Shown: positions 1 to 64,000 of the stretch, piece by piece
Numbering within the stretch: the stretch's first letter is position 1
How the letters are laid out: the number at the start of each line of letters is the position of its first letter
DNA from: Candidatus Chisholmbacteria bacterium RIFCSPHIGHO2_01_FULL_52_32
Lineage (GTDB): Bacteria; Patescibacteriota; Microgenomatia; UBA1400; Chisholmbacteraceae
Direction of reading: 5' to 3'
Length of the DNA stretch: 64,000 nt
NCBI GenBank assembly: GCA_001816585.1
Contig: MHCJ01000003.1
Coordinates: 650,681-714,680 of the forward strand
Program-made: the position numbers and the translations under genes
The notes under the pieces: model-generated
Database searches by the model: none
What the model saw: the letters and a program-made list of their open reading frames with translations, nothing else
Told to the model about the DNA's origin: nothing

Positions 1-1019
1 AAGATCCGCTCCTTGACCTCTTTGAGGCCATAATGATCGTTCTCGAGGATTTTTTGCGCATTCGGGATCGAGACATTGTTCGGGGAACGAACACTCCAGG
101 GCATTTCTACAACCGTTTCAAGCCAGGTACGGATGTACCCGGACTCCGGATTGTGTACGGACATCTGGGCGAGGCGTTTGAGTTCCTTCTCGGCTTTTTC
201 CCGGGGCCCTTTCGGCATTTTTGCCTCTTTGATTTTTTCTTCGAGCTGGCGGATCTCCTCGTCTTCCCCTCCCTCTTCTCCTAATTCCTTTTGGATGGTC
301 TTCATGCGTTCCCGGAGCACCGCTTCACGCATGCTCTTGTCAAATTTCTTCTGTGTTTTCGACGCGATTTTGCGTTCGATCTCGAGGACTTTAATCTCGT
401 GGGCGAGGTGACTGACGACCTTTTCCAGTCGTTCAAGGACATTGAGGATCTCAAGAAGTTCCTGTTTCTCCGGGGTTTTAATATCGAGTGTGGAGGCGAT
501 TTGATCGGCGAGTTCTCCGGGCTTGACATCGCCCATGAGCTTCATGAAGCTTAAGAACTCCACAGATTTTCCGAGATTGACGGCCCGCTTGAATTCATTC
601 GTCAGGTGCCGACAGAGTCCTTCAACAGCCTCGGACTGTTCGACGAGCTCAGGCAGGGGCATAACTTCGGCAATCAAGTACTCTCCCGTTGAATCGACGT
701 TTAAGAGTCTTACCCTGCTTATTCCTTTGACCACGGCGTTGATCTCTCCATCGGTCTTTAAGGTGCGTTCAATTAGGCTTAGGGTACCGATTTTGTAGAG
801 ATCTTCCGGCTGAGGGTCGGAGACCGTCGCATTCTTCTGGGTGACAAAGATAATCTGGCGGTTGGTTTCGAAGGCGGTGGTGACGCCGGCGACCGATTTC
901 TTTCGGCCGAACACGAGGACTTGCTCCGTATGGGGAAACACCACTCCTTCCCGAATGGCAACCAGAGGAAGACGCTGGGCCGTGTTAGCGGATTGTGGTT
1001 TATTCAGGAGAATCGTCAT
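1..1019 (-). CDS. lon: ATP-dependent Lon protease, N-terminal portion (partial; ATG at 1017-1019, ORF runs off the left edge)
   Basis: My reverse-strand translation of 1..1019 reads MTILLNKPQSANTAQRLPLVAIREGVVFPH...ILENDHYGLKEVKERI. This is the typical Lon N-terminal substrate-binding domain, including the DHYGL-KEVKERIL motif. It is absent from the ORF track because it is open at the window edge. Confidence 0.85.
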   Translation of the reverse strand, partial: MTILLNKPQSANTAQRLPLVAIREGVVFPHTEQVLVFGRKKSVAGVTTAFETNRQIIFVTQKNATVSDPQPEDLYKIGTLSLIERTLKTDGEINAVVKGISRVRLLNVDSTGEYLIAEVMPLPELVEQSEAVEGLCRHLTNEFKRAVNLGKSVEFLSFMKLMGDVKPGELADQIASTLDIKTPEKQELLEILNVLERLEKVVSHLAHEIKVLEIERKIASKTQKKFDKSMREAVLRERMKTIQKELGEEGGEDEEIRQLEEKIKEAKMPKGPREKAEKELKRLAQMSVHNPESGYIRTWLETVVEMPWSVRSPNNVSIPNAQKILENDHYGLKEVKERI

Positions 1020-1164
1020 ACAGTGTTTGTCTTTCTGGCAGTATAGATTAATGAGTGCTAAATGTCAACCGCGGTTTTCCCAAACTTTTTACCCTTTAGG
1101 CATCTCTCTTTGTCTCCCCAGTGGGGCCTCTCCATGGTACCACAGGAGTTTTTGGGAAGAATGA

Positions 1165-1626
1165 CTAGCCGCGGCGCGGTTTTTCCCGGTCTTTACTGTC
1201 GATGATGATGGTGACCGGGCCATCGTTTAAGAGCGATACCAGCATGTAGTCACCGAATGAACCGGTTGCAACCTTCAGTCGATGCTCTTTAATTCTGGCG
1301 ATGAAACTCTCGTACAGCTGCCTGGCTGCCTCCGTTCCCGCAGCATCGATGAAGCTTGGCCGGTTCCCTTTTCTGGTCCGAGCGTAGAGGGTAAATTGGG
1401 AAACTACCAGGATGGCCCCATCTACCTCCGTCAGGGAGCGGTTCATTTTCCCGTTGGCATCGGCCATTATCCGAAGGGCTGCGATTTTATCCGCCAAATA
1501 CCTGGCATCTGACACACTGTCATCTTTGGCGGCGGCCACCAAAACCAGCAGTCCCGGTCCGATTGCGGTGGTTGCGGTCCCTGTTTTCACGCTGGCTTCT
1601 CTCACTCTTTGAATCACGGCTCGCAT
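1165..1626 (-). CDS. dtd: D-aminoacyl-tRNA deacylase
   Basis: 153 aa starting MRAVIQRV, with the SQFTL and NDGPVT motifs characteristic of Dtd. Confidence 0.85.
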   Translation of the reverse strand: MRAVIQRVREASVKTGTATTAIGPGLLVLVAAAKDDSVSDARYLADKIAALRIMADANGKMNRSLTEVDGAILVVSQFTLYARTRKGNRPSFIDAAGTEAARQLYESFIARIKEHRLKVATGSFGDYMLVSLLNDGPVTIIIDSKDREKPRRG

Positions 1627-1632
1627 AGAAGG

Positions 1633-2199
1633 TTAGCGTGCCCTCAATCCCGGAAATACGATTGACGATGCTCGTCCGACCAGAAAGCCGATCGCGGCGG
1701 CGGCAAAGGAGACGGTCACCATCTCAAAACCGCTTCGGAGCGGACTTGTTTGTGTGAGTCTCCCCTTTTCCACCCCGACGAGGAAAAGGGTAACGAGGGT
1801 TGCCAAAACCGACACCGCTATCGCCCAACTCACGGGTAAGAAAAGATAGGGAAGGATCGGTACCGAACCGCCCAACACGTAAAATGCGCCCATGAGCCAC
1901 GCTTCCCTGGCCGGGTTGGTCCTGTCGATCTCGTCAATCCGGCGGCGCCTATGCAACGAGAGCTTTGTGCGTTTGGCAAAATGCGCCTCTTTCTCAGATT
2001 TGTCGGAAAGATAGGTCCCAGCAGCCATCGAGAGTGATTCGACCAAAATGACAATAAGGCCGGAAAGGAGGATGACAAAGCGATCCTTAGTACCTGCAGC
2101 AATGCCGGTGACCACACCCAAGGTTGAAACCAGGCTGTCTTCCAGACTAAAGATTATCACTCGAATACTTGAGAGCACAAGGCTCGTCAGACTCGACAT
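1633..2199 (-). CDS. VIT1/CCC1-family membrane protein (Fe/Mn transporter-like)
   Basis: 188 aa with an N-terminal TM segment and acidic helix, a cytoplasmic charged loop, and a C-terminal multi-TM region typical of the VIT/DUF125 family. Confidence 0.6.
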   Translation of the reverse strand: MSSLTSLVLSSIRVIIFSLEDSLVSTLGVVTGIAAGTKDRFVILLSGLIVILVESLSMAAGTYLSDKSEKEAHFAKRTKLSLHRRRRIDEIDRTNPAREAWLMGAFYVLGGSVPILPYLFLPVSWAIAVSVLATLVTLFLVGVEKGRLTQTSPLRSGFEMVTVSFAAAAIGFLVGRASSIVFPGLRAR

Positions 2200-2286
2200 A
2201 TCCTTCTTTATCTCCTGCCTCGATTATATCCCACTCCTAGGTGTGTTTTCGACTGCCTGCCCTTTTTTGGATCTGCCGGTGGGGAT

Positions 2287-2922
2287 TTGCAACTTTCTTT
2301 ATTTTCTACTAGTATGAAGACAATGACCGAGAGTACTCCTGACATTATCAGTCAGCGCTATCAGGAAATCCAGGCCCTCTCCCCGACGGCAGATTCCGCT
2401 CAGGCTGTCCCTGAAGGGCCAACCATATCTGTCTCTTCATTTTTGAGCCTCTCCCTGTTTATCTTCTTTTTTGTGGTTGTGTTTCTTGGTTTTCTGCCGC
2501 TTGTCATCGGACGGTTTCGCGATTTCAAGCGCTTCCAGATGGCCATGATTATGGCCTTCCTCGCCGGCGCTCTTCCCTTGACCGTCGGATTGGTCCTTCA
2601 TCAAAGCGGGATTTTGACCAAAGCCGACATTGAGGAGGCCCCTCGTCATATCAAGATCGTTGAGGTTGCCCCGACGAGCTTTCGGATCCGGTGGGAGACC
2701 GCCGGTTTTCAGTACGGAGCGCTTCGCTACGGTGTAAAACCGGCTTCAACCGCCCTCACGCGCACGGTGCTTGAGGTGGGAGGTTTAACACGGAGTACGG
2801 AACATGACCTGATTGTTTCGGATCTTGTCCCCGAAACCGACTACTATTTTGAACTGCTCTCCGGGGCTCATTGGTACGACAACAACGGGGTATTCCTTAC
2901 GGTTCAAACGCTTCCGAAGTGA
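2287..2922 (+). CDS. membrane protein with C-terminal fibronectin-III-like beta-sandwich domain
   Basis: Two hydrophobic helices followed by a segment (IKIVEVAPTSFRIRWET...YYFEL) resembling an Fn3 / purple-acid-phosphatase N-terminal domain. Confidence 0.45.
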   Translation: MQLSLFSTSMKTMTESTPDIISQRYQEIQALSPTADSAQAVPEGPTISVSSFLSLSLFIFFFVVVFLGFLPLVIGRFRDFKRFQMAMIMAFLAGALPLTVGLVLHQSGILTKADIEEAPRHIKIVEVAPTSFRIRWETAGFQYGALRYGVKPASTALTRTVLEVGGLTRSTEHDLIVSDLVPETDYYFELLSGAHWYDNNGVFLTVQTLPK

Positions 2923-2939
2923 GGGGGATTTTGGGGGGG

Positions 2940-3305
2940 TTATTCCAAAGCTGCAAGCGCTTCTTTGGCGATCTGTTGCGGAGTGTATTTCTGTTTACTC
3001 AAGAAGGCCACCGCGCCCAGTTCCATGGCTTTTTTGGGATTCTCTCCCTGGTCGAAGTTTGACAGGACGACGACCGGGATGCTTTCGGTGGCGTCATCGC
3101 CTTTCAGTTCTTTGAGGACGGAGAGACCGAGTTTCTCGGGAAGAATGATGTCAAGTAAGATCAGATCCGGCTTCTCCTTTTTCGCCATTTCCAACCCCCG
3201 CTGTCCATTGGTCGCGATTGAGACGGTCAGCCCCACGAGCTCAAGCTCGGTTTTATACAGCTTGGTAAGATTTTCGTCGTCTTCAACTAAGAGAACGCTG
3301 ACCAT
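2940..3305 (-). CDS. single-domain response regulator (REC/CheY-like)
   Basis: 121 aa with LLVEDD, LILLDIILP, VVVLS and K motifs of a receiver domain. Confidence 0.85.
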   Translation of the reverse strand: MVSVLLVEDDENLTKLYKTELELVGLTVSIATNGQRGLEMAKKEKPDLILLDIILPEKLGLSVLKELKGDDATESIPVVVLSNFDQGENPKKAMELGAVAFLSKQKYTPQQIAKEALAALE

Positions 3306-3309
3306 ATAT

Positions 3310-3369
3310 TAATGTTTAATGTTCAATGTTTAATGTTTAATGTTTAATGTTTAATGTTTAATGTTTAAT
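3310..3369. repeat. tandem 8-bp repeat (AATGTTTA, ~8 copies) between the HK stop and the RR start
   Basis: Directly visible: taatgtttaatgttcaatgtttaatgtttaatgtttaatgtttaatgtttaatgtttaat. Confidence 0.9.
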
Positions 3370-3432
3370 CTTACACATTCATTGAATATTTAAGGGTTCT
3401 GCTTCCCAGAGTAGCATAGCGGCCGATGGCTT

Positions 3433-5088
3433 TCAAGTTTCGCTCTTTGGGATCGTGAAGGAGAATGTTGAGCCTTCGCCCGGTTTTGACTCCACCCAAA
3501 TTTTTCCGCCGTGTGCCTCGACAATGCCTTTGGCAATCACCAGTCCCAAACCCGTTCCTTGAGCCGTACGGGGTAGTTTGGTTTCGAGCTGGCCGAATTT
3601 GGAAAAGAGGCGGGCTTGATCCTGCGGCTTTATCCCTTCACCCGTATCCTTGAATGCAATCGTCAGTTCCTTCTCAGAATCCCGAAGGCCGACTTCGATT
3701 CCCCCAGTTTTGGTGAAGTTAATCGCGTTTGACAGAAGGTTTACGATCACCTGGCCGATCCGTACCGGATCGAACATGACCTCCGGTGTTTGCTCCGGAA
3801 GCATGAGCGTTATCCCGAGCCCCTTCTCCATCGCCAAGGGTTTGTACTCCTCTACTTTCTCCCTGAGCACCTTTCCCATGTCGCTCTTCGTTACCGTTAT
3901 CTGGAATTTTCCCGATTCGATTTTTGCAACGTCCAGCAAGTTATTGACGATTGCAAGCATATCCTGGCTTGACTGTTCAATCATGTGCAGGTATTCCGTC
4001 CGTTTGGCTTCCGGAAAGGCATCCGGATGCGCAAGGATGGTATTTGAGGCGCCGCGGACGGCGGTTAACGGCGCCCGCAGCTCATGGACCATCATGGCCG
4101 TGAAATCTTCACGGAGACGCTCAAGCTCTTTTTCTTTTGAAATATCATGAAGCATCAGCACCGTCCCGAGGAGGGTCTGTTTTGGGTCTTTGACCGGAGA
4201 GATGAACACTTGTACCACGCGGTCCTCGAGCACCACTCCGTCGACGACGATCAGGGTGTCTTTGTGAACCGCCTCGTCCATCTTCTCCCGAATGTTTGTC
4301 TTCTTGCCTAACACGTCCATGACACTCAGGACCGACGGTGTTTCGTCGGGAATTTTCAGAAAGGATTTCGCTGCGGGATTGATCACTAAAAGCCGCATTT
4401 CCTGATCAACCATGATGACGCCTTCCGACATGGACGCCACCGTCGATTCGAGCTTGCCTTTTTCCGTTTCCAGCACATGCCGTAATTTGCTGACCGCAGA
4501 TGAAGCCTGGGCGACGATCCGGTAGAGGATCATCATCTCGTCTTCTTTATAGAGTCCCGGAGTCGTTGAAGCGATGTTTATTAGGCCGGTCAGCTTCTCG
4601 CTGATGACGATGGGGATGTTGAAAAACGATCCGACAAGTTTGTCGCTCTGCTCGCTTACCACCGTTCCTGTTTGTTGTTCCGCAACCGGAACCGAACGGA
4701 TTTGCTTGCCTACGAACGCTTCAAGAGAGGCGAGCATGCTCTCTTTTATCTCGTTTAAGAAGGTCCGGCTTACCGATTCCTCAAGATGGGTCTTGAAGGT
4801 GAGGCTGTCTTTTCCGACCAGCATGGATGAGACGGTCGAATAGGAGAAGAGTTTGCCGATAGAACCGGCGATTATCTCAACGACTTTGGCTTCATCCAGT
4901 TCATAGCCGAAGCGCTCTCCAAGTTCCCGGAGAATCTCGGATTCATAGGCCTCACGCTTGAGGGCAGCTTCGCGGACCGCAAGCTTCTCTCTGGTGCGCT
5001 TTTCCCCCTTCAGGGCAGAGGCAATAAGGTATGCGGCACCTCCTAAGATTCCTGTGAATAGGATCGCGGCAATGGGCGGGACGGTCAT
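3433..5088 (-). CDS. sensor histidine kinase (TM - GAF/PAS - HisKA - HATPase_c)
   Basis: 551 aa with an N-terminal TM, an H-box HELRAPLTAVRGASN, and C-terminal N/G1/G2 boxes (NAINFT, DTGEGI, GTGLGL). Confidence 0.85.
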   Translation of the reverse strand: MTVPPIAAILFTGILGGAAYLIASALKGEKRTREKLAVREAALKREAYESEILRELGERFGYELDEAKVVEIIAGSIGKLFSYSTVSSMLVGKDSLTFKTHLEESVSRTFLNEIKESMLASLEAFVGKQIRSVPVAEQQTGTVVSEQSDKLVGSFFNIPIVISEKLTGLINIASTTPGLYKEDEMMILYRIVAQASSAVSKLRHVLETEKGKLESTVASMSEGVIMVDQEMRLLVINPAAKSFLKIPDETPSVLSVMDVLGKKTNIREKMDEAVHKDTLIVVDGVVLEDRVVQVFISPVKDPKQTLLGTVLMLHDISKEKELERLREDFTAMMVHELRAPLTAVRGASNTILAHPDAFPEAKRTEYLHMIEQSSQDMLAIVNNLLDVAKIESGKFQITVTKSDMGKVLREKVEEYKPLAMEKGLGITLMLPEQTPEVMFDPVRIGQVIVNLLSNAINFTKTGGIEVGLRDSEKELTIAFKDTGEGIKPQDQARLFSKFGQLETKLPRTAQGTGLGLVIAKGIVEAHGGKIWVESKPGEGSTFSFTIPKSET

Positions 5089-5189
5089 GGGCTACTTCCC
5101 AATCCCGCAAGGGAAGCAATGGACTTAAGCAACCCGTGTTCCTTCTTCCCTACGGGATTTCAGCTCGGAAAATCTTTACTATATGGTCA

Positions 5190-5504
5190 TCAGACGTGCG
5201 AGGGCGATTGGCCCTCGCGAGCTTCAACATTTGGCAGTTTAATCCACGGGCATTGCCTAAGGAGGGGTTGAAGGGTTTTCACGACCACCATGTTTGAGAG
5301 GCCGACAAATTTGTCAACCATGCCTTGGATGACTGCTTGCGGGTCTCCTTCGATCGCAAGCACTTCACCGTTTTGGGACAGCTTTAATCCTTGAAGATCC
5401 GCCAAGGTTTTCACCAAGACATGTTCATCAAGCACTTGCCGAAGCTCCCGAAGCATATCGGAGATGAGATTTTTGTACTCATTGGGCTGGGTTGACTGGT
5501 TCAT
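5190..5504 (-). CDS. hypothetical protein (possibly Roadblock/LC7-like)
   Basis: 104-aa ORF in good coding context. Weak resemblance to the Roadblock fold (LAIEGDPQ...GLSNMVVV). Confidence 0.35.
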   Translation of the reverse strand: MNQSTQPNEYKNLISDMLRELRQVLDEHVLVKTLADLQGLKLSQNGEVLAIEGDPQAVIQGMVDKFVGLSNMVVVKTLQPLLRQCPWIKLPNVEAREGQSPSHV

Positions 5505-5815
5505 TTCCTGTCCTCCATACGCTTTTTAATATCATTGTGAAAATTCGGGAAATAGAGGCCGATCCTGGTGAAGTCAAATTTGGGAAGGATTTTCTCCTTC
5601 GGTTCCTGATCGAGCAGGTACTCAAAGGCCTTTTTTATCAGGTGCTCCGGTTTCACATCGCCGTTCGTGAGGCGTTGATAATCCGCCTTATTCAGCGTTA
5701 CCTGGTGCTGGGTCTGCGACGTTTCGTCTTTGACCACCACGCTGAACATATAGATCTGATTTTCCATGAGTTTGGTGACCGTCACTTCTGCCATATGCTT
5801 TTTCCAGTATTGCAC
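5501..5815 (-). CDS. hypothetical protein
   Basis: 104-aa ORF with a 4-nt overlap with the downstream ORF. No recognisable motif. Confidence 0.35.
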   Translation of the reverse strand: MQYWKKHMAEVTVTKLMENQIYMFSVVVKDETSQTQHQVTLNKADYQRLTNGDVKPEHLIKKAFEYLLDQEPKEKILPKFDFTRIGLYFPNFHNDIKKRMEDRK

Positions 5816-5854
5816 ATTTCATCCGTCCTTACCAACACTTTCGTGGTGTATGAT

Positions 5855-6727
5855 ATGAACACGATGACGCAAGTACGGCGGGATTTTCGAGTAGGGAAAG
5901 TGGCCATTGTCGGACGGCCGAATGTGGGTAAGTCCACCCTGCTCAATGCCTTTGTTCAACATAAAGTCGCCATCATTTCCCCAAAACCCCAAACCACCCG
6001 GGCGCAAATCGTGGCTTTTTTTGAAGATGACCGCGGCCAGATCTTTTTCTTTGACACACCAGGTTTCTATTCTACCCGGGCCGGAGTTTCCCATTACAAT
6101 TCCCTGATGGCGGATGCGATTGGGGAGGCAGATCTGGTTCTCTATGTGGTCGACCATACGCGCGACTGGGGAGAAGAAGAGGAGCGGATTTGGAACGCGG
6201 TTTCGGCAAGTGAAAAACCGGTTCTCCTCATCCTGAATAAAATCGATGTTCCGGGGCATAGCTTCCGGGATTCCTACCTGGCTCTGCTTGAGAAACGGGT
6301 GAAGGCTGTGGTTCCGGTTTCTGCACTTTTGGAACAGCACGTACGATCCGTAATCGATCAGATTTTCGCACTCCTGCCTGTGGGCGTTCGGGATGCGACC
6401 GTTGACTTTTTCCCGACTCCCCTGCTGTCCCAATCGAGTAAGGAGTATTTGGCGGAGCTGTTGCGAGAAAAAGTGTACCTTAATACCGGACAAGAAGTGC
6501 CTTACCAGACAAGCGCGCGGATTACCTCTGTTGATGAGGATGAAGAAAAAAATACGCTTAAGATCGTCGGTAAAATTATCGTTTCGGATGAGCGGTATAA
6601 GGGGATGCTGATCGGCCGGAAGGGAGTCAAGATCGCACAAATCAGAACCGCCTTCCGGCGCGAGTTGGAACTTGCAACCGGAAAGCGGGTTCTTATCAAT
6701 CTTCAAGTCGTAACAAACGACGAATGA
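5855..6727 (+). CDS. era: GTPase Era
   Basis: The track ORF 5492..6727 has an Era-like part that begins at the internal ATG at 5855 (MNTMTQV). It has the G1 motif GRPNVGKST, G3 DTPG and G4 NKID, plus a C-terminal KH domain (GRKGVKIAQIR). Confidence 0.9.
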   Translation: MNTMTQVRRDFRVGKVAIVGRPNVGKSTLLNAFVQHKVAIISPKPQTTRAQIVAFFEDDRGQIFFFDTPGFYSTRAGVSHYNSLMADAIGEADLVLYVVDHTRDWGEEEERIWNAVSASEKPVLLILNKIDVPGHSFRDSYLALLEKRVKAVVPVSALLEQHVRSVIDQIFALLPVGVRDATVDFFPTPLLSQSSKEYLAELLREKVYLNTGQEVPYQTSARITSVDEDEEKNTLKIVGKIIVSDERYKGMLIGRKGVKIAQIRTAFRRELELATGKRVLINLQVVTNDE

Positions 6728-6730
6728 AGT

Positions 6731-6988
6731 TTAGCGTTGCCGAGGCGGTCTTGCTTCGTTGACGACAATTTTCCTGCCGTCCCAGTCTTTACCGTTGAAC
6801 AAGTCAATTGCCTTTAGGGCTGCCTTGTCATCGCCATATTCGACAAAACCAAAACCTTTTGAACGTCCGCTCATACGATCAGTAATCACCGCAGCGGAAA
6901 CAACGTCTCCTGCTTCGGAAAACTTCTGACCGAGAACATCGTCTGTTACTGTGTAGGGAAGATTCCCTACGTAGAGTTTCTTAGCCAA
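6731..6988 (-). CDS. RRM-type RNA-binding protein
   Basis: 85 aa with RNP-2 LYVGNL and RNP-1 KGFGFVEY. Confidence 0.85.
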   Translation of the reverse strand: MAKKLYVGNLPYTVTDDVLGQKFSEAGDVVSAAVITDRMSGRSKGFGFVEYGDDKAALKAIDLFNGKDWDGRKIVVNEARPPRQR

Positions 6989-7190
6989 TTTCTGTCACCT
7001 CCCTTCGGAGGGGTATGTAGAGCTCTCAGAAACTCTCCGGGAATCTCTTTTTTGCAAAGCGAAAAAGAAGCGTACCACGTGCAGTCTCTGTCACTCAAAC
7101 AGGGGTAGTATACCGTATTTTTGGGTATGCGCAAGTCCCAACGCTGATTTTCCGTCTTTCATCTGGTAAAATAAGAGTGTATCTGATTAA

Positions 7191-7261
7191 TGCGAGGTCT
7201 GCCAATGGTAGGCAAACGGGCTCTGAACCCGTGAATCTAGGTTCGAATCCTAGCCTCGCAG
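7191..7261 (+). tRNA. tRNA-Gln (anticodon CTG)
   Basis: Hand-folded cloverleaf. Acceptor tgcgagg/cctcgca, D-arm tgcc/ggca, anticodon stem acggg/cccgt with loop ctCTGaa, T-arm ctagg-ttcgaat-cctag, discriminator G. CCA is not encoded. Confidence 0.75.
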
Positions 7262-7523
7262 CTAATTGAACAATAGTGAGTTGAGGGGTGGGGTAAGTTA
7301 CGAAATCTCAAGAAAGTGGCGTGTTTCTTGATTGATTTCCTCTGGGTTATTTAGTAAATCTACCCATTGAACTGCTCTAAAATCGTTCGAGGGACATTAA
7401 GTAAGAAGAAGAAAGTTCTCGGGAGGTAGCGCTTGCCGCGCCAATTTCCTCGAATGTCTGAAGCGATTCGTTCCTGGTATGGAGGGTAAAAGCCCTCCAC
7501 TTTTGTGTTATACTACCTCCGCC

Positions 7524-7799
7524 ATGGAAACGAAGGTCTTAAACTACCGAATCATCATTGAGCCAGATAAGCAAACGGGAACGGGAAAACCTGGTTTTAC
7601 CGCTTTTTGTCCAACATTGGGAGTGGCCGATGATGGCGATACTGTCGAAGAGGCGATTCAGCATGTGCGGGGTGCCATGAAAGCATATGTTGAGAGTCTT
7701 ATTGCTGATAAACAACCCGTTCCTATTGATAGGCCAGAGCGGGACATTGTGACTACAACCCAAATCAATGTCAGGCGTAATTTTCAAATCGCTTCGTAA
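7524..7799 (+). CDS. hicB: HicB-family antitoxin (UPF0150)
   Basis: METKVLNYRIIIEPD...GFTAFCPTLG...GDTVEEAIQHVRGAMKAYVES is typical HicB. I chose the start at the internal Met (the track ORF begins at 7479). Confidence 0.75.
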   Translation: METKVLNYRIIIEPDKQTGTGKPGFTAFCPTLGVADDGDTVEEAIQHVRGAMKAYVESLIADKQPVPIDRPERDIVTTTQINVRRNFQIAS

Positions 7800-8020
7800 T
7801 GCCGAAACTGCCTCAAATCAAACCTCGTCAAATTGAAAAGGTTCTTATTCAATCCGGTTTCTCTCCTCGATCTACGAAAAGTGAACATGTCGTTTTCACC
7901 CATTCCGATGGTCGCCGTACTGTTGTGCCAGTTCACAACCGGCCTGTGCGGACCGGCACATTGCGTGCAATTCTTCGCCAAGCGAAGATTTCGGTTGATG
8001 AATTTCTTAAACTTCTATAA
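7799..8020 (+). CDS. hicA: HicA-family mRNA interferase toxin
   Basis: 73 aa, PKLPQIKPRQIEKVLIQSGF...GTLRAILRQAKISVDEF (YcfA/HicA family). Its ATG overlaps the hicB stop (TAATG). Confidence 0.8.
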   Translation: MPKLPQIKPRQIEKVLIQSGFSPRSTKSEHVVFTHSDGRRTVVPVHNRPVRTGTLRAILRQAKISVDEFLKLL

Positions 8021-8396
8021 TAGTGAGTTTCAACATCGTCAACCAGCGCCAGCCGATTAGACTCTGGTTCGACAACGCCCTTCGGTCATAAGCTCAGGGT
8101 CGAATGACTCACCATCGCTCAGGGCTATAGCCAGTCTAAGACGATCAGCGAAAATAACGTATCTGGTACGACAGGGGCAGGACATACTGAAGTCGAGGTG
8201 AATACGGCAATCGCGGAGGAATTGAAACGGTTGCTCAAACTCTGAGCACCAAAAACGCTCTGGTTGAATTAATGTGCTATCCGCTTATGAACATTCACTT
8301 CCATCTCCTTGTCAGGAAGCCTGGCGGGCGGTATAGTCATGACCGTGCTGGGTAAGATCCTGATTGTTCAATCCCATACATTGTTGTTTTCGTCTT

Positions 8397-9434
8397 ATGA
8401 GAAGCGTTGAAGCTGAAACAAAGGAAGCGTTGGTTTCTCCGATAGACAGCCTGGCTATTATCGGCCGCGGCCTGGTTGGCTCAATGTTTGTCGAAAGATT
8501 TACTGCATTGGAAGGGCTGAAGGTTCTGGCAGCGGGGCGGGGGGAGATCGCCTCCGTCATGGAACAGCAGCCGGAGGTGGTGTTGGCGGCCACTCCCAAT
8601 CCGGTAGGAGAAGTGGCAGCGGAACTAGCTGCCCGGGCGATAGCCCCGTTCAGCTTGGTGCTGCCGCAAAACGGTGTGGGGGTAATTGAGCAGGCGCAGC
8701 GCGCGTTGGGACGAAGCGATATCTCCCTCATACGGGCCAGTCTGTATACCATGGTCAGTCAAAGCGATAACGGCGTTGCGTATGACCCGGCGAAACTGCG
8801 CCTTACCCTCTCGCCGGGCCGGCACCAGGATCGTCGAGAGTTGTCGCGCGTCCGTTTGGCTCTGATGTCAGCCGGGTTTGCAGTCGTCACCTGCGAAAAT
8901 CCCCGCGATATGGAATGGACCAAACTTCTGGTTAACAGTATCGGGTCCACCTCGACCGTTACCGGGCTAACCCCCCGGGAAACTTTTGTCGACGAGAATC
9001 TCTTCAGCCTGGAGTTAACCGGGCTGCGGCAGCGGTCAGCCGTTATCAGGGCCGGCGGAATAAAACTTGTGAACATTCCCTGGGCCAAAACACCGCTGTT
9101 GCGGCTGGGGGCTTCAGTGCTGCCTTCATATGTACCCGGAGCGTTAAAGCAACTCATTGCCGAAACCGTTGCCGAGGGACGGGACAATCTGCCCTCAGCT
9201 GCCGCCAGGAAGATTACGGAAGGCCGAGAGCCCTCAGAAGCCCTGGAGTATCATCTGCCGTTTATACAATTGGCAAAGGAGACAGGTCTCACTGCCACGG
9301 TGGACGAGGCGATTGTCGAGGTCATCCAGCAACACCTGCGAGGCGAAATTCATTTACAGGAGATGACATCCCGACAGAAGACTGACCTACTGACTCTGGT
9401 TCTTCGTAACGGAGGTTCTTTACCCCGGAAGTGA
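8397..9434 (+). CDS. ketopantoate reductase-like oxidoreductase (ApbA/PanE family)
   Basis: N-terminal Rossmann motif LAIIGRGLVGSMF, overall ApbA-like length and layout. The start is uncertain (track ORF from 8364). Confidence 0.6.
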   Translation: MRSVEAETKEALVSPIDSLAIIGRGLVGSMFVERFTALEGLKVLAAGRGEIASVMEQQPEVVLAATPNPVGEVAAELAARAIAPFSLVLPQNGVGVIEQAQRALGRSDISLIRASLYTMVSQSDNGVAYDPAKLRLTLSPGRHQDRRELSRVRLALMSAGFAVVTCENPRDMEWTKLLVNSIGSTSTVTGLTPRETFVDENLFSLELTGLRQRSAVIRAGGIKLVNIPWAKTPLLRLGASVLPSYVPGALKQLIAETVAEGRDNLPSAAARKITEGREPSEALEYHLPFIQLAKETGLTATVDEAIVEVIQQHLRGEIHLQEMTSRQKTDLLTLVLRNGGSLPRK

Positions 9435-9512
9435 TAGACTCTCTTCCACCCCGGAGGTGTAGCGGTTCACATACGGCTTCGCCACTCCCGGTGCGGGGTG
9501 GCTACCCCAGCA

Positions 9513-9611
9513 CCAGACCAGTCAGACTGGTCGGTGCGGGATTTCGCCTCGGAGGATTGTGAAGAAGCCTGCCTACCGGCAGGCAGGCCCCCAGCTTTAG
9601 CTGGGGGAGGC
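9513..9611. terminator. composite multi-hairpin element in a convergent intergenic region (family also at 37767-37850)
   Basis: caccagaccagtc-a-gactggtcggtg hairpin, then gcctgcctaccggcaggcaggc and cccccagctttagctggggg hairpins, followed by gaggctcac. Confidence 0.5.
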
Positions 9612-10844
9612 TCACTGTTTGAAGAAATCTGCGGTGCGCTGCATGGCTTGGGTGAAGGTTGAGCCCGTGAGATTGTGACCGCCGGAGGGATACTCGAAAA
9701 GCTGGTGGGATATGTCGGTCCCGTTCAGGACGTCCATGAGATTCCGGCTGTAGCCGATTTCCACCACCGCATCATCCCGGGCGTGATGAACCTCAATTGC
9801 TCCCGTGACTCCGTCAAGATAATTGGTTGCGGGGACCTGCCTCCAAAATTCGCTTTCCGGGCTGAACTGCCCGTACAGGTTGAACAACTCGTCCCGCTTT
9901 CTCCTTCGTTCCGAATCCTGGGCTGGCGGTTGGTAACTTCGGTCCGAAATCCGAAACTGGGAAAAATCCTCGTAGGTGTAGACAGCGCCGGCCCAGATTA
10001 CCACTCTTTTGATTTCCGGCATGGCGACGAAACTGCGGAACACCACGTTGCCTGCCATGCTATGTCCCCAAAGTCCTATTCTGTCCGGGTCCACAAACTC
10101 TGCCTTCTTCAGTGCCGCGAAGGCGTTCAATGTATCGATGACGTAGTCCCCGGAATAATAGGAGCCCCCCGGTTCACCTTCCGATTGATCGTGACCTCGC
10201 AGGTCGATCTTGAAAACGACCAGTCCTTGGCGGGCGAGGAAGTCAACGTAGGAGGCGTAGTTGACCAGCGTCCGGTATTGACCGGGCGGGATATAGCCGT
10301 GGACGAAGACCACGGCCGGCCGGCCCCCTACCGGTGATTGACCTTTGGGGATGATGAGCTGTCCGTTGATACGAAAACCATCGGATTGGTAGCTCGTGAG
10401 GTAAGAAGTGTACGATTGGCTTTCCGAGACGAACCGGAGATCGGAAAGAGCGCTGTCGTATTGCCTGCCTCTCAAATACGGAAGGGTAAGTTCGCTGAAG
10501 GGAAATTGCGGGACTGCCGGAGCGGGTGCGGGATCGGCCGGGAGGTTGCCCTCTGCGGACTGAGGGTTTCCTTTCATTTGACCCGGAGATCCTTTGAAAA
10601 GTAATACGATGACGGTTGCGATGCCAACTGCCAGACTAATTCCGAGAATAGCCATCAACCAAATTTTCTTCTGATTGAGCGCGGGAATTCTCAATCTGTC
10701 CCGATCTTTCGACGGTTGGTAGGAGGGTTTCTGATCGCCGGCCATCCATCCAGTATATATCAGCGGCCGATCCGCCCTCCGCTTTGGAAAACTCATGGTA
10801 TACTGGTCTTTCTCATCGGGAAATAGCTTCCCCATAGAACTCAT
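9612..10844 (-). CDS. membrane-anchored alpha/beta-hydrolase (S9 / dienelactone-hydrolase-like)
   Basis: N-terminal TM, then a nucleophile elbow GHSMAG and C-terminal acid/His region (HHARDD). The start is uncertain; alternatives are M17 and M34. Confidence 0.75.
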   Translation of the reverse strand: MSSMGKLFPDEKDQYTMSFPKRRADRPLIYTGWMAGDQKPSYQPSKDRDRLRIPALNQKKIWLMAILGISLAVGIATVIVLLFKGSPGQMKGNPQSAEGNLPADPAPAPAVPQFPFSELTLPYLRGRQYDSALSDLRFVSESQSYTSYLTSYQSDGFRINGQLIIPKGQSPVGGRPAVVFVHGYIPPGQYRTLVNYASYVDFLARQGLVVFKIDLRGHDQSEGEPGGSYYSGDYVIDTLNAFAALKKAEFVDPDRIGLWGHSMAGNVVFRSFVAMPEIKRVVIWAGAVYTYEDFSQFRISDRSYQPPAQDSERRRKRDELFNLYGQFSPESEFWRQVPATNYLDGVTGAIEVHHARDDAVVEIGYSRNLMDVLNGTDISHQLFEYPSGGHNLTGSTFTQAMQRTADFFKQ

Positions 10845-11991
10845 GCGAAAAACCCGGTTCCTACTCCTTACCGTTTTAATCCTGTCTGCGGCTGTCGGCT
10901 GGATACTTTCCCGAAACTCTCAACGGGACTACAGCCTGACTCCGCCTCCGCCCCCCGATGTTGTCGAACCGAAGCCGACCCAATCTTCCGCTACCGAAGA
11001 ACCTAATGGCGGTCCGGATCGGGAGGTTGTCGCCGACGGCTTACAGATTCCTTGGGAAATCCTGTTTCTGCCCGACGGCAAGCTTCTGGTCAGCGAACGG
11101 CCGGGAAGGCTGCTACTCATCGGAACGGACCGGCATGCAATCGAGGTTTCCGGGGTGCGCCATGTGGGTGAGGGCGGACTGCTCGGACTGGCCATGCATC
11201 CGGATTTTGAACGGAACGGTCTTTTGTACCTTTACCTCACCAGCCAAGAGAACGGGCAAATCGTCAACCGCGTGGAACGCTACCTTCTGGACGGCGCCTC
11301 CCTTTCTCAGCGGGAGGTGATCCTGGAAGGGATCCGGGGAGCGTCCAACCACGACGGCGGACGGATCGCGTTTGGACCTGACGGCTTCCTGTACATCGGA
11401 ACCGGCGACGCGCAACAGGCTCAAACAGCCCAGGACACAAACTCCCTGAACGGAAAGATTCTGAGGATTAGGGATGACGGAACCATCCCTGCGGATAACC
11501 CGTTCGGAAATGCCGTGTATTCGTACGGTCACCGCAACGTCCAGGGCTTGGCATGGGACGATCAAGGCCGCCTGTGGGCGACCGAGCACGGAAGGAGCGG
11601 CGTCCTCTCCGGGTTGGACGAGCTGAACCTGATTGAGAGAGGAAAAAATTACGGATGGCCGGAAATCCAAGGGGATGAACAACGGGAAGGTATGGTTCGG
11701 CCTCAGATCCACTCCGGAAACGAGACCTGGGCTCCGTCCGGAGCCGAATACATCGGTGGGACTATCTTCTTTGCAGGGCTTCGAGGCGAGTCGTTGTACG
11801 AGGCAAAGGTTGAAGGCGGACGAGTCGTCGCATTTTCCAGGCAATTGCAGGGAGAGTACGGCAGGCTGCGCAGCGTCCGACTCGGACCGGACGGCTACCT
11901 GTACCTTTTAACCAGCAATCGTGACGGCAGAGGGTCACCGCAGAACGACGACGACCGGATTATCCGGATTCATCCGCGGATCCTGCGCTAG
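10843..11991 (+). CDS. PQQ-dependent soluble sugar (glucose/sorbosone) dehydrogenase, beta-propeller
   Basis: Signal/TM then ADGLQIPWEILFLPDGKLLVSERPGRL... and repeated propeller blades (YliI/SGDH-like). Start taken at MRKTRFLLL. Confidence 0.8.
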   Translation: MRKTRFLLLTVLILSAAVGWILSRNSQRDYSLTPPPPPDVVEPKPTQSSATEEPNGGPDREVVADGLQIPWEILFLPDGKLLVSERPGRLLLIGTDRHAIEVSGVRHVGEGGLLGLAMHPDFERNGLLYLYLTSQENGQIVNRVERYLLDGASLSQREVILEGIRGASNHDGGRIAFGPDGFLYIGTGDAQQAQTAQDTNSLNGKILRIRDDGTIPADNPFGNAVYSYGHRNVQGLAWDDQGRLWATEHGRSGVLSGLDELNLIERGKNYGWPEIQGDEQREGMVRPQIHSGNETWAPSGAEYIGGTIFFAGLRGESLYEAKVEGGRVVAFSRQLQGEYGRLRSVRLGPDGYLYLLTSNRDGRGSPQNDDDRIIRIHPRILR

Positions 11992-12150
11992 TTTGTACGT
12001 GACTCGAACATTCTTCGGCGTTTTCAGCTTTGGCTGATATTCTTTCCGACGCGCGATGCATCATTTGAGTAAGACCTCCCTTTCCATCATGTTCCTTACG
12101 TTATCAAATATTTCCGGGATATTTAAGTGGTATTTCCGTATCGACTGCCA

Positions 12151-12188
12151 TTGACATAGTAGTCCTTTTAAGGTATCTTTAAAGGACT
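12151..12188 (+). promoter_or_regulatory. putative promoter plus operator palindrome for the Phd/RelE pair
   Basis: A TTGACA at 12151-12156, followed by the perfect inverted repeat agtcctttTAAGGTATCTTTaaaggact that ends 1 nt before the ATG. Confidence 0.45.
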
Positions 12189-12458
12189 ATGATTCAACAA
12201 GTTTTTGGGATCAAACAATTTCAGACTCAGCTTCCCGCTATCGCGAAAAAGATTCGTGAGGTGGGGGGTCACTACTTGGTCACCAATCGCAATCAACCGA
12301 GCTTGGTCGCCCTTCCTTTTGAAGACTACAAAGCAATAGAAGATATTCTTCTTGAACTTAATTCTCCTTCCCTAAAACGCGAAATACGCAGAGGCAGAAA
12401 AGAATACCAAAAAGGGAAAGCCCGTCCTTTCAGAGATATCATCAAAGAGAATGAGTAG
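12189..12458 (+). CDS. Phd/YefM-family antitoxin
   Basis: 89 aa; HYLVTNRNQPSLVALPFEDYKAIEDIL is typical Phd/YefM. Confidence 0.8.
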   Translation: MIQQVFGIKQFQTQLPAIAKKIREVGGHYLVTNRNQPSLVALPFEDYKAIEDILLELNSPSLKREIRRGRKEYQKGKARPFRDIIKENE

Positions 12459-12714
12459 ATACAAAATCTATCTCACTACAAGGGCGGAAAAAGATTTTAA
12501 GAAATTATCTCCACAAGTTAAAGAGCGGATCAAAACAGAAACACTTCGTTCAGAAACATCAAGATATCCCCAGCAATTCAAATCACTCGTAGGGAACGAT
12601 ATCTCTCAATACCGGCTTCGGATCGGTGACTATCGAGTTCTCTACGATGTCTACGGTGATGATAAGGTGGTTTTAATTCTCCGGATCGGCCACAGGAAAG
12701 ACATTTATCGCTAG
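12451..12714 (+). CDS. RelE/ParE-family toxin
   Basis: 87 aa; the YRLRIGDYRVLYDVYGDDKVVLILRIGHRKDIY C-terminus is typical RelE/ParE. It overlaps the antitoxin by 8 nt. Confidence 0.8.
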   Translation: MSRYKIYLTTRAEKDFKKLSPQVKERIKTETLRSETSRYPQQFKSLVGNDISQYRLRIGDYRVLYDVYGDDKVVLILRIGHRKDIYR

Positions 12715-12869
12715 ATCGGCTCTAGCGAATCGGCACAAGGCCATAGCCTGAGGCTGGAGTTCACATCGTTGCCTTCTCCCCTTTTCCCTTCCTCAAGGGA
12801 TGTGGTAGGATATTTAATAGATGCAACCATAAAATATCCTTCGTTGTTTCGGCAAGCGTTCATCAGATT

Positions 12870-13448
12870 ATGACCGGCTCACAACTTGATAAAATCCGCA
12901 CGTTTACTGCAGAGGAGATGAAAAAAAGCCTCGATCCCCAACACGATTTTGTCCACCTGGAACGGGTGCGGACGAATGCTTTACGGATTGCAGATCTTCT
13001 GGATCTTAACGGCGCTATCGACCGCAACCTCCTGTCGGCGATTTGCTATCTTCACGACCTTGCGTTTACCGCTCGCAAACCGGGCCTTCGGACGTGGTTT
13101 TTTGAGGGACGTTTTGTGAAAAAGCGGCTCAAGCGTTTAACCCTTTTGGATCGCCTCGGCGTTTCTCAAGAGGAAAAACGAATCATGTTTACCGCGATTA
13201 TTCGCCATCCGCTGGCCTTTCCGCTTCGACGGCTGAACCGGCGGCGTGATTACTATACGCAACTCCTGCAGGACGCGGATACCCTGGATTTTTATAGTGC
13301 GGAGAGGCTCGCTTCATTTACCGTTTCCCGCCAACGCTTCCTCTTCTACCGGGTCTGCTCCGTTTTTGCCGGTTTCTCCTATCGGCTCTACAATCGCAAT
13401 ATCCATAAGTATCTCAACTTCCCCCAACTGGCAGAACATTTTCTGTAA
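12870..13448 (+). CDS. HD-domain phosphohydrolase
   Basis: H...HD (HDFVHLERV) and a downstream D/H (YLHDLA) with the HD-superfamily layout. Confidence 0.7.
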   Translation: MTGSQLDKIRTFTAEEMKKSLDPQHDFVHLERVRTNALRIADLLDLNGAIDRNLLSAICYLHDLAFTARKPGLRTWFFEGRFVKKRLKRLTLLDRLGVSQEEKRIMFTAIIRHPLAFPLRRLNRRRDYYTQLLQDADTLDFYSAERLASFTVSRQRFLFYRVCSVFAGFSYRLYNRNIHKYLNFPQLAEHFL

Positions 13449-13596
13449 GGATGTCTATCCGCCATTTTTCCAACCCGGGCAAGTCCGGCGCACCCGAAAA
13501 AGAACGAGGATGCCATTGGGTATGATGTTTTTTTGGGCTGGGGTGTTTTATGGGGTCGGCGGACGGGAGAAGCCACTGGCTTCATGCCCTGGAGTC

Positions 13597-14460
13597 TCAG
13601 AGGATGACGCTGTCAGAAGCCTCTATGTTTTTTGGCTTTTCCATGATGTAGACATCCTGGTTGTAGGCGTCAGTACCGACCAAGGTCGCCTCGCCGCGGA
13701 CCACCGCCTCAAGCGGACGGCAAGTTCGGCAGCCGTTACTTCGGCATTTGAACCTTTTTAACTGACGGGCGAGCTTGATCTCCTTGGCAATCTTCAGAAC
13801 CTTTTTTTCAGCGTCTTTGGGTTTCGGTAACGGTACCTTTTTCGGAGAGTCGCTTTGCTCTAAATACCAATAGCTCATCTTTGAGACGGGATGCTGCTGG
13901 CACCTCTGCGCCAGAAGGAAATAGATGGGAAGCTGGAGGGAACGCGGATCTTCCTCTCGCACCCCGGTTTTAAAATCGATGATGTGTACGGAATCGTCGG
14001 GAAGGTATTCCAGCCAATCGATCTTTCCGCAGAGGATGATGTTATCTGCCTCCGAGAGCCAGAAGTACGGGAGATCCATTTTGATTTTAACGGCAAGGCG
14101 CGCCAGCGGGCCGGGATGATTGACAATGCGCTTGATCATCGCTTTGCCGCGGGCTTTGTACGCGCTTTCGGTCTTTTCGTCGGTAAATCCCCCGCGAACT
14201 CCGCTTACTTTTTGCCAAACATGATCGAACCGCATTGCCAGCGGTTCCCTGAAGCGCTTTTCCGAAGGGAGGTGTGAAAGCGTCTCAATGACTTCATGAA
14301 TGGCTTGGCCCAAGGCGAGGGGCGGGCTTATGACGGTGATCTTGTGACCGGTTACTGGATCGCGGTAGATGTTGTTTAAGAAGTACGCGCGCGGGCAGTT
14401 TACAAAATCGGTGATTGAGGAATGCGAAACCCAGACGGCCGTGTATTTATCTCCGGGCAT
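13597..14460 (-). CDS. Cas4-like PD-(D/E)XK nuclease with a 4-Cys (Fe-S) cluster (standalone)
   Basis: N-terminal CPRAYFL, nuclease motifs IDFKTG and QLPIYFL, C-terminal CRSNGCRTC. Start assigned to MPGDKY (14460); the track ORF extends to 14736 and overlaps the upstream ORF. Confidence 0.7.
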   Translation of the reverse strand: MPGDKYTAVWVSHSSITDFVNCPRAYFLNNIYRDPVTGHKITVISPPLALGQAIHEVIETLSHLPSEKRFREPLAMRFDHVWQKVSGVRGGFTDEKTESAYKARGKAMIKRIVNHPGPLARLAVKIKMDLPYFWLSEADNIILCGKIDWLEYLPDDSVHIIDFKTGVREEDPRSLQLPIYFLLAQRCQQHPVSKMSYWYLEQSDSPKKVPLPKPKDAEKKVLKIAKEIKLARQLKRFKCRSNGCRTCRPLEAVVRGEATLVGTDAYNQDVYIMEKPKNIEASDSVIL

Positions 14461-15067
14461 AGGCTCCTTTATGAAAACTTTTTTCCTCGTCTGTTGCGAG
14501 GAGTTCCAGAGTGGTCTTTCCGATATCGACGGGGGCGCCTGAACTGCGGACCATCGTTTGCCAAAGTTTGAGATGCCCGTCAAGGTTCCGGTAGAGCGTA
14601 TCCCTTGCAAGGTTTTTGTTTTGCTCAAAGCTTCTTTCCTCTTCGTTCTTCGCCGAGAAGGAAGTCGGAAGATGGGTGGCGCGTACAGCCGTCCGTTTCT
14701 TTTGCCTGTGCTGACCGCCGGCTTTGACACTGGCAATCGTCCCCTTAAACTCGATGTCTTCCTCCTTCACGAACGGAAATCCTTGTGCGAGTGATTCCTC
14801 TACCCATCTGACGTAGCGCCTGAGCCTGTTTTCCTCTTCTGGGGTCTCCGACGAAAAATGTCTTTCGAGGAGCCGGCTTTGAATTTTTTCCAGGGCTTCT
14901 TTTCTTCGCTGGTCGCGGGCTGCCCGAATCTCCGCGGCATGTTGCACTCTCCCGCTTGCCGTCGGTCCCGGCTTTTTTCTTTTGCCGGACCTCACTCTTT
15001 CGCGGCGTTTGGCTTTGGTCGTTAGGTCTTCAAAATCATCAAACATATCCGGATCTACCTCGCTCAT
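14447..15067 (-). CDS. hypothetical highly charged protein (operonic with the Cas4-like nuclease)
   Basis: 206 aa, acidic N-terminus then K/R-rich. Its 3' end overlaps the nuclease start by 14 nt. No recognisable domain. Confidence 0.5.
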   Translation of the reverse strand: MSEVDPDMFDDFEDLTTKAKRRERVRSGKRKKPGPTASGRVQHAAEIRAARDQRRKEALEKIQSRLLERHFSSETPEEENRLRRYVRWVEESLAQGFPFVKEEDIEFKGTIASVKAGGQHRQKKRTAVRATHLPTSFSAKNEEERSFEQNKNLARDTLYRNLDGHLKLWQTMVRSSGAPVDIGKTTLELLATDEEKSFHKGAYARR

Positions 15068-15133
15068 GAGCCAAGTGTATCATACCCCCTTTTGACTACG
15101 GATCGAATACTCCATGCTCCTTATGGTAGAGTG

Positions 15134-16339
15134 ATGGTAATGCACTTCAGACTGCCCATCAAGAAGTTTTCACCTCTTCACTTCGCTTTGTGGTTGAGCC
15201 TTGGTTTGATCATCATCGGGCTTTTTTCCGGAGCTATCCTCTTTTCTTTCCGGATGCGTACCCTTACCGGAGAACGGAATGATCTCGGTGCCAAACTGCA
15301 GACAACCGGAGAGGAACTCGCACGGACGGTTGCGGATCTTGAAGCGCTGAAAAACGAAGACCAGTACAAGAAAAACCAGGAGCTCAATTCGGAAATCCAA
15401 AACATCCAGAAAACCTACACTTCGGCCGTCGCAACCTATGAGGAGCTCCTCAAACTTAAAGAACAATCCGCAAAAACGGAGAAGCTCGACGATGCGTTCA
15501 CCGGAGCGTTGGTCCTTCTCTCCAAGCGAAACTACGCTTCGGCATCGGCAACCCTCACAGCGCTCAATCAGGACATCAAAACCGAGCAGGACAAAATTGC
15601 GGCGACGTTTAAAATCCCTGAAAACGTCCCGACCCAAAATGCGCCTCCGGGATCGGGGTACAGCCGACAACGAGTTGAAACCGATGTCGGCACCTTCATG
15701 GTCTCGGTCGTGGCCGCTGATTTGGGCTCGACCCGGGTGATCGTCGATACCGCCTCCGATTCCGACTGCCGCGATAACTGTCCTGTGTTGCCTTTGGCAA
15801 CCTACGTGGCGCGGAGCGGGGCGTTTGCCGGGGTGAACGGCTCCTATTTCTGCCCGGCTGCGTACCCTTCCTGCGCCGGGAAAACCAACAGTTTTGATAC
15901 CTTGGCGATGAACAAAAATAAGGTCTACCTTAACTCCGACAACAATGTCTACAGCACGGTGCCGGCGGTTATTTTCGGGAGCGGGTGGGTGCGGTTCGTC
16001 GGTCAGTCGCTCGAATGGGGCCGGGACACGGGTGTGGACGGCGTCGTTGCCAACTATCCCCTGCTCGTTTCCGGCGGGAACATCGCCTTCGGCGGAAGTG
16101 AGGACCCGAAACTCGGCAATAAGGGCTCGCGGAGCTTTACGGCAAACAAAGGGAATACCATATATATCGGGGTCGTCCATAGTGCGACGGTCGGCGAGTC
16201 CGCGCATGTTATCAAGGCGCTCGGGATGGACAATGCACTCAATCTGGATGACGGAGGATCAACCGCTCTCTGGTCCGGCGGATATAAGGTAGGACCGGGG
16301 CGGGATCTTCCCAATGTGGTGCTGTTTGTCCGGAAATAA
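15134..16339 (+). CDS. membrane-anchored coiled-coil protein with C-terminal phosphodiester glycosidase (DUF2233/NAGPA-like) domain
   Basis: TM, heptad-rich region, then GVNGSYF...NALNLDDGGSTAL typical of the phosphodiester glycosidase family. Confidence 0.65.
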   Translation: MVMHFRLPIKKFSPLHFALWLSLGLIIIGLFSGAILFSFRMRTLTGERNDLGAKLQTTGEELARTVADLEALKNEDQYKKNQELNSEIQNIQKTYTSAVATYEELLKLKEQSAKTEKLDDAFTGALVLLSKRNYASASATLTALNQDIKTEQDKIAATFKIPENVPTQNAPPGSGYSRQRVETDVGTFMVSVVAADLGSTRVIVDTASDSDCRDNCPVLPLATYVARSGAFAGVNGSYFCPAAYPSCAGKTNSFDTLAMNKNKVYLNSDNNVYSTVPAVIFGSGWVRFVGQSLEWGRDTGVDGVVANYPLLVSGGNIAFGGSEDPKLGNKGSRSFTANKGNTIYIGVVHSATVGESAHVIKALGMDNALNLDDGGSTALWSGGYKVGPGRDLPNVVLFVRK

Positions 16340-16513
16340 ACGTCGTTCTTCTTCCGGAAAAATTCGTTCGTCACGTTGATTCAATCTCCGGTTCACGTTT
16401 TAAGCGGTCTTTGAAAAGATTGCGGGAATGTGTATACTGTAGCTGCGGTCTCGGAAAATTCTCTAACGAGGATTGGATGAGGCCGCACTTTTATGGTCCG
16501 GCGTCGACCCTAG

Positions 16514-17191
16514 TCACGTTGATCGTTTAGAAGTTTTTTCAATAAGTGAAGCCTCGTCAATGTTGGCTTTGTTTACGGCTTTTCCTACCGGATAGGCTTC
16601 AAGCTGTGATGCATCGCTTGGCCGTAACATCGGTAACAATTGCTGGGGGTCCTGAATGGCCGGGTCAAGCCATGTTTCCTCGTCGGTATCCGTCAGGATT
16701 GCCGGCATCCGGTTGTGAATCCTGGAAACGATCGCATTCGGAGTGGTGGTCATAATCGTGAAACTTTTTATGGGATACCCTTCGGCATCTTTCCAGACGT
16801 CATACAATCCCGCAAAGCCCAAGAATTTTCCGTCCTTGCGATGGATATAGAACGGCTGGCTGCCATTTTCGTTTTTCATCCATTCATAAAACCCGTTGGC
16901 CGGAACAATACACCGCTGGGTCCGGAACGGCTTTCTGAATGCCGGCTTTACGGCCACGGTTTCAGTACGGGCATTGATGAGCGAATAACCAATGCGCGGA
17001 TCCTTCGCCCAGTGGGGAATCAATCCCCAGCGCATCAGTACTGCCTGATTAGGACTGTGGCGCGTGACCACCGGCACCATTGATCCGGGCGCAATATTGT
17101 AGCGGTCCTCAACCTCGATATCGTTTTCAATATCAAAACGCGTGGTAAAGGCACTTTTCCCGCCGGGAGTGAAAACAAACCTGCCGCACAT
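16514..17191 (-). CDS. yedK: SOS-response-associated peptidase (SRAP/YedK; abasic-site DNA-protein crosslink)
   Basis: Starts MCGRF (the Cys2 nucleophile), with conserved E and H; about 225 aa. Confidence 0.9.
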   Translation of the reverse strand: MCGRFVFTPGGKSAFTTRFDIENDIEVEDRYNIAPGSMVPVVTRHSPNQAVLMRWGLIPHWAKDPRIGYSLINARTETVAVKPAFRKPFRTQRCIVPANGFYEWMKNENGSQPFYIHRKDGKFLGFAGLYDVWKDAEGYPIKSFTIMTTTPNAIVSRIHNRMPAILTDTDEETWLDPAIQDPQQLLPMLRPSDASQLEAYPVGKAVNKANIDEASLIEKTSKRST

Positions 17192-17214
17192 ACTGGCCTA
17201 TTCCTGATTAACTA

Positions 17215-17230
17215 GCGGAAGTATAGCAAA
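17215..17230 (-). promoter_or_regulatory. conserved promoter-like motif TTTGCTATACTTCCGC upstream of yedK
   Basis: The same motif lies upstream of two other minus-strand genes (22051-22066, 22713-22727). It contains a TATACT -10-like hexamer. Confidence 0.35.
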
Positions 17231-17533
17231 CACAGTGAGTGGGTACACCAGATTATGAAATGGCGGTATGAAGCCACCGATCCGAAGTGTCCGTTCAGAG
17301 GTTGCCGAGGGCCTTCGTGATTGCCTCACGGATGTTACAACCGCTATGCCATCCGTTTAAATACACTAACGTTTGCTTGTTTGCGTTATGGTTTCGGAGA
17401 TAGTATTCGTTGATCTGCCCACCTTTACTGATGAGCAGACTGATGAGTTCCTCGACTGAGGGTTTATTCTCGATACTTCATTGTACCACCACTATTCTGC
17501 TGTTGGGAAGGGAGGGTTCGGCGCTTTCCTCTT

Positions 17534-18085
17534 TCACGGAAAACAATTCGGCCAAAGTGCGCTTCTGCCGACGGAAATGAGATAAGCAGCAGTTTGAACA
17601 GATTCCTCGGCGTTGTAGCGTAAGGCTGGGTCGGCGTCCTCACCCATGACAGTTCGGTTGCTTTTCCAAGCTGTCGGTCCGAATTGATACAGACCGACAT
17701 AGGGGCCGTTTACTGCATTGGGATTAAAACCGGATTCGCAAACTGCAACATGCCTGAGGATATTGGGATCAACCCCATACTGGGCGGAAAAGCGTTCGAT
17801 AGAGGTTTGTATTTCCTGGGAAGAAACAGGGGGTGGCGGCGTCGGTGTCGGTATGGGAGTGGGACTGGGAGTTGGGATTGGCGTCGGGGTCGGCATTGGT
17901 GTTGGTGTTGGTGTCGGTGCCGGCGTTGGAGTTGGTGCCGGCGTTGGCGAAGGAGACGGTGTCGGAGAGGGCGTAAAAACCGTGCTTAGCACATTTCCGG
18001 ACTCCGTCCTTGAAAGCGCCCAAATTGTTCCCGGGACACCTGACAAAAAGAGTCCGACCAGAAAGTATTTTACGAGAGGGTTCAT
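17534..18085 (-). CDS. secreted Rpf-like transglycosylase with a Pro/Thr-rich linker
   Basis: Signal peptide, (PTP)n linker encoded by the DNA tandem repeat 17820-17990, C-terminal [25 protein letters not shown] matching the Rpf/Transglycosylase-like domain. Confidence 0.65.
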
Positions 18086-18250
18086 CGCGCCAAATTATAG
18101 CACTCGGCAGCGAGGATGCATCGAGATCCCGAGGGAAAAGATCTTTTTTTGATTTTTTAGTGTAGTGGCGATTTGGAAGCGTCTTCTAAACGGAGAGATG
18201 AGCGGGGGGGGATGCAGTTTATTAGGGGGGTTACGGTGGAGAACTTGTTT

Positions 18251-18490
18251 CTACTCCTGATCTTCATCTTTTCGCATTTCAACATCCGTCATCGCCGGTA
18301 TCCATCCCAGCTTGGCGCAGGCAGCAAAAATGGTCTCCGCCTGGACCTCCACTTCATCCTGTGTTGATCTGTTTTTCATTCTATACGTTTTCATAGAACA
18401 AATATGACCTTTAATTAAATGAAGTAACTTGATGGGCAGGAGGTGCACCGTTGTTTCACCTTCGATCAAAATAGGCCGATAGTGTAGCAT
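18251..18490 (-). CDS. small hypothetical ORF at the left edge of the AT-rich island
   Basis: 79-aa ORF with no motif. It may be a remnant. Confidence 0.2.
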   Translation of the reverse strand: MLHYRPILIEGETTVHLLPIKLLHLIKGHICSMKTYRMKNRSTQDEVEVQAETIFAACAKLGWIPAMTDVEMRKDEDQE

Positions 18491-18713
18491 ACATAGCCTA
18501 TAATTGCAAATTGTTCAACATACCTTCCACTCTGACGCCTATCGGTATCTTTCCGGTGTATTTTATCCGTAAAAGAATTTACTATTCCCGGAAAGAAAGG
18601 AGAGAAAAATTGAACAACCTAAGATTGGGTCCGGTGTTTATGTGTTACGCGAGGATCCGAGGGTATTTAGCCGTCATGTGTTTTTCCATCCCGAATATTG
18701 TTCATTTTCTGAG

Positions 18714-19763
18714 TTAATCCCCGAGATTTTCTTTATTCAAATTAAAATTTACCTTATAGGTGTACAGTGTAATATCTTTTTGATCTTGAAGAGAATACTT
18801 CAACTTCTCTTCTGCTTCAAGAACGATAATTACTCCTTTCACCATCCTGCCATTCGCTAGTTTTCTTTTTACCCAAGAAATATAGCGAAGTGTTTGTCCG
18901 ACTACCGCATCAGATGACCTTCCCTTTTTGAGTTCAATAATAAGATATTTCTTATCATCTTTTGACTTCACGAGAATATCGATAAATCCTATATCTGTGG
19001 AGTATTGCTTACTTTCCAACTCATTTCCCTCACTATATAACAGCTCATACTCATCGCCGAAGATCGTTTTATTCCAGTTTGCGATAAGAAAGTCTTCGAG
19101 GTGCTTTTCCATTCCGAATACTGCGGGATCTTCAATACCATGTTCTCTTAATTCTTCCTCAATTTGATCTTCGTTCTCTTCTTCTTTTTCCGCGACAGGA
19201 CTTGCTCCTACGATATCCCCAAGTACTCCGTCCAGTTGCCACAAGCTGATATTATGCATCGTCGATAACTCAAGAAGTACTGCATTAATATTTTTATATT
19301 TGTTGCCAAACTTATCGTTTCTTTGAAAATCAGGAAAGAGATTCAATTTTTTTAGAGCAGTCTCACTTTTCGTATTCCATACGCCATATTTTTCCGGATA
19401 AACAACAAGAAGAATTGCGGTTATTACGGCTCGACCTATCCCTTTTACCCACAAACCACCATGTTCAATAAATTCAGTATTCAGTCTCTTTTCAATAGGC
19501 ATTTTTTCATCCAAGACATATTTTAAAAATCGTCTAAGAGCATCCATATCTGAAGTTATCAGTGTCCCTTGTCTGTGGATACCCTCCCAATGAAGGTTGT
19601 TTTTTGTCAGGAGGAAGGATTTAAAATCTTCCTTTGAGAGCTTGTCAAGCTGTGATGGATGGAATACCTTGCCGTATTTACCGATTACCTGCCGTTCAGA
19701 ATCTTTCCACCAGGGGCTTTTAGCTTTTTCGGCAATGGTTGTTTGAATCAAATCTTGTCCCAT
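18714..19763 (-). CDS. two-domain protein with C-terminal NucS/DUF91-like PD-(D/E)XK nuclease domain
   Basis: C-terminus IDILVKSKDDKKYLIIELKKGRSSDAVVGQTLRY (D...ExK...QxxxY) is a typical restriction-endonuclease-like fold. The N-terminal ~220 aa are unknown. Confidence 0.6.
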   Translation of the reverse strand: MGQDLIQTTIAEKAKSPWWKDSERQVIGKYGKVFHPSQLDKLSKEDFKSFLLTKNNLHWEGIHRQGTLITSDMDALRRFLKYVLDEKMPIEKRLNTEFIEHGGLWVKGIGRAVITAILLVVYPEKYGVWNTKSETALKKLNLFPDFQRNDKFGNKYKNINAVLLELSTMHNISLWQLDGVLGDIVGASPVAEKEEENEDQIEEELREHGIEDPAVFGMEKHLEDFLIANWNKTIFGDEYELLYSEGNELESKQYSTDIGFIDILVKSKDDKKYLIIELKKGRSSDAVVGQTLRYISWVKRKLANGRMVKGVIIVLEAEEKLKYSLQDQKDITLYTYKVNFNLNKENLGD

Positions 19764-19878
19764 AGTTTATCCTGGCAGGATTATTCCAGATAAGAAAAGC
19801 TGGAAGAGAAAATTCAAATCCCGAAGCGTCTTCGCGTATCTCTTCAATATCGAAAGATCGGACTTCTTGACAGCATTG

Positions 19879-20553
19879 TTATTTTTTCCCAGACAGAACG
19901 ACCATGGCTTTGTCTCCCAACAACAGCCGTAACAGAGGATTACTTAATCGGTCTTTCGTCGGATGGAACTTTTTTAACAGGTTGTAACTGTTATTCAATA
20001 CGCTTTCGGCTGTATCAGCTTCATTGAGCAACATTGTTTGATAGATCTCCAGGCATGTTTCTTTTTGTGTTTCCTCTAATTGCTCAAAGCTAAAATAACA
20101 GTCAGACAAACGGCTTTGCTGCAATCTGTAATCCAGTTCCACTAGCTCATTTGCGCTTTCTATTGCAGAGCTGTAGTAGATTTGTATTTCTCCCTGAATT
20201 TCAGGATCAAGTTCGACGGTATATTTGATGGCTTCAGAGTTTTGCCATACATTGCTGATGTATTTGAGAGGAGTATGGTAGTAATTCGGTAATTGTTTTT
20301 CCCTCACCTGATTTTCGTTCTGCTCTATTCTGACGCCGGCCCGTATGGCATTTGTGACGATTTCATTTTCGACTGCCTCGAGGATCCTTTGTTTCTGGAT
20401 GACTTCCTGAAGCTGTACTGTGGCAATATTGACGACAAGGCTGAATACCGCGCCGAAGATGAGCCCTCCCACGAAGTTATCGATTCTCGACTTCTTCAGG
20501 ATCCGGAAAGGCCAGGTGAAGAAATAGGTTATTGAGCTGATGAGTCTCCTCAT
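19879..20553 (-). CDS. hypothetical membrane-anchored protein (upstream partner of the nuclease)
   Basis: 224 aa with an N-terminal TM and a helical remainder. Same strand as the nuclease, 115 nt upstream. Confidence 0.5.
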   Translation of the reverse strand: MRRLISSITYFFTWPFRILKKSRIDNFVGGLIFGAVFSLVVNIATVQLQEVIQKQRILEAVENEIVTNAIRAGVRIEQNENQVREKQLPNYYHTPLKYISNVWQNSEAIKYTVELDPEIQGEIQIYYSSAIESANELVELDYRLQQSRLSDCYFSFEQLEETQKETCLEIYQTMLLNEADTAESVLNNSYNLLKKFHPTKDRLSNPLLRLLLGDKAMVVLSGKK

Positions 20554-20744
20554 GGTAGGTATGATCTTTTTATACCGATAAAAAACTGCCCTTTCGGACA
20601 GTTGGTATATTCTACCACTTCACTTGATAATCGGATGCCTTTTTAAGCTTTCCCTTATATACCATATCGTAACTTGACAGCAGCTACCCATTTCTGCCTA
20701 CAATTGAAAGAGTAAAACATTTCTGAAGAGGGGGGGTGATAGTA

Positions 20745-21434
20745 ATGGCGAAAAATGCAGGAATTTTCGATGATACCAAGAAACTTGTCATAGTCTTGGT
20801 ATTGCTGCTCTCCCTTCCTGTGGCACTGAGTCTTGTCAAATCACGCTCAAACATCATTTCCCAGGCAAGACCGGATGCTGTTACAGGGAGTGGTGCACCG
20901 AACGGTCCGCACTATAACCTGAACATCATCGGAGTCCCAAAGCAAAAATCTGCGGACATGACCGGAAGCGAGGGCCATCGCATTTTTGTCTCATTGGTCG
21001 GCAAAACCAAGATAAACTTGACTGAAGGAGAGGACTACCAGGTGCTCGATGCCAACGGAACAGATGGAACGGCAGCATTTCAATTACCCAATCCCGACCC
21101 TGACAACGACGGCATAACGGAATATTCGGTTTGGGCCAGACCCTTGGGGAAGCCTGGAGGAAAATCATCCACAACCACCTGTGCAGTTGATGAATTGGGT
21201 CAGGAATGGTGTTCCGTCTATACGCTCGTTCTCGTCCGCGAGGCAGGCAACAGTAAATTCACCGATGTCTCAAAGCAGTTGCTCTATATATATGTTGACC
21301 TGAATGGAGACGGGGCGGTCGAGCGTTATCCGCTCTTTGACGATGCGCTCCAGGGTTACTTTTGGAACTATGATAACCAAGGAATGAAGCTGGTGCAATT
21401 GAGGTTCTATCAAGTGATCTCAAACGTCAACTGA
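20745..21434 (+). CDS. hypothetical secreted/membrane-anchored protein
   Basis: N-terminal hydrophobic signal-anchor, Gly/Asp/Thr-rich middle. No known motif. Confidence 0.45.
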   Translation: MAKNAGIFDDTKKLVIVLVLLLSLPVALSLVKSRSNIISQARPDAVTGSGAPNGPHYNLNIIGVPKQKSADMTGSEGHRIFVSLVGKTKINLTEGEDYQVLDANGTDGTAAFQLPNPDPDNDGITEYSVWARPLGKPGGKSSTTTCAVDELGQEWCSVYTLVLVREAGNSKFTDVSKQLLYIYVDLNGDGAVERYPLFDDALQGYFWNYDNQGMKLVQLRFYQVISNVN

Positions 21435-21558
21435 CATTTCGTCAAGGCGATATCCTGTCCGGTGTGGGATTCACTCTGCTTTTCGGAGCAGGGAAAGTGT
21501 TGTGTTGGTGGAAAGTAAGAGAGGTTAAGGAAACATTACTCACGGAGTGTTTTGAGCA

Positions 21559-22020
21559 TCAACGCGAGATCGCCCCACCCGCGTAGAAGAAGAAGTACAC
21601 TTCTTTTCCGCTCTTATAGATTTTTTCCGATCCGGACATTTCATCTATTGATCCCGGAGAATCCGGAATACACTCGTAGCTGTAATTCTCAAGTACCCAC
21701 TCAACCTTTTTCCATATTCTTGTTGTATTCCAGTTCTCAAGAAGAGCCTTCCGGAGGACTCGATCAATTTCTTTCTCGGTCAATTTCCGGAAATTCCCAT
21801 AGTAGCTCATCGACCATACCGGATGATCGCGGAAATACACAGTTTCAAGGCCCATGAAGATCCCCCGACCGGTGTAATAGATATCCCGATACAGCCAATC
21901 ATGGTTCCTATACTCGAGTTGGGTTAAGCCGGAAAATACCGGTTTGACTTGCCCTCCCGCCCCTGCATAGGTCTTGGTTCTCGCTTGAAGGAGAAAGTCC
22001 GTGAGTTTCGTCTTCTTCAT
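21559..22020 (-). CDS. hypothetical protein (DUF5680-like)
   Basis: 153 aa. The WLYRDIYYTGRG...WSMSYYG pattern is recalled from the DUF5680 family (low certainty). Confidence 0.4.
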   Translation of the reverse strand: MKKTKLTDFLLQARTKTYAGAGGQVKPVFSGLTQLEYRNHDWLYRDIYYTGRGIFMGLETVYFRDHPVWSMSYYGNFRKLTEKEIDRVLRKALLENWNTTRIWKKVEWVLENYSYECIPDSPGSIDEMSGSEKIYKSGKEVYFFFYAGGAISR

Positions 22021-22050
22021 AAGCTCACAAAGTATCCCAACTCAAATCTG

Positions 22051-22066
22051 GCGGAAGTATAGCAAA
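22051..22066 (-). promoter_or_regulatory. conserved promoter-like motif (TTTGCTATACTTCCGC) upstream of 21559..22020
   Basis: Second copy of the motif described at 17215-17230. Confidence 0.35.
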
Positions 22067-22114
22067 TATGGAGAGGCAATAGCGTCGAGTAGCCGGTCTC
22101 TTCACGAAAAGAAA

Positions 22115-22378
22115 TTATTTATAGAGCTGACTGTGAGTACCGAGCGCATCAAAAAAGATAAGATTCTGTTGTGGGAATTCTCGGAAAATAGCCCGCCAGT
22201 CACCTGTGATGTTGATGCTCCGGTATCCTCTAAGCCTTCCGCTCAATTCATGATTGTGGAGAATCGGATCATTCGGTTCTTTCTCGAAGCGTTTGAGTCT
22301 GGTATCAAATGCGTCCTGAATTGCTTTTGGAGTTTTATCGTACTGCTTTCGGAATTGCCGACTGAACCGTACCTGCAT
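22115..22378 (-). CDS. RelE/YafQ-family toxin
   Basis: 87 aa; MQVRFSRQFRKQYDK...HELSGRLRGYRSINITGDWRAIF is typical YafQ/RelE. Confidence 0.8.
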   Translation of the reverse strand: MQVRFSRQFRKQYDKTPKAIQDAFDTRLKRFEKEPNDPILHNHELSGRLRGYRSINITGDWRAIFREFPQQNLIFFDALGTHSQLYK

Positions 22379-22661
22379 CGAACCTATTCTTCCTCTTTAG
22401 CCAGGTAATAGCTTCTTTTGCAGTTTTAAATCTTGGAGAAACCCGACCGGCTTGCCTATTTTTCTCAGATGCTTCAAGCACGCGCAGGAGATACTCGCTG
22501 GGCTCTTCTTTTAGCGTAAAATGCACAGACTTGGAGCGCACCAGATCTCTAAGGTAGGCATTGATCAAGGAACTCAAGCTGAAGCCCAACTGCGAAGCCA
22601 CTCGCTGAGCCATGGTCTTCATTTTGATATCGGTTTTGATGTTGATTACAGCGGTATTCAT
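22335..22661 (-). CDS. DinJ/RelB-family antitoxin
   Basis: MNTAVINIKTDIKMKTMAQRVASQLGFSLSSLINAYLRDLVR is typical DinJ. Start set at the internal Met (track ORF to 22808). It overlaps the toxin start by 44 nt. Confidence 0.75.
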   Translation of the reverse strand: MNTAVINIKTDIKMKTMAQRVASQLGFSLSSLINAYLRDLVRSKSVHFTLKEEPSEYLLRVLEASEKNRQAGRVSPRFKTAKEAITWLKRKNRFDAGTVQSAIPKAVR

Positions 22662-22712
22662 ATATGTACGTAGTATATACATTATATACACTATTGTCAA
22701 TACCTTAATCTG

Positions 22713-22727
22713 GGGAAGTATAGCAAA
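22713..22727 (-). promoter_or_regulatory. conserved promoter-like motif upstream of the DinJ/YafQ pair
   Basis: Third copy of the TTTGCTATACTTCC motif. Confidence 0.35.
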
Positions 22728-22790
22728 TCTTGAGAGATCTCCGGTTCGGAGAATGCGCCGAGAGGTCGGACCTCTATACAACAGGACGAG

Positions 22791-22927
22791 TGACAAGGTC
22801 ACACGCATATGCGTGTTCGGTGGTCAGCATTAGTCGCAGCTCAGAACTGTATACACTATATTTTCAAACTTATTTCAATGAATCGATTCATTGAAATTGT
22901 ACGGAATACTATTCGTTGCAGGTCGGA
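22791..22927. repeat. composite repeat, copy 1: A-box (tgacaaggtcaCACGCATATGCGTGttcggtggtcag) plus a 98-nt unit with internal 20-nt perfect palindrome tcaatgaatcgattcattga
   Basis: Identical by eye to 24227..24363 except for 2-3 nt in the A-box. Confidence 0.9.
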
Positions 22928-22996
22928 GCTGTAAGGAAAAATGAGGGTAAAAAATCCCGAGGTGTCCCCAGTGGAGTAGAAGCCTCCACGGGGCAA

Positions 22997-23021
22997 GCTT
23001 GAGAATTGCACCTCCCAGGTG
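22997..23021. repeat. C-module repeat gcttgagaattgCACCTcccAGGTG (copies also at 23504-23528 and 28236-28260)
   Basis: Three identical copies, each containing the palindrome CACCTCCCAGGTG. Confidence 0.85.
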
Positions 23022-23091
23022 TAATACAATCCTGAGTTGGAAGAGTGGAAGAAGAGTCATCAGATATGATATTGTGATGTTAACGTAACAT

Positions 23092-23439
23092 ATGAAAGAC
23101 GAGTGGATTTCATATACGGCTGGGGTTACTCAGTTTCTCTTTTCTGTGTATTACTTTTTCACTGCATTTCGTATTTCGGCAATCTATCAGAATTTGAATG
23201 TTCCACAACCAAATCCGGTGTTTCAGAACCTGCCAGCCATTCTGTTTCTTTTCTTCGCGATAGCAAACCTCTATTACGGGTATGCTCGAAAAACAGTAAC
23301 TAAAAAGGGGAAACAGATTCGGTATTCTTCCATAATTAGTATCATACTTATGATACTTCCATTCGCTGTAATGTATTTCTTCGCTTATTTTTCTTCAATG
23401 AATGTATTGAAATCTATTCAGGAAATGGGCGTCTATTAA
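23092..23439 (+). CDS. small hypothetical membrane protein (cassette ORF)
   Basis: 115 aa with 3-4 hydrophobic helices, flanked by repeat modules. Confidence 0.45.
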   Translation: MKDEWISYTAGVTQFLFSVYYFFTAFRISAIYQNLNVPQPNPVFQNLPAILFLFFAIANLYYGYARKTVTKKGKQIRYSSIISIILMILPFAVMYFFAYFSSMNVLKSIQEMGVY

Positions 23440-23503
23440 CTCCTTCAATTTTTTTTATAATCCTATTCTTCGGGCAGAATCATGCCAGCTTTGGAAATGG
23501 AGT

Positions 23504-23612
23504 GGCTTGAGAATTGCACCTCCCAGGTGGAAGACTAACCAACTGGTACGCGATCGCGTGGGAGGTGGTCAGAATTGGTTACAGGTCGCTCCTGCAAGAA
23601 AAGCAGATGTGG
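23504..23612. repeat. C-module + A-box variant (CGCGATCGCG core) + B-module hairpin (ttacaggtcgctcctgcaa)
   Basis: Concatenation of three repeat modules seen elsewhere in the array. Confidence 0.8.
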
Positions 23613-23682
23613 AGAGGAAGAAATAAAAAGCCGATTTCCCGATGTGTCTTGAGGTAACCACTCCCGGTGTGGAATCTCCCGT

Positions 23683-23754
23683 AGCTGCAAGAAATTAAAG
23701 CCTTTAAGGATAAAATCTTGAGGTGTCTTGATTAAATCACCTCCGGGGGTGATT
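23683..23754. repeat. B-module (ctgcaagaaattaaagcctttaaggataaaat) plus D-module (aatcacctccgggggtgatta) at the 3' end of 23737..24069
   Basis: D-module copies also sit at the stop codons of two other minus-strand genes (28425-28448, 29482-29503). Confidence 0.8.
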
Positions 23755-24069
23755 ATACTGAGCCATGCGTTGCTGAAGAAGAGTTATTATACGTATCCCG
23801 ATCATAAAAACAACATACCAAATAACTAGATTCAACAAAAGATTTACAAAAGTAAATTTCAGTTCACATTGAGGAAGAAAATCGATATTCGGATGTTGCT
23901 GGACAAATTCATCTACTTCTCTTGAATATTTACATTCGTAACTAAGAAACTTCGGAGCTCCAACTTCTCCCACAAGATAGTAGAATTCGATTACATGGAT
24001 GGCAAGAAATATGACAAGAAATAGAAGCAGTTCGCGCTTGGTAGGTTTCAAGAATGCAATTGAGAGCAT
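23737..24069 (-). CDS. small hypothetical membrane protein (cassette ORF)
   Basis: 110 aa with 3 hydrophobic helices. Confidence 0.45.
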   Translation of the reverse strand: MLSIAFLKPTKRELLLFLVIFLAIHVIEFYYLVGEVGAPKFLSYECKYSREVDEFVQQHPNIDFLPQCELKFTFVNLLLNLVIWYVVFMIGIRIITLLQQRMAQYNHPRR

Positions 24070-24226
24070 AGCTGCCTGTCAAAAGATTTCCTCTATTCCC
24101 ACTGATAATATCACTTATACCACCTCCGCGGTGTTCAACACCAGGTTGGTCAACATTTTCGTTAACCTCGACATTCTCAAATTCTTAAGAAATTGAGAAT
24201 AAAGAAGAAAGATAAACTTGGGAGAC

Positions 24227-24363
24227 TGACAAGGTCACACGCATAGGCGTGTCCGGTGGTCAGCTTTAGTCGCAGCTCAGAACTGTATACACTATATTTT
24301 CAAACTTATTTCAATGAATCGATTCATTGAAATTGTACGGAATACTATTCGTTGCAGGTCGGA
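24227..24363. repeat. composite repeat, copy 2 (A-box + identical 98-nt unit)
   Basis: See 22791..22927. Confidence 0.9.
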
Positions 24364-24382
24364 CCTCTTCACGACAGCATAA

Positions 24383-24510
24383 TGACAAGCAGACATGCGA
24401 TCGCGTGTTTGGTGGTCAGATGGGCAGATGAGATGAGTTTAGTGGGTTGCAGGTCGCGGCGACAAGAAATTGAAGCGTTCAAGGATAAAATACCGAGGTG
24501 GCTTGGCTTG
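24383..24510. repeat. A-box variant (CATGCGATCGCGTG) followed by a full B-module (gggttgcaggtcgcggcgacaagaaattgaagcgttcaaggataaaataccgaggtggcttgg)
   Basis: The same A+B arrangement recurs at 27134-27262 and 28270-28375. Confidence 0.85.
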
Positions 24511-24844
24511 GATTACTCCCGGAGTTGTTCAGGTACTCAAGCTTTACCATTAGAATCCCGGTGTGGATCAACACGCTTTTCACTGAAAGCGCTTCCTTTT
24601 GACTCTCACCGGAGGCTTTGATAGACTTACTCAACAAATGAAGGAATCGAGAATGATGGGGAGAGAATTGGCTCGTTGATCCATCTAGCAACCGAGTCAG
24701 ACGGCATGTCAGACCGCGGTGCTCCACCCAACCCTGTATAGAGGGAAGGATTAGTCCAAACCTGCAATCAGCCGGGCGGAAAAATGGTTTACACCTCTTC
24801 TCTCACAGAAGAGGTTTTTTTTATGAAACAGAGGTGAAAAGAAG

Positions 24845-25861
24845 ATGAGTGAACAATTGAGAAGAACCGAGGGAAAATCAGACGAAGAAGGTTCTCCGAA
24901 ATACTACTGTGTCTTAGAGCTTGATCAGGAGAGTCCGCCACCGGAATCACTGGTGATTGGAAAAAGGGGGACACACGGTGAGGTATGGACTCCTGATATT
25001 GACTTACCCGGTCATTTAGGCCTCTTTAAAAGCACCATTGCAAAGAAGCAAATGGATATCAATTCTCTGAACAAAACAATAACATTGGGTGAGGAGGCCT
25101 TTGAAAGCACATATCATAACGGAAGACTGCTTGAGAGAGGAGAGCTGGTGCCGCTTCTGGACGGTGATATGGTGAACATCGGTGATATCCAACTTTTTAT
25201 TCACTTTGTTCCCTCAACCGGCACGGGCAAACCATTTTATCTCTACACAATATGTGATCGTATTCCTCTGTATAGCAAAAAGTCCGATATGCCGAAAACG
25301 CCCTGGAATCCGGAGGGGTATTCTCCACAGGAGACCATGGTTGTTGAACAACTTCAGAAAGAAGTACCGGTATGGCTGGTAAAAGAGGCGCAAAAAGATG
25401 CACGGACATGGGATCTGAAAGATATTGAACTGCTTACAAAATATCTAGAAGCAGAGAGACTCGAGCGGGAAACGGAATCCAAGCGAAATCCTTCAGATCT
25501 CCCTACCGGAGGTCTGGAACGGCACCGGCAGTTAATGGCAAAAATTGATGAACAACACCAAGAACAAAAAAAAGCATGGCTTACACATCAAATGGAGCGC
25601 AAACCCGTCTACTCGCCAACCAAAGAGGAAGGGATTTTTGCCGGAATATTCGGCTTTCTCGTGTCTGCTTGGTCGGCACGTGAATTTCCGTATTACCAAA
25701 CACCAAGTGGAGTTTATTTTTTTGAATGGACAGATGACGAGGGGAAAAATAAAAAAGTGATACAGCTTGATCTTGATGACATGATTGAAGCGGATAGTGT
25801 TCTATTCTTCTCCGCAGAATCCTGGTTAGAGCATGAACCGATAGACTTAAGAAAGCGGTAA
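24845..25861 (+). CDS. hypothetical protein with N-terminal FHA-like domain
   Basis: Residues ~35-125 (IGKRGTHG...YHNGRLLERGELVPLLDGDMVNIGDIQLFI) fit the FHA pattern. The C-terminal 200 aa are unknown. Confidence 0.45.
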   Translation: MSEQLRRTEGKSDEEGSPKYYCVLELDQESPPPESLVIGKRGTHGEVWTPDIDLPGHLGLFKSTIAKKQMDINSLNKTITLGEEAFESTYHNGRLLERGELVPLLDGDMVNIGDIQLFIHFVPSTGTGKPFYLYTICDRIPLYSKKSDMPKTPWNPEGYSPQETMVVEQLQKEVPVWLVKEAQKDARTWDLKDIELLTKYLEAERLERETESKRNPSDLPTGGLERHRQLMAKIDEQHQEQKKAWLTHQMERKPVYSPTKEEGIFAGIFGFLVSAWSAREFPYYQTPSGVYFFEWTDDEGKNKKVIQLDLDDMIEADSVLFFSAESWLEHEPIDLRKR

Positions 25862-25983
25862 TAATCTCCCGGACTGTTCCCCAGCCGAATCTTAAGAAAG
25901 GGTAACGGGTTGCAGGGCGTACCTGCATGAAGGATCGGAAAGACTCCGCGAGATTGGTTCGCTTCGGGAAGGAAAGAAGAAGA

Positions 25984-26238
25984 TTAGTTCTTATCCGTAA
26001 CTCCGGCGTTCTGGTCAAGTCGGTCGATTGTCTCCAGACACTTGGTTGAGAATTCGGCCAAACTGGTGATCAATTTTCTATTAGCTTTCGTATAGCCGCT
26101 TGAAGGATCGGAGAGCCGAGGCCACTCTTTCTTCAAGTTTTTTTGATAACTCAAAAGCATCTTTTTTAATTTTCGCCGCTCCTTTGGAGTCCGAAGGATA
26201 TATTCAAGTCGGTTCTTCAACTTATTATCTACCCTCAC
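25984..26238 (-). CDS. small hypothetical ORF
   Basis: 84-aa basic ORF in an otherwise empty interval. No motif. Confidence 0.25.
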   Translation of the reverse strand: MRVDNKLKNRLEYILRTPKERRKLKKMLLSYQKNLKKEWPRLSDPSSGYTKANRKLITSLAEFSTKCLETIDRLDQNAGVTDKN

Positions 26239-26370
26239 AGTTTGCAGTATACCAGATCTGGAGAGGCCTTCGGCTTAGACCTTCGGTTCGGCAACCTCTG
26301 GTTCTGAGAAGAGCCTCTGGCTCGGAGAGGAATGGCGTTGAGAGGTCGGGACTCTTGATAACAGAACGAG

Positions 26371-26407
26371 TGACAAGGTTGCACGTATATGCGTGTGCGG
26401 TGGTCAG
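26371..26407. repeat. A-box copy (tgacaaggttgCACGTATATGCGTGtgcggtggtcag) preceded by an E-module (gagaggtcgggactcttgataacagaacgag) that also precedes the 22791 copy
   Basis: Directly visible. Confidence 0.85.
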
Positions 26408-26408
26408 G

Positions 26409-27032
26409 TTACAGATGGAAGTATTCTTTGTATGCGTCTTCGTTTTCCAAGTACCCTATCGTCAGTAGCGTGACATTTTCGCCAATACCATAGAGTTCAC
26501 GGATAAAGTCAATTGCTTCGTTACACGGATAGGGAAAAAGATAGACGCTCTTCTGGAGTTGTAAAAATCCAAGTCGTTTTAAGGTGTCTCGCATGGCGTC
26601 TCTGGCTCGATTTTTTCCTTTTGGCACATCGTAGGAAACGATCCGCCATCTTTTATCCCAGGAAGATGGTGTCGGTATTGTCAGATCGCTAATCTTGTAT
26701 TGAAGGAGTCTTTTCCTGCCTTTTTCCGTAATTTGAACCGCATATCTTTCCCCGATCCTATATATCCTGATTAGCTTCTTTTTCCGCATCTCTAAGAGTC
26801 GTCGGCGCAATCGCCGCTGATCAAACTGCTCCCATTCCTCTTCTTCAGGATACTCCTGTTTTTCAAAGCGATACCCCCGTAACAGTATCGGCAGACCGGG
26901 CATGATAAGGCTCCCGGCAATGAACGCACCAATCCCTGCAATCATGAGGATCTGTTTTGCGACCGGATAGGTTTTGCTGATCTTTTTCTTGCCCTTCTTC
27001 TCCGACATGCTTTGTGTCCTGGTTTTGTCCAC
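26409..27032 (-). CDS. membrane-anchored PaaX-C-like (Cas2-fold) domain protein
   Basis: N-terminal TM, then W-RIVSYDVPKGKNRARDAMRDTLKRLGFLQLQKSVYLFPYP matching the PaaX C-terminal domain pattern. Confidence 0.55.
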   Translation of the reverse strand: MDKTRTQSMSEKKGKKKISKTYPVAKQILMIAGIGAFIAGSLIMPGLPILLRGYRFEKQEYPEEEEWEQFDQRRLRRRLLEMRKKKLIRIYRIGERYAVQITEKGRKRLLQYKISDLTIPTPSSWDKRWRIVSYDVPKGKNRARDAMRDTLKRLGFLQLQKSVYLFPYPCNEAIDFIRELYGIGENVTLLTIGYLENEDAYKEYFHL

Positions 27033-27054
27033 TGTAGCTTAATATTTGAAGAGT

Positions 27055-27262
27055 GACAAGGTTACACGCATATGCGTGTCCGGTGGTCAGTAGTTCATGG
27101 CGGGGGGAAAATGCGTTGGGCAGGAAAATGGAGTGACAAGCGGGCACGCATATGCGTGTGCGGTGGTCAGTGAAAGTCAGGTTAGGTGGGCAAATGAGGT
27201 GGGGTTGCAGGGTGTACCTGCAAGAAATTAAAGTCTTCAAGGATAAAATGCCTGGGTGGCTT
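27055..27262. repeat. A-box, 41-nt linker (tagttcatggcggggggaaaatgcgttgggcaggaaaatggagt), A-box, B-module
   Basis: The same A-linker-A architecture with a similar linker occurs at 28057-28172. Confidence 0.85.
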
Positions 27263-27649
27263 GGCTACCCGTCCGTCCTTCCCTCGTAGCATCAGCGGAG
27301 CGACTCGTCAGGCGGATCCCATCGAACGGTAGGTCGAGAGTAAATCGCTCCGGAATGGAGAAGTAATGTGATAAACTACCAGGCATTATTCTGGATTAAA
27401 ATATCCTGAGAGAAATCTTGTATGAGCCAAGAAGACGGTGTCTTGCTCAGTGGGCAGTATCCGGAGAGGCGTTTGGAGGATGGCAGAGTCATTCCCAGCT
27501 GGCTGGTGGTACTGTACTGGAAGGATCGATTTTTAGGATAGGGAACATCCGGGAAAAGACCACACGTCTACAACATTGATCCCTCAGACTTTCACAAGAG
27601 CCTAAGTTTTGAGTGGGGACCATACAGTTCGATTGCAGCCTCCGCTCAT

Positions 27650-27949
27650 ATGCACTTGGCCAAAGAATATGGTTCGGACTTAGGACCTACGGTGACTCCC
27701 CAAGAAATAATCAAAGGTAATACATTAGGTGATAACGGCGAAGAACTGGAATTGGATCAGATCCTGGAAAAGTTCGCTCTGCAAGGAATGGATCCGGAGA
27801 CCGACTCGCACTTTGGTTTTATTACAATGGCGAGGCCATCAACTGAGGAAGAACTACAGCGTAAGAATGAATGGATACAGGAAAGGTTTGAGGAGAGTAT
27901 CGAGAGACAGAAGCGGATCTGCGAAGAAGCCGGTTTTCCTTTCGATTAG
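27650..27949 (+). CDS. small hypothetical acidic protein (cassette ORF)
   Basis: 99-aa ORF with no motif. Confidence 0.35.
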   Translation: MHLAKEYGSDLGPTVTPQEIIKGNTLGDNGEELELDQILEKFALQGMDPETDSHFGFITMARPSTEEELQRKNEWIQERFEESIERQKRICEEAGFPFD

Positions 27950-28056
27950 CTGATACAAAGAATGCCCCCTTTGGACGCTCGACATCTTCGAAGAGAACTC
28001 GAAGCGATATTTGCTTAACGCTTATCAGAAGTCGGGATGTCTCATTATTGGATAAT

Positions 28057-28375
28057 TGACAAGGTCGCACGCATATGCGTGTTTGGTGGTCAGGTGGTCA
28101 TGGCGGAGGGAAATGAGGCGGGCAGGAAAATGAGGTGACATACAGACACGCGATCGCGTGGGCGGTGGTCAGAATTGGTTACAGGCCGGATCTATAAGGA
28201 AAAAACCACTCACGAGGTTAAAAACTCCCTAGGTGGCTTGAGAATTGCACCTCCCAGGTGGAAGACTAGTGACAAACAGACACGCGATCGCGTGTTTGGT
28301 GGTCAGTGTGAGTCAGATTAGGTGGGCAGTTGAGGTAGGGTTGCAGGGCGTAGCTGCAAGAAAAGCCGCCACCTG
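28057..28375. repeat. dense repeat block: A, linker, A, partial B, C, A, B
   Basis: Three A-boxes (28057-28093, 28136-28172, 28270-28306), a C-module at 28236-28260 and a B hairpin ttgcagggcgtagctgcaa at ~28343. Confidence 0.85.
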
Positions 28376-28424
28376 CCGATAAAAGCAGTTTTTTCCAAAA
28401 ACTGCTATCGCGGGCAGGTTTGAG

Positions 28425-28448
28425 TAAATCACCTCCGGGGTGGTTAAA
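28425..28448. repeat. D-module (taaatcacctccggggtggttaaata) at the stop of 28444..28680
   Basis: Copy of the 23734-23754 module. Confidence 0.8.
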
Positions 28449-28680
28449 TACTTGTCTTGATTTTTCCGTGAAGCTTTCTATCGGTTTCGGTATTGATCAC
28501 TGCTGCCAACTCTGCTTCATCCTGGTATTTTTCCGGTGTAACGGAAAACCAGCAGTTATCATCACCAGGCTTATAGTTCACTCTCAATTCGTGTTCATCA
28601 GCACCCTCGATATCCAATGCGATACTCTGATCTACCAATGCTCTGACCTTTTTGAAGTCCATATTTTCACCGCCTTTCAA
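28444..28680 (-). CDS. small hypothetical protein (cassette ORF)
   Basis: 78 aa, acidic. No motif. Confidence 0.35.
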   Translation of the reverse strand: MKGGENMDFKKVRALVDQSIALDIEGADEHELRVNYKPGDDNCWFSVTPEKYQDEAELAAVINTETDRKLHGKIKTSI

Positions 28681-28709
28681 GGATCGAACGTTGATAATTG
28701 TAAGATATT

Positions 28710-28925
28710 CTATTCGAACCGATTCCCTCTCGCTTCGGTATCCTCTCCTTCATCCTGAATGCCAGTATCAAGTCCAATGAATCTATTGTTAAAGAACTTG
28801 TTACCTTTTCCTCTGTTCAGAATCCCGATGCGTTTCGTTCTTTCGATCGGATTTTCGCTCGGATTCGATCGCCCAACATTGACATGTAAATGTGGTTCGA
28901 CTTTGACATTATTGATGTCGCCCAT
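28710..28925 (-). CDS. small hypothetical protein (cassette ORF)
   Basis: 71-aa ORF. Confidence 0.3.
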   Translation of the reverse strand: MGDINNVKVEPHLHVNVGRSNPSENPIERTKRIGILNRGKGNKFFNNRFIGLDTGIQDEGEDTEARGNRFE

Positions 28926-28940
28926 GATCCACCTCCTTCC

Positions 28941-29171
28941 TTAAAGTGTGGTTGTCGTCGATGAATTGTAAATGCTGGTTCCAGATGCGGTGGTAGTTGT
29001 CAAAGTAAAAACATCCCATCGTTCAACTGTTCGCTGTGGTTCAGCCGGAAGGTCATGATGTACACGACAATAGCCTTTTGTGCAGGCAAGATACGGTGAT
29101 GCCAAGCTGGCGCAAATGCAGATGGCAAACCCAGCCTTCTTAGCGTAATCAAGCCATTCAATGTCGTTCAT
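28941..29171 (-). CDS. small Cys-rich hypothetical protein (cassette ORF)
   Basis: 76 aa with a CICAS...C..YC..HH cluster and a Thr-rich tail. Confidence 0.3.
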   Translation of the reverse strand: MNDIEWLDYAKKAGFAICICASLASPYLACTKGYCRVHHDLPAEPQRTVERWDVFTLTTTTASGTSIYNSSTTTTL

Positions 29172-29481
29172 GTTGCCCTATCTCCTATGTTTCCGTCCGT
29201 GCTTCTGACTGAGAGCACTTCCGGCAACGGATTTGGTCCTTCGAGTAGTACGCCTGCTCCTCAAAAGTGAGGATGCTTTTCGAGCTACCCTCCTACTGGT
29301 TACCTTTGGATGCGCCATGGTTGTTCGCCTCCCTTCATTAGCACTCGATAATATTGACTGACAATATAGAACGAAAAAAAATGCTTGTAAAGCAGAAAAA
29401 TGCCCGAAGCAATATCAAGGTGGTGGACGTTCGTGCTCCTACCTCAAGGAACTGGCTGCCGCAGGCCTGGGGTGCTTAGAG

Positions 29482-29503
29482 TAATCCACCTCCGGGGTGG
29501 TTA
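29482..29503. repeat. D-module (taatccacctccggggtggttaat) at the stop of 29508..30479
   Basis: Third copy of the D-module. Confidence 0.8.
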
Positions 29504-29507
29504 ATTG

Positions 29508-30479
29508 TTATTCATATTTTTCATTCCAGCGATCAGTCAAAGCTGTGTACGTGTATGCATCAGCTACTAAGTTTGCGTATGTCTCATCATTATTGTAGGT
29601 TTTTGCAATCTTAATGACTTCGTTCCTACGTTCATCGCTAATCCACTCTCCATAAACACGCTGATTGGCGAAATACTCCTTTACGGCTAAGTCTACCGAT
29701 TTTTTATCATTCAGGGGCTTGGTTGAAGTGACTTGCATTATGCCATAAGTTCCTCGTCGGATAATGAGGGATTTGATTCTTTCTAAAAACCTGAACCATT
29801 TTGGTCGCTGGATATTTTCGACAATAGCAACGGCAAGAACGATAGCTTTGTCAGCGTGAAATTGTCTACTCTTTATCTCAATTTCGTCAATTAGGTTGTC
29901 ATCAATTGTTGCAAGCGACCGTTGAAATATCTCTGCTGGATGTTGATCGCGATTTTCGTAAGTCTTGTAAATTAATACAGCTAGACCAGCTCCTACAAAA
30001 GAAGACCATATGTTATCAACAAGTCCCTGCCATGTCGGGAAAAATGAGCCTACATACTTTGAATTTGACGCCCACCCGCTGAAGAATCCAGTAATAGGTA
30101 TGGATAAAATCGAAAAGATATGCACTAAATACTGGGAATATACATTAAAAAATCGTTTCAATCTCCCAGAGCGAATAATTAATTGTAAGAGAGCTCTACC
30201 ATTATGTAATAGGGTATGAAGTGAACCTATAGTAATTCCAACGATGAGATGTTGATTTATTGATAACTTGCTCCCAAACATTGAGATGGCTAAATTTATC
30301 GCAATAAATATTGGGATCATTCGAAAGGAGACGAACCGGAGTGGAGAAATGCTAATAAAAAGACTTGTGAAGTCTGATGTGCCGAAGTAAATATCTGGCC
30401 ATCTGTTTTTGAATATCCAGTAAAATATTTCTATAAAAAACAATCCAGCACTGATAACGATCAAGACATCGGGAATCAT
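29508..30479 (-). CDS. polytopic membrane protein with C-terminal lytic-transglycosylase (SLT)-like domain
   Basis: About 6 TM helices, then AIVLAVAIVEN...RGTYGIMQV resembling the SLT catalytic Glu and GLMQ motifs. Confidence 0.5.
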   Translation of the reverse strand: MIPDVLIVISAGLFFIEIFYWIFKNRWPDIYFGTSDFTSLFISISPLRFVSFRMIPIFIAINLAISMFGSKLSINQHLIVGITIGSLHTLLHNGRALLQLIIRSGRLKRFFNVYSQYLVHIFSILSIPITGFFSGWASNSKYVGSFFPTWQGLVDNIWSSFVGAGLAVLIYKTYENRDQHPAEIFQRSLATIDDNLIDEIEIKSRQFHADKAIVLAVAIVENIQRPKWFRFLERIKSLIIRRGTYGIMQVTSTKPLNDKKSVDLAVKEYFANQRVYGEWISDERRNEVIKIAKTYNNDETYANLVADAYTYTALTDRWNEKYE

Positions 30480-30592
30480 AAGAATGATGTGCCAACCTTA
30501 TACTAGCATCAAAAAGTGAACTCTATCGCCGAAAAAATCCGCCCTTGCGAGTCTCAAATAATCTCTATGGCACAGCTTAGTATTAGATTGTT

Positions 30593-32494
30593 TCATCCGG
30601 CCAATATCTTATGAATTCTGTGGGCATATTTATCAATTAACTGGGCCCTTTCAAAATTAATGGCTTCAGGAATATTGCTCTGAGGATATGTTGTTCTTCC
30701 GGTTTCAACTTTCTTTCGAGCAATTTCTCTACAAACAACATCAGTTACTAGCTCACCGATTAATACTCGTGCATATCTTTCGTTTTGATTCTCCCCATAA
30801 GGACCTATGTACATTTTTACTGAAGGTGCTTGCGTCGCAACAGTGATTATTCCGCTAGCTCTATCAAACATAACCCTGTACCGAGGATCTTCTTTGGGGC
30901 TGTATGTAATATCTTTAAAGAGACCTTTATTCTTTGGAAGTCCATCCACAATATCCGTCGGTTCTTTCGGTTTTGAACGAACTTCTATTAGGCACTCTGC
31001 TTTGAGTTCTCCAAATCTGGCGGTAAGCAAACCGAGGGCCCCTACTTGTCTGCCTTCAACTTTTACAGTCTCTGATGCAACATTACCAATTACATCAGAC
31101 TTTTGAAATTGAACTTTTGGCGTATGGACGATGAGCTCTTCTGAATCACTTTGGATTAATATCTCTTTATTGAATGGTATCGTATGGGGAACTAAGGCCC
31201 TAAGAGTAATGCTCTTAATCTTTCCGCTTACTACGGTTGTTATTGGTGGCAGGAAGGCAAAACCATTTTCTGGAATTTCCGGCTGCCTATGTAGGTCCTC
31301 ATCTAATCCAGTATCGCTTACCTCATCTCCAAGTTCCTCTTTTGTAATCTCACCAAGATCCTTCAATAATTTTTTAAATCGTTCTTTGGTTTCTCTTGTT
31401 TCAATATCCCTTTCTTCCTCCTTTCTTCTCATTTTTTCTTCTTTAATAATCGGTTCAAGAATTTCTTCAACGGCCAACTTTAATGATTTTATAAATGGAT
31501 GTTTGTTATTAAGCTCATCTCTTTTATCAGATATCACCTCCTCGCCTGAATTTAATAAGGTGTAAATATATTCGCATGTTACTTGACCAAATAGTCTTTC
31601 TGCTTCAGGGGAACTATCATATTTAAACAGTGTGATATCGTGTATGGCCTTACCATCTGATATTAATAACCCATTCTCTCTGTATGGACCCGCCTCCTCC
31701 CTCCCGCTCAGCGGCAATTCAGATCGATTGATTTCGATAGTAGCGTCGATTCTTTGACCTTTATAGTTAATAAAAAAAGAAGCTTGATATATCTTTTTTC
31801 CTCTTGGTGTTTTGTAGGAAATTTGAACTGGTTCACGCTTTTTATCTCCTTTATCTGATCGCTCAATAAGCTGCACAATCCTGTTTGGATCTTGGAGAAT
31901 GTTTCTCAGACTAAAATACTTCTGTAGTTGTTCTTTTAATCTCTCGAATTGAGGTGTTTTAATTTCTTCTCTGGTAGTTTTAAGTGTTACCTCCGTCCCG
32001 CAATCATAGATTCCTAGTCTACCCTTGTGTGTTGCCTTGACGGTTACAGGTGATTTTGAGTCATAATAAGCTTTATCATCAACATCGCATTCATATAGAT
32101 AGCCGTTTTTTACTGATCTAACTCTTCCATAACCAACGCCTACCATAGCTTCCTTCAATCCTCTTCCATAGTAACCTCTTACTATAGTCGGTGATTCACG
32201 GCCGCTCGTTTCTCCTCCATAACGGCCGATCTTTTCATCCATCTGCTGTCTATCAAAGCCTTCAGCTTGATCGACAACTCGAAAAGTAGATCCTATTCTT
32301 TTTCTTACAATTTCAATATGAATTAATCCTGATGTTTTCGAGTCGCTTTTTTCTATTCGACTATAGCTATCATCAGAATTTGTTATAAGTTCCACAAGAG
32401 CATATACGGGAGAATCTCCAACAAGTTGCTTCGCATTCTGAATTAATACTCTCGTCTCGATGTGTATTGGCCTTCTCTTTGTGTCCATAATCAA
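30593..32494 (-). CDS. MORC-like GHKL (Bergerat-fold) ATPase with a charged coiled-coil linker and an unknown ~200-aa C-terminal domain
   Basis: N-box ELITNSDDS, G1-like VVDQAEGFD, G2 GYYGRGLKEA (the G-x-Y-G-x-G-L-K pattern seen in MORC/MutL-type HATPase_c_3). Third gene of an operon with 4-nt overlaps. Confidence 0.65.
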   Translation of the reverse strand: MIMDTKRRPIHIETRVLIQNAKQLVGDSPVYALVELITNSDDSYSRIEKSDSKTSGLIHIEIVRKRIGSTFRVVDQAEGFDRQQMDEKIGRYGGETSGRESPTIVRGYYGRGLKEAMVGVGYGRVRSVKNGYLYECDVDDKAYYDSKSPVTVKATHKGRLGIYDCGTEVTLKTTREEIKTPQFERLKEQLQKYFSLRNILQDPNRIVQLIERSDKGDKKREPVQISYKTPRGKKIYQASFFINYKGQRIDATIEINRSELPLSGREEAGPYRENGLLISDGKAIHDITLFKYDSSPEAERLFGQVTCEYIYTLLNSGEEVISDKRDELNNKHPFIKSLKLAVEEILEPIIKEEKMRRKEEERDIETRETKERFKKLLKDLGEITKEELGDEVSDTGLDEDLHRQPEIPENGFAFLPPITTVVSGKIKSITLRALVPHTIPFNKEILIQSDSEELIVHTPKVQFQKSDVIGNVASETVKVEGRQVGALGLLTARFGELKAECLIEVRSKPKEPTDIVDGLPKNKGLFKDITYSPKEDPRYRVMFDRASGIITVATQAPSVKMYIGPYGENQNERYARVLIGELVTDVVCREIARKKVETGRTTYPQSNIPEAINFERAQLIDKYAHRIHKILAG

Positions 32495-33147
32495 TCCCTT
32501 CTTTTAAGCATCCCCCCGCGTTTTCCTACAAATAGCTCTTCTTTGAAATTTTCCTCACAAAAGTGAAGTAAATTCATAATGTCGTCTCTGCCATATAGCT
32601 CTACATACTGCTTAATTTCAATAAGATTGTCTTTTTTGGTAAGAGGTAGGCTATCCGGTGTACAAAAAATTAATTCATAGAAATCTAATGGCTGAATTTG
32701 ATCTCGTTTCCCAACTTTGTACAAATGGTAAGCCTTACTTTTCTCTATTCTCTTTACGAATATTCCTGCTCTTGTTCTCTCGTCTCCTTTACGTCTAACA
32801 ATAACCACATCTCCTGAAGAAGGGGCTAATTTGTTGTGTATTCTCTCTGCAGCTCTGGTACCAAGAGGTGTGATATTAAATCCCCGAGAAGTACTACCGG
32901 TAATATAATGCTTGTCAGTTCTACATCGGAGCCACGTTTTATTGACTAGGGATGAATCTGGCCACTCTGGGTGTCCGATCAGATGGAATCTAGATGGAAA
33001 AAGTGTAAAAACTTTCTCGACCAGATTCTCAAATGTCGGATTCTTATTCGTTTTAAGCAAGGAAAAAAGTGCGTACGTTACCAATTCGTCATACGAAATT
33101 TTCATGTAAACATCAGGTTCATAAAGCTCACGAGGTTTTGAGATCAT
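32491..33147 (-). CDS. hypothetical protein (middle gene of the GHKL operon)
   Basis: 218-aa ORF whose ATGA overlaps both neighbours (translational coupling). No recognisable motif. Confidence 0.5.
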   Translation of the reverse strand: MISKPRELYEPDVYMKISYDELVTYALFSLLKTNKNPTFENLVEKVFTLFPSRFHLIGHPEWPDSSLVNKTWLRCRTDKHYITGSTSRGFNITPLGTRAAERIHNKLAPSSGDVVIVRRKGDERTRAGIFVKRIEKSKAYHLYKVGKRDQIQPLDFYELIFCTPDSLPLTKKDNLIEIKQYVELYGRDDIMNLLHFCEENFKEELFVGKRGGMLKRRD

Positions 33148-33359
33148 AACCTAAATTCCTTCTTCTTTTTCTTAATAAAACGAGCCTTCGTCATCTTAAG
33201 TTGGGAATCGATTGCGTAGAAGATCTTATTGATCTCTTCATCGGAGTAATCGTAATTTGCTCTGTTGGAGAGATTTCCGAGAATTCGAAGTTTCTCGAGG
33301 ACGATATTTGTTCTTTGTACTGCCAGGCGTTTAAATCTATCTTGTCGTGTTTCTGTCAT
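33144..33359 (-). CDS. small basic protein, possible DNA-binding regulator (first gene of the GHKL operon)
   Basis: 71 aa with a predicted helical core RFKRLAVQRTNIVLEKLRILGNLSN and a K-rich tail. Confidence 0.4.
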   Translation of the reverse strand: MTETRQDRFKRLAVQRTNIVLEKLRILGNLSNRANYDYSDEEINKIFYAIDSQLKMTKARFIKKKKKEFRL

Positions 33360-33681
33360 AGGAACATTATCAATTGTGTATAAACAGCGCTATTATACCA
33401 TATATGGTATCATTTGTAAATATCTAATATTAGAAAATGATAATCTAATATTGCCTGATCTGTATATAAACCTTCACTTGAGATAAATAAAAACTGCCCT
33501 TCCGGGCAGCATTTGATTGTGTTCCTAAATATCCTAGTTCTCAAGTGCTCTTCAAGATATGAACTTTCGCTGATGCTATATCTCAGAGTTAGACACTATT
33601 ACCAGATAATCTGATAGTTTTGTTATTGACACTTTCGTAAAACTTTCATATAGTTTAACCGTTACCTTACAGTTCGTCATT

Positions 33682-35094
33682 ATGCTTACACCTAAACAAA
33701 AGAAAGTACTAGATTTCATAACATCTTTTATCAAGACAAATGACTATTCTCCATCATTAGAAGAAGTCGCGAAGAATTTTAAACTCAAGTCTGTTTCGAG
33801 TGCGCATCAATTTGTTGATGCCCTCCATAAGAAGGGATATTTAAAAAAAATAGAGAATCAACAGCGCTCAATTGAACTAATAATTGGATTGGTAGAGATC
33901 CCTTTATTTGGTTATATTTCCGCTGGTGAGCCTATTGAGGCTATTTCGAATCCAGAACCCATAAAAGTACCTCACAAGATGCTCTCGAAGAGTGGTCTTC
34001 ATTATGCACTAAAAGTTAAAGGCGATAGTATGGTTGATGAAGGAATAAATGACGGAGCTACAGTCATAATTCGAAGACAAGAGACGGCTACGAACGGCCA
34101 AAAGGTAGTCGCTCTTATAAACGGAAATGAAGCGACGCTCAAGAAGATTTATAAAGAGAAGAAAGGTTTTAGACTCCAGCCAGCAAATTCCAGCATGAAG
34201 CCAATTTTCGTAAAAGATTTAATAATTCAAGGAAAAGTGATAGGGGTACTACCAAACTATGAAGATACAACTAGACCTACGGGGAAAATAGCTCAAACCA
34301 AAATTCCTACAAAATTTGCTTTAGACAGGATTATTTCTGGTGATGTTTTAGAGGTAATGTCTCAAATTCCTGATAATAGCATTCATCTAGCTATAACTTC
34401 CCCGCCCTATAATGTGGGTAAAGATTATGACAACCATAATGATCGTATGAATTATCAAGAATATTTAGAATGGCTTGAGAAAGTGTGGAGAGAAACAAAA
34501 AGGGTACTTGTACCAGGGGGAAGGTTTGCACTAAATATTGCTCCGACAGGAATCAAAGATTTCGTACCTATTCACCACGATTTCGCAAATCAATTGCGTA
34601 AAATAGACATGAAATTTAGAACAGAGATTATTTGGTACAAACAAACAATGCTTAAACGTACTGCCTGGGGAAGCTTTAAAAGCCCAGCGAATCCTCATAT
34701 AGTACCATCGTGGGAATATGTATTAGTTTTCTCAAAAGACAAAGACAGGCTGGATGGAGATCAGAAAAACTCTGACATAACAAAGCAAGAGTTTATGGAT
34801 TTCTCTGATGGATATTGGAAAATACAGCCTGAGACAAAACGAAATGGACACCCGGCACCTTTTCCCGAGGAATTAATTTACCGCCTCATAAAATTCTATT
34901 CTTATAAAGGAAATACTATTTTAGATATGTTTGGTGGAACTGGAACAGTTGCAGTAGTGTCCCACAAGACTAAAAGACGTTTTATACATATAGACATTTC
35001 AGAAGAATACAACAGGGTAGCACAAAAACGCTTGGATGCCATCAAAAACCCCCCACAACTTTTTGGAGAGAATTCCTACCGGTTTGCTGCCTAA
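33682..35094 (+). CDS. fusion: LexA repressor (wHTH + S24 autopeptidase) plus beta-class N4/N6 DNA methyltransferase (SPPY, m4C-type)
   Basis: Residues 1-~200 align to E. coli LexA along their length: LTPKQKKVLDFI, the cleavage-site SAGEP, Ser nucleophile GDSM, Lys in ATLKKIYK, and PANSSMKPIFV. Residues ~215-470 carry MTase motif IV TSPPYN followed by motif I FGGTGT. It is a single uninterrupted ORF. Confidence 0.8.
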   Translation: MLTPKQKKVLDFITSFIKTNDYSPSLEEVAKNFKLKSVSSAHQFVDALHKKGYLKKIENQQRSIELIIGLVEIPLFGYISAGEPIEAISNPEPIKVPHKMLSKSGLHYALKVKGDSMVDEGINDGATVIIRRQETATNGQKVVALINGNEATLKKIYKEKKGFRLQPANSSMKPIFVKDLIIQGKVIGVLPNYEDTTRPTGKIAQTKIPTKFALDRIISGDVLEVMSQIPDNSIHLAITSPPYNVGKDYDNHNDRMNYQEYLEWLEKVWRETKRVLVPGGRFALNIAPTGIKDFVPIHHDFANQLRKIDMKFRTEIIWYKQTMLKRTAWGSFKSPANPHIVPSWEYVLVFSKDKDRLDGDQKNSDITKQEFMDFSDGYWKIQPETKRNGHPAPFPEELIYRLIKFYSYKGNTILDMFGGTGTVAVVSHKTKRRFIHIDISEEYNRVAQKRLDAIKNPPQLFGENSYRFAA

Positions 35095-35124
35095 ATACTC
35101 AAAGCGGTTCGAAAAACTATAGAA

Positions 35125-35940
35125 TTAGCCAAATAATGTTTTACCTTCAAGCACCCCTTCATCAATTGGCTCATCAGTAAAATTGGGAACAACCTCTTGT
35201 CTCCAGATCCTTAGGTCGGAAAAAAGCGGTTTTCCTCCGTCAGTCCTGGAAAAATCCAGTTTTTTAACTTGGGAACATTCAGTAGTACTTGGGTGTGTTG
35301 AAAAAACGCGATCCAAATAAGCTTCCGACTTTTTTCGTAAGCTACTTGCTTCATTATCGCCTTTGACGAACTTCTTATCCAAATCTTGAGTTACCAAGCA
35401 ATATTTGATGTTGTTATTTCGAAGTGCTAAAGCCCAGAACAAAACAGCATCGTTTCTGGCATGGTCACTTGTCTTACAGTTTAAAAGCGCAAATACTTTG
35501 AGTCTACCGCCTTGTTCTTTTGATAGCACAACTATATCGGAGTCTGGCCACACGCCGGTGGTTGTTTGAACGCAGCGTCGTCTAGCATCTAAAGTTAAAA
35601 ATCGCACAATTTCCTGGGCTCGTGGCTTTTTTCTGAGATGATCTCCTTTTACGGCCACTATCCCTTCGTTGTTCAAGTTTTCATTTATGATATTTCTAAT
35701 GAATATTTCAAAATTATTTCCACTGGCTGCTACCCAACTCTGCCTTGCCTGGTTTAAATTTCCTCTGCCTTTTTCCTGATAGAGTCTAATGTAAATTTTC
35801 TGAGTAGTCTCCATGACCTTTCTTTCAGGAACTTCCTCCAATTGAACAGTGTTCAAGATCCTCCCTACATCATTAATGGGTTTATTCCCAAAGCTCTGCA
35901 AATCCCGTTTTGCTTTTTGATAAATTATTTCGAAATCCAT
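35125..35940 (-). CDS. putative type II restriction endonuclease (convergent partner of the MTase)
   Basis: 271 aa with a PD...(D/E)xK-like stretch (WPDSDIVVLSKE). The position convergent to a methyltransferase fits a restriction enzyme. The motif assignment is weak. Confidence 0.45.
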   Translation of the reverse strand: MDFEIIYQKAKRDLQSFGNKPINDVGRILNTVQLEEVPERKVMETTQKIYIRLYQEKGRGNLNQARQSWVAASGNNFEIFIRNIINENLNNEGIVAVKGDHLRKKPRAQEIVRFLTLDARRRCVQTTTGVWPDSDIVVLSKEQGGRLKVFALLNCKTSDHARNDAVLFWALALRNNNIKYCLVTQDLDKKFVKGDNEASSLRKKSEAYLDRVFSTHPSTTECSQVKKLDFSRTDGGKPLFSDLRIWRQEVVPNFTDEPIDEGVLEGKTLFG

Positions 35941-36110
35941 AAAATATTGATTGTGAGTGTACTAATACTAATAGTTTAACACAAACACCAGACTAAAACT
36001 CCGTCCGTATAGATTACCTCGCCGTAATAGCTATTGCAGGTCCAGCATGCAAAAGTATGAAAGGTGTTTACGGGATGTCAAGTGTAGTTTAGCGAGCTTA
36101 AGGGGATTTA

Positions 36111-36168
36111 GGGGCTCCCAGTGAGATAGGCAAGCCATCTCACGGGATCAGAGAGAAGTTAGGGGAGG
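36111..36168. ncRNA. conserved ~55-nt hairpin element, copy 1 (family also at 39260-39313 and 56730-56786)
   Basis: ggggctcccaGTGAGATaggcaagccATCTCACgggatcagagagaagttagggg. Copies differ by compensatory stem changes (GTGAGAT/ATCTCAC versus GTGGGAT/ATCCCAC). Confidence 0.5.
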
Positions 36169-36614
36169 ATCAGCTCCCCTTGCATCCCCGGCCAGAGGCC
36201 TTCGGTCTTTTCAAGCCTGATACGGACAAGGCAAGTGTTGTTTTTAAGATTTGGAAGAGGAGGCAAGACTTGGCCGGGGAACTCCCCGTCTTTGCCGGAA
36301 AGAAGGATTTTCACCTGCGCTCCTTCCGCAAAGTTTCCGATTTCGCTCCAGGGAACCTCAAACTCAAAGTGAAGCGTAGCAAAGTCAAGGATCGCGAATC
36401 CGTACGACCCGGGAGTGATGTAGAGCCCCGGCCGCAAGCCGTCATCCGAAACCACGATTCCCTCAACCGGAGAGGCTAAGGATGTCTGGTCCATCCGGTA
36501 TTTTGCCAGCTCGACTGCCTTGACCGCCGGAGCCTCGGCGAAGGCGGGCCTCGCCCTTCCGTCCTGTCCCTCGTAGCCCCGCCTTCCACCTGGGAGGTGG
36601 AATAGCCTTGACAC
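36159..36614 (-). pseudogene. 5'-truncated fragment of an RND/HlyD-family periplasmic adaptor gene
   Basis: Encodes only the C-terminal beta-barrel/MP-proximal part (EGIVVSDDGLRPGLYITPGSYGFAILD...VRIRLEKTEGLWPGMQGELI). The coiled-coil N-terminal half is absent, and the missing side abuts ccgacctgcag repeats at 36690 and 36790. Confidence 0.5.
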
Positions 36615-36839
36615 CTAGGGATATAGGGATGTTGCGGTCTTTCACCTTAGAGGTGCACTCTTGACCACACCTTGGGTATTTCGTAAAGGTCCGACCTGCA
36701 GTTTCCTCCTCTCGCCTTCCAAACCAGCTTTGGTATTCTCTGGACAAATCGGGTTTTTACAGACGAAGCCGAATCCGACTCGATCCGACCTGCAGGCTAG
36801 AAAACAGTTCGGGTTTTTGTGCGACGAACATTTTGACGT

Positions 36840-37319
36840 CTATCGATGCTTTTCTACCCATTCCCAGAATTCTTTTGGGGAAAAAACAAGGAGGGGCTTG
36901 AGAGCCTTCCTTACCCGATCTGTGAGGATATGGCCTTTATCAAGAGAAAGAAGGAAATGAGCTCCGGATAGTACAGCCCCTGCAAGAATGGGAGCATCGT
37001 CCGGATCTACGATCACACTATGGAACTTCTTTATGATGTGTCGAGGGGCATCAGAGATCACACGGATCACTTTCTTCTTCAGAAGTGCTTCAAGCTTGTC
37101 CGGATCGACACCCAATTTGTGAAGATGTTTTGTAACTTCTTCAATAACAAATGGGGTGGTGAACAACCGAAGTTTCCCCTTTGCTCCGGCAGAGAGAATT
37201 TTTCTTGAGCCACCACTGGGAGAGGCAAGAGCTGAAAGGATGACCGAGGAATCAAGGAAGACGGTTAATGATTGCCTCAATGCGCTTCTGCTGTTTTTCC
37301 GTGAGTTGATCATCGGCAA
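36840..37319 (-). CDS. vapC: PIN-domain ribonuclease toxin (VapC)
   Basis: VFLDSSVILSAL and downstream conserved acidic residues. The start is uncertain because the track ORF overlaps the antitoxin by 68 nt. Confidence 0.75.
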   Translation of the reverse strand: MPMINSRKNSRSALRQSLTVFLDSSVILSALASPSGGSRKILSAGAKGKLRLFTTPFVIEEVTKHLHKLGVDPDKLEALLKKKVIRVISDAPRHIIKKFHSVIVDPDDAPILAGAVLSGAHFLLSLDKGHILTDRVRKALKPLLVFSPKEFWEWVEKHR

Positions 37320-37503
37320 TCCACTGCTTCATCTCTCGCAGGGAGAACGACCGCAATTTCTGTTGTTGCCGTTTCACCGGTTTAATCTCCGCAAGCGGGC
37401 GAGAGCGGTAAAACAAGAGTAACGATTTTCCTTCCTCCATCGCAGACCTCAGCTTGGAGAAATCTTCACGGAGTTCCTTGGTGGAAATGGTTTGAATCTT
37501 CAT
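37252..37503 (-). CDS. vapB: antitoxin of the VapBC pair
   Basis: 83 aa; the TISTKELRE...SLLLFYRSRPLAEIKPV N-terminus resembles a Phd/YefM antitoxin. It lies immediately upstream of the PIN gene. Confidence 0.65.
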   Translation of the reverse strand: MKIQTISTKELREDFSKLRSAMEEGKSLLLFYRSRPLAEIKPVKRQQQKLRSFSLREMKQWIADDQLTEKQQKRIEAIINRLP

Positions 37504-37519
37504 GCTGAAAGTTTATCTT

Positions 37520-37760
37520 AAGATTATCTTTGTGTCAAGTAAAAATAGGGTTTAAGGGAAGGTAAGGGTGACTAAGGGTGGATTAAGGGTAATTTGGGCA
37601 AGCTTGTAGCTGGGAGGATTAGGAAAGCTTGTAGCTTGTAGCTTATTAGCTTGTAGATAAAGAGAGAGAAGATTTAGGATTTACGATTTATGATTTACGA
37701 ATAGAGAAATAAGAGAGAAGATTTAGGGATTAGGAATGAGAGAGAAGCCGGAGGTTTACC
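37520..37760. repeat. degenerate short tandem word repeats (TAAGGGT, CTTGTAG, GATTTA families) with regularly spaced GGG tracts
   Basis: aagggaaggtaagggtgactaagggtggattaagggtaatttggg...cttgtagcttgtagcttattagcttgtag... Confidence 0.8.
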
Positions 37761-37766
37761 ACAGTA

Positions 37767-37850
37767 CCAGACCAGTCAGACTGGTCGGTACGTGGTTTCA
37801 GTCTCTCGATTGAATGAAGCCCCGAGTCTGACTCGGGGAGGCTTCACTTG
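37767..37850. terminator. composite hairpin element, copy 2 of the 9513-9611 family
   Basis: gtaccagaccagtcagactggtcggtac hairpin, then ccccgagtctgactcgggg hairpin, then gaggcttcac. The stem base pair differs from copy 1 in a compensatory way (gcacc/ggtgc versus gtacc/ggtac). Confidence 0.5.
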
Positions 37851-39085
37851 GTTCTCTTTTGCAGAACAGATCTTGCGTAGATAACCAGCGCTCCCAAGCC
37901 TGCAAGACAACCCACAACTTCGACAAAAAATCCGATATACCTTGCTGTGTGCAGGAGGGTATATACCGCAAGACCGACGGCGAAACTGACATACACATGC
38001 ACCTTCTGATTGAGGATGCGTCCCAACCAATTCCCGATTGCGAGTCCGATAAAGACTTTGGCGATATACAGATCGATCAGAAGCAGCATGAAAAGGATCA
38101 GCGTCAGCGGGATTCCGACAAGCGTTACCATACCGAGTATGAATGCCGGACCGGCAAGCAGGAAGATCAGAAATCCCCATCCCAAACTGCTGAATAATTT
38201 CTTCTCCACCGTTTCTGCGACAATCTGGCTCTCTTTCGGGAAGAGCTTGAGGATCACCAGTCCGACGATGAGCGCGGCAAAATAGGACCAGATCCGGAAG
38301 CCGATCGTTAATCCGCGAAATATCCCCTGCCCGACATTCCTGATGTATTGTGGGCGTAATTCTTTTGCGAGAGAGAGTTGGCTGGGTATCACTTTGCGAA
38401 TTTTTCCGGATACTGTCGCTTCTCCGACAAAACGCGGTTCTTCTTCGCTGGAGTAGATAAGATCACCGTTTACCTTTGCACCTGATCCGAGCGTCAGGGC
38501 GCCGGCGCCCACCTGAATGTCCTTGGCGACAATTCCGTCAAGGGTGACTGCACCGCCGCCGCCGGTAATGCCCCGTCCGACATTGGCTTGCGAATCGATC
38601 GATCCTCCGCCAAACACCAACCCGCCGCCGATCTTCGTTTCTTTATCGATGGAAATGTTTCCGCCCACAACCGTAACAGAATCACCGACTTGAGCCTCAT
38701 CAATGCGTACATTTCCTCCGGCTGCACGGATGTCTTGTGTAATTTTCCCGGAGATTTCGACGTTTCCCCCCGCCGCCAGAACATCACCGTTGACCGTACC
38801 CCGAATCCTTACCATTCCGCCTGCGGCATAGACATCACCGTTCACCGTTCCCTCAACTAACACCTCTTGCCCGGTAATAAACAGATCATCGTTGACAACC
38901 TGGTTCTTGGGGACTGCCGCCACCCTTTCTTCCCCTGTCGTCGTGACCACCGCACCCCTTATTACCGGAACAAACAGGAAGGAAAACGCCAAACCAATGA
39001 CCAAAACGGAAAAGATTTTTTTCATATCTTTTTTACTATCAGCGGAAAGCTTTCTTACTATATATAATTTGTTGTCCGTGTTCAA
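37844..39085 (-). CDS. bactofilin-like (polymer-forming, DUF583-type repeats) protein with C-terminal multi-TM anchor
   Basis: Signal, then repeated G-x-V-x-G-D-V beta-helix repeats, then about 5 TM helices. Confidence 0.55.
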   Translation of the reverse strand: MNTDNKLYIVRKLSADSKKDMKKIFSVLVIGLAFSFLFVPVIRGAVVTTTGEERVAAVPKNQVVNDDLFITGQEVLVEGTVNGDVYAAGGMVRIRGTVNGDVLAAGGNVEISGKITQDIRAAGGNVRIDEAQVGDSVTVVGGNISIDKETKIGGGLVFGGGSIDSQANVGRGITGGGGAVTLDGIVAKDIQVGAGALTLGSGAKVNGDLIYSSEEEPRFVGEATVSGKIRKVIPSQLSLAKELRPQYIRNVGQGIFRGLTIGFRIWSYFAALIVGLVILKLFPKESQIVAETVEKKLFSSLGWGFLIFLLAGPAFILGMVTLVGIPLTLILFMLLLIDLYIAKVFIGLAIGNWLGRILNQKVHVYVSFAVGLAVYTLLHTARYIGFFVEVVGCLAGLGALVIYARSVLQKRTK

Positions 39086-39089
39086 GAAG

Positions 39090-39360
39090 ATGGGTGGGTG
39101 TGAAGTGTACGAATCAGATAATTATGAATCATGAATTATAAGAAGTTAAGGGAGGGTAAGGGGTGTTAAGGGAAATTAAAGGAAGTTAGGGGAAGTTAGG
39201 AGAGGCTAAGTGGTTGTAGGTCCGAGCTGCGCAAATGTTAAGGGTGTTTAAGGGAAGTTAAGGCCCCAGTGGGATAGTCAAGGCATCCCACGGGGTCGGT
39301 GAGAAGTTAAGGGAGGTTAAGGGATTGCAGGACCTTTGCGTGTTTTTGCCGTATACTTAG
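39090..39360. repeat. GTTAAGG-type degenerate tandem repeats with the embedded conserved hairpin element (copy 2, 39260-39313)
   Basis: gttaagggagggtaaggggtgttaagggaaattaaaggaagttaggggaagttagg...aaggccccagtgggatagtcaaggcatcccacggggtcggtgagaagttaaggg. Confidence 0.8.
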
Positions 39361-39370
39361 AATCGATCCT

Positions 39371-39838
39371 ATGAAAAATAATCTTCCGGAGAAAATCCGG
39401 TTTACCAAGGAAGGGTACGCGAAGATGGAAGAGGAATTCCAAGCCTTAACGGATGAACGGGTGGAAATCCTGGTGCGGCTGCAAACGGCCCGCGAGATGG
39501 GAGATTTATCCGAAAACGGTGCCTATACGGCAGCCCGCTTGGAGCTCGGATCAACCGACAGAAGGCTCCGCCAGCTACGCTACCTGATGCGTTTTGCCGA
39601 GGTGGTGGAGAGCAAATCCGCCGGAACCATCGACTTCGGCAGCCTGGTTACGCTTGATAACGGGAAGAAACAGATGATCTTCACTCTGGTCGGAAAGTAT
39701 GAATCCGATCCTGCCAAACAAAAACTGTCCATTGAGGGCCCGCTCGGAATGGCTCTCAAGGGAAAACGGGCAGGAGACACGGTGAAGGTACATGCCCCGG
39801 CAGGGACGACAACCTACCGCGTGGTGAAGGTGGAGTGA
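39371..39838 (+). CDS. greA: transcription elongation factor GreA
   Basis: 155 aa with the N-terminal coiled coil carrying the DxxENxxY region and a C-terminal FKBP-like domain. Confidence 0.9.
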   Translation: MKNNLPEKIRFTKEGYAKMEEEFQALTDERVEILVRLQTAREMGDLSENGAYTAARLELGSTDRRLRQLRYLMRFAEVVESKSAGTIDFGSLVTLDNGKKQMIFTLVGKYESDPAKQKLSIEGPLGMALKGKRAGDTVKVHAPAGTTTYRVVKVE

Positions 39839-39857
39839 GAATTAGGCACGGGAGGCT

Positions 39858-39950
39858 TACTTGACAATAAGGTTTACAATTATATTGACAATTATTTAGG
39901 GCAAAGCTTGACACAAAACTTGACAATAAGCTTTACCATTGTGTAGTCTT
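39858..39950 (+). promoter_or_regulatory. four TTGACA boxes in 65 nt (two copies of cTTGACAATAAG) upstream of the Fic gene
   Basis: TTGACA at 39861, 39885, 39908 and 39920. A possible operator array. Confidence 0.4.
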
Positions 39951-39961
39951 GAAAGAGAAGT

Positions 39962-40981
39962 ATGCTCCGCCCCAGGTACAAACGCACCAATAAGATCCTC
40001 ACCAACATCGCCGAGATCGAGCGGCTGTACGGGCAGATTGAGGCAATCCGGATCCCCGAGAAACTGGAGCTCAACCTCAAGCGGGACAACCTGATTAAAT
40101 CCACCTACGCCTCAAACCGCATCGAAGGAAACCCCTTAACACTTCCCGAAGTGACCAACCTCCTTTTGGATGAGCGGGTGCCGACGAACCGGGACGAAAA
40201 GGAAGTGGTCAGTTACTTTACGCTTCTGTCGGAGCTTGACCGGTTCAAGGACAGCGAACTCTCTTTGGAACTCGTGCGCGACTTTCATGGGCGGGTACTG
40301 GCGGGCGTGGATGAGACGGCAGGCAGAATCAGAGACCGGAAGGTCGTGGTCGGCAAGTATCTCGGGGAGCGGGGATCAATGACGCTCAGAGTAAAGCATG
40401 ATCCCCCTTTCCATGCCCGCGAGAAGATCGAGGCAGCTTTGACGGACCTTCTTCTGTGGACGGGAAAGGCGGGCAATTTGCCGACCGTTCTTAAGACCGG
40501 GATTTTCCACCACGAATTCGTGTACATCCACCCGTTTGAGGACGGGAACGGCCGCGTCTGCCGCATGCTGACGTCGCTTTTATTTATTAAAGACGGGTAC
40601 CGGATCAATAAATACTTCATCCTGGACGATTACTACGACATCGATAAGATCCTCTACTCGGACCAATTGCATTCCGCCGATAACGGGGACAAGACCGCGT
40701 GGCTTGAGTATTTCTCTGACGGGGTCAAGTATTCCCTGATCGGGGCACTCGACCGGGTGAAGAACGCGGCACGGACCCTTTCCCACAGGGACCGGCCGAC
40801 GAAGAAGGAAAGCGAGGTCCTGGCAATCATGCAGGAGCAACCGGAGATGACCTCGACTGAGATCGCCGCAAAAATCGGGGTTACCCGGCAACAAGCGCAC
40901 AACCTGCTTTCTTCACTGGTCCGGAAAAGCCTGATCGAGCGCAAAGGAACGACGAAGTCGAGCTACTATATCATTAAGTGA
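39962..40981 (+). CDS. Fic/DOC-family protein with C-terminal wHTH
   Basis: Core Fic motif HPFEDGNGRVCR plus a C-terminal HTH (TSTEIAAKIGVTRQQAHNLLSSL). Confidence 0.85.
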   Translation: MLRPRYKRTNKILTNIAEIERLYGQIEAIRIPEKLELNLKRDNLIKSTYASNRIEGNPLTLPEVTNLLLDERVPTNRDEKEVVSYFTLLSELDRFKDSELSLELVRDFHGRVLAGVDETAGRIRDRKVVVGKYLGERGSMTLRVKHDPPFHAREKIEAALTDLLLWTGKAGNLPTVLKTGIFHHEFVYIHPFEDGNGRVCRMLTSLLFIKDGYRINKYFILDDYYDIDKILYSDQLHSADNGDKTAWLEYFSDGVKYSLIGALDRVKNAARTLSHRDRPTKKESEVLAIMQEQPEMTSTEIAAKIGVTRQQAHNLLSSLVRKSLIERKGTTKSSYYIIK

Positions 40982-41039
40982 TAAGGGAAAAGGAATCAGT
41001 GATAAGGGATGAGGAGTCTTTCGACTCCTTCGACTTCGC

Positions 41040-41215
41040 TCAGGATAAAGGTTTAGGGTATAGAGCGGAGAGCATAGAGCAGAGAGGAGAGAGGAGAGCG
41101 GAGAGCTTAGGGCATAGAGCTTAGAGCAGAGAGGAGAGAGGAGAGCGGAGAGCTTAGGGCATAGAGCTTAGAGCAGAGAGCGGAGGGGAGAGGGGAAAGG
41201 ATGGAGGGGAGAGGG
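41040..41215. repeat. GAGAG/TAGAGC-rich tandem repeats including a perfect ~47-bp tandem duplication (about 41081-41127 and 41128-41175)
   Basis: gagaggagagaggagagcggagagcttagggcatagagcttagagca occurs twice in tandem. Confidence 0.85.
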
Positions 41216-41223
41216 TAGAGGGT

Positions 41224-42552
41224 TTAGTCAGGCTCGTAGAACCAATTCCAATCCGGATCGATCACTTCCTGAATGCTGCTCTTTTTCATCTTGTAGATGC
41301 CGTCTTCGAATACCGTCTGCCAGGTGCCTTCGTAGAAGTGGAAATCCGCTTCTCCATCCACCCAATTTTTCGTCGAGAATTTGACAAAGACGGTATCGTT
41401 TTTCCCTGCTGCCTGTTTTGTCACGAAGATTTGGACGTCCAGGACATCGGTGAAGCGGTTGGACCACTCCTCAAAATCGGTCTTTTGCAGATACTCTCTG
41501 CTTAGGAGCCTGAAACCGTCCTCCATCCGCCGCGCCTTGAGGTAGGTATAGAAGGCTTTGACCGCTTCTTCGGGCGAAACGGCTGGATCGGCCTTGATCT
41601 TGGCAATATCCTGGTCGGTAAAGGTCGGCCAGAGGTGCTGAATGGAGTCGCCGGAGACGAAAAATGAGGTCCCCGCGATGGACGCGGTATTGATTCCGAC
41701 CACTTCCCCGCATTGATCGACGACCGGCCCGCCGCTCATCCCATCCGCAAGATCCAGATTTATTTGCAGGAAATCAAGGGGATTCTTTTTTGACCGCCGC
41801 AGGCTTGCAAAATTCCCTTTGTAGACGGTGACTTCTCCGGGAAGACCCGTCCCGAAGGCGTAGCCGGCGGACATTACCGGTTCATTGGGCTGCAGCAATT
41901 CCGGCGAAGAGAACGAGAGCACCATGCCGCTTTGCTTTTCTCCGAGATACAGGAGGGCAAGGTCCGCATCTTTGTTGGCGGTGATGTTTTCCGGTGTCGT
42001 AAAATTACCGCTCGGGAAAATGACCTTCGGGCTCGGCTCACCGTCAATGACATGGAAGCTGGTCAGGACCTGGTTCGGAGCGACAAAGAATCCCGATCCC
42101 TCGGAATAACCCCCCACCACGCGGACGACCGATCCCTGGAGGTTCCTTGTCGTTAACCATTCGGAACAGAGGAATTTTTGATATCCCCCGAAGCGCTCGA
42201 CCAGGTAACCGAAGCGGTACTCCGTAAAGATGAAGTAGGAAAAGATGGCAGCCCAAAAGACGGTTTTTGCGAAGTTCTTTTTGCTCCTCAACGGCCAAAT
42301 CAGCAGATAAAAGGCGAGTTTGACAAGCCTGGTGATGAACTTAAGGAGGAGGAGACCTATGTAGTAAAGGCTGTAGGTGAACAGTTTAATTGGGAAAAGC
42401 GGAAGGGGAAAGAGGAGGTGGCGGATATAGGCCTTCGTGAGGGCGACCGCGAGGTGAACGCTTCTAAAGAGCTTTATCTTAAGCGTCCTTGTCCAGGGGA
42501 AGGTATTCGTGAAGAACCGTTTTAGGCCCCGCATGATGCCATATTGTAGCAC
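41224..42552 (-). CDS. membrane-bound trypsin-like serine protease with C-terminal accessory domain
   Basis: N-terminal TMs, catalytic His (TSFHVI), Asp (DADLALL) and Ser (GMSGGPV). Confidence 0.7.
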   Translation of the reverse strand: MLQYGIMRGLKRFFTNTFPWTRTLKIKLFRSVHLAVALTKAYIRHLLFPLPLFPIKLFTYSLYYIGLLLLKFITRLVKLAFYLLIWPLRSKKNFAKTVFWAAIFSYFIFTEYRFGYLVERFGGYQKFLCSEWLTTRNLQGSVVRVVGGYSEGSGFFVAPNQVLTSFHVIDGEPSPKVIFPSGNFTTPENITANKDADLALLYLGEKQSGMVLSFSSPELLQPNEPVMSAGYAFGTGLPGEVTVYKGNFASLRRSKKNPLDFLQINLDLADGMSGGPVVDQCGEVVGINTASIAGTSFFVSGDSIQHLWPTFTDQDIAKIKADPAVSPEEAVKAFYTYLKARRMEDGFRLLSREYLQKTDFEEWSNRFTDVLDVQIFVTKQAAGKNDTVFVKFSTKNWVDGEADFHFYEGTWQTVFEDGIYKMKKSSIQEVIDPDWNWFYEPD

Positions 42553-42612
42553 GGGTTATGGGATATGAATTATGAATTATGAATTATGAATTAAGATTTG
42601 AGAATTGAGAAG
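42553..42612. repeat. AATTATG tandem heptamer (4 copies)
   Basis: gaattatgaattatgaattatgaattaag. The same word repeat recurs at 52654-52690. Confidence 0.85.
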
Positions 42613-43722
42613 TCAGCGTTGGTCTCCCTGCGCGAGGTTTTTGTTGTAGAAGAGGGACAGATCGAATTCCTGCTTGGCTTTTTCTTCCTCTCCCTTTTGG
42701 CGGTAGATTTCTCCCCGAATTTGGTAGAGCTCCGAGAAGGCGCGGTTCCCTCCGTTTAAAATATTGTCCGTTATCGCAAACACCCTGTCGTCGTCGCCGA
42801 GTTTTTGATAGGCGAGAATCGGTTCAATCTGATACCAGAGCATGCGCCGGGGAAGCCTGGTTTCCACCTGTTCAAAAGCTTTTACAGACTCTTCATTGTG
42901 TCCCAGGTGCTGGTCGGCAACGGAGAGGTTAAAGAGGGGGTAGATATTTTGCGGGTCGAGCCCGTGTTCTTGCTCGGCGCGCTGACGGGCGTTGTCCCAG
43001 GCGACGGCTTCATCCATTTCCAGGCCAATGATCGCTTCAACCAGGGCCTCCTGTTCTTCCTTATAGATAACGATGTAGCCGAAGTTAAACGGCTGCCACA
43101 TCGAGAGAAAGTCATAGTAGGCGATCCGCTTGTTCGGCCCTTGGTACGAGTCATCCTGGATGATCAGTTTCTTTTCTTCGTCGAAGCCCCGAACGATGCG
43201 AAAGTGCCCGATGTCCTCATCGACCTTCAGCCAGGTTTTGACCACGACCGGAATGCCATTGTTCGTTAACACTTTGAGGAGGCGGATGTCCCCATTTGGC
43301 CGATGAAGCGCCTTTACACCATAGTGCTGGGCCCAAGCGACGAACTCACGGGGGAAGATCGTTTTGTCGTCATTGTCCCCTTTGGGATTTTGGTACGGGC
43401 GCATTTGATCTGCGAGTTCTTTTTGGGACACCGAGATTCCGAAATATGACAGCATCATGGAGAGGGTGGCCGGGCCGCAGTTGTTGAAAGTCTGATAGAC
43501 GTGGGTCGGGCCGGGAAGGAGGGTCGAGCTGCCGGGTTCCCTGACCGGAGTGTCCGGTTTTTCCTGTTCGGTTTCCGCTTTTGGCTCCGCTTCCGCGCTT
43601 GCCTCCCGGGGTGCTTCGATGAATTTGGTTTCAACGGCTGGCCTGGGCCTATTGAAAATAGCATACGCACTGATTGCTATGAGAAAAACCGATGCCACGA
43701 GAAGAAGGATTGTTCTTCGCAT
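42613..43722 (-). CDS. C39-like cysteine peptidase domain protein with C-terminal TPR-like region
   Basis: Signal/TM, then the NNCGPATLSMMLSYFG Cys active-site region of the peptidase_C39_2 type. Confidence 0.6.
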   Translation of the reverse strand: MRRTILLLVASVFLIAISAYAIFNRPRPAVETKFIEAPREASAEAEPKAETEQEKPDTPVREPGSSTLLPGPTHVYQTFNNCGPATLSMMLSYFGISVSQKELADQMRPYQNPKGDNDDKTIFPREFVAWAQHYGVKALHRPNGDIRLLKVLTNNGIPVVVKTWLKVDEDIGHFRIVRGFDEEKKLIIQDDSYQGPNKRIAYYDFLSMWQPFNFGYIVIYKEEQEALVEAIIGLEMDEAVAWDNARQRAEQEHGLDPQNIYPLFNLSVADQHLGHNEESVKAFEQVETRLPRRMLWYQIEPILAYQKLGDDDRVFAITDNILNGGNRAFSELYQIRGEIYRQKGEEEKAKQEFDLSLFYNKNLAQGDQR

Positions 43723-43739
43723 GGGGATATTATAGACGG

Positions 43740-43868
43740 GGAAGGTCAAAAAGCGTATGGCGAATGGCAAATAGCAAATAGCTAATAGCAGATGGCATAT
43801 AGCTTATAGCTTATGGCGTATAGCTGATAGCGAAGAGCAGGAGATCAGAGAGAAGTTAAGGGGGAAGA
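43740..43868. repeat. ATAGC(A/T) word repeats
   Basis: gcaaatagcaaatagctaatagcagatggcatatagcttatagcttatggcgtatagctgatagcg. Confidence 0.8.
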
Positions 43869-44141
43869 TTACTTTCTTCGGGGAGGTGCTTCTCCACCGC
43901 GACTGCCGCGGAGTTCGTTTACTACCCTCCCGGTTGGGTCAACACGACGGAGGAACGATTCGCCGGTGAGGGGGGTCGTCTCCAGCTCTACTTTGTTGCC
44001 TTTTTCGTCAACTTCCAAGGTTGTCGGTTTTGGGTGAAACATTTCTTCTACCTGATCGGGCATACTACTATTATAGTATAATCCGCTCTTTTGAATTTTG
44101 CACTCTATGCACCTCATTGTACGTAATTTATGTCTAGACAA
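43869..44141 (-). CDS. small hypothetical protein
   Basis: 90-aa ORF with no motif. Confidence 0.25.
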
Positions 44142-44175
44142 TGGGGTACAATGGGTTTATAAACAATCCGTGCGT

Positions 44176-44661
44176 ATGGGACAGGTTTTTTTCCTTTTTG
44201 TGATATCGCTTGTGTTGTCTGCCTGTACGCTGACGTGGCCGAAAGACATCGAGGTTCCCAATGAATCCGAAATTAACCCACCGCCTACGGAGGTGACAAT
44301 GACACCGGCACCTGACGCGACACTCAAGATTGAAGATATGTACGGCGGGACCGGACCCGAGGCAAAGGATGGAGACCGGGTTTCCGTTCACTACACCGGG
44401 ACTTTTCCGGACGGCGGGAAGTTTGACAGCTCTATTGACCGCAAAGAGCCGTTTGAGTTTACGCTGGGAAAAGGGGAGGTCATCCGCGGTTGGGATATCG
44501 GTGTTGCCGGTATGCAGGTCGGCGCGAAGCGGCGGCTGACTGTTCCGCCGCAGTTTGCCTACGGGGAGCGGGGGGCCGGGAATGTCATACCGCCGAATGC
44601 GACGCTTATCTTTGAAATCGACTTACTTGCGATTAATCCTCCGAAGGAATCCAGTTTTTAG
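44176..44661 (+). CDS. FKBP-type peptidyl-prolyl cis-trans isomerase, lipoprotein
   Basis: Signal with lipobox LSAC, then the FKBP domain ([15 protein letters not shown]...[19 protein letters not shown]...[10 protein letters not shown]). Confidence 0.85.
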
Positions 44662-44945
44662 ATCTTCCTTTGTTTGTGATCCATGTTCCTTCTTTGCGCA
44701 CACAAAGTAGGTTGCCCCTTTCTTTGCATGCCCAAAGAAAGCGGCGAAAGAAAGGGCACCCCAGTGAACGATCTCTCGGGAACTTGTTCGCTCATATTAT
44801 GTCATCAAACTCCTCGGGATAAACCCTTCGTCAGGCAGTCGATGACTTCTTAAAGGAATTCGCTCACGTCGTTCTCGAGTAGCTGCGTTCAAAGGGGTTT
44901 CAACATGAAGCTGACGACTGAAGGCTGAAGACGATACCCTATACG

Positions 44946-45338
44946 CTAGACGCTTTGTCCGGCTTTGACCGGCATTTCTCCAATGTACTTTTTGGCTTTT
45001 TCCAACAGTTCCGCGAGGGTGACGTTGACTTTGAGGAGGTACTCTTTCGCACCCAATTTGCGGGCGGACTCCCCTTCTTCGGCGAGGTTCGTCATGACAA
45101 TAACCGGAATATCTTTCGTTACCTCGGAAAGCTTCAACTGCTGGAGAACGTCAAAGCCGTTCATCCCGCCCGGAAGCATGATGTCGAGGATAATCAGGTC
45201 CGGTTTTCCCAACGTAGCTTTCGAGAGCCCCGACTGGCCGTCTCCGGCAAGATCAACCGCAAAACCTACTTGGGTGAATTTCTTCTGATAGGCAAGGGCT
45301 AAGGGCTGGTCGTCTTCGACAACAAGAATTTTTTTCAT
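44946..45338 (-). CDS. single-domain response regulator (REC), third of three in tandem
   Basis: LVVEDD, LIILDIMLPG, IPVIVMT and K motifs of a receiver domain. Confidence 0.85.
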   Translation of the reverse strand: MKKILVVEDDQPLALAYQKKFTQVGFAVDLAGDGQSGLSKATLGKPDLIILDIMLPGGMNGFDVLQQLKLSEVTKDIPVIVMTNLAEEGESARKLGAKEYLLKVNVTLAELLEKAKKYIGEMPVKAGQSV

Positions 45339-45721
45339 TCCTTACTCTTCTGATACACGCGAAGGACTTCTCTGATGGTGTTGACGAGGGTGTTTAAAGA
45401 CGTCTCCGCTTTCACCAACAGACGATACTCACCGAGGGCAACGATCTTCGAAACCTTTTCGCCTTCGGAGAGGTTGGTAAAAACGATCACGGGGATTTTG
45501 GTTCTTTCCGGATCGGTGCGGAGCCTTTCTAAAAACCACACCCCATCGGTGAAGGGCAAGATGACGTCGAGGATGATGCAGTCGACCGGTTCCCGGTTGA
45601 CGATCTCCCACCCCTTCTTACCACTGTCAGCGGTCGTCACTTCAAAGCCTTCTTTCTCAAGTTTCGTCTTTACGGCTGTCACGAGCTCCGGTTCGTCTTC
45701 GATCACCAGGATCTTACTCAT
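45335..45721 (-). CDS. single-domain response regulator (REC), second of three
   Basis: LVIEDE, CIILDVILP, IPVIVFT and K motifs. Confidence 0.85.
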   Translation of the reverse strand: MSKILVIEDEPELVTAVKTKLEKEGFEVTTADSGKKGWEIVNREPVDCIILDVILPFTDGVWFLERLRTDPERTKIPVIVFTNLSEGEKVSKIVALGEYRLLVKAETSLNTLVNTIREVLRVYQKSKE

Positions 45722-46119
45722 TATGTTCCTCCTTTATTGAGATATTGACGGATCTCCTCAACGATTTCTTCGAGGCGTTTCTCAGCCTTTAGGAAATACT
45801 TCTGTGCCCCCAGTGCGATCATGGCGTTGACTTTGTCCGGGCCGGCCGTGTTTGAAACCACGAACACGGGGATACCGGCAAGCTTTGGGTCGGCTTTGAT
45901 TTTGGTGAGGAACTCCAGACCGCTCATCGCCGGGAGGTAATAATCAAGCCAGATGAGCGAAGGGGGTTTGGGGAGGTCCTTCAGGATCCCGAGTGCCCGG
46001 CTGCCGTCCTGGGCCGTCCGTGTTTCAAACCCGGAAAGCTCAAGCTTCTTTTGGATTGCCGAAAGCAACGGGAGTTCATCTTCGATGACCAGGATCAGCG
46101 CTTTCTTCCCCGGCTCCAT
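45721..46119 (-). CDS. single-domain response regulator (REC), first of three
   Basis: LVIEDE, LIWLDYYLP, IPVFVVS and K motifs. Confidence 0.85.
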   Translation of the reverse strand: MEPGKKALILVIEDELPLLSAIQKKLELSGFETRTAQDGSRALGILKDLPKPPSLIWLDYYLPAMSGLEFLTKIKADPKLAGIPVFVVSNTAGPDKVNAMIALGAQKYFLKAEKRLEEIVEEIRQYLNKGGT

Positions 46120-46328
46120 AGTTTCCCCTTTCTTTCCTTGAGTGCAACGCGCTTGTTTTGAGATCGCGGAGCGAAAATTTCTTGGTCACAAACGGTGCAA
46201 TCTTGATAAGTATTCTCTGCTGTACTTTGTACCAGACAATTTGTCTGGCCTATGTGACCGGCGAAATTTGTTCCGCGCTCTCTTGAAAGATTATTGAGTG
46301 CGAAACTCTTGCTCCCTTGAGTGTAACG

Positions 46329-48596
46329 TTAAAGTTTCGTTTCTTCAAGCGTCCGGCTGCCCTGCCTCGCCGGGGTCCCGGCAGCAGGGAGGGTGAACCA
46401 AAAGGTCGTTCCTTTCCCCTCTGCCGACTCAAACCAGATCCTTCCTCCCGAGGATTCAACGATGGATTTGACGATATAAAGGCCGAGTCCCGTTCCTTCG
46501 GTTGAGACGGTACGGATGTTGTCAGCCCGGAAGAATTTCGAAAAGACTTTCTGCTGCTGGTCTTTGGGAATGCCGTAGCCCGAGTCCTGGATTTGGGAGA
46601 TAATTTCATCATCCTTCCGGGAAATAAAGATGATGATCTCTCCTTTTTCGGGTGTATATTTCACGGCATTGGAAAGCAAATTGGCATAGACTTGGCGTAT
46701 GAGCTTGGGGTCAACGGTGATTTTGGGAAGCTTATCGTGTTTGCTCACCACGACCTGAAGCTCTTTTTCTTTGATCTTGGGGGTTAATTCCGTTAATACC
46801 TGACTGACCAGTTCGGGGAGGTCGGTCGGGACGGGTTCGATGGCAATCCGCCCTTCCTCAATGCGGGAGACATTCAACAGTGCATTCACCAGCTCAATCA
46901 TGCGGTCGTTTGAGGCGTAGACTTGAGTTAAAAACTCTTTTTGCTCTTTGGTGAGTTTTCCGGCATCGCCGGCGAGGAGCATCTCGGTGAACCACTTGAT
47001 CGCAGATAAGGGAGTCCGCAGCTGATGGGAGGCGAGGGAAATGAATTCCGTCTTCATGCGGTCAACTTCTTTGGCTTTGGTGATGTCGCGTTCGATGCCG
47101 ACAAAAAACCGCACGTTCCCATCCTTGTCGAGAATCGGGGTGATGCTTAGTGCTGCGATGTAGGTTTTTCCGCTCTTTTTCTTATTCGTCAGTTCCCCTT
47201 GGAATGTTTTTTTCTCCCTTTTGATGCCGTCCCACAGCTTCTCGAAGAATTTCTTGTCCATCTGCCCTCCCCAGAGCTTCCCCGGGTTCTTTCCGATGAC
47301 TTCCCCGATGGTGAACTCCGACGTGTCTTCGAGCGCCTTGTTCGCATAGAGAATCGAGCCTTGCGGATCGGTGATGATGATCTGATCAGAGGCGTTCTCC
47401 ACCGCGAGCTGGAACTTCTTTAGGTCCTCTGCCAACCGATCGGATGTCTCCTTTTCCTGCAATAATTGCGTGGTCCGCTCCCTCACTTTTTCTTCAAGCC
47501 CTAAGTAGAGGCCTTTGAGTTCTTTGGCCATGCGGTTGAATTCGTCAGCCAGCTGCTCCACCTCATCTCCGGTCTTGATGTTGAGCTCCAAGTCCCACTG
47601 GCCTTTTCCGATTTTTTCGGCCCCGGTGTGGAGCTTATGGAGCGGTTCGGTAATCGACCGGCTGACGATGAAGGCGACGAGGATAAACAGGAAGAGGATG
47701 AGGATTGAGACTTGGATGAGCTCTTTTTGCATAGTCTCAATCGGCGCAAAGGCTTCCTTGACGGCGATGTCAACGACCAATCCCCAATCGGTTGACGGGA
47801 GATAGCGGTAGACGGTCATCACCTTGTTCCCGTCGCGGTCGGCCGTTTCGGTAATCCCGGAGAGTTTTTGGGTTGCAAGGACGATCGGAGAACGAACAAT
47901 TTCCCCGATGTTTTCCCTCCGCTGAATCTGACCTTGCTGGTTTCTCGGGACATTGAGGTAGACGATTTCCTCCCCCTCCCGTTTGGCAAGAATGATGCGA
48001 CCGCTTCTTCCCAGACCGCTGTAGTCATTGACAATTCTTTCCAGTATGCCCGGCTTGAGGGTCGTGACGGCAAAGCCAACGAGTGCGCCGTCTTTTTGCA
48101 GCGGTACGGCAAGAAATATGTTCCCGCCGTCTGCCTCGATCGTCGCTTTGCTTGTCGGGAGCCACTCGAGTTTTCCCGGATTTCCTCTATCCCCCACCCC
48201 TTCATTGCCGCTTGCCGCAACTTCGAAACCTTGGGGGTCGGTGAGGGTGATTGTTCCAAGATCCGGGTTTTGGGCAAGGAAGCTTGCCAAAAACTCTGCG
48301 AGTTCACCCGTTTGTCTTTGTTCAAATACACGGATGAGGTCTTCGCTTACAGCCACAGTTTCGAGGAAGTTCATGTTGGTGACGACAAGCTCTTGAATCT
48401 GTTCCTGTTTGGCGGTGGCGATCGACTCGAGCTGATCAACGATACGGTCGGAAAGGAGGGCTCTGGCGTTTCGGAAGCTTAAGATCGACAGGAGGGCAAC
48501 AACGGGGATCAGGATGAAGATGATGGAAAGCGTCAGCTTTGTCTGGATCGAGTGAAGCTTGAAGCGGACAAATGATGGTTTGGCAGGCACGGGCAT
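46329..48596 (-). CDS. sensor histidine kinase (TM - extracellular Cache-like - TM - HAMP - PAS - HisKA - HATPase_c)
   Basis: 755 aa with an H-box SHQLRTPLSAIKWFTEML and an N/G-box C-terminus. Immediately upstream of the three REC genes. Confidence 0.85.
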   Translation of the reverse strand: MPVPAKPSFVRFKLHSIQTKLTLSIIFILIPVVALLSILSFRNARALLSDRIVDQLESIATAKQEQIQELVVTNMNFLETVAVSEDLIRVFEQRQTGELAEFLASFLAQNPDLGTITLTDPQGFEVAASGNEGVGDRGNPGKLEWLPTSKATIEADGGNIFLAVPLQKDGALVGFAVTTLKPGILERIVNDYSGLGRSGRIILAKREGEEIVYLNVPRNQQGQIQRRENIGEIVRSPIVLATQKLSGITETADRDGNKVMTVYRYLPSTDWGLVVDIAVKEAFAPIETMQKELIQVSILILFLFILVAFIVSRSITEPLHKLHTGAEKIGKGQWDLELNIKTGDEVEQLADEFNRMAKELKGLYLGLEEKVRERTTQLLQEKETSDRLAEDLKKFQLAVENASDQIIITDPQGSILYANKALEDTSEFTIGEVIGKNPGKLWGGQMDKKFFEKLWDGIKREKKTFQGELTNKKKSGKTYIAALSITPILDKDGNVRFFVGIERDITKAKEVDRMKTEFISLASHQLRTPLSAIKWFTEMLLAGDAGKLTKEQKEFLTQVYASNDRMIELVNALLNVSRIEEGRIAIEPVPTDLPELVSQVLTELTPKIKEKELQVVVSKHDKLPKITVDPKLIRQVYANLLSNAVKYTPEKGEIIIFISRKDDEIISQIQDSGYGIPKDQQQKVFSKFFRADNIRTVSTEGTGLGLYIVKSIVESSGGRIWFESAEGKGTTFWFTLPAAGTPARQGSRTLEETKL

Positions 48597-48646
48597 CTTA
48601 TGTATCGTATCAAGTTTTTGAAGTTTTCGGTGTGCTGGTCACTTTC

Positions 48647-49507
48647 TTAGGCGAAACGGGCGGCCCCTTGCTTACAAATGGCAGTGACTTCTTTTTCGAC
48701 ATGGGATTTCTCATCAGGCGTGAGGCCAAGATCGGCAAGACTTCCTCCTTTATCTTCCAGCAGGTCCCTGCAGAGGACGATGCCGCGGGAAAGCACTTTT
48801 TTCTTCTGCGCATCGGTGAGGCTTGTGAGGCATGTTACGGGATGAAGGCCGGCGGATTCAATCAGATCCTGGAGGTTTCCGGTTTGGGGATGACTCCACC
48901 CTAGGACCTGCATGCCCATACAGTTTCCGTAGTGGATGGCTTCTGTGGTGCACTTCGTATTCGTCACCAACCAAGCCTGGTCGAATGGCTTTATGCCTTC
49001 TTTTTCGTTTCCCTTTTGCACATCCTCGAAGCGGGCTTGGATGTAGAGCGCCACTTTGACGTCGGAGCGGACTCCCGGAAGGTTGTGGAACTTGCATTCG
49101 ACCATGTAGCGTCGATTCTCCTTCTGGGCAACCACGTCGATTTCGTGATCGACACACCTTCCGGATACGATGACATCGGTTTGGACCGTATATCCATGGC
49201 GGGAAAGGATTGCGGCGACGAATTTTTCAAAAGGGTAGCCGCTCGGGCCGAGCTGCATTATCGCCTGTTTTAATCCGTACACCGTTTTGGTGTACGGGTA
49301 GGAAGAATTGCCTAAATACTCACTTATGTGGCGGTAAATTTCGGCGGTCGGTATGCCGCCATAGAGGCTGTCACGAACGTGGCGTACCACTTCGTCCTCC
49401 AGCTTTTTCGGGATTCTGGTGCGGCGAATCGAGCGGCGGACTTTGTCTTCGCTAAACGGTTCTTTCTCTCCCGATGCCTTCAAGACCTGGATGTTTTCGG
49501 AATCCAT
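48647..49507 (-). CDS. ATP-cone domain plus Mrr-cat-like restriction endonuclease domain protein
   Basis: N-terminal ATP-cone-like region (IQVLKASGEKEPFSEDKVRRSI...). Central D...E-x-K core (VDHEIDVVAQKENRRYMVECKF). Confidence 0.6.
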   Translation of the reverse strand: MDSENIQVLKASGEKEPFSEDKVRRSIRRTRIPKKLEDEVVRHVRDSLYGGIPTAEIYRHISEYLGNSSYPYTKTVYGLKQAIMQLGPSGYPFEKFVAAILSRHGYTVQTDVIVSGRCVDHEIDVVAQKENRRYMVECKFHNLPGVRSDVKVALYIQARFEDVQKGNEKEGIKPFDQAWLVTNTKCTTEAIHYGNCMGMQVLGWSHPQTGNLQDLIESAGLHPVTCLTSLTDAQKKKVLSRGIVLCRDLLEDKGGSLADLGLTPDEKSHVEKEVTAICKQGAARFA

Positions 49508-49562
49508 GCTTTCCCTTTCTCCCTTCCATTATGCGGGAACTCTCCTCTGGGAGCAAGGACGC

Positions 49563-50426
49563 TTATTTTCCCAGTGTTTCCTTGAGAAAGCGATACAGAA
49601 GATAACCTCCAAGCCCTGCAAAGACGGCGTTGACCGCGGGGAATGCGGCGGTAAACCCCGTTACGGTCATGGCAGTATCCGAGATGAGCTTCACCACCGC
49701 GGATTCCTGGCCGGGCATTCCTAACATTCCCGTTTGCGAGAGGATTATGGTCAGAAGCCCGGTGGTGGTGAAGATCGCCGTGGCGATGATGTTGGTGATA
49801 TAGATCGGGTAGCGCCTGGTTCCCAAGGCAATTTCTCCGACTTTCCGACGCAGGATGGGTTTCTCAAGGATATTTCGTTTGTGGATGAAGGCCGAGGCAA
49901 GGTAGAGGGGAGTGACCATGCCAAACACGTATGCAAGCCCCACGCCTAATGCCTGAAGGGTCGTCGGAGTGAGTGCAGAAAGGGTGACCACGCCGATCAG
50001 GACGGGTGCGCAGCAGGCGGAGGTGATCCCCGAAAAAATCCCAAGGGTGAAGGTCGAAAACGGATCGTGTTCCTGCTCTTTTTGGCGGAGTGCGAAGTGG
50101 GGCATCGGCAGTTTGATCCCCAGGAGGGAGAAGGCGGCGAGTACCAGCATAAAGATCCCGCCTATGGTGTACGTCTGGTCGTGCAGGCGGAAGAACAGCA
50201 GGGAGAGGGCTTTCGCCCCCAAGACCACCGGCAGCATGACTACAAAAATGCCGAGCGAATAGATGAGGGTGGCCATTAGGACGCGCTTTTTTTCTTTGAA
50301 GATGTTGGCAAAATAGGCGGGGAGCAGATAGGAAATGCAACAGGGAGCAAACAGGGCGACTATGCCTGCGGCGAAGGCGGCGATAAGGGAAATCTGGTAG
50401 AGGGCTTGGGATCCTTCCATATACAA
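49563..50426 (-). CDS. ccdA: CcdA/DsbD-family thiol-disulfide transmembrane protein
   Basis: Polytopic, with the PCC motif in TM1 (LFAPCCISYLLP). Typical CcdA size. Confidence 0.7.
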   Translation of the reverse strand: MYMEGSQALYQISLIAAFAAGIVALFAPCCISYLLPAYFANIFKEKKRVLMATLIYSLGIFVVMLPVVLGAKALSLLFFRLHDQTYTIGGIFMLVLAAFSLLGIKLPMPHFALRQKEQEHDPFSTFTLGIFSGITSACCAPVLIGVVTLSALTPTTLQALGVGLAYVFGMVTPLYLASAFIHKRNILEKPILRRKVGEIALGTRRYPIYITNIIATAIFTTTGLLTIILSQTGMLGMPGQESAVVKLISDTAMTVTGFTAAFPAVNAVFAGLGGYLLYRFLKETLGK

Positions 50427-50436
50427 CCTTTCGGAT

Positions 50437-52647
50437 CTAGGCTTGAAGCTTGGCTTTCCGCAGTGTCATCGCGTTTGCGACGACGATCACCGAGGAAAGG
50501 CTCATCGCAATCGCGCCGATCTTGGGGTTTAAGCGAAAGCCCAGGGGAATGAACAGTCCGGCTGCGGCGGGAATCGCAAACACGTTATACCCCAGGGCCC
50601 AAACGAGGTTCTCGACCATTTTTCTAAAGACCTTCCGGCTTAAGACGATTATGCTTAGGATGTCCTGCGGATTGTTACGGGTGAGGACGATATCTCCGGC
50701 TTCGACGGCGACATCGGTTCCCGCGCCGATTGCGACTCCCACATCCGCCTGCTTTAATGCCGGAGCATCGTTGACCCCGTCGCCTACCATCATGACTTTG
50801 TTTCCCCGGTCTTGAAGCGTTTTGATGTGTTCGTATTTTTTGTCAGGAAGTACCTGGGCAAAATAGGTGTCGATTGAAAGCTGCCCGGCTATGTCCTTGG
50901 CTACCTCTTGGCTATCACCGGTGAGCATGGCTACTTTGACGCCGATCCGATGGAGGGCTTCGACGGCAGTTTGGGACTCCGGTTTGATCCGGTCGGAAAG
51001 GGCGATCAGCCCTGAAACTGTCTTTCCCTCGGAAAGAAAGACGACCGTTTTTCCTTCTTGCGAGAGCTTGTCGTAGATTACCCGGGCTTCTTTAGTCAGG
51101 GCTCCCCGTTCCTCCATGAGGAGCCGGTTGCCCACGGCGAACGTTTTGCGGTCGACCCGGCCTTCGATTCCTTTCCCGGCGAGGTTTTTAAATTTCTCTA
51201 CCGCTTTCGGCGTTCGGTTCTGTTGTTTGGCAAAGGACAGAATTGAAAGCCCGATGACGTGCGTGGAATGCGCTTCCAAGGAAGCCGCAACAGTGAGTAA
51301 ATCTTTCTGTTTCTTCGTCAGGGCTCCGTTTTGCGTTTCCTTCTCGCCAAGCACCACTATCTCGGTCACCCCAAACTTTCCTTCTGTCAGGGTTCCCGTT
51401 TTATCGAATACCACGTAGTCGATGTCCTTGACCACCTCAAGTTTTGCCAAATCCTTGAGGAAAACGCCGTTTTTGACGGCAAGCTGCGTGGCGATGGTTG
51501 AGACCGTGGGAATCGCGAGTCCCAAGGCATGGGGGCAGGCAATCACCAGCACCGTAATTGCCAAGGTTACGGCAAACACCAGGCTTTGTCCCATAACGAG
51601 CGACCAGACAAGTACGGTAGCTGCTGCGACGGCAAGCGCGGCAAGTGTTAAGATCCCCGAAATTCTATCCGCTAAACGCTGGGCGGAGGGTTTGGTTTGT
51701 TGGGCTTTGGCGATGAGCTTTTGAATCTGGCCAATGGTCGAGTTTTCGCCGACCCGTTCGAGCTTGACTTCCACCGAACCGTCCAAACAGATGGCCCCGG
51801 CGACCACGCGGTCGTCTGCTTTCTTTTCGACCGGCTTTGACTCGCCGCTTAGGTGGGCTTCGTTGAAATTGGCTTGCCCTTTGATAATTTTTCCATCGGC
51901 AGGAACTTTCTCTCCCGGTTTTACCAAGACCGTGTCATTTTCCTTAAGCATTGCCAGTTCAACATCTTTGGTACCCTTATCGGTCAGAAGATGCGCTTCC
52001 TTCGGTAAGAGCTTGGCTACCTCCTGAAGCGCATCACCCGCGGCAGCACTTGATCTTGCCTCAAGGTAATGTCCGAACAACAGCACCCAGATCAGAGTTG
52101 AGATCTCAAGGTAGAACTCGGCCTTCAGCGCGGGGAAAAAGTTTGAGGCTGCGGAAAAGAGGTACCCGGCACCGACGGCAACAGAAACCAGGGTCATCAT
52201 CCCGATTTTTCTGGCCTTGATTTCATGCTTGGCATGCTCAAAGAACACCAGCGCAAAGAGAAAAATGGCGGTTGCAATTCCGAATTGGAGGGAGGCCCGG
52301 AAGGAAAAGTCCGGAATCCGAAGGAGCCTGAGGGCGGGTTCTGATGTTGCGAGAAGCGGAATAAGGAGAACGGTGACGATCGCGAAACGCCGGAGGAAAT
52401 CCCTGGCCGCCCCCGGGCCCGACATCATAGCGTGATGGTCATGGGCGGCATGATCGTGATGCTCGTGGTCGTGAGGCTTCTTCAGTTCCTCTTCTCCCTC
52501 TCCTTCCGATTCCTCCTTCACTAAGTCCATGCCGCACTTCGGGCACCTCCCGGGAGTATCACTTCGGACTTCCGGATGCATTGGGCAGGTAAACCGTTTC
52601 CCTCCCACTCTGTGTTCTTCGTGATGTTCAGAGCAACAGGACATCAT
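50437..52647 (-). CDS. copB: P1B-type heavy-metal ATPase, CopB-like (His-rich N-terminus, CPH motif)
   Basis: His-rich HDHEHHDHAAHDHH, TM6 CPH, DKTGTLT, GDGVNDAPAL. Confidence 0.9.
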   Translation of the reverse strand: MMSCCSEHHEEHRVGGKRFTCPMHPEVRSDTPGRCPKCGMDLVKEESEGEGEEELKKPHDHEHHDHAAHDHHAMMSGPGAARDFLRRFAIVTVLLIPLLATSEPALRLLRIPDFSFRASLQFGIATAIFLFALVFFEHAKHEIKARKIGMMTLVSVAVGAGYLFSAASNFFPALKAEFYLEISTLIWVLLFGHYLEARSSAAAGDALQEVAKLLPKEAHLLTDKGTKDVELAMLKENDTVLVKPGEKVPADGKIIKGQANFNEAHLSGESKPVEKKADDRVVAGAICLDGSVEVKLERVGENSTIGQIQKLIAKAQQTKPSAQRLADRISGILTLAALAVAAATVLVWSLVMGQSLVFAVTLAITVLVIACPHALGLAIPTVSTIATQLAVKNGVFLKDLAKLEVVKDIDYVVFDKTGTLTEGKFGVTEIVVLGEKETQNGALTKKQKDLLTVAASLEAHSTHVIGLSILSFAKQQNRTPKAVEKFKNLAGKGIEGRVDRKTFAVGNRLLMEERGALTKEARVIYDKLSQEGKTVVFLSEGKTVSGLIALSDRIKPESQTAVEALHRIGVKVAMLTGDSQEVAKDIAGQLSIDTYFAQVLPDKKYEHIKTLQDRGNKVMMVGDGVNDAPALKQADVGVAIGAGTDVAVEAGDIVLTRNNPQDILSIIVLSRKVFRKMVENLVWALGYNVFAIPAAAGLFIPLGFRLNPKIGAIAMSLSSVIVVANAMTLRKAKLQA

Positions 52648-52727
52648 AAATTATGAATTATGAATTATGAATTAAGAATAATGAATAAGACTCGTCGGTC
52701 GTTGATCTTGCCGGTTTCCGAGTCGGT

Positions 52728-52988
52728 TTACTTTATCCTCTCCCAGATCCAACCGAGTACGTACCCGTAGAACCAACCTAACCCCATGAGCACAACTCCT
52801 CCCATGACGAAGCTTTCGATAGATACCCGCCGCATGGCAAATAACGGAAGCAACTGCCCATGTGTTAACCAAGAAAGCACGGTCATAGTAAATTTGGGAA
52901 AGGCCGCGACCACGACGCTACAAGTAACCCAAATCACTCCCATCCAAAGCGCTGCCACTTTAGCCATGACTTCTTTCGTGTGCTTCAC
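52728..52988 (-). CDS. small hypothetical membrane protein
   Basis: 86 aa with 2 TM segments. No recognisable motif. Confidence 0.4.
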   Translation of the reverse strand: MKHTKEVMAKVAALWMGVIWVTCSVVVAAFPKFTMTVLSWLTHGQLLPLFAMRRVSIESFVMGGVVLMGLGWFYGYVLGWIWERIK

Positions 52989-53545
52989 TTTTTTTCACCA
53001 CCCTTCATCCAAAGGTAACGGATAAGAGCCACGAGCAAGGCCATCACCAGGATCCAGGTTGTTAAACCAAACAGCACGTGCAGGCCTCCCCAGGCGCCCC
53101 AACCACCAGACCAGTTTTGATTCATCATTCCTCCCCAACCCATCATCGGCATCCACCTCCCTTCAATATCTTTTGTGCATCCGAGATAATTCTTTCCCAT
53201 GCTGATGTGGGCGGTCCGCAGGGTTTCCGATCCCTCGCCACCCATCATCCGGTCCATCCGTTCATGGACTTCGGGATCCGGGTGCATGACGCCCATGAAG
53301 GCATCGCCCAGCCGCTCAAATTGGATGTCCGTCACTTTGTCACAATCGATTTCGTCAACTATGGCTACACTTTGCCCGCCCGTGATTTCCTGAAGGATTT
53401 GGTCGACGCTTTCGGAGGGTTGTTCTGCCGCAGTACTTGCAGTCCATTGGCCCATCATCCCTTGGGCCATAGCTCTTGGCTGCGTGAACAGCGCAAGGAC
53501 AACGAGCATTCCAAAAAGTATCAAGAGTTTTTTTATCATCTTCAT
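52985..53545 (-). CDS. secreted/membrane Met-rich protein, possible copper-binding
   Basis: Signal peptide, MxM and MMGG motifs (QGMMGQW, MDRMMGG, MPMMGWGGMM), C-terminal TM. Adjacent to copB. Confidence 0.5.
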   Translation of the reverse strand: MKMIKKLLILFGMLVVLALFTQPRAMAQGMMGQWTASTAAEQPSESVDQILQEITGGQSVAIVDEIDCDKVTDIQFERLGDAFMGVMHPDPEVHERMDRMMGGEGSETLRTAHISMGKNYLGCTKDIEGRWMPMMGWGGMMNQNWSGGWGAWGGLHVLFGLTTWILVMALLVALIRYLWMKGGEKK

Positions 53546-53551
53546 TTCGTA

Positions 53552-54277
53552 TTAACGCTTCACGACCGTGGCGGTGATAGAGGCGGTTAGCTTTGGAAAA
53601 TTCGGATTGTCCGTATTGATATAAATGGTACGTTCTAATTCTCCTAAATCGGAGTCATCCTTGTGAATCGCCGGATCGAAGCTCACCCCGACCGTGGCGG
53701 ATTCGTAGGGACCGAGCCTGGTTTTTTCCATTTCCGCTTTGGTGCAGGAGCAGGACGTTGAGAGGCTGGTGACGTTCAGGGTGCTTGCCGTATTGTTTTT
53801 GAGCGTGAAGTCGGTTTTGGTAATGTCCCCGTAGATCACCGTGCCTAAATTTTTTAAGGGGGGAGTTAAGAGAACCGCTTGGTGCGACTCCCGGTAGGCT
53901 TGAATCCCGCCCTGAAGGTTTTTGACGTTGGTATAGCCAGCCTTTACCAAGACCCCGGCCGCCTCCTGGCTCATGGAGCCGGACCGGCAGTAGAGAATGA
54001 TTTCCGCGTCTTTTTCTTTCGGGAGTTCGTTTAGGCGATTGGCAATTTCGTTGTAGGGAATGAAGGTATCGGTTTCACTAAGATGCTCCTCTTCCGGGAT
54101 GTGGACGTCTACCACGAACGGATCGCGATTTGCAAGGATAGCATCATATTCCGCCGGGCTGATATCGGCATATGAGCCCCCGCTTGTAACTTTGGAGTTC
54201 GGACTTGTTATCCGCCAGTAGGCAAGGATAGCTCCCGCCACAACGAGGACAGCGATCAGAAGCATTGTCTTACGCAC
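53552..54277 (-). CDS. rhodanese-domain plus DUF1573 protein
   Basis: Rhodanese active-site region IILYCRSGSMS, then a C-terminal beta-sandwich with SCSCT (DUF1573-like). Confidence 0.65.
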   Translation of the reverse strand: MRKTMLLIAVLVVAGAILAYWRITSPNSKVTSGGSYADISPAEYDAILANRDPFVVDVHIPEEEHLSETDTFIPYNEIANRLNELPKEKDAEIILYCRSGSMSQEAAGVLVKAGYTNVKNLQGGIQAYRESHQAVLLTPPLKNLGTVIYGDITKTDFTLKNNTASTLNVTSLSTSCSCTKAEMEKTRLGPYESATVGVSFDPAIHKDDSDLGELERTIYINTDNPNFPKLTASITATVVKR

Positions 54278-55199
54278 CGCAGCTTCCTCCCTGGCTCTTT
54301 ATTCCCGGCACATTGGCAACCGCCTGATGAACCTTTTGGGCTCCCTGGGCGGAGGAGTATTCATTGCTCAAGGCGAGTTTCGGATCGACCTTTTCCCACT
54401 CGGTCCCTTGCTGGGAAAAATAGACAGCCATCTCTACATAGGTCGTCGGGAACCAATACGAATTGAACGCGAGGAGATCTTTGTAAATCTGTTCCTCGGA
54501 GAGCCCGCTTGAGACGGCAAGTTCGATGTAGCCGAGGGCCGCCATCCCATGGTTACAATCGGGAAAGGCCACGCTGTTCCCGCAGCAGGGGCGGTAGACG
54601 TTCTCGGCAATCCTGCGGACTTGTTCCTGCTGATCGTCCGACAGCGGGATAATCTCCTGACTTGAATAGAGGGCTTTCGCTGTTTTTGACCCCAATGTCC
54701 ACCCGCCGGTTGAGGCGAAATTTTCGATAGGAACATCCTGCTCACGCATCGGCCCTTCATCCAACACCTTACTTTTATTGACAAGCCCGAGTGCCCACAA
54801 CGTATTGACCACGAAGTGGGAGTTATTTTCATTGATTTCGATCGGTCTTGACTCATTTCCGCTGAAAATGTCCATTTCCTGTTTGCCGTTCGTATTCGCG
54901 TTGAAGGATTGTTCGTATTTCGCAAGGTCAATTGCACCTACCTCAACGAGTTTCTTTCCAATATCGCCCCAGGAGAGCGAAGTCTTGTATCCTGACGGGG
55001 GAATGACTTTTTGTGCAACCGTTTTTACGACATCCTGGGAAACCTGATTTTCTGCAGGTTGCTCAGTTGTAGTCTTGAGCTTTTGGCTTACCAAATAATA
55101 TTCGACCAGCGCCCCCGATGCCCCTGCATTCAGGAGTAGAAGCACAAAGAGCCAAATGGGAAGGGTCAGACTGGCGGGTTTCTTTTTTCTTTGAGTCAT
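54270..55199 (-). CDS. hypothetical secreted protein
   Basis: Start assigned to MTQRKKKPASLTLPIWLFVLLLL (internal Met of the track ORF). Cys pairs CCGNSVAFPDC. No known domain. Confidence 0.4.
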   Translation of the reverse strand: MTQRKKKPASLTLPIWLFVLLLLNAGASGALVEYYLVSQKLKTTTEQPAENQVSQDVVKTVAQKVIPPSGYKTSLSWGDIGKKLVEVGAIDLAKYEQSFNANTNGKQEMDIFSGNESRPIEINENNSHFVVNTLWALGLVNKSKVLDEGPMREQDVPIENFASTGGWTLGSKTAKALYSSQEIIPLSDDQQEQVRRIAENVYRPCCGNSVAFPDCNHGMAALGYIELAVSSGLSEEQIYKDLLAFNSYWFPTTYVEMAVYFSQQGTEWEKVDPKLALSNEYSSAQGAQKVHQAVANVPGIKSQGGSCGA

Positions 55200-55221
55200 G
55201 GGGTTCTCCTTTGTTCTCCGT

Positions 55222-55716
55222 CTAATTTGTAACATCCGCAGAGAGCGTGAATTCGAGCTTCTGAAGACTTGGGTCGTTGGTTTCCAGGGAGACCAGCCTC
55301 GTAATCTGACCCACGCCCTGCGGGCCGTGGAATGCAGGATCAAAGATAACCGAAAGGGTCGCTGTTTTAGATGGTGCGACCTCTCCGACCCAGGAGGAGT
55401 TTTGATGCATACCAAAAAATGGGCTCAGCTTACCGTCAATCTCCACTTGCGCCTCAGTACACATGCATGAGGTTTGGACGTTTATCAGCTGCAATGTCCC
55501 GCTGCCTCCGTTTTTGATAGTGAATTCCTTTTGAACTTTCCCATCTTTCATCGAAATTGTTCCCCAGGAAAAAGAGGTTTCATCCACTTGGGCTTTTACC
55601 GAATTTGAGGAGGCTATCGTCGGGACCTTCTGAGCTCTCGTTGCAAGGAAGATGCCTCCGAAAAGGACAAGAACGGAAGCGAGAACGATCCCGATAATAA
55701 TTTTGGAGTCTTTCAT
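55222..55716 (-). CDS. DUF1573-domain protein
   Basis: TM anchor then a beta-sandwich with SCMCT, similar to the C-terminus of 53552..54277. Confidence 0.55.
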   Translation of the reverse strand: MKDSKIIIGIVLASVLVLFGGIFLATRAQKVPTIASSNSVKAQVDETSFSWGTISMKDGKVQKEFTIKNGGSGTLQLINVQTSCMCTEAQVEIDGKLSPFFGMHQNSSWVGEVAPSKTATLSVIFDPAFHGPQGVGQITRLVSLETNDPSLQKLEFTLSADVTN

Positions 55717-56240
55717 AGATGGGCAATACCTTTCCGAACCGGCGGCCGGCTCAACCGAACTACACTCCTTCTTATGCGTTTGAGGAACTGGTTTTTGCAG
55801 CCTGCTGCACAAAAGTAATAGGTTTTGCCTCTGAACTTCAGGATGGCTGCGGCGGTCCTCGGGCTGATACGCATGCGGCAGACCGGATCCACTACCAACG
55901 GAATAAAATCCTTCATCCGGAGCCGTAGTTCATGGGTCAGGGTTGCTTCACCGCGGTGCTTGTCAATCAGCATCTCACGAATGCTGTCGGAGGCCTTAAT
56001 AAGGTTCGGATGCGCCAGTCTGTAGAAGACACCCGTTCCCCTCCTTCTTGTGTCCACGATTCCATGCTCGCGGAGAACGGAAAGGTGCTGGGAGAGATTT
56101 GCCTGCTTCAGTCCGAGCATCTTCTGTATCTGCGATACCGAGAGTTCCTGATGGCGAAGCAGATGGACAATCTCCACCCGCTTGGGGTTGGCGAGGGCCT
56201 TATAGAGATTCGCGTGAAGCTGAAAGACTTTCTGGTACAT
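55713..56240 (-). CDS. ArsR-family metalloregulator with C-terminal YHS/TRASH metal-binding domain
   Basis: Recognition helix NLSQHLSVLREHGIV, then DPVCRMRI...YYFCAAGCKNQF. Confidence 0.75.
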   Translation of the reverse strand: MYQKVFQLHANLYKALANPKRVEIVHLLRHQELSVSQIQKMLGLKQANLSQHLSVLREHGIVDTRRRGTGVFYRLAHPNLIKASDSIREMLIDKHRGEATLTHELRLRMKDFIPLVVDPVCRMRISPRTAAAILKFRGKTYYFCAAGCKNQFLKRIRRSVVRLSRPPVRKGIAHL

Positions 56241-56311
56241 TCTTTTATTCGAATATTCGAATATATTGGGAGTTTACCGTATGGGCGCAGGCTTGTCAAG
56301 CAATAAACACC

Positions 56312-56668
56312 ATGGGTTATAATAGCCTTCGTATGGATCTTACTCAAAGACACTGCGTTCCTTGTGAGGGAGGTATTTCCCCATTTGATGCGGCTTATGC
56401 CGCCGAGTGGCTGCGAAATATCCAGGGTTGGAGGCTCGTTGCGGGAAGTAAGAAAATTCAAAAAGACTTTATCTTTAGGAATTTCAAGGAAGTCATCGGG
56501 TTTGTGAATAACGTTGCGGAGATTGCCGATACGGAGAATCACCACCCCGATCTTTTTATCCACAGCTATAAGAAACTTCGAATCACTCTTTCGACGCACG
56601 CAATCGGTGGGCTTTCGGAGAACGACTTCATTCTGGCCGCGAAGATTGACAAGATTCAGGGGAAATGA
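56312..56668 (+). CDS. pterin-4a-carbinolamine dehydratase (PCD/DCoH)
   Basis: 118-aa core with the HHPD motif (ENHHPDLFIHSYK). Start at internal Met MGYNS of the track ORF. Confidence 0.8.
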   Translation: MGYNSLRMDLTQRHCVPCEGGISPFDAAYAAEWLRNIQGWRLVAGSKKIQKDFIFRNFKEVIGFVNNVAEIADTENHHPDLFIHSYKKLRITLSTHAIGGLSENDFILAAKIDKIQGK

Positions 56669-56800
56669 GGGGGAATGAGGGATGTTAAGGGTAAAGTTAA
56701 GGGAGGTTAAGGGGAAATTAAGGGTAGTTAAGGCCCCGGTGAGATAGGACTTCGTCCATCTCACGGGGTCGGAGAGAAGTTAAGGGAAATTAACGAGAGC
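56669..56800. repeat. GTTAAGG-type tandem repeats with the embedded conserved hairpin element (copy 3, 56730-56786)
   Basis: gagggatgttaagggtaaagttaagggaggttaaggggaaattaagggtagttaaggccccggtgagatagg...catctcacggggtcggagagaagttaaggg. Confidence 0.8.
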
Positions 56801-56804
56801 AGAC

Positions 56805-57875
56805 TCATTCTTGGTCGATTCTCTCGAGTTTCCCGAGGAGTTTGAGGGCTTCGGATTTTTTGGCTTCGGTCACTTCGACGGCAACAATTCCGTGTTGGAA
56901 ATGACCGTACACGACCACCGCTCCGAGCGGAGAAAGGAGGACCGCGGGAAGGACGGCGAGGTCCTCTTCCCCATCGATTTGAATTACCGCCGGTTGCTCC
57001 TTTAGCATTGCTTTCTGAATGGCATTCACCAATGCCGGGAGGATGATCCCCGGCGGATTTGCTGCCCTGTATACGTTCCGCTTCTCCAGGCTGCCCAGAT
57101 CGGAAATCTTCTCAAAACGCTTTTTCCGGTTTACTTTTAAGTCCGCGACAATAAGCTTCGGTGAAACACCCGCTCTGAGAAATCCGTAGCTCACCAAATC
57201 CCCTACGCTGGTCAACGGCCGGAGCCCGCGTGCTTCGATAAACTGAATTGTCTGGTTGATGCCAGTTTCGAGATTGGATGGGTTTGTCGGGATGATGTTA
57301 CCGAAAGGTGTTCTGAATTTCGGCAGTAAACTTCCCGGAACCTCTGCTGGGGTGGCTGCGAGAAGGACCGAGGCAAAATGAATGCCTTCGCGATCTATCT
57401 CGCCGTCACGGATGCGGCGAGAGGAGATGATCTTCCCGTCAAGAGCCCGGATCAACGGATAGCGGATGAGTTTTAGCGGCCTTAAGCCTTGTTCCATCCG
57501 CTTCCGGTTCAGGACCCTTCCTCCTTCTTTTGTGTTATCAGTGATGAGGAGAGCTTCGAGTGAGTCGTCGCTCACCGTTTTACCAAAAGGATCTTCAAGG
57601 GTAATGATGTCATAGGTCTTCAGGAGACGGTTCCGGCTTAGGTAGTCCACGACACCCTTCATTCTCACCTTGAATGACTCGAGCCTGGGGTCTTTATGGA
57701 TCCTGAAGGCCAATGCGTCGCTGGTTATGCCGACGGTTACCTTCGAGGACAGCTCAAACGCCCGGTTTAGCAGTCCCCGGTGGCCCCGGTGGAGATGATC
57801 GAAGGTGCCACCGAGCGCAAGATGGGCAAGCTTTTTTACCTTGGTTTGATGGTTACCGGAGCTGGTTTTGGACAT
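56805..57875 (-). CDS. bifunctional archaeal-type PPAT (cytidylyltransferase fold) plus DUF359-type (GTP-dependent) dephospho-CoA kinase
   Basis: N-terminal HxGH (GGTFDHLHRGH). The C-terminal half (GDLVSYGFLRAGVSPKLIVADLKVNRK) resembles COG1909/DUF359. The start is uncertain (track 57926). Confidence 0.6.
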   Translation of the reverse strand: MSKTSSGNHQTKVKKLAHLALGGTFDHLHRGHRGLLNRAFELSSKVTVGITSDALAFRIHKDPRLESFKVRMKGVVDYLSRNRLLKTYDIITLEDPFGKTVSDDSLEALLITDNTKEGGRVLNRKRMEQGLRPLKLIRYPLIRALDGKIISSRRIRDGEIDREGIHFASVLLAATPAEVPGSLLPKFRTPFGNIIPTNPSNLETGINQTIQFIEARGLRPLTSVGDLVSYGFLRAGVSPKLIVADLKVNRKKRFEKISDLGSLEKRNVYRAANPPGIILPALVNAIQKAMLKEQPAVIQIDGEEDLAVLPAVLLSPLGAVVVYGHFQHGIVAVEVTEAKKSEALKLLGKLERIDQE

Positions 57876-59331
57876 CGCGGAGTCTTTCCAAGGTTTCCTT
57901 TTTCCCGAGGATTTCGATAGTGTCAAACAAAGGGGGGGTGGCGGTTTTTCCGGTTACGGCTATCCTCACCGTCATAAACAGCCGGGTGGGTGACCAATCC
58001 TTCTCCACAAACGATCTGCCGGTTTCTTCTAACCGCTTGGCTTTGAAGTCTTCCGATTTTATTTTTCCGAGCCCGCCTGTGAAGGCTTGAAGCTTTTGTT
58101 TTGTCTCCGCCCCGGTGTGTTTTGACTGAGACAGGACCTCTTCTTTTGGCACTTCCGGACGCGTGACGAAGAATTCGGTTTGGTCGTTAAACTCGGAAAG
58201 GAGTCGGATCCTTTCTCTCACGAGCGGAAGAACCCGACGGGCGAGCGTCGGGGTCATACCTTTGGGGGTAAACGGAGAGAGCTCAGTAAGAAGATCGCTG
58301 TCGTCCATCTCGCGAATATACGCCCCGTTGAGCCAGCGAAGTTTTTCCAAATCAAAGATCGGGGCAGTCGTCTTTACCTTATCCAAAGAAAAGTTGGCAA
58401 TAAAATCTTCCCGGGAAAACTTGTCCAACTCTTGCGGATGCGCCCAGCCCATGAGAGAGAGATAATTCAGCAGAGCCTGCGGAAGATAGCCTTGTTCCTG
58501 ATACCAGAGAATGGAAACCGGATTCCGGCGCTTCGAAAGTTTTGAGCGATCGGGATTCCGAAGGAGCGGCGTATGTGCAAAAACAGGCGGCTTCCAGCCA
58601 AACGCCCCATAGAGCATGAGGTGTTTTGGTGTTGAGGAAATCCATTCTTCCCCCCGAATCACATGGGAGATGTCCATGCGATGATCATCAACCACCACGG
58701 CCAAGTGGTAGGTCGGGTAGCCGTCCGACTTTACCAGAACCTGATCGTCGATCGAACTGTTCTCAAATGCAATGGTTCCGCGAATGGCGTCGTCCCACTG
58801 TGTTTTGCCTTCCCTGATAACTTTAAGACGTATGACGTGGGGTTCAAGTTTTTCTCTTTCCTTTGCGATCGCGGGTTTAAGTTTCCGACACGTCCCATCG
58901 TACATCGGGATTTTTCCTTCCTTCGTTTGGCGCTCCCGCATTTCCGTCAGTCTGGCCTGAGAACAAAAACAGTAATACGCGTTTCCTTTTTCGACCAATT
59001 CTTCGGCGTGTTGCCGGTAGAGTGCCAGGCGTTTCGACTGGACGTATGGAGCATAGGGGCCTCCGACATCGGGGCCTTCGTCGTAGTCGAGACCCAGCCA
59101 GTGCATTGCGTCGAAGATGATTTTCTCGGCCCCGGGAACGTAGCGCTCCCGATCGGTATCTTCAATGCGAAGGATAAACTTCCCACCGTTTGCCCGGGCA
59201 AAGGCAAAATTCAACAGGCCGATGTAGGCGGTGCCGATATGGGCAATGCCCGTCGGGCTTGGGGCGATGCGGGTGCGGACGGTCATCTGTTTGATCCCTT
59301 GTCCCGTACAAAAACTTGAATTTCCACTCAC
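57853..59331 (-). CDS. gltX: glutamyl-tRNA synthetase
   Basis: HIGH (PSPTGIAHIGTA) and KMSKS (KLSKR) motifs. The true start is probably the internal Met (MTVRTRIAPSPTG). Confidence 0.9.
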   Translation of the reverse strand: MSGNSSFCTGQGIKQMTVRTRIAPSPTGIAHIGTAYIGLLNFAFARANGGKFILRIEDTDRERYVPGAEKIIFDAMHWLGLDYDEGPDVGGPYAPYVQSKRLALYRQHAEELVEKGNAYYCFCSQARLTEMRERQTKEGKIPMYDGTCRKLKPAIAKEREKLEPHVIRLKVIREGKTQWDDAIRGTIAFENSSIDDQVLVKSDGYPTYHLAVVVDDHRMDISHVIRGEEWISSTPKHLMLYGAFGWKPPVFAHTPLLRNPDRSKLSKRRNPVSILWYQEQGYLPQALLNYLSLMGWAHPQELDKFSREDFIANFSLDKVKTTAPIFDLEKLRWLNGAYIREMDDSDLLTELSPFTPKGMTPTLARRVLPLVRERIRLLSEFNDQTEFFVTRPEVPKEEVLSQSKHTGAETKQKLQAFTGGLGKIKSEDFKAKRLEETGRSFVEKDWSPTRLFMTVRIAVTGKTATPPLFDTIEILGKKETLERLRDVQNQLR

Positions 59332-59559
59332 TGCTGATTTAGCCGCATTGGAAATCAGGTTTTTTTTACGGGACTGCGGTCACAAGCTTTGCTTGTTCTC
59401 TTGCCCCATATAATAAACTTGATTATCTACTGACTGCATATTCTGCCGTATTAGATTTCATGTTTTTTAACGGGGCTTCGATCACTCGGGCGGAGTACCA
59501 CCCGGGTTCTCTTGCATTCTAGCAGAGGATACCGCTATACTCAAAGGAGAAAATAGGGG

Positions 59560-59650
59560 GTAGGAGCTAGGGGTTAGGGTATAGGGTTTAGGGTTAAAGA
59601 ATTGAGCTTCAAGATTTAAGAATTGAACATTAAACATTGAATATTAAACA
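59560..59650. repeat. G-tract and AACATTGA word repeats upstream of 59651
   Basis: GGGttaGGGtataGGGtttaGGG (a canonical (G3N4-5)4 arrangement) then gaattgagcttcaagatttaagaattgaacattaaacattgaatattaaacattga. Confidence 0.8.
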
Positions 59651-60706
59651 TTGATCTTTGGCATGGCAACCCTCACCGAAGCCTCCTACTATTCGAGAAA
59701 TATCATCAAGTACGGCTCAATTGTTGTCGTTATCTTACTTGCTATTCGGATCGGGGTAGCTGTTTTTACTACGTGGTGGAAGCGGCTTCATCCGCCTCCC
59801 CCGCCTCCGGTGACCGTGGAGTTCGGAAAATTGCCGGCCCTCTTCCCGTCTACGGAGAAACCGGAAATCAAATTTCGTTTGGAGACGGCTACGGGAAAAC
59901 TCGGTGAATTCGGCCCGCAAGCCCTGGTCTACCTCATTCCGGCAAAGCGAGGGAATCTGCTGGCGCTTGAGCGGGCAACCGATCTTGCTAAAAAGATGGA
60001 ATTCATATCCGAACCGACAAATTCAGGGACCCTTTATCGGTGGACAAAGGATAAGCCCCTTCCCTCCTCTCTGGAGATTGATATTGTGAGCGGCGATTTC
60101 ACTTTCGATGCGAATTGGAGGGTTGAGCCACAGCTTCTGACGACCTCCATCGCACCTTCCGAATCCGAGGCTATCGCTTCAGCCCGAGGTTGGCTATCCG
60201 GCATGGGACTTTTAGAGGATGATTTGGAAGTCGGGGAGACGCGTGTCACCTACCTAAAGGTGTTGGGGACGGATGTTGTCATAGCAGCTTCACCATCCGA
60301 GGCGCAGTTTGTCCGCGTGGACCTGTTTCGGGTTAATTTAGAGGATGCCCGTATCCTACCCTCAAACCCGGATGATGGCCTGGTGTTTGTCGTTGCATTG
60401 GGTTCCAGATACGGAAGATCCCAGGTGGTCCACGGTGAATACCGATATTTCCCGGTTGATTACACACAAACCGCTACCTATCCGTTGATTTCGGTTGATA
60501 CCGCCTGGAAACGTCTCGCGGAAGGAAAGGCTTTCTTGGCTATCCTGCCGAAGGATCTTTCGGAGATCGCGATTCGTAAGGTTAGCTTGGACTATTTTGA
60601 TCCTCCTGAAGCCGGTCTCTTCCTCCAGCCTATCTTTGTGTTTGAAGGTGATGGGGGTTTTGTGGGGTATGTGGCGGCAGTTTCGGATGAGTGGATACAG
60701 GAATAA
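59651..60706 (+). CDS. hypothetical membrane-anchored secreted protein
   Basis: N-terminal TM, poly-Pro (PPPPPPV), and a 300-aa extracellular region. No known motif. Confidence 0.45.
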   Translation: MIFGMATLTEASYYSRNIIKYGSIVVVILLAIRIGVAVFTTWWKRLHPPPPPPVTVEFGKLPALFPSTEKPEIKFRLETATGKLGEFGPQALVYLIPAKRGNLLALERATDLAKKMEFISEPTNSGTLYRWTKDKPLPSSLEIDIVSGDFTFDANWRVEPQLLTTSIAPSESEAIASARGWLSGMGLLEDDLEVGETRVTYLKVLGTDVVIAASPSEAQFVRVDLFRVNLEDARILPSNPDDGLVFVVALGSRYGRSQVVHGEYRYFPVDYTQTATYPLISVDTAWKRLAEGKAFLAILPKDLSEIAIRKVSLDYFDPPEAGLFLQPIFVFEGDGGFVGYVAAVSDEWIQE

Positions 60707-60765
60707 TATAAGTTAAAAGTGAAAGGTGAAAAGTGAAAAGTTCAATATTAGAAGTTTTTACTACC

Positions 60766-61779
60766 TCATTGTCCTTCCCCCTCACTTAGTAATTCATCCA
60801 AAGTCTTCCAGGTGTGAGCGCTGTAGGCCCATTCGATAAGCCTCTCGGAATCCCCGAAGCGATTTGCGCTGCCTAAGACAACGGCGATGATTTCTTTTCC
60901 ATCCCTTATCGTGTCCGTGACTAAACATTCGCCTGCCAGTTCGGTCCAGCCCGTTTTCACACCGCGGATGCCTTCAACCTCGCCTAACAACTCGTTTTTA
61001 TTCTCAAGCGGATGGACCCGTTGGGCGTCTACGTCGGTCACGACAGCAGTTTTGGTACCGACAATTTTGGCGAAGGTTGTATCTTTCATTGCCACGCTTG
61101 CGAGTCTGGCTAAATCCAAGACAGTGGTATAGTGGCCGTTCTGCTCCACCCCTGAAACATTGCGAAAGCGGGTGTTTTCCAGATGGATCTCTCTTGCCAA
61201 TGCGTTCATCTGATCAACGAAGGCGTAGTACCCGCCCGGATAATTTTCTGCTAAGGCGAACGCCGCATCATTTCCGGATTCAAGCAGGAGACCATAGAGA
61301 AGGTTTTCTACCGTCATCCGTTCACCCGGAACAAGGTTCATGGTTTGGCCGATTGCCCGATCTGCCTGCTTGACCGTGATCACTTGATCGAGGGGATAGG
61401 CTTTCAGGACAACCAGTGCCGTCATGATTTTGGTTGTCGACGCAGGAAACAGCTGCTGGGTGGGATTTTTGGTGTAGAGGACAACCGCAGATCCGACATC
61501 GACCACCGCTCCGGCGCGAGCAGAGATGGCGGGTTTTGCGATCCCCTCGATTGGGACCGGGTACGGGGAGACCGGAGGAAGTTCAAAGGGAATGGGGCGG
61601 AGGCTCGATTGATCCGGGATAAGGCTTAAATCCTGATAGTATCCGTTTCCCGGCAGGAAAAGGAGGATAAGACCCAGGGCGATGAACGCCGGTCTTTTCC
61701 TTAGTGAAAATGCTTTCTTTGTAAATAGGAGAAGACTTTCCCGGAGGGTTGTTCGTTTTTTCCGTCCATGTCTTGCCAT
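60766..61779 (-). CDS. dacA: D-alanyl-D-alanine carboxypeptidase (S11, PBP5/6-like)
   Basis: SxxK (ASTTKIMT), SGN and KTG motifs. N-terminal signal anchor. Confidence 0.85.
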   Translation of the reverse strand: MARHGRKKRTTLRESLLLFTKKAFSLRKRPAFIALGLILLFLPGNGYYQDLSLIPDQSSLRPIPFELPPVSPYPVPIEGIAKPAISARAGAVVDVGSAVVLYTKNPTQQLFPASTTKIMTALVVLKAYPLDQVITVKQADRAIGQTMNLVPGERMTVENLLYGLLLESGNDAAFALAENYPGGYYAFVDQMNALAREIHLENTRFRNVSGVEQNGHYTTVLDLARLASVAMKDTTFAKIVGTKTAVVTDVDAQRVHPLENKNELLGEVEGIRGVKTGWTELAGECLVTDTIRDGKEIIAVVLGSANRFGDSERLIEWAYSAHTWKTLDELLSEGEGQ

Positions 61780-62012
61780 CGGAGGGAATGGATTTTCGGC
61801 TACCCTTTCTGTTTGAACGGTTGATTATTACGAGTTTCGTTTAATACGGAGATCGCACAACAGAAATTTGCTCGGTCGCATAAGGTTCGGTCTTGGTTAG
61901 CTTTTCGTGTTCTGGATGCTCGCCAGTCCGCCAGCTGGCGGACTGGCCTTGCTCCCAGCGCAAATTTGTTCCGCGCTCTCCTTCTGATGGTTGCTAGGTA
62001 CGAAACTCGTGA

Positions 62013-63425
62013 TTATTTTTCTTTCTTATTACTTTCTACAACCTTCAAATGTAACTCCTTAAGCTGTTGCGGTTCCACTACGGACGGCGCATCCATGACC
62101 GATGTTTGTCCGGATGCGGACGTGGGAAATGCCATCACTTCCCGTACACTGGGTTCGCCTAAGATCGCCATGAGAATGCGATCGACGCCGGGAGCAATCC
62201 CACCATGAGGCGGCACCCCATAGGTAAATGCAGTAAGCATATGTTCAAACTGTTTCTTCTGCTCTTTTGTAAATCCGATAAGGTCAAACACTTTATCTTG
62301 TACTTCGCGTTGATGGATACGAATACTTCCCCCACCCACCTCAAAACCATTCAGTACGAGATCGTGCTGCAGCCCCCGTACTTTCAGAGGGTCTTTATCG
62401 AGAAGCGGAATATCGTCCGGGTGCGGTGCAGTAAACATGTGGTGGGAGGGGGCAAATTTCGCTTGCCCCGACCCGTAGTAAAAATCTTCTTTTGATTGCT
62501 CTGCAAAAAGCGGAAAGTCAATCGTCCAACTAAATGCAAGCTCCTGCACATCGTTTTTATCTTTGCGCAAGTCGGGTTTGTCCGTACCATACTTCTGTCT
62601 GACTTGGTTGTGTGAGAATCTGGGCCAGGGTGTTTGCGTCATATGTTTATCAGGAAAAAGGTCTTTGACAAGCCTCGTAAACAGCTCTTCCGTGAGCGTA
62701 AGGATGTCGTTTTGCGTAACAAATGACATTTCAAGATCGAGCTGCGTAAATTCCCCATACGCTCTGTCTTTCCTCGGATCTTCATCGCGGAAACAACGAG
62801 CTATCTGAAAGTAGCGTTCCAATCCCGCAACCATGAGGAGCTGTTTATATTGCTGAGGCGATTGCGGAAGCGCATAGAATTTACCCTTTTTCAAACGCGA
62901 AGGAACAATAAAGTCCCGGGCGCCTTCCGGGGTCGTTTTTGTAAGGATTGGTGTTTCTACTTCTACAAAATCCCTGTCAAGAAGGAAGTTCCGTATATAG
63001 GCAACAACTTTGGAGCGCAACCGTAGATTTTTTGCCATCCGCGGACGACGAATATCGAGGTAGCGGTACTTTGATCGAATTTCCTCGTCTATCTCGTAGC
63101 CGTCCGTATCGATGGGAAAGGGGAGCTCTTTGGAGTGACTGAGCACGGTGACTTTGCGGGCTTCAACCTCTACTTTTCCGGTTTCGATTTTGGGATTTTG
63201 AAGATTTGCCGGCCTGTCTTTCACAAGGCCGCTTACGTCTACGACGTCTTCAATGCGAAGGTCCTTCAACACGTCTCCGCCAACAATTTGAACGATACCG
63301 CTGCGATCACGAAGGTCAATGAAGACGAGCTTTCCGTGGTCCCTGCGGGCATGCACCCAGCCTGAAAGACGAACAATCTGGTTTACCAGCTTTAGTGTGT
63401 CTCTGACAAGCACGCGCTGTGTCAT
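62013..63425 (-). CDS. aspS: aspartyl-tRNA synthetase, short archaeal/eukaryal-type (no GAD insertion)
   Basis: OB anticodon-binding N-terminus and class II motifs (FRDEDPRKDR...EFTQLDLEMSF, GGGSIRIH). 470 aa. Confidence 0.85.
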   Translation of the reverse strand: MTQRVLVRDTLKLVNQIVRLSGWVHARRDHGKLVFIDLRDRSGIVQIVGGDVLKDLRIEDVVDVSGLVKDRPANLQNPKIETGKVEVEARKVTVLSHSKELPFPIDTDGYEIDEEIRSKYRYLDIRRPRMAKNLRLRSKVVAYIRNFLLDRDFVEVETPILTKTTPEGARDFIVPSRLKKGKFYALPQSPQQYKQLLMVAGLERYFQIARCFRDEDPRKDRAYGEFTQLDLEMSFVTQNDILTLTEELFTRLVKDLFPDKHMTQTPWPRFSHNQVRQKYGTDKPDLRKDKNDVQELAFSWTIDFPLFAEQSKEDFYYGSGQAKFAPSHHMFTAPHPDDIPLLDKDPLKVRGLQHDLVLNGFEVGGGSIRIHQREVQDKVFDLIGFTKEQKKQFEHMLTAFTYGVPPHGGIAPGVDRILMAILGEPSVREVMAFPTSASGQTSVMDAPSVVEPQQLKELHLKVVESNKKEK

Positions 63426-63435
63426 GTGGTTCCTT

Positions 63436-64000
63436 TCACCCGACGCTCCGGCGCAGGCGGCATGCCTTTTCTACGTATCGCCTCAGCGTTTTCGTGCCGG
63501 TTTTGCCCCGTAAGGCCGTGATTATCTTTATTACAAGCATACAATGTTCTTCGTGTTTTGAGTATGCGTCCCCATTTAGGTACTCCCGAATGATTTTGGC
63601 ATCTTCCTGAACGGCTTGCCAAGCTGAATTTTCCTTGGCTAAATAGCTGACTGCCTGATCATTGTAATACGAAAGGGCTTTGGTTAAATCGCGGCGAAGA
63701 TTTTTGTACTCCGCTTCCAATATCGGCAGCAGGCCCAACCTCATGGCTTCTTTGAGACCGCGACCGGTGCCGATCAGCTCCGGCGGCGTTCCCAGAGAAT
63801 AGAGCGCTCCCGTAAAAGGAATAGCCCGCGGAAGTGACACTTTACCCATGCCCCGGGAATACCCGAAAAGCCCGACGTGGAGTATTCTCTCTCTTCTTTT
63901 GGGCATCAGCGAGGCAATACTGTTCACCGCTGCGGCAAGCTGCTCGACCGTCTGGCGGTACGGCCGGGCGAAGATCCCGCAGAGGATTTTTAACTGTTTA
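63436..64000 (-). CDS. hypothetical protein, C-terminal part (ORF is open to the right edge)
   Basis: The frame continues without a stop from 63927 up to 64000, so the MNSIASL start shown in the track is not the true start. The product was not recognised. Confidence 0.35.
   Translation of the reverse strand, partial: KQLKILCGIFARPYRQTVEQLAAAVNSIASLMPKRRERILHVGLFGYSRGMGKVSLPRAIPFTGALYSLGTPPELIGTGRGLKEAMRLGLLPILEAEYKNLRRDLTKALSYYNDQAVSYLAKENSAWQAVQEDAKIIREYLNGDAYSKHEEHCMLVIKIITALRGKTGTKTLRRYVEKACRLRRSVG

Follow-up and report, generated by a model that had tools for sequence, protein, structure and literature searches.

The array of gene cassettes described here is best compared with the chromosomal integron, whose behaviour it shares but from which it differs in having neither an integrase nor canonical attC sites. 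It also differs from typical integron cassettes: its open reading frames (ORFs) lie in mixed orientation, and its toxin-antitoxin (TA) cassette has a promoter of its own. Repeats of the REP/BIME or MITE kind offer a second comparison; such elements can be nested, as are several palindrome types here, and this counts against the reading that we prefer. The array lies in an AT-rich interval of the window, by which we mean the whole 64-kb stretch of DNA analysed, from the genome of a very small bacterium of groundwater, Candidatus Chisholmbacteria. This interval is probably a plasticity zone with several independent acquisitions, where sibling strains exchange cassettes at palindromes, and not one mobile element. 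A preliminary description had called it a horizontally acquired defence island: the foreign composition and the defence and addiction genes stand, whereas the single island does not, since its modules have separate distributions.

Results

GC content is ~0.52 in the flanks and drops to 0.42 in the stretch from about 18.15 to 36.05 kb (Table 1). The mean over 1-kb tiles is 0.421 (sd 0.040, n=18) within 18-36 kb, against 0.517 (sd 0.028, n=46) for the rest of the window (Mann-Whitney p = 4.2e-9). In 300-nt windows, it falls from 0.553 (17850-18149) to 0.38 (18450-18749) at the left edge and rises from 0.353 (35700-35999) to 0.517-0.547 (36000-36449) at the right. The GC3 of the 20 genes of the interval is 0.30-0.56, against 0.56-0.74 for most flank genes (low exceptions include Rpf, 0.48, and PIN, 0.46), and the tetranucleotide distance from the host profile is 139-270 inside and 97-145 outside. 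The composition shifts proposed at ~18.1 and ~36.1 kb are thus confirmed, the profile of GC and codon usage is not uniform, and the data support an interval of foreign composition. Across many samples, independent contigs run through both edges with 99.5-100% identity, which rules out an assembly artefact. Within the interval GC is patchy, at about 0.375-0.40 in three stretches (18.7-19.8, 23.1-24.1, and 29.5-36.0 kb) and 0.43-0.49 in the remainder. No repeat is present at the left edge (18.1-18.7 kb). As the preliminary description had it, integrase, transposase and flanking tRNA are missing: domain searches, including Pfam, of every sizeable ORF in the window gave no match to an integrase, transposase, or recombinase, and the window's sole tRNA (tRNA-Gln, 7191-7262) is 11 kb from the interval.

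Table 1. Coordinates of the features in and around the AT-rich interval (positions in the window).
Feature	Position	Strand	Remarks
Host copy of 28-nt promoter motif (TTTGCTATACTTCC core, TGnTATACT extended -10)	17212-17239	-	
AT-rich interval	18151-36050	.	GC 0.421 vs 0.517 in flanks
PD-(D/E)XK (NucS_C-like, C-terminal) nuclease, 349 aa	18714-19763	-	Pfam; PADLOC PDC-S02
Hypothetical gene, 224 aa	19879-20553	-	GC intermediate
Hypothetical gene, 232 aa	20736-21434	+	GC intermediate
DUF5680 protein	21559-22020	-	Pfam E 6e-21
YafQ/RelB(DinJ) TA cassette	22101-22717	-	Pfam
YafQ	22115-22378	-	Pfam
RelB/DinJ	22335-22658	-	Pfam
Array of 10 P palindromes (38-40 nt)	22788-28306	+	Starts 22788, 23533, 24224, 24380, 26368, 27051, 27131, 28054, 28133, 28267
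Small membrane protein cassette, 115 aa	23092-23439	+	GC about 0.37
Small membrane protein cassette, 110 aa	23737-24069	-	GC about 0.37
SAM-I riboswitch-like leader, terminator and ORF cassette	24641-25861	+	
Terminator of this cassette	24793-24815		
ORF of this cassette, 338 aa	24845-25861	+	
PaaX_M/Cas2-like domain protein cassette, 207 aa	26409-27032	-	Pfam PaaX_M E 2e-19
Small-ORF cassettes	27650-29171		27650-27949 (+), 28444-28680 (-), 28710-28925 (-), 28941-29171 (-)
H2-type hairpins near small-ORF cassettes	28430-28442; 29487-29499		
Predicted membrane protein, 323 aa	29508-30479	-	Downstream of GHKL gene
Conserved three-gene GHKL module	30593-33359	-	
GHKL ATPase with transducer domain, 633 aa	30593-32494	-	
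Module gene, 218 aa	32491-33147	-	
Module gene, 71 aa	33144-33359	-	
N4/N6 DNA methyltransferase (N6_N4_Mtase) fused to LexA_DNA_bind and Peptidase_S24	33682-35094	+	Pfam
BsaWI-like type II restriction endonuclease (RE_BsaWI)	35125-35940	-	Pfam E 7e-10
Left half of split H1 hairpin (ends ATTGCAGGTCC)	36034-36052	.	At compositional right edge
Segment inside split H1 hairpin, 740 nt	36044-36783	.	
HlyD fragment, 5'-truncated	36159-36614	-	HlyD_D23
Inverted H2-S-H1 module	36583-36700		
Inverted hairpin copy	36587-36599		
ccgacctgcag	36690 and 36787		
Right half of split H1 hairpin (begins GACCTGCAGG)	36784-36797	.	
VapC (PIN) and VapB pair	36840-37503	-	Pfam; GC 0.47

The cassette array (22.1-28.4 kb) consists of ten same-strand 38-nt palindromes (P; TGACAAG-N4-CACGC-ATAT/GATC-GCGTG-N3-GGTGGTCAG) and other hairpins, and each gap between them holds about one ORF or one TA pair; canonical attC boxes are absent from it. 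The right arm of P occurs exactly ten times, against 0.15 expected. P is interleaved with H1 (GTTGCAGG-N5-CCTGCAAGAA), S (AAAATnCCnAGGTGGCTTG), and H2 (CACCTCC-SR-GGTG) in the order P-H1-S-H2. All array modules share this order and orientation, and a single strand for 10/10 P copies would have a probability of 0.002 were orientation random. Within the 64 kb the element occurs in a 5.5-kb stretch alone; it has no copy across 1.28 Mb of relatives' loci, and in a scan of JGI metagenomes has true copies only on array-like contigs of this aquifer. Among the cargo, the YafQ/RelB cassette carries the promoter TTGACA-17-TATACT, the riboswitch-like leader (24641-24756) matches RF00162 over its full length at 38 bits (gathering score 44.4), the 338-aa ORF has neither a Pfam nor a PDB match, and the Cas2 matches of the PaaX_M protein are weak.

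The sequence TTTGCTATACTTCC has three exact occurrences, a number reached in 0 of 100 shuffles, within a 28-nt motif that looks to us like a host-type extended -10 promoter. Reuse of a conserved promoter motif inside the island, reported earlier, applies to two of the three copies (22048-22075 and 22709-22736); the DUF5680 gene has its promoter motif, GGAAGTATAGCAAA, at 22053-22066. The remaining copy lies beyond the island, 26 nt upstream of yedK/SRAP (core at 17217). The motif also serves this host gene and is therefore not island-specific.

Contigs from this aquifer that are almost identical to the window differ from it in their cassettes beside shared flanks, with breakpoints exactly on hairpins, which bears out the suggestion of repeat-mediated recombination. 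L013 (99.8% identity, 3.5 kb) departs from the window at the centre of H1: its hairpin, ATTGCAGGTCC joined to GACCTGCAAT, is intact, and the breakpoint is the centre of this TTGCAGGTC-C-GACCTGCAA palindrome, whose halves are 740 nt apart in the window. L157 (99.9%, 2 kb) departs exactly at 36583, the edge of the inverted H2 module, and has HigAB-like and HicAB-like pairs in place of the window sequence. Rightwards from 36784, identity among L013, L157, and the window is 99.5-99.9%. The YafQ/RelB cassette is a discrete unit found between other repeat modules in sibling contigs; in L137 and L146 it follows an H2 module where the window has DUF5680, and the L146 unit is 95.5% identical with different flanking modules. 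L137 also has an alternative left junction at 22101 and shares a 144-nt module with L130, after which their cassettes differ. DUF433/DUF5615 and BrnT/BrnA pairs lie between the same array modules in L130 and L140, and four more contigs end at most about 60 nt from the inverted module. These variants belong to minor strains and are short metagenomic contigs; every long contig has the window's arrangement. A second locus could be the source of L130, L140, and L146.

The 740-nt segment contains TTAAGGG-type repeats, the HlyD fragment (profile positions 95-200 of 214 only), the inverted H2-S-H1 module, and the first ccgacctgcag copy. The truncated adaptor gene, the repeats, and the hairpin copy had been placed just outside the island; all are present, but the gene fragment and the hairpin copy lie within this insert. 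Given the sibling breakpoints at the split hairpin, the HlyD fragment therefore belongs to the variable zone, which extends to at least 36.78 kb, past the compositional right edge (36.05 kb). VapBC is probably another movable unit because its far-side neighbour differs in L165, where a 99.9% identical unit has a K+-channel-like ORF beyond VapB and the window a bactofilin-like gene. The proposed synteny comparison yielded no clean empty site: contigs of the closest relatives are too short or non-syntenic, and in distant relatives the neighbourhood is only loosely conserved, rearranged rather than simply unoccupied.

Our preferred mechanism, held tentatively and at slightly less than even confidence, is that a recombinase encoded elsewhere in the genome would recombine the DNA site-specifically at the palindromes, as in an integrase-less chromosomal integron. 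This enzyme is hypothetical because no recombinase was identified, and we infer the direction of each exchange. The palindromes might instead be extragenic repeats of a selfish or structural kind, resembling REP/BIME, NIME, or MITE elements, which build up in DNA that the cell can spare. No system dedicated to gene capture would then be at work, and the strains would differ in their cassettes through general recombination, slippage during replication, or template switching at hairpins. This would fit the variously nested combinations of P, H1, H2, H3, S, and a 29-nt GTGGAG...CTCCAC hairpin, the H2 copy outside the island (9447), the H1 site adjoining SRAP in a relative (L101, 83% identical), the lack of a recombinase nearby, and the window-side junction at about 22098, where the absence of a recognisable repeat counts against exchange at repeats. 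We nevertheless find it somewhat less likely, given the uniform orientation and order of the P copies and modules, the restriction of P to arrays in the window and the metagenomes, and the neat single genes or TA pairs between repeats. Furthermore, an internal 143-nt duplication ends in an H1 loop, creating a hybrid H1/H3 hairpin with a shared identity of only about 8 nt; RecA-type recombination needs longer identity, and we judge this too short for it.

Beyond the array, the interval holds other modules, at least four independent ones in total: the PDC-S02 nuclease block, the cassette array, the GHKL/MORC-like module, and the LexA-methyltransferase/BsaWI-like pair. The genes named in the preliminary description (nuclease, DinJ/YafQ, array, GHKL, restriction-modification [R-M] pair) are all there, but the nuclease is not NucS: it falls in the PADLOC candidate defence family PDC-S02 (E 8e-50), and a true NucS is rejected at 31 bits against the 216-bit cut-off of the NCBIfam equivalog. 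Its N-terminal half resembles DUF3578-annotated proteins on plasmids, and its homologs are plasmid-borne in archaea and Proteobacteria (haloarchaea and Paracoccus, 34-37% identity over 91% of the protein); the block is plausibly a modification-dependent restriction enzyme. The two hypothetical genes that follow are divergent, with a terminator-type hairpin between them (20581-20601), and have zero matches in Pfam, PADLOC, PHROG, and NCBIfam.

The HATPase_c_3 match of the GHKL protein is weak, and its assignment is confirmed by a MORC/SMCHD1/Hsp90/TopoVI-B-like fold (pLDDT 86). The family has only 40 members, phylogenetically scattered, among 5.8e9 proteins. The GHKL gene and its 218-aa partner recur in three unrelated contexts (35-62% identity) without the R-M pair or the 323-aa gene, which is not kept with the module elsewhere; the three-gene set co-occurs in L151 and L153, and in L155 only GHKL and its 218-aa partner were detected. 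The BsaWI-like endonuclease is the partner of the methyltransferase, whose LexA-like repressor part is complete and whose architecture also occurs in >120 Microgenomates clusters. The R-M pair is widespread among Microgenomates: the same pairing is found with other neighbours in three Microgenomates contigs (L167, L169, L170), and the pair's GC is below its surroundings in 3/3 contexts checked. Because the GHKL module, the R-M pair, and the TA cassettes are distributed separately, the interval is a mosaic and not a single island.

The low GC could also have arisen without recent horizontal transfer, from a mutational or functional bias acting locally on long-resident genes, the locus being an accessory region that Microgenomates inherited vertically from an ancestor. 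The surroundings of greA in other Microgenomates do hold DUF5680 (L021), a PaaX/Cas2-like gene (L036), or a LexA-methyltransferase/endonuclease pair with an Rpf-like gene (L169), and the endonuclease shares only 46% identity with its nearest homologs, near the divergence of host genes (GreA and Rpf, 48-54%), so that, GC aside, the R-M pair may have been resident for long. As an account of the whole interval this is improbable: GC3 differs by 0.2-0.4 and changes sharply at the edges, the GHKL module is scattered and extremely rare, the methyltransferase keeps 80-83% identity between lineages in which that of GreA is about 50%, and the locus varies between strains. Least credible is a single insertion between rpf and vapBC of one mobile element (a degraded integrative element, ICE, or prophage) that later lost its integrase, since, for all the contiguous low-GC stretch with fairly sharp edges and the defence/TA cargo typical of integrative elements, the interval has at least two compositional classes, modules distributed separately elsewhere, no phage, conjugation, or integrase genes (zero functional matches in PHROGs), neither a tRNA nor flanking direct repeats, and sibling strains that vary in parts of it and not all-or-nothing.

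Discussion

We read the interval as a plasticity zone that lies upstream of greA in a genome of roughly 1.16 Mb. Several separate acquisitions would have filled it from donors of lower GC, which at least for the GHKL and R-M blocks were probably other CPR bacteria. Its cassettes are separated by lineage-specific palindromes (P, H1, S, H2) of fixed order and orientation, at which sibling strains have probably swapped them. In this scheme the TA cassettes would have a stabilising effect on the array, and phage or DNA defence would fall to the rest of the cargo, possibly including the unannotated genes.

Composition and boundaries of the region

The shift to AT-rich DNA noticed in the preliminary description is confirmed by the GC and codon profile. 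In 1-kb tiles, the GC content is 0.421 ± 0.040 at 18-36 kb and 0.517 ± 0.028 elsewhere in the window (Mann-Whitney p = 4.2e-9), GC3 is 0.30-0.56 in the genes of this island and 0.56-0.74 in most flanking genes, and the tetranucleotide distance from the host profile is about twice as high within it. Windows of 300 nt place the left edge at 18.15-18.7 kb and the right edge at 35.95-36.1 kb. The interior is heterogeneous: the AT-richest blocks (18.7-19.8, 23.1-24.1, and 29.5-36.0 kb, GC 0.37-0.40) alternate with blocks of 0.43-0.49. Independent contigs from many samples cross both edges at 99.5-100% identity, so the island is not a chimera of assembly or binning.

The region thus has the deviating composition of a genomic island. 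The other signs of one are absent, as had been noted for the integrase, the transposase, and the flanking tRNA: Pfam searches of every sizeable ORF in the 64-kb window returned no integrase, transposase, or recombinase domain, the sole tRNA lies 11 kb away, and no direct repeats were found around the island. The left edge (18.1-18.7 kb) is likewise free of repeats. It contains a conserved ORF of 47 aa with TGCTACACT as its promoter; because its homologue sits on the opposite side of SRAP (1934-2077) in L101, a relative whose SRAP is 83% identical, the exact left boundary is uncertain.

The host flanks have peculiarities of their own. The spacer between rpf and yedK/SRAP is 85.5% identical to L101:348-575, where the DNA of the SRAP gene is 78% identical; this unusual conservation may reflect a small RNA or small ORF (there is no Rfam match), and in L101 a hairpin of the H1 type (see below) abuts the spacer. 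The left flank is also strain-variable, since in the sibling contig L005 (11689-12829) the match to the window breaks off inside the NAGPA gene, and a PfkB-NAGPA fusion of 546 aa is encoded there. The flanks, though of host GC, are rich in addiction- and defence-type genes: a small low-GC islet (GC 0.43) holds a Phd/ParE pair, and there are also a HicA-type pair, a Fic protein, and an Mrr_cat protein (type IV restriction-like). Runs of a 10-nt-periodic TTAAGGG/GTAAGGG-type repeat occupy several host-like intergenic regions, and one of them sits in a 740-nt insert at the right edge of the island.

Positions of the features in the window
Feature	Position	Strand
tRNA-Gln	7191-7262	
Addiction/defence-type genes of the flanks	8-9.4 kb; 12189-12714; 39962-40981; 48647-49507	
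Divergence of L005	left of 15491	
rpf-yedK/SRAP spacer	17287-17514	
47-aa ORF	18251-18394	-
PDC-S02-type nuclease	18714-19763	
Terminator-type hairpins	20581-20601; 28397-28417; 33489-33509	
YafQ/RelB unit	22101-22717	
YafQ	22115-22378	
RelB/DinJ	22335-22658	
P palindromes	22.8-28.3 kb	+
143-nt duplication	22788-22930; 24224-24366	
29-nt hairpin	22967-22995	
SAM-I riboswitch-like leader	24641-24756 (24641-24861 with the terminator)	
Terminator after the leader	24793-24815	
GHKL module	30593-33359	
GHKL gene	30593-32494	
LexA-fused methyltransferase	33682-35094	
BsaWI-like endonuclease	35125-35940	
Halves of the split hairpin	36033-36043 (left); 36784-36797 (right)	
TTAAGGG/GTAAGGG-type runs	36083-36175; 37547-37578; 39141-39323; ~56679-56793	

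Independently distributed defence-type modules

The nuclease at the left end had been called NucS-like, an assignment that has to be replaced. Solely its C-terminal PD-(D/E)XK domain resembles NucS (Pfam E 3e-9), and its scores of 31 and 27 bits are far under the NCBIfam NucS equivalog cut-offs (216 and 252). In PADLOC it falls instead in PDC-S02, a family of candidate defence proteins (E 8e-50). It has full-length homologues on haloarchaeal and Paracoccus plasmids and an N-terminal half like that of proteins annotated as DUF3578; a modification-dependent restriction-type nuclease can reasonably be inferred from these matches. The proposed DinJ/YafQ pair was recovered by Pfam as YafQ and RelB/DinJ.

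The GHKL gene, also named at the outset, is upheld by its modelled fold. Its match to Pfam HATPase_c_3 is slightly under the cut-off, and the model (pLDDT 86) shows a GHKL domain followed by a transducer, with Foldseek probability 1.0 to Hsp90, TopoVI-B, MORC, SMCHD1, and GyrB and the top target-normalised scores for the ATPase modules of MORC3, MORC2, and SMCHD1. The predicted Bergerat ATP-binding fold with transducer places the protein in the GHKL ATPase superfamily. The family is rare, with 40 proteins among 5.8 billion. Its module of 71-aa, 218-aa, and GHKL genes recurs in L151 (64/57/62% identity), where ruvABC and ribosomal genes surround it and a Schlafen-like ATPase adjoins it, and in L153 (52/39/39%), next to a resolvase, an integrase fragment, and an HsdR-like gene; in L155, from an Anaerolineales genome, the 218-aa and GHKL genes were detected without the 71-aa gene. 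In all three contexts the module travels without the restriction-modification (R-M) pair and the 323-aa downstream gene. No GHKL homologue was found on plasmids, and sequence searches of PADLOC, PHROGs, NCBIfam, and PDB left the GHKL operon and the 224-, 232-, 323-, and 338-aa proteins without a match. The pairing of GHKL and 218-aa genes is scattered across phyla, absent from PADLOC, and endowed with a MORC/SMCHD1-like ATPase fold; by itself, the module may constitute a new defence system. Prokaryotic GHKL ATPases of the MORC/paraMORC type were reportedly linked by Iyer, Abhiman and Aravind in 2008 to R-M and conflict systems. The protein described here resembles them in its fold, whose closest counterparts are the ATPase modules of MORC and SMCHD1, and in its defence context beside an R-M pair, but differs in its small membership, its lack of a PADLOC match, its own 71-aa and 218-aa partners, and an R-M adjacency that is not conserved.

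The reading of an R-M pair stands: the methyltransferase carries an entire LexA-like repressor as a fusion (LexA_DNA_bind and Peptidase_S24), and its partner is a BsaWI-like endonuclease (Pfam). More than 120 clusters from Microgenomates show the fused architecture, with identities of 63-83%, and it adjoins a BsaWI-like gene in all three contexts inspected (L167, L169, and L170). The fusion suggests damage-responsive control of the R-M system, or that the protein may be the LexA of the lineage. The GC content of the pair is below that of its surroundings in every context (0.38 and 0.52 here, 0.34 and 0.40 in L169). Identity to other lineages is 80-83% for the methyltransferase, 46% for the endonuclease, and 48-54% for GreA and Rpf; judged by these values, the pair may be an older resident.

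Two short elements recur among these modules. The conserved promoter motif, TTTGCTATACTTCC, has exactly three copies in the window, above chance, located 26-56 nt upstream of DUF5680, the toxin-antitoxin (TA) pair, and yedK/SRAP. Its reuse within the island is as first described, but it is not specific to it: since one copy also serves yedK/SRAP, a host gene outside the island, the motif reads as a host-type extended -10 promoter and not as an island signature. A terminator-type hairpin, AAAAACTGCCC-TTyC-GGrCAG, marks three module borders in the island.

The cluster contains several recognised systems (the type II R-M pair, the PDC-S02 candidate, YafQ/RelB, and VapBC), besides the GHKL module that PADLOC does not recognise, and as a whole is a defence island at a hotspot, of a known kind. 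Like other such islands, it combines odd composition, R-M, PDC-S02, TA pairs, and a GHKL ATPase, varies between strains, and lies between housekeeping genes; unlike them, it has no integrase, tRNA, or flanking direct repeats, belongs to a Microgenomates (CPR) host of ~1.16 Mb from the Rifle aquifer, and includes a repeat-delimited cassette array. The preliminary description had taken it for one horizontally acquired island. The modules are distributed independently of one another, so that the single island has to be given up; what stands is a composite, horizontally assembled defence/TA zone with a strain-variable cassette core. Such distributions agree with gene gain on repeated, separate occasions, for the most part from CPR genomes of lower GC.

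A cassette array bounded by composite palindromes

The array is built on P, a 38-40-nt palindrome (TGACAAG-N4-CACGC-ATAT/GATC-GCGTG-N3-GGTGGTCAG) with 10 copies, all in the same orientation. Its exact right arms number 10 against 0.15 expected, and none occurs in the other 58.5 kb of the window. Successive copies are 79-1988 nt apart and enclose nothing or about one ORF; two of these ORFs encode small membrane proteins and one a PaaX/Cas2-like protein, and the others are 338 and 99 aa long. Interleaved with P are H1 (GTTGCAGG-N5-CCTGCAAGAA, eight matches against 0.26 expected), S (AAAATnCCnAGGTGGCTTG), and H2 (CACCTCC-SR-GGTG, nine matches against 0.26), invariably in the order P-H1-S-H2.

P is symmetric to its very centre, where two pairs switch together between AT·AT and GA·TC (96% paired); the arms are its best-conserved part, and the mid-stem is unpaired in 7-10 of the 14 distinct copies. 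A structured RNA hairpin was rejected on account of this unpaired mid-stem and of a centre palindromic to the final base, and P is more consistent with a putative duplex DNA site for protein binding or recombination. Scans for promoters and terminators in the island stayed at chance level, which argues against a simple promoter or terminator role of the repeat modules. Among the JGI metagenomes scanned, true copies of P were confined to array-like contigs from the same aquifer, and none was present in 1.28 Mb of the loci of distant relatives; the elements are therefore lineage-specific and confined to arrays. Four matches in viral contigs, each without the left arm, were set aside as chance-like, as were most single metagenome matches.

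Two further features lie within the array. Some modules carry between S and H2 an extra 29-nt hairpin (CCCC-AGTGGAG...CTCCAC-GGGG) that others lack; it is found in either orientation, in the window and in the sibling contigs L137 (107-145), L013 (77-113), and L130 (363-400), and its insertion is nested, MITE-like behaviour. Rfam at gathering thresholds finds nothing in the island, and below threshold solely a SAM-I riboswitch-like leader, which matches RF00162 over its full length at 38 bits (gathering score 44.4), with its core nucleotides kept and a weak P1 stem. A strong terminator with an 8-T run follows it, and then the 338-aa ORF; a SAM-sensing-type leader would thus head a cassette gene without detectable family in a CPR genome.

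Siblings differ at the repeat elements

Contigs of sibling strains show where the content changes. At the right edge, L013 equals window positions 36784-40310 at 99.8% identity and differs in its initial 215 nt; it holds an intact hairpin made of ATTGCAGGTCC and GACCTGCAAT, whose halves are split in the window by 740 nt of TTAAGGG-type repeats, a 5'-truncated HlyD fragment, and an inverted H2-S-H1 module. L157 follows the window at 99.9% leftwards from 38557 and parts from it at 36583, precisely at the border of the inverted H2 module; farther on it carries a gene for 289 aa and the HTH_3/Gp49 and HicA pairs, with inverted modules between them. Four more contigs end about 60 nt or less from this inverted module, which is what a fork between strains would produce. 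In L165, the VapBC unit is 99.9% identical and is followed by a K+-channel-like ORF in place of the bactofilin-like gene of the window. Given these alternative junctions, the variable zone reaches at least position 36783, and probably ~37.8 kb. The HlyD fragment and the hairpin had been reported just outside the island; both are present, but they fall inside the variable zone.

Within the array, L137 equals positions 22101-25147 at 99.6% and has to the left of them an S/H2 module where the window has DUF5680. The YafQ/RelB unit recurs in L146 at 95.5% identity, flanked by other P-H1-S-H2 modules. L130 and L137 have a common 144-nt module (98% identity) followed by different cassettes, and those of L130 and L140 include DUF433/DUF5615 and BrnT/BrnA pairs. 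The window itself contains a 143-nt duplication (97% identical) running from the P edge to the H1 loop, which yields a hybrid of the H1 left arm and a hairpin joining GAGAGGTCGGA to CCTCT, with ~8 nt shared.

Recombination at repeats, suggested at the outset as a possible means of assembly, is borne out: the breakpoints of the sibling contigs coincide with repeats of 19-40 nt, save for one junction without any repeat. Chimeric or misassembled junctions are unlikely, because the repeats are far shorter than the assembly k-mers (k=141) or reads, and L013 and L157 share 2-3.5 kb of flank with the window at 99.5-99.9% identity. The variant contigs could not be tiled into one alternative array, as their modules are common and their cassettes are not. 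An apparent deletion at 22561-22683, seen with L007, is a mere run of Ns.

The locus in relatives

No clean empty site was found by exact-protein look-ups, among species representatives, or in closer SRAP relatives. The long contigs with exact matches to SRAP, GreA, Rpf, PIN, and YafQ are all from the same population and all carry the island; alternative content beside the same flanks is seen in L013, L157, and L137. Among species representatives, the nearest GreA relatives are from Gottesmanbacteria and other Patescibacteria (~50% identity). A PDDEXK_1 homologue lies 0-5 kb from GreA in L037, L033, and L041, in an order and orientation unlike those of the window; this loose, rearranged synteny hints at a disrupted neighbourhood, not an empty site. 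The closer SRAP relatives (83% and 76% identity) are on contigs of 4.2 and 2.8 kb with a different gene order. Accessory genes adjoin GreA in L021 and L036 (DUF5680 or PaaX-like), and the R-M pair of L169 is at most 7 kb from GreA and an Rpf-like gene. Together, these gene orders suggest a long-lived variable neighbourhood around greA, differing in order and orientation among relatives.

How cassettes may be exchanged

The region is a compositionally foreign, multi-module one without a local recombinase, and its cassette content differs between siblings at defined palindromes. The exchange may proceed by site-specific recombination at H1, H2, or P, catalysed by an enzyme encoded in trans in the manner of integrons/CALINs or of Xer-dif, a tentative reading to which we give slightly less than an even chance. 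It would account for the single orientation throughout, the restriction of the elements to arrays, crossovers at palindrome centres with about 8 nt or less of shared identity, and the tidy units of one gene or TA pair.

Clusters of attC sites without an integron integrase are termed CALINs (Cury et al. 2016, PMC4889954), and defence systems and TA pairs are reported among the cassettes of chromosomal integrons (bioRxiv 10.1101/2024.07.02.601686; PMC13108822). The array shares with them a row of short cassettes, each with about one ORF or one TA pair, delimited by imperfect palindromes on one strand (10/10 copies of P), TA cassettes, hybrid sites, content that differs between close strains, and the absence of a nearby integrase, an absence which defines CALINs. 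Unlike them, it has no RYYYAAC/GTTRRRY R boxes, and a scan for attC sites (R''/R' and L boxes, imperfect hairpin) gave 0 candidates in the window, by an R-box consensus match that divergent attC sites could escape. In P the sequence itself is conserved, and the palindrome runs across the centre, whereas attC is conserved in structure alone; composite modules of several elements replace the single attC; and crossovers lie in the H1 hairpin centre or at the module edge, not at an R box. Nor are the cassettes promoterless and co-oriented: ORFs lie on both strands, and the TA cassette has its own promoter (TTGACA-17-TATACT). By analogy, the array would work like a sedentary chromosomal integron or CALIN, yet it falls outside that class, having neither intI nor R/L-box attC candidates.

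The pdif modules of Acinetobacter plasmids are small gene modules, often TA pairs, exchanged by a host recombinase in trans; their sites are 28-bp XerC-6-XerD sequences in alternating orientation, with the crossover in the central spacer. Here too dyad-symmetric sites bound the modules, and the central-spacer crossover matches the breakpoints at the H1 centre. The present sequences, in contrast, are unrelated, chromosomal, and in a single orientation, and a role for Xer would be hypothetical.

The main rival to site-specific recombination holds that the palindromes are passive substrates of general recombination or template switching, comparable to REP/BIME of enterobacteria and NIME/Correia-type elements of Neisseria, and is a serious contender if on the unlikely side. 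Those mosaic extragenic palindromes are intergenic, possible recombination substrates, dispersed genome-wide, and often of alternating orientation. The short palindromes in variable combinations between genes, the nesting of several element types, the junction free of repeats, and the lack of a recombinase all agree with passive palindromes, as do the copies away from arrays (one of H2, outside the island in the window, and one of H1, in L101). Against this, P is confined to arrays, both in the window and in the metagenome scan, and to a single strand, and the window has no RAYT/TnpA-REP gene. A single degraded ICE or prophage is disfavoured by the internal heterogeneity of the island, by strains that vary in parts of the region, and by the absence of phage or conjugation genes (zero in Pfam; one weak PHROGs match, to a family without assigned function).

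Returning to site-specific recombination, its fullest form would make 22.1-36.8 kb an undescribed CPR gene-capture array, with cassettes swapped at composite P/H1/H2 palindromes unrelated to attC. This joint reading, which includes the recombinase in trans and an independently evolved integron analogue in an ultra-small genome, is rather improbable. A literature search found no paper describing such arrays in CPR, a weak negative indication.

Significance

CPR/Patescibacteria have tiny, streamlined genomes, in which the gain and turnover of accessory genes are little understood; genomes this small were without complete integrons in the IntegronFinder survey (PMC4889954). As an island, the locus is ordinary; it is the array that draws moderate to high interest. 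The locus flags two candidate immune modules, namely the rare three-gene GHKL module and the R-M pair with a LexA-fused methyltransferase that is widespread in Microgenomates. It is also a tractable natural system, and the Rifle time-series metagenomes could be used to gauge cassette turnover. The strain evidence from one aquifer indicates that a 1.16-Mb genome keeps a dedicated variable zone where the exchange of defence and TA cassettes takes place at short palindromes, with no local recombinase. If this exchange is site-specific, it would define new recombination sites and imply an enzyme acting at them.

Follow-up and report, generated by a model that had tools for sequence, protein, structure and literature searches.

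In the 64,000-nt window, i.e., the whole stretch of DNA analysed, we find an operon that couples a MORC-like GHKL ATPase to a winged-helix protein. We regard this cassette as a candidate for an undescribed defence module in a hotspot of a CPR bacterium, with no functional tie to the adjoining restriction-modification (R-M) genes. The reading that we hold with moderate confidence is that of an autonomous module for defence or conflict that has no nuclease; its winged-helix adaptor would recruit an ATP-driven DNA clamp. The case for a defence role is circumstantial. The gene combination is absent from PADLOC, NCBIfam, Pfam and PHROGs, and no paper describing it was found, in line with the original prediction. 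At E <= 0.1, PADLOC-DB v2.0.0 gave zero matches to the operon proteins of 71, 218 and 633 aa.

All five ORFs of the original prediction were recovered at their positions (Table 1), and its three-gene operon with the MORC-like GHKL ATPase encoded last is borne out. Of the two ATGA overlaps claimed, the one between the 71-aa and the 218-aa gene exists: the start of the latter shares its ATGA (33147-33144) with the stop of the former. The second does not, the junction sequence being GAT TGA TT ATG. Here, the ATPase gene may start with the TTG at 32494, in a TTGA overlap, or, more likely, with the ATG at 32488, 2 nt past the stop of the 218-aa gene. The ATG yields a protein of 631 aa, as in public gene calls (P0001). 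The operon genes are closely spaced whichever start applies.

Table 1. Coordinates of the cassette, its control region and the neighbouring genes within the window.
Feature	Position	Strand	Remarks
71-aa ORF	33359..33144	-	first gene of operon
218-aa adaptor ORF	33147..32491	-	second gene of operon
633-aa ATPase ORF (from TTG)	32494..30593	-	last gene of operon
218-aa protein, residues 19-106	33093..32830	-	winged helix
218-aa protein, residues 126-205	32772..32533	-	orphan all-helical C-terminal domain
ATPase residues 1-330	31499..32488	-	Bergerat GHKL and S5-fold transducer (MORC/SMCHD1-like module)
ATPase residues 331-391	31316..31498	-	long antiparallel coiled-coil hairpin (helices 331-362 and 365-386 in model)
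ATPase residues 410-505	30974..31261	-	Ig-like beta-sandwich domain
ATPase residues 526-631 and stop	30593..30913	-	three short strands, two long helices
Operon promoter	33392..33420	-	TTTACA-17 nt-TATAAT, extended TG, 11/12 consensus positions
Palindrome ATACCATATATGGTAT	33395..33410	.	perfect, 16 bp, overlaps operon -10
Hairpin, GC-rich, then T-run	33493..33510	.	terminator-like on minus strand; between divergent promoters
LexA::MTase promoter	33626-33654	+	
Operator-like repeat GAAAGT-N5-GAAAGT	33631-33647		at LexA::MTase promoter
LexA::MTase ORF, 470 aa	33682..35094	+	neighbour, outside module
BsaWI-like REase ORF, 271 aa	35940..35125	-	convergent neighbour, outside module
LexA::MTase-REase unit	33618..35940	.	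conserved in Microgenomates; not part of module

The ATPase carries the Bergerat motifs ELITNSDDS and GYYGRGLK, as had been noted before. All four GHKL superfamily motifs (I-IV: ExxxNxxD, a DxGxG-like motif, GxxGxG and a conserved T/GT) are present, and 37 homologues show no variation at residues E33, N37, D73, G77, G110 and K112. Pfam HATPase_c_3 scores 23.9 bits on the protein, slightly below the cutoff of 25. Structure comparison confirmed the GHKL fold, with MORC3, SMCHD1 and MORC2 as top matches and 281-304 residues superposing on their ATPase modules. A housekeeping placement (MutL, topoisomerase VI-B, Hsp90), which the original prediction had named as the result that would speak against it, did not emerge from these matches. 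Neither a family-specific profile match nor the hallmark domains (the C-terminal endonuclease/dimerisation domain of MutL, the M and C domains of Hsp90) nor a Toprim or A-subunit partner connects the ATPase to MutL, Hsp90, topoisomerase VI-B or GyrB.

Within the S5 region, R323 is invariant among homologues and is a candidate for the basic finger of the transducer. The MORC-specific S5 motif GhXhhpXXRhl is not found in the 37 sequences of the family. The homologous hairpin reads G273-[LIF]-L-[IV]-x-x-x-x-A281-[IV]-H, with position 281 occupied by A in 31, S in 3 and T in 3 sequences, and by R in none. In the C-terminal domain, R538 and E579 are invariant, and this domain probably serves constitutive dimerisation or partner binding. 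As anticipated, no named family was matched by this part of the ATPase or by the 218-aa protein. No nuclease, TIR, protease or pore domain was detected in the three operon proteins, and no effector fusions occur among the best 150 relatives.

The first protein of the operon is helical and basic (pI 10.2), as predicted, and gives no above-chance match to a family or solved structure. Its nine homologues share 16 invariant positions, and its conserved motif is RFKRLAxxRTNxVLxKLRxLGNxSNxxxYxY...KIF...EFKL.

The relatives of the ATPase fall into two groups. Clade A comprises approximately 30 non-redundant loci with the pair of 218-aa protein and ATPase, clade B the wider ATPase family without the adaptor, found in Arthrobacter, Marinobacter, Negativicutes and others. 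Clade-A hosts belong to about 15 phyla, from Patescibacteria through Gammaproteobacteria. In 30/30 non-redundant loci of clade A, the 218-aa gene lies directly 5' of the ATPase gene and in the same orientation, at a median gap of -2 nt. Since only 9 of these approximately 30 loci have the 71-aa gene, solely 5' of the 218-aa gene, we consider it, a putative regulator in the original prediction, an accessory rather than a core component. No other conserved neighbour of clade A was found.

Clade-B genes stand alone, surrounded by Usp, PAS, MFS and redox genes, and show no defence signal; many genomes of Arthrobacter and Pseudarthrobacter share these neighbourhoods in synteny. Because clade B lacks both the adaptor and such a signal, the ATPase on its own does not have to act in immunity. 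These solitary relatives in conserved non-defence surroundings, together with a cassette devoid of effector domains, fit a different role in DNA organisation, silencing or stress response, in which a sequence-specific winged-helix protein would recruit a MORC/Hsp90-like ATPase to regulate or compact host or island DNA. Although acquired horizontally, such a module would serve the host or the maintenance of the island itself. Eukaryotic MORCs are indeed brought in by DNA-binding adaptors for silencing. We consider this role unlikely, though worth keeping in mind: clade A is distributed patchily across phyla, in islands and hotspots beside R-M, toxin-antitoxin (TA) and recombinase genes, and has no conserved host-gene neighbour that might be a regulatory target.

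Judged by the low-GC island, the cross-phylum hosts and one insertion, the cassette is horizontally mobile. GC content is 0.32-0.40 across the island, which has 38% GC in a genome of 52%; elsewhere in the window it is 0.52. At locus L008, a two-gene copy of 2.7 kb precisely splits an MTase ORF, and the insertion has a duplication of 13 bp (0/200 shuffles) as well as 16-nt terminal repeats. This insertion, the compact and translationally coupled layout with the small gene first, and the VapBC modules that often adjoin cassettes might also point to a selfish or addictive element, TA-like or cargo of a non-autonomous mobile element, which would persist through post-segregational effects and whose small or winged-helix protein would neutralise a toxic ATPase. 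However, the cassette contains no recombinase or transposase gene, insertion scars were seen in 1/28 loci tested (L008 only), and the cassette was not found in 72,556 plasmids or 50,697 phages, the usual home of addiction modules. To our knowledge, a 630-aa ATPase toxin is without precedent. An addictive element is thus an improbable explanation.

The neighbouring genes were characterised as predicted. The 470-aa ORF combines LexA HTH, S24 peptidase and N6_N4 MTase: its N-terminal 200 aa match PF01726 (5e-15), PF00717 (3.7e-29) and TIGR00498 (170.5 bits vs a cutoff of 110.95), and the MTase part matches N6_N4_Mtase (2.9e-46) and PADLOC MTase_II (1.7e-75). The convergent ORF encodes an endonuclease of BsaWI type (PF18643, RE_BsaWI, 7e-10). 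A predicted MTase and a predicted REase thus lie side by side, as expected of a Type II restriction-modification system.

The 322-nt region between the operon and the LexA::MTase gene contains two divergent promoters, as proposed. That of the operon is the top minus-strand promoter match across 30400-36200, and 8 other loci have similar TTGACA...TATAAT promoters immediately 5' of their 71-aa gene. The palindrome over its -10 is a suggestive candidate for an autoregulatory operator: it occurs as a single copy in the window, and other loci have palindromes of different sequence in the equivalent position. In a control, 9/100 shuffles gave at least one match at <=3 mismatches. A terminator-like hairpin in the same region had escaped the original prediction (fold -15.2 kcal/mol, z = -2.2). 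It sits within the variable slot described below, where it delimits the transcription unit of the cassette on the outer side; locus L032 has a comparable hairpin 5' of its cassette promoter. The strong promoter of its own and the upstream hairpin count in favour of an autonomous operon.

These data bear on the original proposal that all five genes form one DNA-targeting module, in which the GHKL protein would serve the R-M system as an ATP-dependent effector or sensor. Adjacency and the common low GC speak for it, MORC and paraMORC ATPases are frequent in R-M operons (PMC2292703), and the cassettes of L008, L030 and L035 also adjoin MTases or R-M enzymes. Yet the pair of LexA::MTase and RE_BsaWI recurs without the operon in Microgenomates relatives (L094-L097) at 75-98% identity, and DNA homology to these relatives begins at 33618, 8 nt before the MTase -35. 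Each unit has a promoter of its own, the hairpin lying in between, and the operator-like repeat of the MTase promoter is absent from that of the operon. A conserved neighbourhood of cassette and R-M genes was not found either: N6_N4 MTases account for 2/94 genes flanking the cassette at the other loci of clade A (2 of approximately 30), and other R-M-type genes flank a few more. Complete absence of R-M genes near homologues, which would have told against the proposal, is not what we see, but the link is positional, through a common defence-island neighbourhood, and shows no conserved partnership. We regard the five-gene model as largely refuted and scarcely credible.

The LexA::MTase-REase unit occurs lineage-wide in Microgenomates, which corrects the picture of the cassette's neighbours. 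The slot 5' of LexA::MTase varies, and the unit marks a defence-gene hotspot. In L095 and L096, a system of OLD/GajA type (Gabija-type) occupies this slot, and other Microgenomates relatives have small hypothetical genes where the operon sits here. A PIN/Phd pair lies 1 kb off within the window. Elsewhere, cassettes adjoin a Type IIG enzyme, a Type III MTase, a SNF2/DrmD-like helicase or an MTase-HNH gene, as well as VapBC/PIN modules, AlbA_2-HATPase_c_4, NYN and integrase/resolvase genes. Many clade-A flanks consist of ordinary housekeeping genes.

For the preferred reading of an autonomous defence module, we propose the following mechanism. A horizontally transferred cassette of two to three genes would have landed in the variable defence slot beside the LexA::MTase-REase unit. 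Its core is a paraMORC-like ATPase (GHKL, S5, coiled coil, Ig-like and helical C-terminal domain) with a translationally coupled winged-helix adaptor, preceded in this subclade by the 71-aa basic protein. The ATPase would be a constitutive dimer via its C-terminal domain or coiled coil, and the 218-aa protein would contact DNA via the winged helix and the ATPase via its helical C-terminal domain. ATP binding may then bring both GHKL heads together to form a clamp on the adaptor-bound DNA, as in MORC, SMCHD1 and MutL. Such a clamp might trap or compact invading DNA or signal to an unlinked effector, and thereby limit phage or plasmid propagation with no nuclease of its own. The 71-aa protein would either be an accessory subunit or regulate its own operon through the palindrome that covers the -10.

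A more far-reaching version takes clade A as nuclease-free immunity or silencing, in which the winged-helix adaptor, as a reader of sequence or structure, loads the MORC-like ATP-dependent clamp to entrap or compact invading DNA and so inactivate it; it would be the bacterial counterpart, and possibly an evolutionary antecedent, of adaptor-guided MORC transposon silencing in eukaryotes, with full-length relatives captured by giant viruses. We consider this version decidedly unlikely. If the cassette protects against phages or plasmids, it would be a new defence system of compact size (2.7 kb). In that case, it would also offer a tractable bacterial model for adaptor recruitment of a MORC-type clamp, the central open question of eukaryotic MORC silencing.

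Among known systems, a pairing of GHKL and wHTH proteins encoded together beside immune genes recalls CapK/CapS, which occur beside R-M and other systems (PMC13373217). By analogy, a GHKL-type kinase would modify a winged-helix repressor and so switch on the adjoining defence operon. However, CapK is a GHKL protein of anti-sigma-kinase type with HTH and STAS, and CapS has STAS as well, while no STAS match was obtained for the cassette proteins. With its S5 transducer, the ATPase falls in with MORC, SMCHD1 and MutL rather than with kinases, and a conserved downstream operon is absent. We consider a Cap-like controller very improbable.

With MORC and SMCHD1, the ATPase shares the GHKL and S5 module, complete with the four motifs for ATP binding, and a coiled coil after or with this module. 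Presumably, its heads would likewise dimerise on DNA in an ATP-driven manner, and another DNA-binding protein would recruit it. It differs in sequence (just 13-15% identity), in the replaced Arg of the MORC S5 motif and in its accessory domains, having the Ig-like and a novel helical C-terminal domain instead of CW, hinge or another reader. In 2008, Iyer, Abhiman and Aravind predicted a role in prokaryotic conflict systems for the MORC and paraMORC ATPases, and reported an operonic SFII helicase and/or R-M nuclease in approximately 70% of prokaryotic MORC neighbourhoods (PMC2292703). In contrast, helicase and nuclease genes are sporadic and not conserved in the flanks of our cassettes. The paraMORCs resemble the cassette ATPase in having a MORC-like GHKL and S5 module without the MORC motif, and in their sporadic, laterally mobile distribution with R-M genes nearby. 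Its distinct C-terminal extension beyond S5 is compatible with the architecture described for paraMORC1, and one locus, L008, has an MTase-HNH neighbour. The paraMORC2 ExxxH, the paraMORC3 RE-fold nuclease (E-D-ExK), the paraMORC4 TIR and the paraMORC5 HxH are lacking in the cassette ATPase, whose sole conserved partner is a winged-helix protein (with or without the 71-aa protein) not described in PMC2292703. The literature that we found neither describes nor tests a minimal module of adaptor and MORC-like ATPase that lacks a helicase or nuclease.

Shedu of the VcSduA type (PMC12137116) likewise has an N-terminal GHKL ATPase, proposed to control defence activity, and a predicted dimeric clamp, but its fused PD-(D/E)xK (DUF4263) nuclease has no equivalent in the cassette ATPase, and the PADLOC Shedu models gave no match to the latter. 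Wadjet/JetABCD and MukBEF-like systems, DNA-entrapping defence complexes of SMC-kleisin type, use ABC/SMC ATPases instead of GHKL; the cassette has neither a KITE subunit nor a Toprim nuclease, and the winged-helix resemblance is generic. A GHKL N-terminal module is common to phage rIIA and the cassette ATPase, with weak matches (TM ~0.3) essentially confined to the ATPase module. Full-length structural relatives occur in the giant viruses Hokovirus and Yasminevirus (Foldseek E 3.5e-30, approximately 730 aligned columns); these uncharacterised proteins are 17% identical to the cassette ATPase.

All five open reading frames of the original prediction were confirmed in the window sequence. An ATGA overlap had been assigned to both operon junctions; it is present between the 71-aa and 218-aa genes, while the 218-aa/ATPase junction reads GAT-TGA-TT-ATG. 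Here, the ATPase has two possible starts, a TTG overlapping the 218-aa stop codon (TTGA) or an ATG 2 nt downstream, and the public call P0001 (631 aa, 100% identical) uses the ATG. This junction is tightly coupled, although it lacks an ATGA. The GC content is 32-40% across 30.6-35.9 kb and approximately 52% in the rest of the window to either side of this stretch. Two more genes lie in this same low-GC variable region. One encodes 207 aa, with a hydrophobic segment at the N-terminus and a domain resembling PaaX_M/Cas2 (2.2e-19). The second, directly downstream of the ATPase gene, encodes a 323-aa protein that is hydrophobic in its N-terminal half and has no family match; it is conserved in the near-identical strain L094 alone. 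To the left of the cassette, the variable region carries dispersed repeats of ~95-130 nt with 78-82% identity, seen as secondary BLAST matches of the window against L094.

The operon and the MTase have separate promoters with a terminator-like hairpin between them. Inside the MTase promoter lies a conserved direct repeat, GAAAGT-N5-GAAAGT, of which the 64-kb window holds a single perfect copy. It recurs within or adjacent to the LexA::MTase promoter of three relatives, including L095 and L097 (in the latter in a different orientation), and probably represents an operator of the LexA::MTase fusion. Control of the operon by LexA was considered and rejected, since the repeat is missing from the operon promoter. 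The operon -10 is overlapped by a perfect 16-bp palindrome, ATACCATATATGGTAT, which in AT-rich DNA is a weak sign of autoregulation by the 71-aa protein.

The predicted LexA::MTase fusion is borne out by matches to Pfam LexA_DNA_bind, Peptidase_S24 and N6_N4_Mtase in one 470-aa ORF, the LexA part of which reaches 170 bits with TIGR00498 (lexA); the convergent 271-aa putative endonuclease is likewise a BsaWI-type endonuclease according to Pfam. Such fusions are common (>120 clusters, 63-98% identity) and are named 'repressor LexA' by the sources in Microgenomates, Gottesmanbacteria, Levybacteria, Roizmanbacteria and Shapirobacteria. In three relatives (98%, 83% and 75% identity), a convergent, overlapping BsaWI-like gene always follows the fusion, and in L097 the pair is located between recA-recX and a ribosomal-protein/rpoA cluster. 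It appears that the LexA of this lineage is permanently fused to an R-M methyltransferase; no paper was found on this LexA::MTase-REase unit (33618-35940 in the window), which is conserved among Microgenomates-type CPR bacteria.

The slot upstream of LexA::MTase holds the MORC-like cassette in both the window and L094, an OLD/GajA-type ATPase-Toprim gene (PADLOC Old, 1.8e-39) with two further genes in L095 and L096, and small hypothetical genes in L097. In this slot region (L095 3-4355, L096 2-4117), the genes flanking the OLD/GajA-type gene are an unannotated one of 527/554 aa and one of 364 aa whose matches are weak and protease/LmuA-like; these slot genes may form another uncharacterised OLD-family system. 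DNA homology between the window and L095 starts at 33618, 8 nt before the -35 of the MTase. Because the slot varies, homology starts at this edge, each promoter is separate with a hairpin between them, and the operator repeat belongs to the MTase only, the five genes are two independent units: a lineage-typical LexA::MTase-REase pair and a cassette in a variable, defence-rich slot. The single DNA-targeting module originally proposed is largely refuted by these observations, and we regard it as hardly credible.

The window and L094 share 99.86% identity over 24001-35009, beyond which the similarity breaks off abruptly, ~85 nt short of the MTase stop (L094 from 11328). In L094, the BsaWI-like gene has only 187 aa and a different 552-aa ORF comes next, which suggests that the endonuclease side of the R-M pair was recently replaced or has decayed. 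In the window, 1 kb past the REase, lies a PIN-domain toxin gene (159 aa, PIN_3 1.8e-12), overlapping an 83-aa gene that weakly resembles Phd/YefM.

Location of features in the window and of the modelled domains in the ATPase
Feature	Location	Strand	Remark
71-aa/218-aa gene junction	33147-33144	minus	ATGA overlap
Operon promoter	33420-33392	minus	one of the two best promoter matches in the region
MTase promoter	33626-33654	plus	one of the two best promoter matches in the region
GAAAGT-N5-GAAAGT repeat	33631-33647		candidate operator
207-aa gene	26409-27032		
323-aa gene	29508-30479		
PIN-domain toxin and 83-aa genes	36840-37503		
Dispersed repeats	~24380-24469, 27043-27227, 28046-28363		
GHKL domain and S5 transducer	ATPase residues 1 to ~330		AlphaFold model
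Long coiled-coil hairpin	ATPase residues 331-391		AlphaFold model
Ig-like beta-sandwich	ATPase residues 410-505		AlphaFold model
Small alpha/beta region and two long helices	ATPase residues 526-631		AlphaFold model

The ATPase family splits into clades A and B by gene context, as seen in gene-neighbourhood look-ups and in a scan that took one genome for each species (183 relatives, 80 loci kept). Clade A comprises approximately 30 non-redundant loci, the window among them. Conservation of the triplet together with R-M genes, proposed earlier as a check, is not seen: the 218-aa gene lies on the same strand immediately upstream of the ATPase in every clade-A locus (median gap -2 nt), the 71-aa gene was found in 9 of them, and a search for any other conserved neighbour in these loci found none. 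The flanking genes are heterogeneous and include a Type IIG enzyme (L035), a Type III MTase (L030), an SNF2/DrmD-like helicase (L053), an MTase-HNH gene (L008), AlbA_2-HATPase_c_4 and NYN genes (L001), integrase, resolvase and HSDR_N genes (L004), and VapBC/PIN modules directly upstream of the cassette (L019, L031, L042). A link to MADS was discarded, as the PADLOC 'mad2/mad3/mad8' matches in the flanks are generic MTase/ABC-ATPase cross-matches. Clade-A hosts are Patescibacteria, Nitrospirota, Chloroflexota, Acidobacteriota, Ignavibacteria, Gammaproteobacteria, Spirochaetes, KSB1, Bacteroidota, Zixibacteria, Aminicenantes, Cloacimonadota, Kryptoniota and others.

Clade B consists of 50 loci (Arthrobacter, Pseudarthrobacter, Marinobacter, Negativicutes and others), in which an iterative HMM search detected no homologues of the 218-aa or 71-aa proteins. 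Its neighbours are non-defence genes (Usp, PAS, MFS, redox), which suggests a non-defence role of this clade. It is also clade B that suggests the main rival reading of the cassette, a non-immune DNA-organising or stress function, which we consider rather unlikely. The clade-B ATPase gene (loci such as L038, L041, L054, L075, L078, L087 and L088) stands alone and is syntenic over many Arthrobacter/Pseudarthrobacter genomes.

None of the three operon proteins is named in the profile libraries (Pfam, NCBIfam, PADLOC, PHROGs). The 71-aa and 218-aa proteins match nothing in any of the four, in agreement with the claim that the latter has no recognisable domain, and the ATPase reaches only a sub-threshold Pfam match, HATPase_c_3 (23.9 bits vs. 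a cutoff of 25), and none in the other three. Sequence and profile searches of the PDB gave chance-level matches for all three families. As predicted, the 71-aa protein is basic (pI 10.2) and helical; it is strongly conserved, with 16 invariant positions among 9 homologues, and has no further relatives above chance. At locus L007, the 218-aa homologue is found in two ORFs, winged-helix and C-terminal domain (6388-7083 and 7287-7940), both with a long low-complexity extension rich in K/P/A/Q; either a frameshift within an expanded linker or a true split could account for this.

The ATPase family is small, with 40 clusters in a word-indexed set of 5.8 billion proteins and 867 representatives at E <= 1e-30 among 1.84 billion proteins. 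The latter come in two sizes, 620-660 and 725-770 aa, and no fused effector domain was found in the best 150 of the 867. The larger proteins (P0212, P0220-P0224 and others) carry an insertion of ~100 residues right after the Ig-like domain, at profile position ~503, and match loci of KSB1, Acidobacteriota, LCP-89, Bacteroidota and Aminicenantes, where the 218-aa partner is retained. The proposed Bergerat motifs are confirmed by a 37-member alignment, in which E33, N37, D73, G77, G110 and K112 are invariant, and from these motif residues the MORC-like ATPase is predicted to be enzymatically intact. The AlphaFold model built on the same alignment is of high confidence (pLDDT 86). The MORC family is defined by the S5 motif GhXhhpXXRhl (PMC2292703). 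Here, the hairpin G273-L-L-I-x4-A-I-H is recognisable, but 37/37 sequences have Ala, Ser or Thr in place of the Arg, and none of the paraMORC2-5 signatures is present. Because both are missing, the ATPase is paraMORC-like and would be either paraMORC1 or a further family. Proteins of giant viruses of the Klosneuvirus group, Hokovirus A0A1V0SGC9 and Yasminevirus A0A5K0UA26 in BFVD, are full-length structural relatives (Foldseek E-values of 3.5e-30 and 1.5e-28, with 16-17% identity over ~730-770 aligned columns), and phage rIIA proteins match more weakly via the GHKL module; loci L090-L093 belong to this viral set.

At L008, which lies on the same contig as L037, a two-gene copy of ~2.7 kb (216-aa and 619-aa) is located precisely inside an N6_N4 MTase-HNH ORF. 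Excising it in silico restores the MTase ORF (...EKWLTKAYRLLKDDGRF...). A 13-bp target duplication, CATATAGATTGTT, matched in 0 of 200 shuffles, flanks the insert, and a 16-nt repeat, TTTATTCAACAAAATC, lies near both ends (end regions 7278-7352 and 9954-9986 of L008). Its right end provides an ATG restarting the C-terminal MTase fragment, and therefore the MTase may survive as two polypeptides. On the grounds of this precise insertion and its scars, the 218-aa/ATPase pair is mobile as one unit, through a mechanism that the cassette does not encode. Among 28 cassettes searched for flanking direct repeats with shuffle controls, only L008 was significant, and no repeats bracket the window cassette; tblastn found nothing in the collections of phages and plasmids, and IMG/VR gave only 4 remote matches. 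A selfish or addiction role of the cassette is improbable in our judgement.

The cassette is an autonomous operon with its own promoter and an obligatory winged-helix partner, horizontally mobile and located in a defence hotspot. We see an even chance that it serves in defence or conflict. In this role, the ATPase would be a constitutive dimer via its C-terminal region, tethered to DNA by the 218-aa protein, and its GHKL heads, driven by ATP, would close around the DNA like those of MORC, SMCHD1 and MutL. Such a clamp would stop replication or transcription of invading DNA, or signal to an unlinked effector, with the 71-aa protein as a putative accessory subunit or autoregulator. That the cassette is instead a Cap-like regulator is very improbable; the CapK/CapS analogy was rejected because of the domain content. 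On circumstantial grounds, the defence or conflict cassette is a reasonable candidate for experimental test. The claim that the gene combination is undescribed is in agreement with our literature search, which found no MORC-like ATPase with a winged-helix adaptor, accompanied or not by a small basic protein, as its only conserved partner and without nuclease or helicase. MORC and paraMORC ATPases are already known in prokaryotic conflict systems (PMC2292703), and GHKL-nuclease fusions such as VcSduA were shown to defend (PMC12137116).

Follow-up and report, generated by a model that had tools for sequence, protein, structure and literature searches.

It has long been asked how a type II restriction–modification (R-M) system spares its host while it becomes established and when DNA is repaired or recombined; the known answers are C-proteins, short helix-turn-helix (HTH) heads on methyltransferases (MTases) and promoter methylation. 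C-proteins form regulator specificity groups, with a potential for mutual exclusion. Among mobile elements and defence units, the S24 repressors lambda CI and SetR of SXT, as well as CapH/CapP of CBASS, are regulators that respond to DNA damage. CPR bacteria have been reported to depend heavily on R-M for their defence. M.SsoII/M.Ecl18kI, M.EcoRII, M.MspI and M.ScrFIA are MTases that have an HTH at the N-terminus and repress their own synthesis via an operator that overlaps the MTase promoter (PMC3874152). Type I systems show a restriction alleviation in which ClpXP degrades HsdR after DNA damage (see PMC4231737).

In a 64-kb window, which is the whole stretch of DNA analysed here and belongs to the CPR bacterium Candidatus Chisholmbacteria, we found an MTase that carries a complete LexA repressor as its head. 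The gene (33682–35094, + strand; NCBI OGY18742.1, annotated as “repressor LexA”) is a single uninterrupted ORF in the ORF listing, with an ATG start and a product of 470 aa. Its LexA winged-HTH DNA-binding domain (33685–33867, residues 2–62; Pfam PF01726 LexA_DNA_bind, 5e-15) contains a recognition helix at about residues 39–46 (SSAHQFVD), which co-varies with the operator, and is followed by an S24 peptidase and dimerisation domain (33901–34242, residues 74–187; PF00717 Peptidase_S24, 3.7e-29), all on the + strand. Against the NCBIfam lexA equivalog TIGR00498, with a curated cut-off of 110.95 bits, the head scores 170.5 bits over residues 2–192. The catalytic residues were placed by alignment to the solved E. 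coli LexA structures 7b5g and 1jhh; the predicted self-cleavage site Ala81-Gly82 (33922–33927) aligns with A84-G85 of E. coli LexA, Ser116 (34027–34029) with S119, and Lys154 (34141–34143) with K156.

A variable linker (34249–34326, residues 190–215), poorly conserved in the alignment and probably disordered, joins the head to the enzyme; AF2 gives the linker a pLDDT of ~33 within a model of low confidence throughout (mean pLDDT 63, built from a 14-sequence alignment). In the N4/N6 DNA MTase domain (34381–35028, residues 234–449; PF01555 N6_N4_Mtase, 2.9e-46), motif IV SPPY (34399–34410, residues 240–243) comes before motif I FGGTGT (34930–34947, residues 417–422), which is the motif order of the beta class. 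The nearest relatives in the PDB are TTHA0409 and N4-cytosine MTases, PADLOC classes the domain as MTase_II (1.7e-75), and it is probably an m4C enzyme. The first-pass annotation had described one 470-aa ORF in which a complete LexA runs in frame into a beta-class MTase, and the ORF listing, the Pfam and TIGR00498 matches and the motif order bear this out; the LexA motifs that it had picked out (SAGEP, GDSM and ATLKK) are also correct, as the alignment of A81-G82, S116 and K154 indicates.

It had also raised the concern that a missed stop or a frameshift, that is, a sequencing or assembly error, had merged separate lexA and MTase genes, and at one related locus (L157) LexA and MTase are indeed separate neighbouring ORFs. 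However, the identical 470-aa protein was called on at least 22 contigs of independent assemblies, including NCBI MHCM01000003.1 (1.16 Mb), and its three-domain architecture is common to more than 120 protein clusters at 63–98% identity. When 80 metagenomic loci were retrieved with the LexA head alone as query, 61 of them were continuous fusions with a conserved junction and only 6 were stand-alone LexA. We therefore rejected a frameshift or misassembly, for which there remains practically no chance. Fusions make up more than 90% of the complete genes in this LexA clade, and their tails fall into four Pfam families of MTases (beta, gamma, m5C and Dam-like) and 15 sequence clusters. The LexA-MTase gene is real and widespread in ultra-small groundwater bacteria, and it exemplifies a modular design that pervades the Patescibacteria and had gone unnoticed in the first-pass annotation. 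A description of such a fusion was not found in the full-text literature within reach of our search; the study of the patescibacterial SOS network by Sanchez-Osuna, Barbe and Erill (2017, Environ Microbiol 19:3465) lay outside that reach.

Downstream of the fusion, and tail-to-tail with it across a gap of 30 bp, lies a type II restriction endonuclease (REase) of the BsaWI family of PD-(D/E)XK enzymes (35125–35940, − strand; 271 aa; PF18643 RE_BsaWI, 7e-10), so the two genes constitute a type II R-M pair. This link had not been made explicitly in the earlier annotation. Orthologues of the REase adjoin the same MTase at L008, L009, L088–L095, L143 and L168–L170 as well as at archaeal and verrucomicrobial loci, and across dozens of loci a BsaWI-like or an HNH nuclease invariably borders this MTase family. 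This constant neighbour led us to drop the idea of an archaeal-style orphan MTase (of the CTAG type). A convergent nuclease-sized ORF adjoins almost all LexA-MTase fusions; at the other fusions these ORFs often overlap at the stops, and they include EcoRV-like and MvaI/BcnI-like enzymes. As in R-M systems with C-proteins (PvuII, Esp1396I), a dedicated transcription factor would time the expression of M versus R; in contrast to them, the regulator and M are one polypeptide, and operators are generally missing from REase promoters. The window contains no ORF for a separate C gene, neither upstream of M and R nor in the space between them. At two sister loci (L012 and L013), an extra Xre-type, C-like ORF is located upstream of R.

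The pair resides in a low-GC island (approximately 29500–36100; GC 0.35–0.39, compared with 0.44–0.54 in the flanks), together with an unrelated four-gene GHKL operon. Among the fusion loci, no synteny of the flanks was found and the upstream neighbours are unrelated, so we rejected the idea that lexA keeps a fixed place in the chromosome while the cassettes beside it are exchanged. The histories of the LexA heads and of the MTase tails also disagree with each other. Taken together, the GC content of the island, this discordance and the lack of synteny argue for a mobile, self-contained type II R-M unit. As for carriage by phages, a viral collection yielded only distant, stand-alone LexA-like genes.

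The gene has a promoter (33626–33654, + strand; TTGACA-17-TATAGT) that matches the sigma-70 consensus at 11 of 12 positions and is conserved in the sister loci L008, L089, L090, L095, L168 and L170. A putative cognate LexA-type operator (33633–33650, + strand) fills the spacer between −35 and −10 and overlaps the −10 element; it is a tandem direct repeat, TTTCGTA-N4-TTTCATA, with TTC cores 11 bp apart, the second half-site in the window being TTTCATA and not TTTCGTA. The first-pass annotation had proposed a search for palindromic LexA boxes in 33360–33681; an operator-like site is indeed present there, but as a direct repeat. No palindromic LexA box fits, and ATACCATATATGGTAT, a palindrome of 16 bp, is part of the divergent promoter. 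The operator is the only exact site within the 64 kb, and no further cognate or generic LexA boxes were found in the window. The exact form TTCGTA-N5-TTCGTA occurs at 8 of 170 loci (~1.7 Mb scanned), once per locus and always at this promoter. Autorepression of the MTase gene by the LexA head is therefore strongly supported by the position of the repeat, which fills the spacer of a TTGACA-17-TATAGT promoter.

Nearly every LexA-MTase gene has a tandem repeat of the kind TTCnnn-N5-TTCnnn in its promoter, with a period of 11 bp; the corresponding PWM is matched by 70 of 82 non-redundant upstream regions, and about 8 more have variant half-sites in the same register. The variable triplet is identical in both half-sites of an operator and changes in step with the recognition helix of LexA (HQH with GGT, STAH[FHY]H with TAT, VNHY with TAG, and HQ[FY] with GTA). 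For example, L131 and L134 share the same MTase partner, and a change of H to Y in the helix is accompanied by a change of GGT to GTA. A tandem-repeat operator of this kind also serves the stand-alone LexAs of the clade. This diversification of half-sites and helices, which looks analogous to the specificity groups of C-proteins, probably keeps each unit insulated against resident LexA proteins and against its fellow LexA-MTases. Alphaproteobacteria are known to have LexA boxes in the form of direct repeats (GTTC-N7-GTTC; PMC8565304), with the same 11-bp geometry as the operator of the fusion.

Similar to MTases of the M.SsoII/EcoRII type, the fusion has an N-terminal DNA-binding part on the MTase and a putative operator in the spacer of the MTase promoter. 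The heads of those enzymes are short HTH regions of ~70 aa with no peptidase, whereas the head of the fusion is a complete LexA of 190 aa with an S24 domain; its operator, unlike theirs, is an 11-bp tandem direct repeat, and one kind of head is found on four MTase families. There is no homology between the fusion head and the short SsoII-type HTH region. The LexA-MTase would work like the M.SsoII/EcoRII family without sharing its descent. With canonical LexA (TIGR00498; E. coli, Thermotoga 3k2z), it shares the domain order, a score above the cut-off, aligned catalytic residues and an operator in its own promoter. In contrast to canonical LexA, it has a C-terminal DNA MTase of 255 aa and sits in a mobile, low-GC R-M island, and its detectable regulon consists of its own promoter only, in the 64-kb window and ~540 kb of flanks of fusion loci, where almost no extra operators were found.

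The REase gene has a promoter-like site of its own (36054–36081, − strand; TTGACA-16-CATACT), the spacer of which (36059–36072, CGTAAACACCTTTC) resembles the MTase operator, with the first TTC core lost and a spacing of 13 bp. A search for operator look-alikes gave 3 matches against 0.14 expected, which is significant, but the element at the REase promoter of the window is degenerate; it may be a diverged copy of the operator, and binding of LexA there is doubtful. No operator was found at the REase promoters of sister loci or of other clades. We thus do not claim direct control of the REase by LexA, and any effect would be indirect because REase promoters generally lack the operator. On the other side of the fusion, the first-pass annotation had suggested that loss of the DNA-binding domain upon DNA damage could derepress the divergent GHKL operon, a suggestion that we rejected. 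The operon has its own promoter (p71/GHKL, 33420–33392) and its own palindrome, and a terminator-like hairpin (33493–33510) separates this promoter from that of the MTase. The GHKL633, p71 and p323 genes are present at no other fusion locus examined, and p218 has only weak, non-adjacent N-terminal matches at L099, L103 and L104. PADLOC returned no match for the operon.

We propose, with a probability of roughly 0.6, that the locus is a mobile type II R-M unit whose MTase represses its own promoter through a complete LexA head, presumably cleavable by RecA*, and so acts as a homeostat or as a means of SOS-linked alleviation. The head would recognise its private tandem-repeat operator, TTTCGTA-N4-TTTC[G/A]TA, inside the spacer of the MTase promoter, presumably as a dimer formed via the S24 domain, and the protein would repress its own synthesis once abundant enough (“methylase first, then throttle”). 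RecA*-ssDNA filaments would form upon DNA damage, also where the partner endonuclease has cut under-methylated sites, and would sever the head at Ala81-Gly82; we infer this step because the Ala-Gly/Ser/Lys apparatus is almost universally retained. The MTase promoter would then be derepressed and a still-intact S24-MTase fragment set free, with a burst of methylation as the outcome, while convergent transcription from this promoter into the tail-to-tail REase gene may damp REase expression. As with lambda CI, SetR and CapH/CapP, a mobile or defence unit would hear the damage signal of the host via a cleavable repressor. Those repressors stand alone and act on other genes, whereas here the repressor is tied to the enzyme whose gene it controls, so that cleavage would at once lift the repression and set the enzyme loose. 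The proposed outcome, less self-restriction when damage and repair yield unmodified sites, resembles type I alleviation; however, the latter acts by proteolysis of a nuclease subunit, and the fusion would induce a type II MTase transcriptionally.

The Ala-Gly/Ser/Lys set is retained in 198 of 202 LexA heads (185 of them fusions), with an overall head identity of only 50–60% across 15 MTase partner clusters, and this pattern suggests that the set is held under selection. Self-cleavage triggered by RecA is predicted on these grounds, and the conservation of the cleavage residues makes it plausible that SOS is coupled to methylation. A small subclade has lost A-G, Ser or Lys (P0090, DG/S/R; P0109, DT/A/R), and both of these proteins keep the identical operator, the HQF recognition helix and the BsaWI-like REase, so cleavage would be dispensable for at least some members. 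They favour a reading in which the MTase uses the LexA head simply as a handy dimeric module that binds DNA for autorepression, with no physiological role for cleavage or SOS sensing; autorepression alone is enough in systems of the M.SsoII/EcoRII type (PMC3874152). A structural role by itself, however, would not explain why the scissile bond and the two catalytic residues persist in so many diverged heads, and we consider this reading unlikely. No recA was found within the 64-kb window or the retrieved flanks, which says nothing about the rest of the genome.

It has also to be considered that the fusion is the genuine SOS master repressor of the organism, which R-M cassettes joined, for example because they became harder to lose, with the MTase as cargo. 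The share of fusions in the clade, the operator type of its stand-alone LexAs, the TIGR00498 match, the NCBI name and the absence of a second lexA from the 64-kb window are all in line with this, but the entire gene, head included, lies inside the low-GC island, and similar heads with unrelated tails occur in unrelated genomic contexts. The lack of any other LexA box in the window (64 kb of a 1.16-Mb genome inspected) and the near absence of operators from the flanks speak against it as well, and it appears quite unlikely. In E. coli, the fragments of LexA are degraded once it is cleaved, and if this held here, MTase levels could fall, not rise. Damage- or phage-triggered cleavage would then destabilise or inactivate the MTase through degradation by ClpXP or Lon, and the REase would attack an under-methylated chromosome, as in an abortive-infection or addiction switch. 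Cleaved E. coli LexA exposes an end that ClpX recognises, and the N-terminal fragment of the fusion would end similarly, in ...ISA or ...IAA; R-M systems are moreover known as addiction modules (PMC3874152). Nevertheless, cleavage would also lift repression from a near-consensus promoter, so that MTase synthesis should rise, and killing would be slow because existing methylation persists over generations; such a switch is improbable.

If the homeostat or alleviation reading is true, the cleavable LexA head adds a direct DNA-damage input to the control of type II R-M and brings to it an SOS-linked restriction alleviation of a kind on record, up to now, for type I enzymes alone. Nor is this architecture a curiosity: it covers at least 15 MTase clusters, four families and more than 90% of one LexA clade. 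The natural pairs of recognition helix and half-site amount to a specificity code for LexA-type winged-HTH domains and would be a source of orthogonal, damage-inducible repressor/operator pairs. The public annotation as “repressor LexA” would mislead reconstructions of the SOS regulon in Patescibacteria. More tentatively, most LexA genes in a large part of Patescibacteria might be heads of R-M MTases and not free SOS repressors, and these MTases would serve as DNA-break-sensing epigenetic homeostats with rapidly diversifying helix/operator pairs; RecA*-mediated cleavage of the head, set off by self-restriction or DNA damage, would lead to a methylase burst and, via convergent transcription, a damping of the nuclease, and thanks to the diversification, units that share a cell or newly enter it would not repress one another. 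Some reduced genomes may even have no LexA apart from the LexA-MTase, with SOS and R-M forming one circuit.

The ORF at 33682-35094 (+) is a single uninterrupted reading frame of 470 aa, in which Pfam places LexA_DNA_bind at residues 2-62, Peptidase_S24 at 74-187 and N6_N4_Mtase at 234-449. The protein scores 170.5 bits against the NCBIfam lexA equivalog model (curated cut-off 111), and alignment to the solved E. coli LexA sets Ala81-Gly82, Ser116 and Lys154 on A84-G85, S119 and K156; domain matches, score and catalytic alignment agree with the first-pass annotation of a full LexA fused in frame to a methyltransferase (MTase). The MTase part has the beta-class motif order, SPPY then FGGTGT, and m4C is the likelier modification because its closest solved structures are TTHA0409 and N4-cytosine MTases. 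The identical sequence recurs in independent assemblies, on at least 22 contigs, one of them a 1.16-Mb NCBI Candidatus Chisholmbacteria contig where it is annotated just as "repressor LexA", and more than 120 clusters (63-98% identity) share the architecture, which excludes a chimera, or a missed stop or frameshift between lexA and the MTase, as its origin.

The convergent ORF at 35125-35940 (-), tail-to-tail with the MTase gene, matches the BsaWI restriction-endonuclease (REase) family. In loci from species-representative genomes and metagenomes, the MTase family always adjoins either a BsaWI-like PD-(D/E)XK nuclease or an HNH nuclease (~178 aa), both when LexA-fused in Patescibacteria and when standing alone (55-82% identity) in DPANN archaea, Nitrosopumilus, Thermoplasmata and Verrucomicrobia. 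The window pair is therefore a genuine type II R-M cassette, and the orphan MTase reading was dropped. In the L015-L087 comparison (MTase with HNH or BsaWI-like nuclease, 55-82% aa identity), Dehalococcoidia are also among the hosts; the cassette is common to the bacterial and archaeal domains, and only Patescibacteria copies carry the LexA head. Two loci (L012, L013) have a C-protein-like Xre-type HTH ORF ("...GQIEVAEKLGRTQSYVSKIESGQRRFD...") directly 5' of the HNH REase gene, so some units join a LexA-headed M to a classical controller of R. The window pair lies in a low-GC island (~29.5-36.1 kb; GC 0.35-0.39 vs 0.44-0.54 outside). Just right of it is a toxin-antitoxin-like pair (36840-37503, -), made up of a PIN_3-domain ORF with an ORF of 83 aa upstream, and a Fic-domain gene follows farther right. 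Among 4-bp palindromes, CTAG shows the strongest depletion over the whole window (observed/expected 0.49), and CCGG is not depleted (0.98), although the nuclease is of the BsaWI family.

An alignment restricted to the LexA part, run against metagenome contigs, recovered 80 loci, of which 61 are complete fusions, 13 are truncated at a contig end and 6 are LexAs standing alone (~200 aa). The tails form 15 sequence clusters, every one a DNA MTase, from four Pfam families: N6_N4_Mtase (permuted forms included), N6_Mtase/Eco57I, C-5 DNA_methylase and MethyltransfD12. Directly downstream of nearly all fusions is a convergent ORF of 170-320 aa, often with overlapping stop codons; two of ten tested were recognisable REases, EcoRV-like (beside a D12 fusion) and MvaI/BcnI-like. 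Head and tail histories are discordant, with 15 pairs having heads at least 80% identical and unrelated tails, and 90 pairs having tails at least 70% identical and heads below 60%. The flanks of these discordant loci show no synteny, and the genes next to them on the upstream side are all unrelated; the LexA head and its promoter therefore behave as a portable regulatory module recombining with M-R cassettes, within a LexA-MTase/REase unit that is itself mobile. At L157 (1144-1809 and downstream), LexA (221 aa) and MTase are separate neighbouring ORFs, perhaps because the locus is an unfused intermediate, perhaps because the copy has a frameshift.

Upstream of the LexA-module genes, inside or beside a sigma-70-like promoter, is a tandem direct repeat of 11-bp period (consensus CTTTCGGTTTATTTTCGGTA), whose PWM matched 70 of 82 non-redundant regions; about eight more have variant half-sites in unchanged register. 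The invariant TTC core is followed by three bases that are equal in both half-sites of one operator, differ from clade to clade and co-vary with the LexA recognition helix: STxHQH goes with GGT, STAH[FHY]H with TAT or GAT, STVNHY with TAG and HQ[FY] with GTA. Between L131 and L134, which share the same D12 partner, an H to Y change accompanies GGT to GTA. The window fusion belongs to the GTA clade, and its operator, TTTCGTA-AAAC-TTTCATA (33633-33650), fills the spacer of the best promoter-like site of the region, TTGACA-17-TATAGT (33626-33654). Exact TTCGTA-N5-TTCGTA occurs once each in 8 of 170 loci (~1.7 Mb), always at the MTase promoter. Taken together, these comparisons strongly support the view that the head would read the repeat and repress its own gene. 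The promoter region that the first-pass annotation suggested searching for LexA-box palindromes does have a LexA-type operator, albeit a tandem direct repeat, with the same geometry as the alphaproteobacterial LexA box GTTC-N7-GTTC (PMC8565304). At several loci (e.g., L097:96-123, L102:5945-5972), a third half-site (TTTGGT) follows at the same 11-bp step and reaches the -10 region, so that some promoters have three tandem repeats; L132 has two complete operators, inverted relative to each other and separated by 55 bp. Of 82 LexA-module genes, 49 have a perfect DnaA-box nonamer (TTATCCACA/TGTGGATAA) in the 150 bp upstream (against a background of 0.0027 per 150 bp), usually adjoining the repeat or the -35 (loci L096-L166; e.g., L102:5930-5960, L125:5900-5960); the window's own MTase promoter has no exact copy. 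This could reflect DnaA co-regulation or a composite operator.

No LexA boxes beyond the MTase operator were found in the 64-kb window, the part of the genome that the scan covered; that the fusion is the cell's SOS master repressor is a less likely but live alternative. The REase promoter-like site (36081-36054) contains CGTAAA..CTTTCATA, which resembles that operator, and the look-alike has three matches across the window where 0.14 are expected; yet it has lost the first TTC core, its spacing is 13 bp and sister loci have no such element at the REase promoter. LexA control of the REase promoter is not supported, and the site is possibly a diverged promoter copy. The third match to CGTAAA-N1-3-CTTTC, at 18061-18074 (-) within ORF 17534-18085, is probably due to chance.

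Derepression of the divergent GHKL operon, as earlier proposed, did not hold up. This operon (29508-33420, -) shares the low-GC island with the R-M pair and comprises p323, a weak GHKL/HATPase_c_3 protein of 633 aa, p218 and p71. An 11/12 promoter of its own (33420-33392) overlaps a perfect 16-bp palindrome (ATACCATATATGGTAT, 33393-33408), and between the operon and the MTase promoter lies a terminator-like hairpin (33493-33510). The operon accompanies no other fusion: among the fusion loci examined, GHKL633, p71 and p323 were found solely at the window's own, and the matches to p218, in L099/L103/L104, were all weak, N-terminal and non-adjacent. The four genes have no NCBIfam or PADLOC matches and could form a defence cassette not yet characterised.

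The full set of Ala-Gly, Ser and Lys persists in 198 of 202 heads (185 fusions), which argues that self-cleavage is under selection. In P0090 and P0109 the cleavage residues are lost, yet the operator is identical, the recognition helix is still HQF and the BsaWI-like REase is retained, suggesting that the core function is autorepression, with damage sensing layered on top. Autorepression would leave MTase high on entry into a naive cell and throttle it later, as in M.SsoII/EcoRII-type systems (PMC3874152). RecA* filaments, arising from damage or self-restriction breaks, would cut off the head, derepressing the near-consensus MTase promoter and freeing an intact S24-MTase; the tail-to-tail gene layout, in many fusions with overlapping stops, would let the derepressed transcript run antisense into the REase gene.

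LexA-MTase fusions are not described in the full-text literature searched, whose coverage excluded the 2017 Patescibacteria SOS-network paper. An autoregulatory MTase head is of a known kind; what appears new is a full, probably cleavable LexA head with diversifying operator specificity. The proposed mechanism is of high specialist interest and is open to direct testing.
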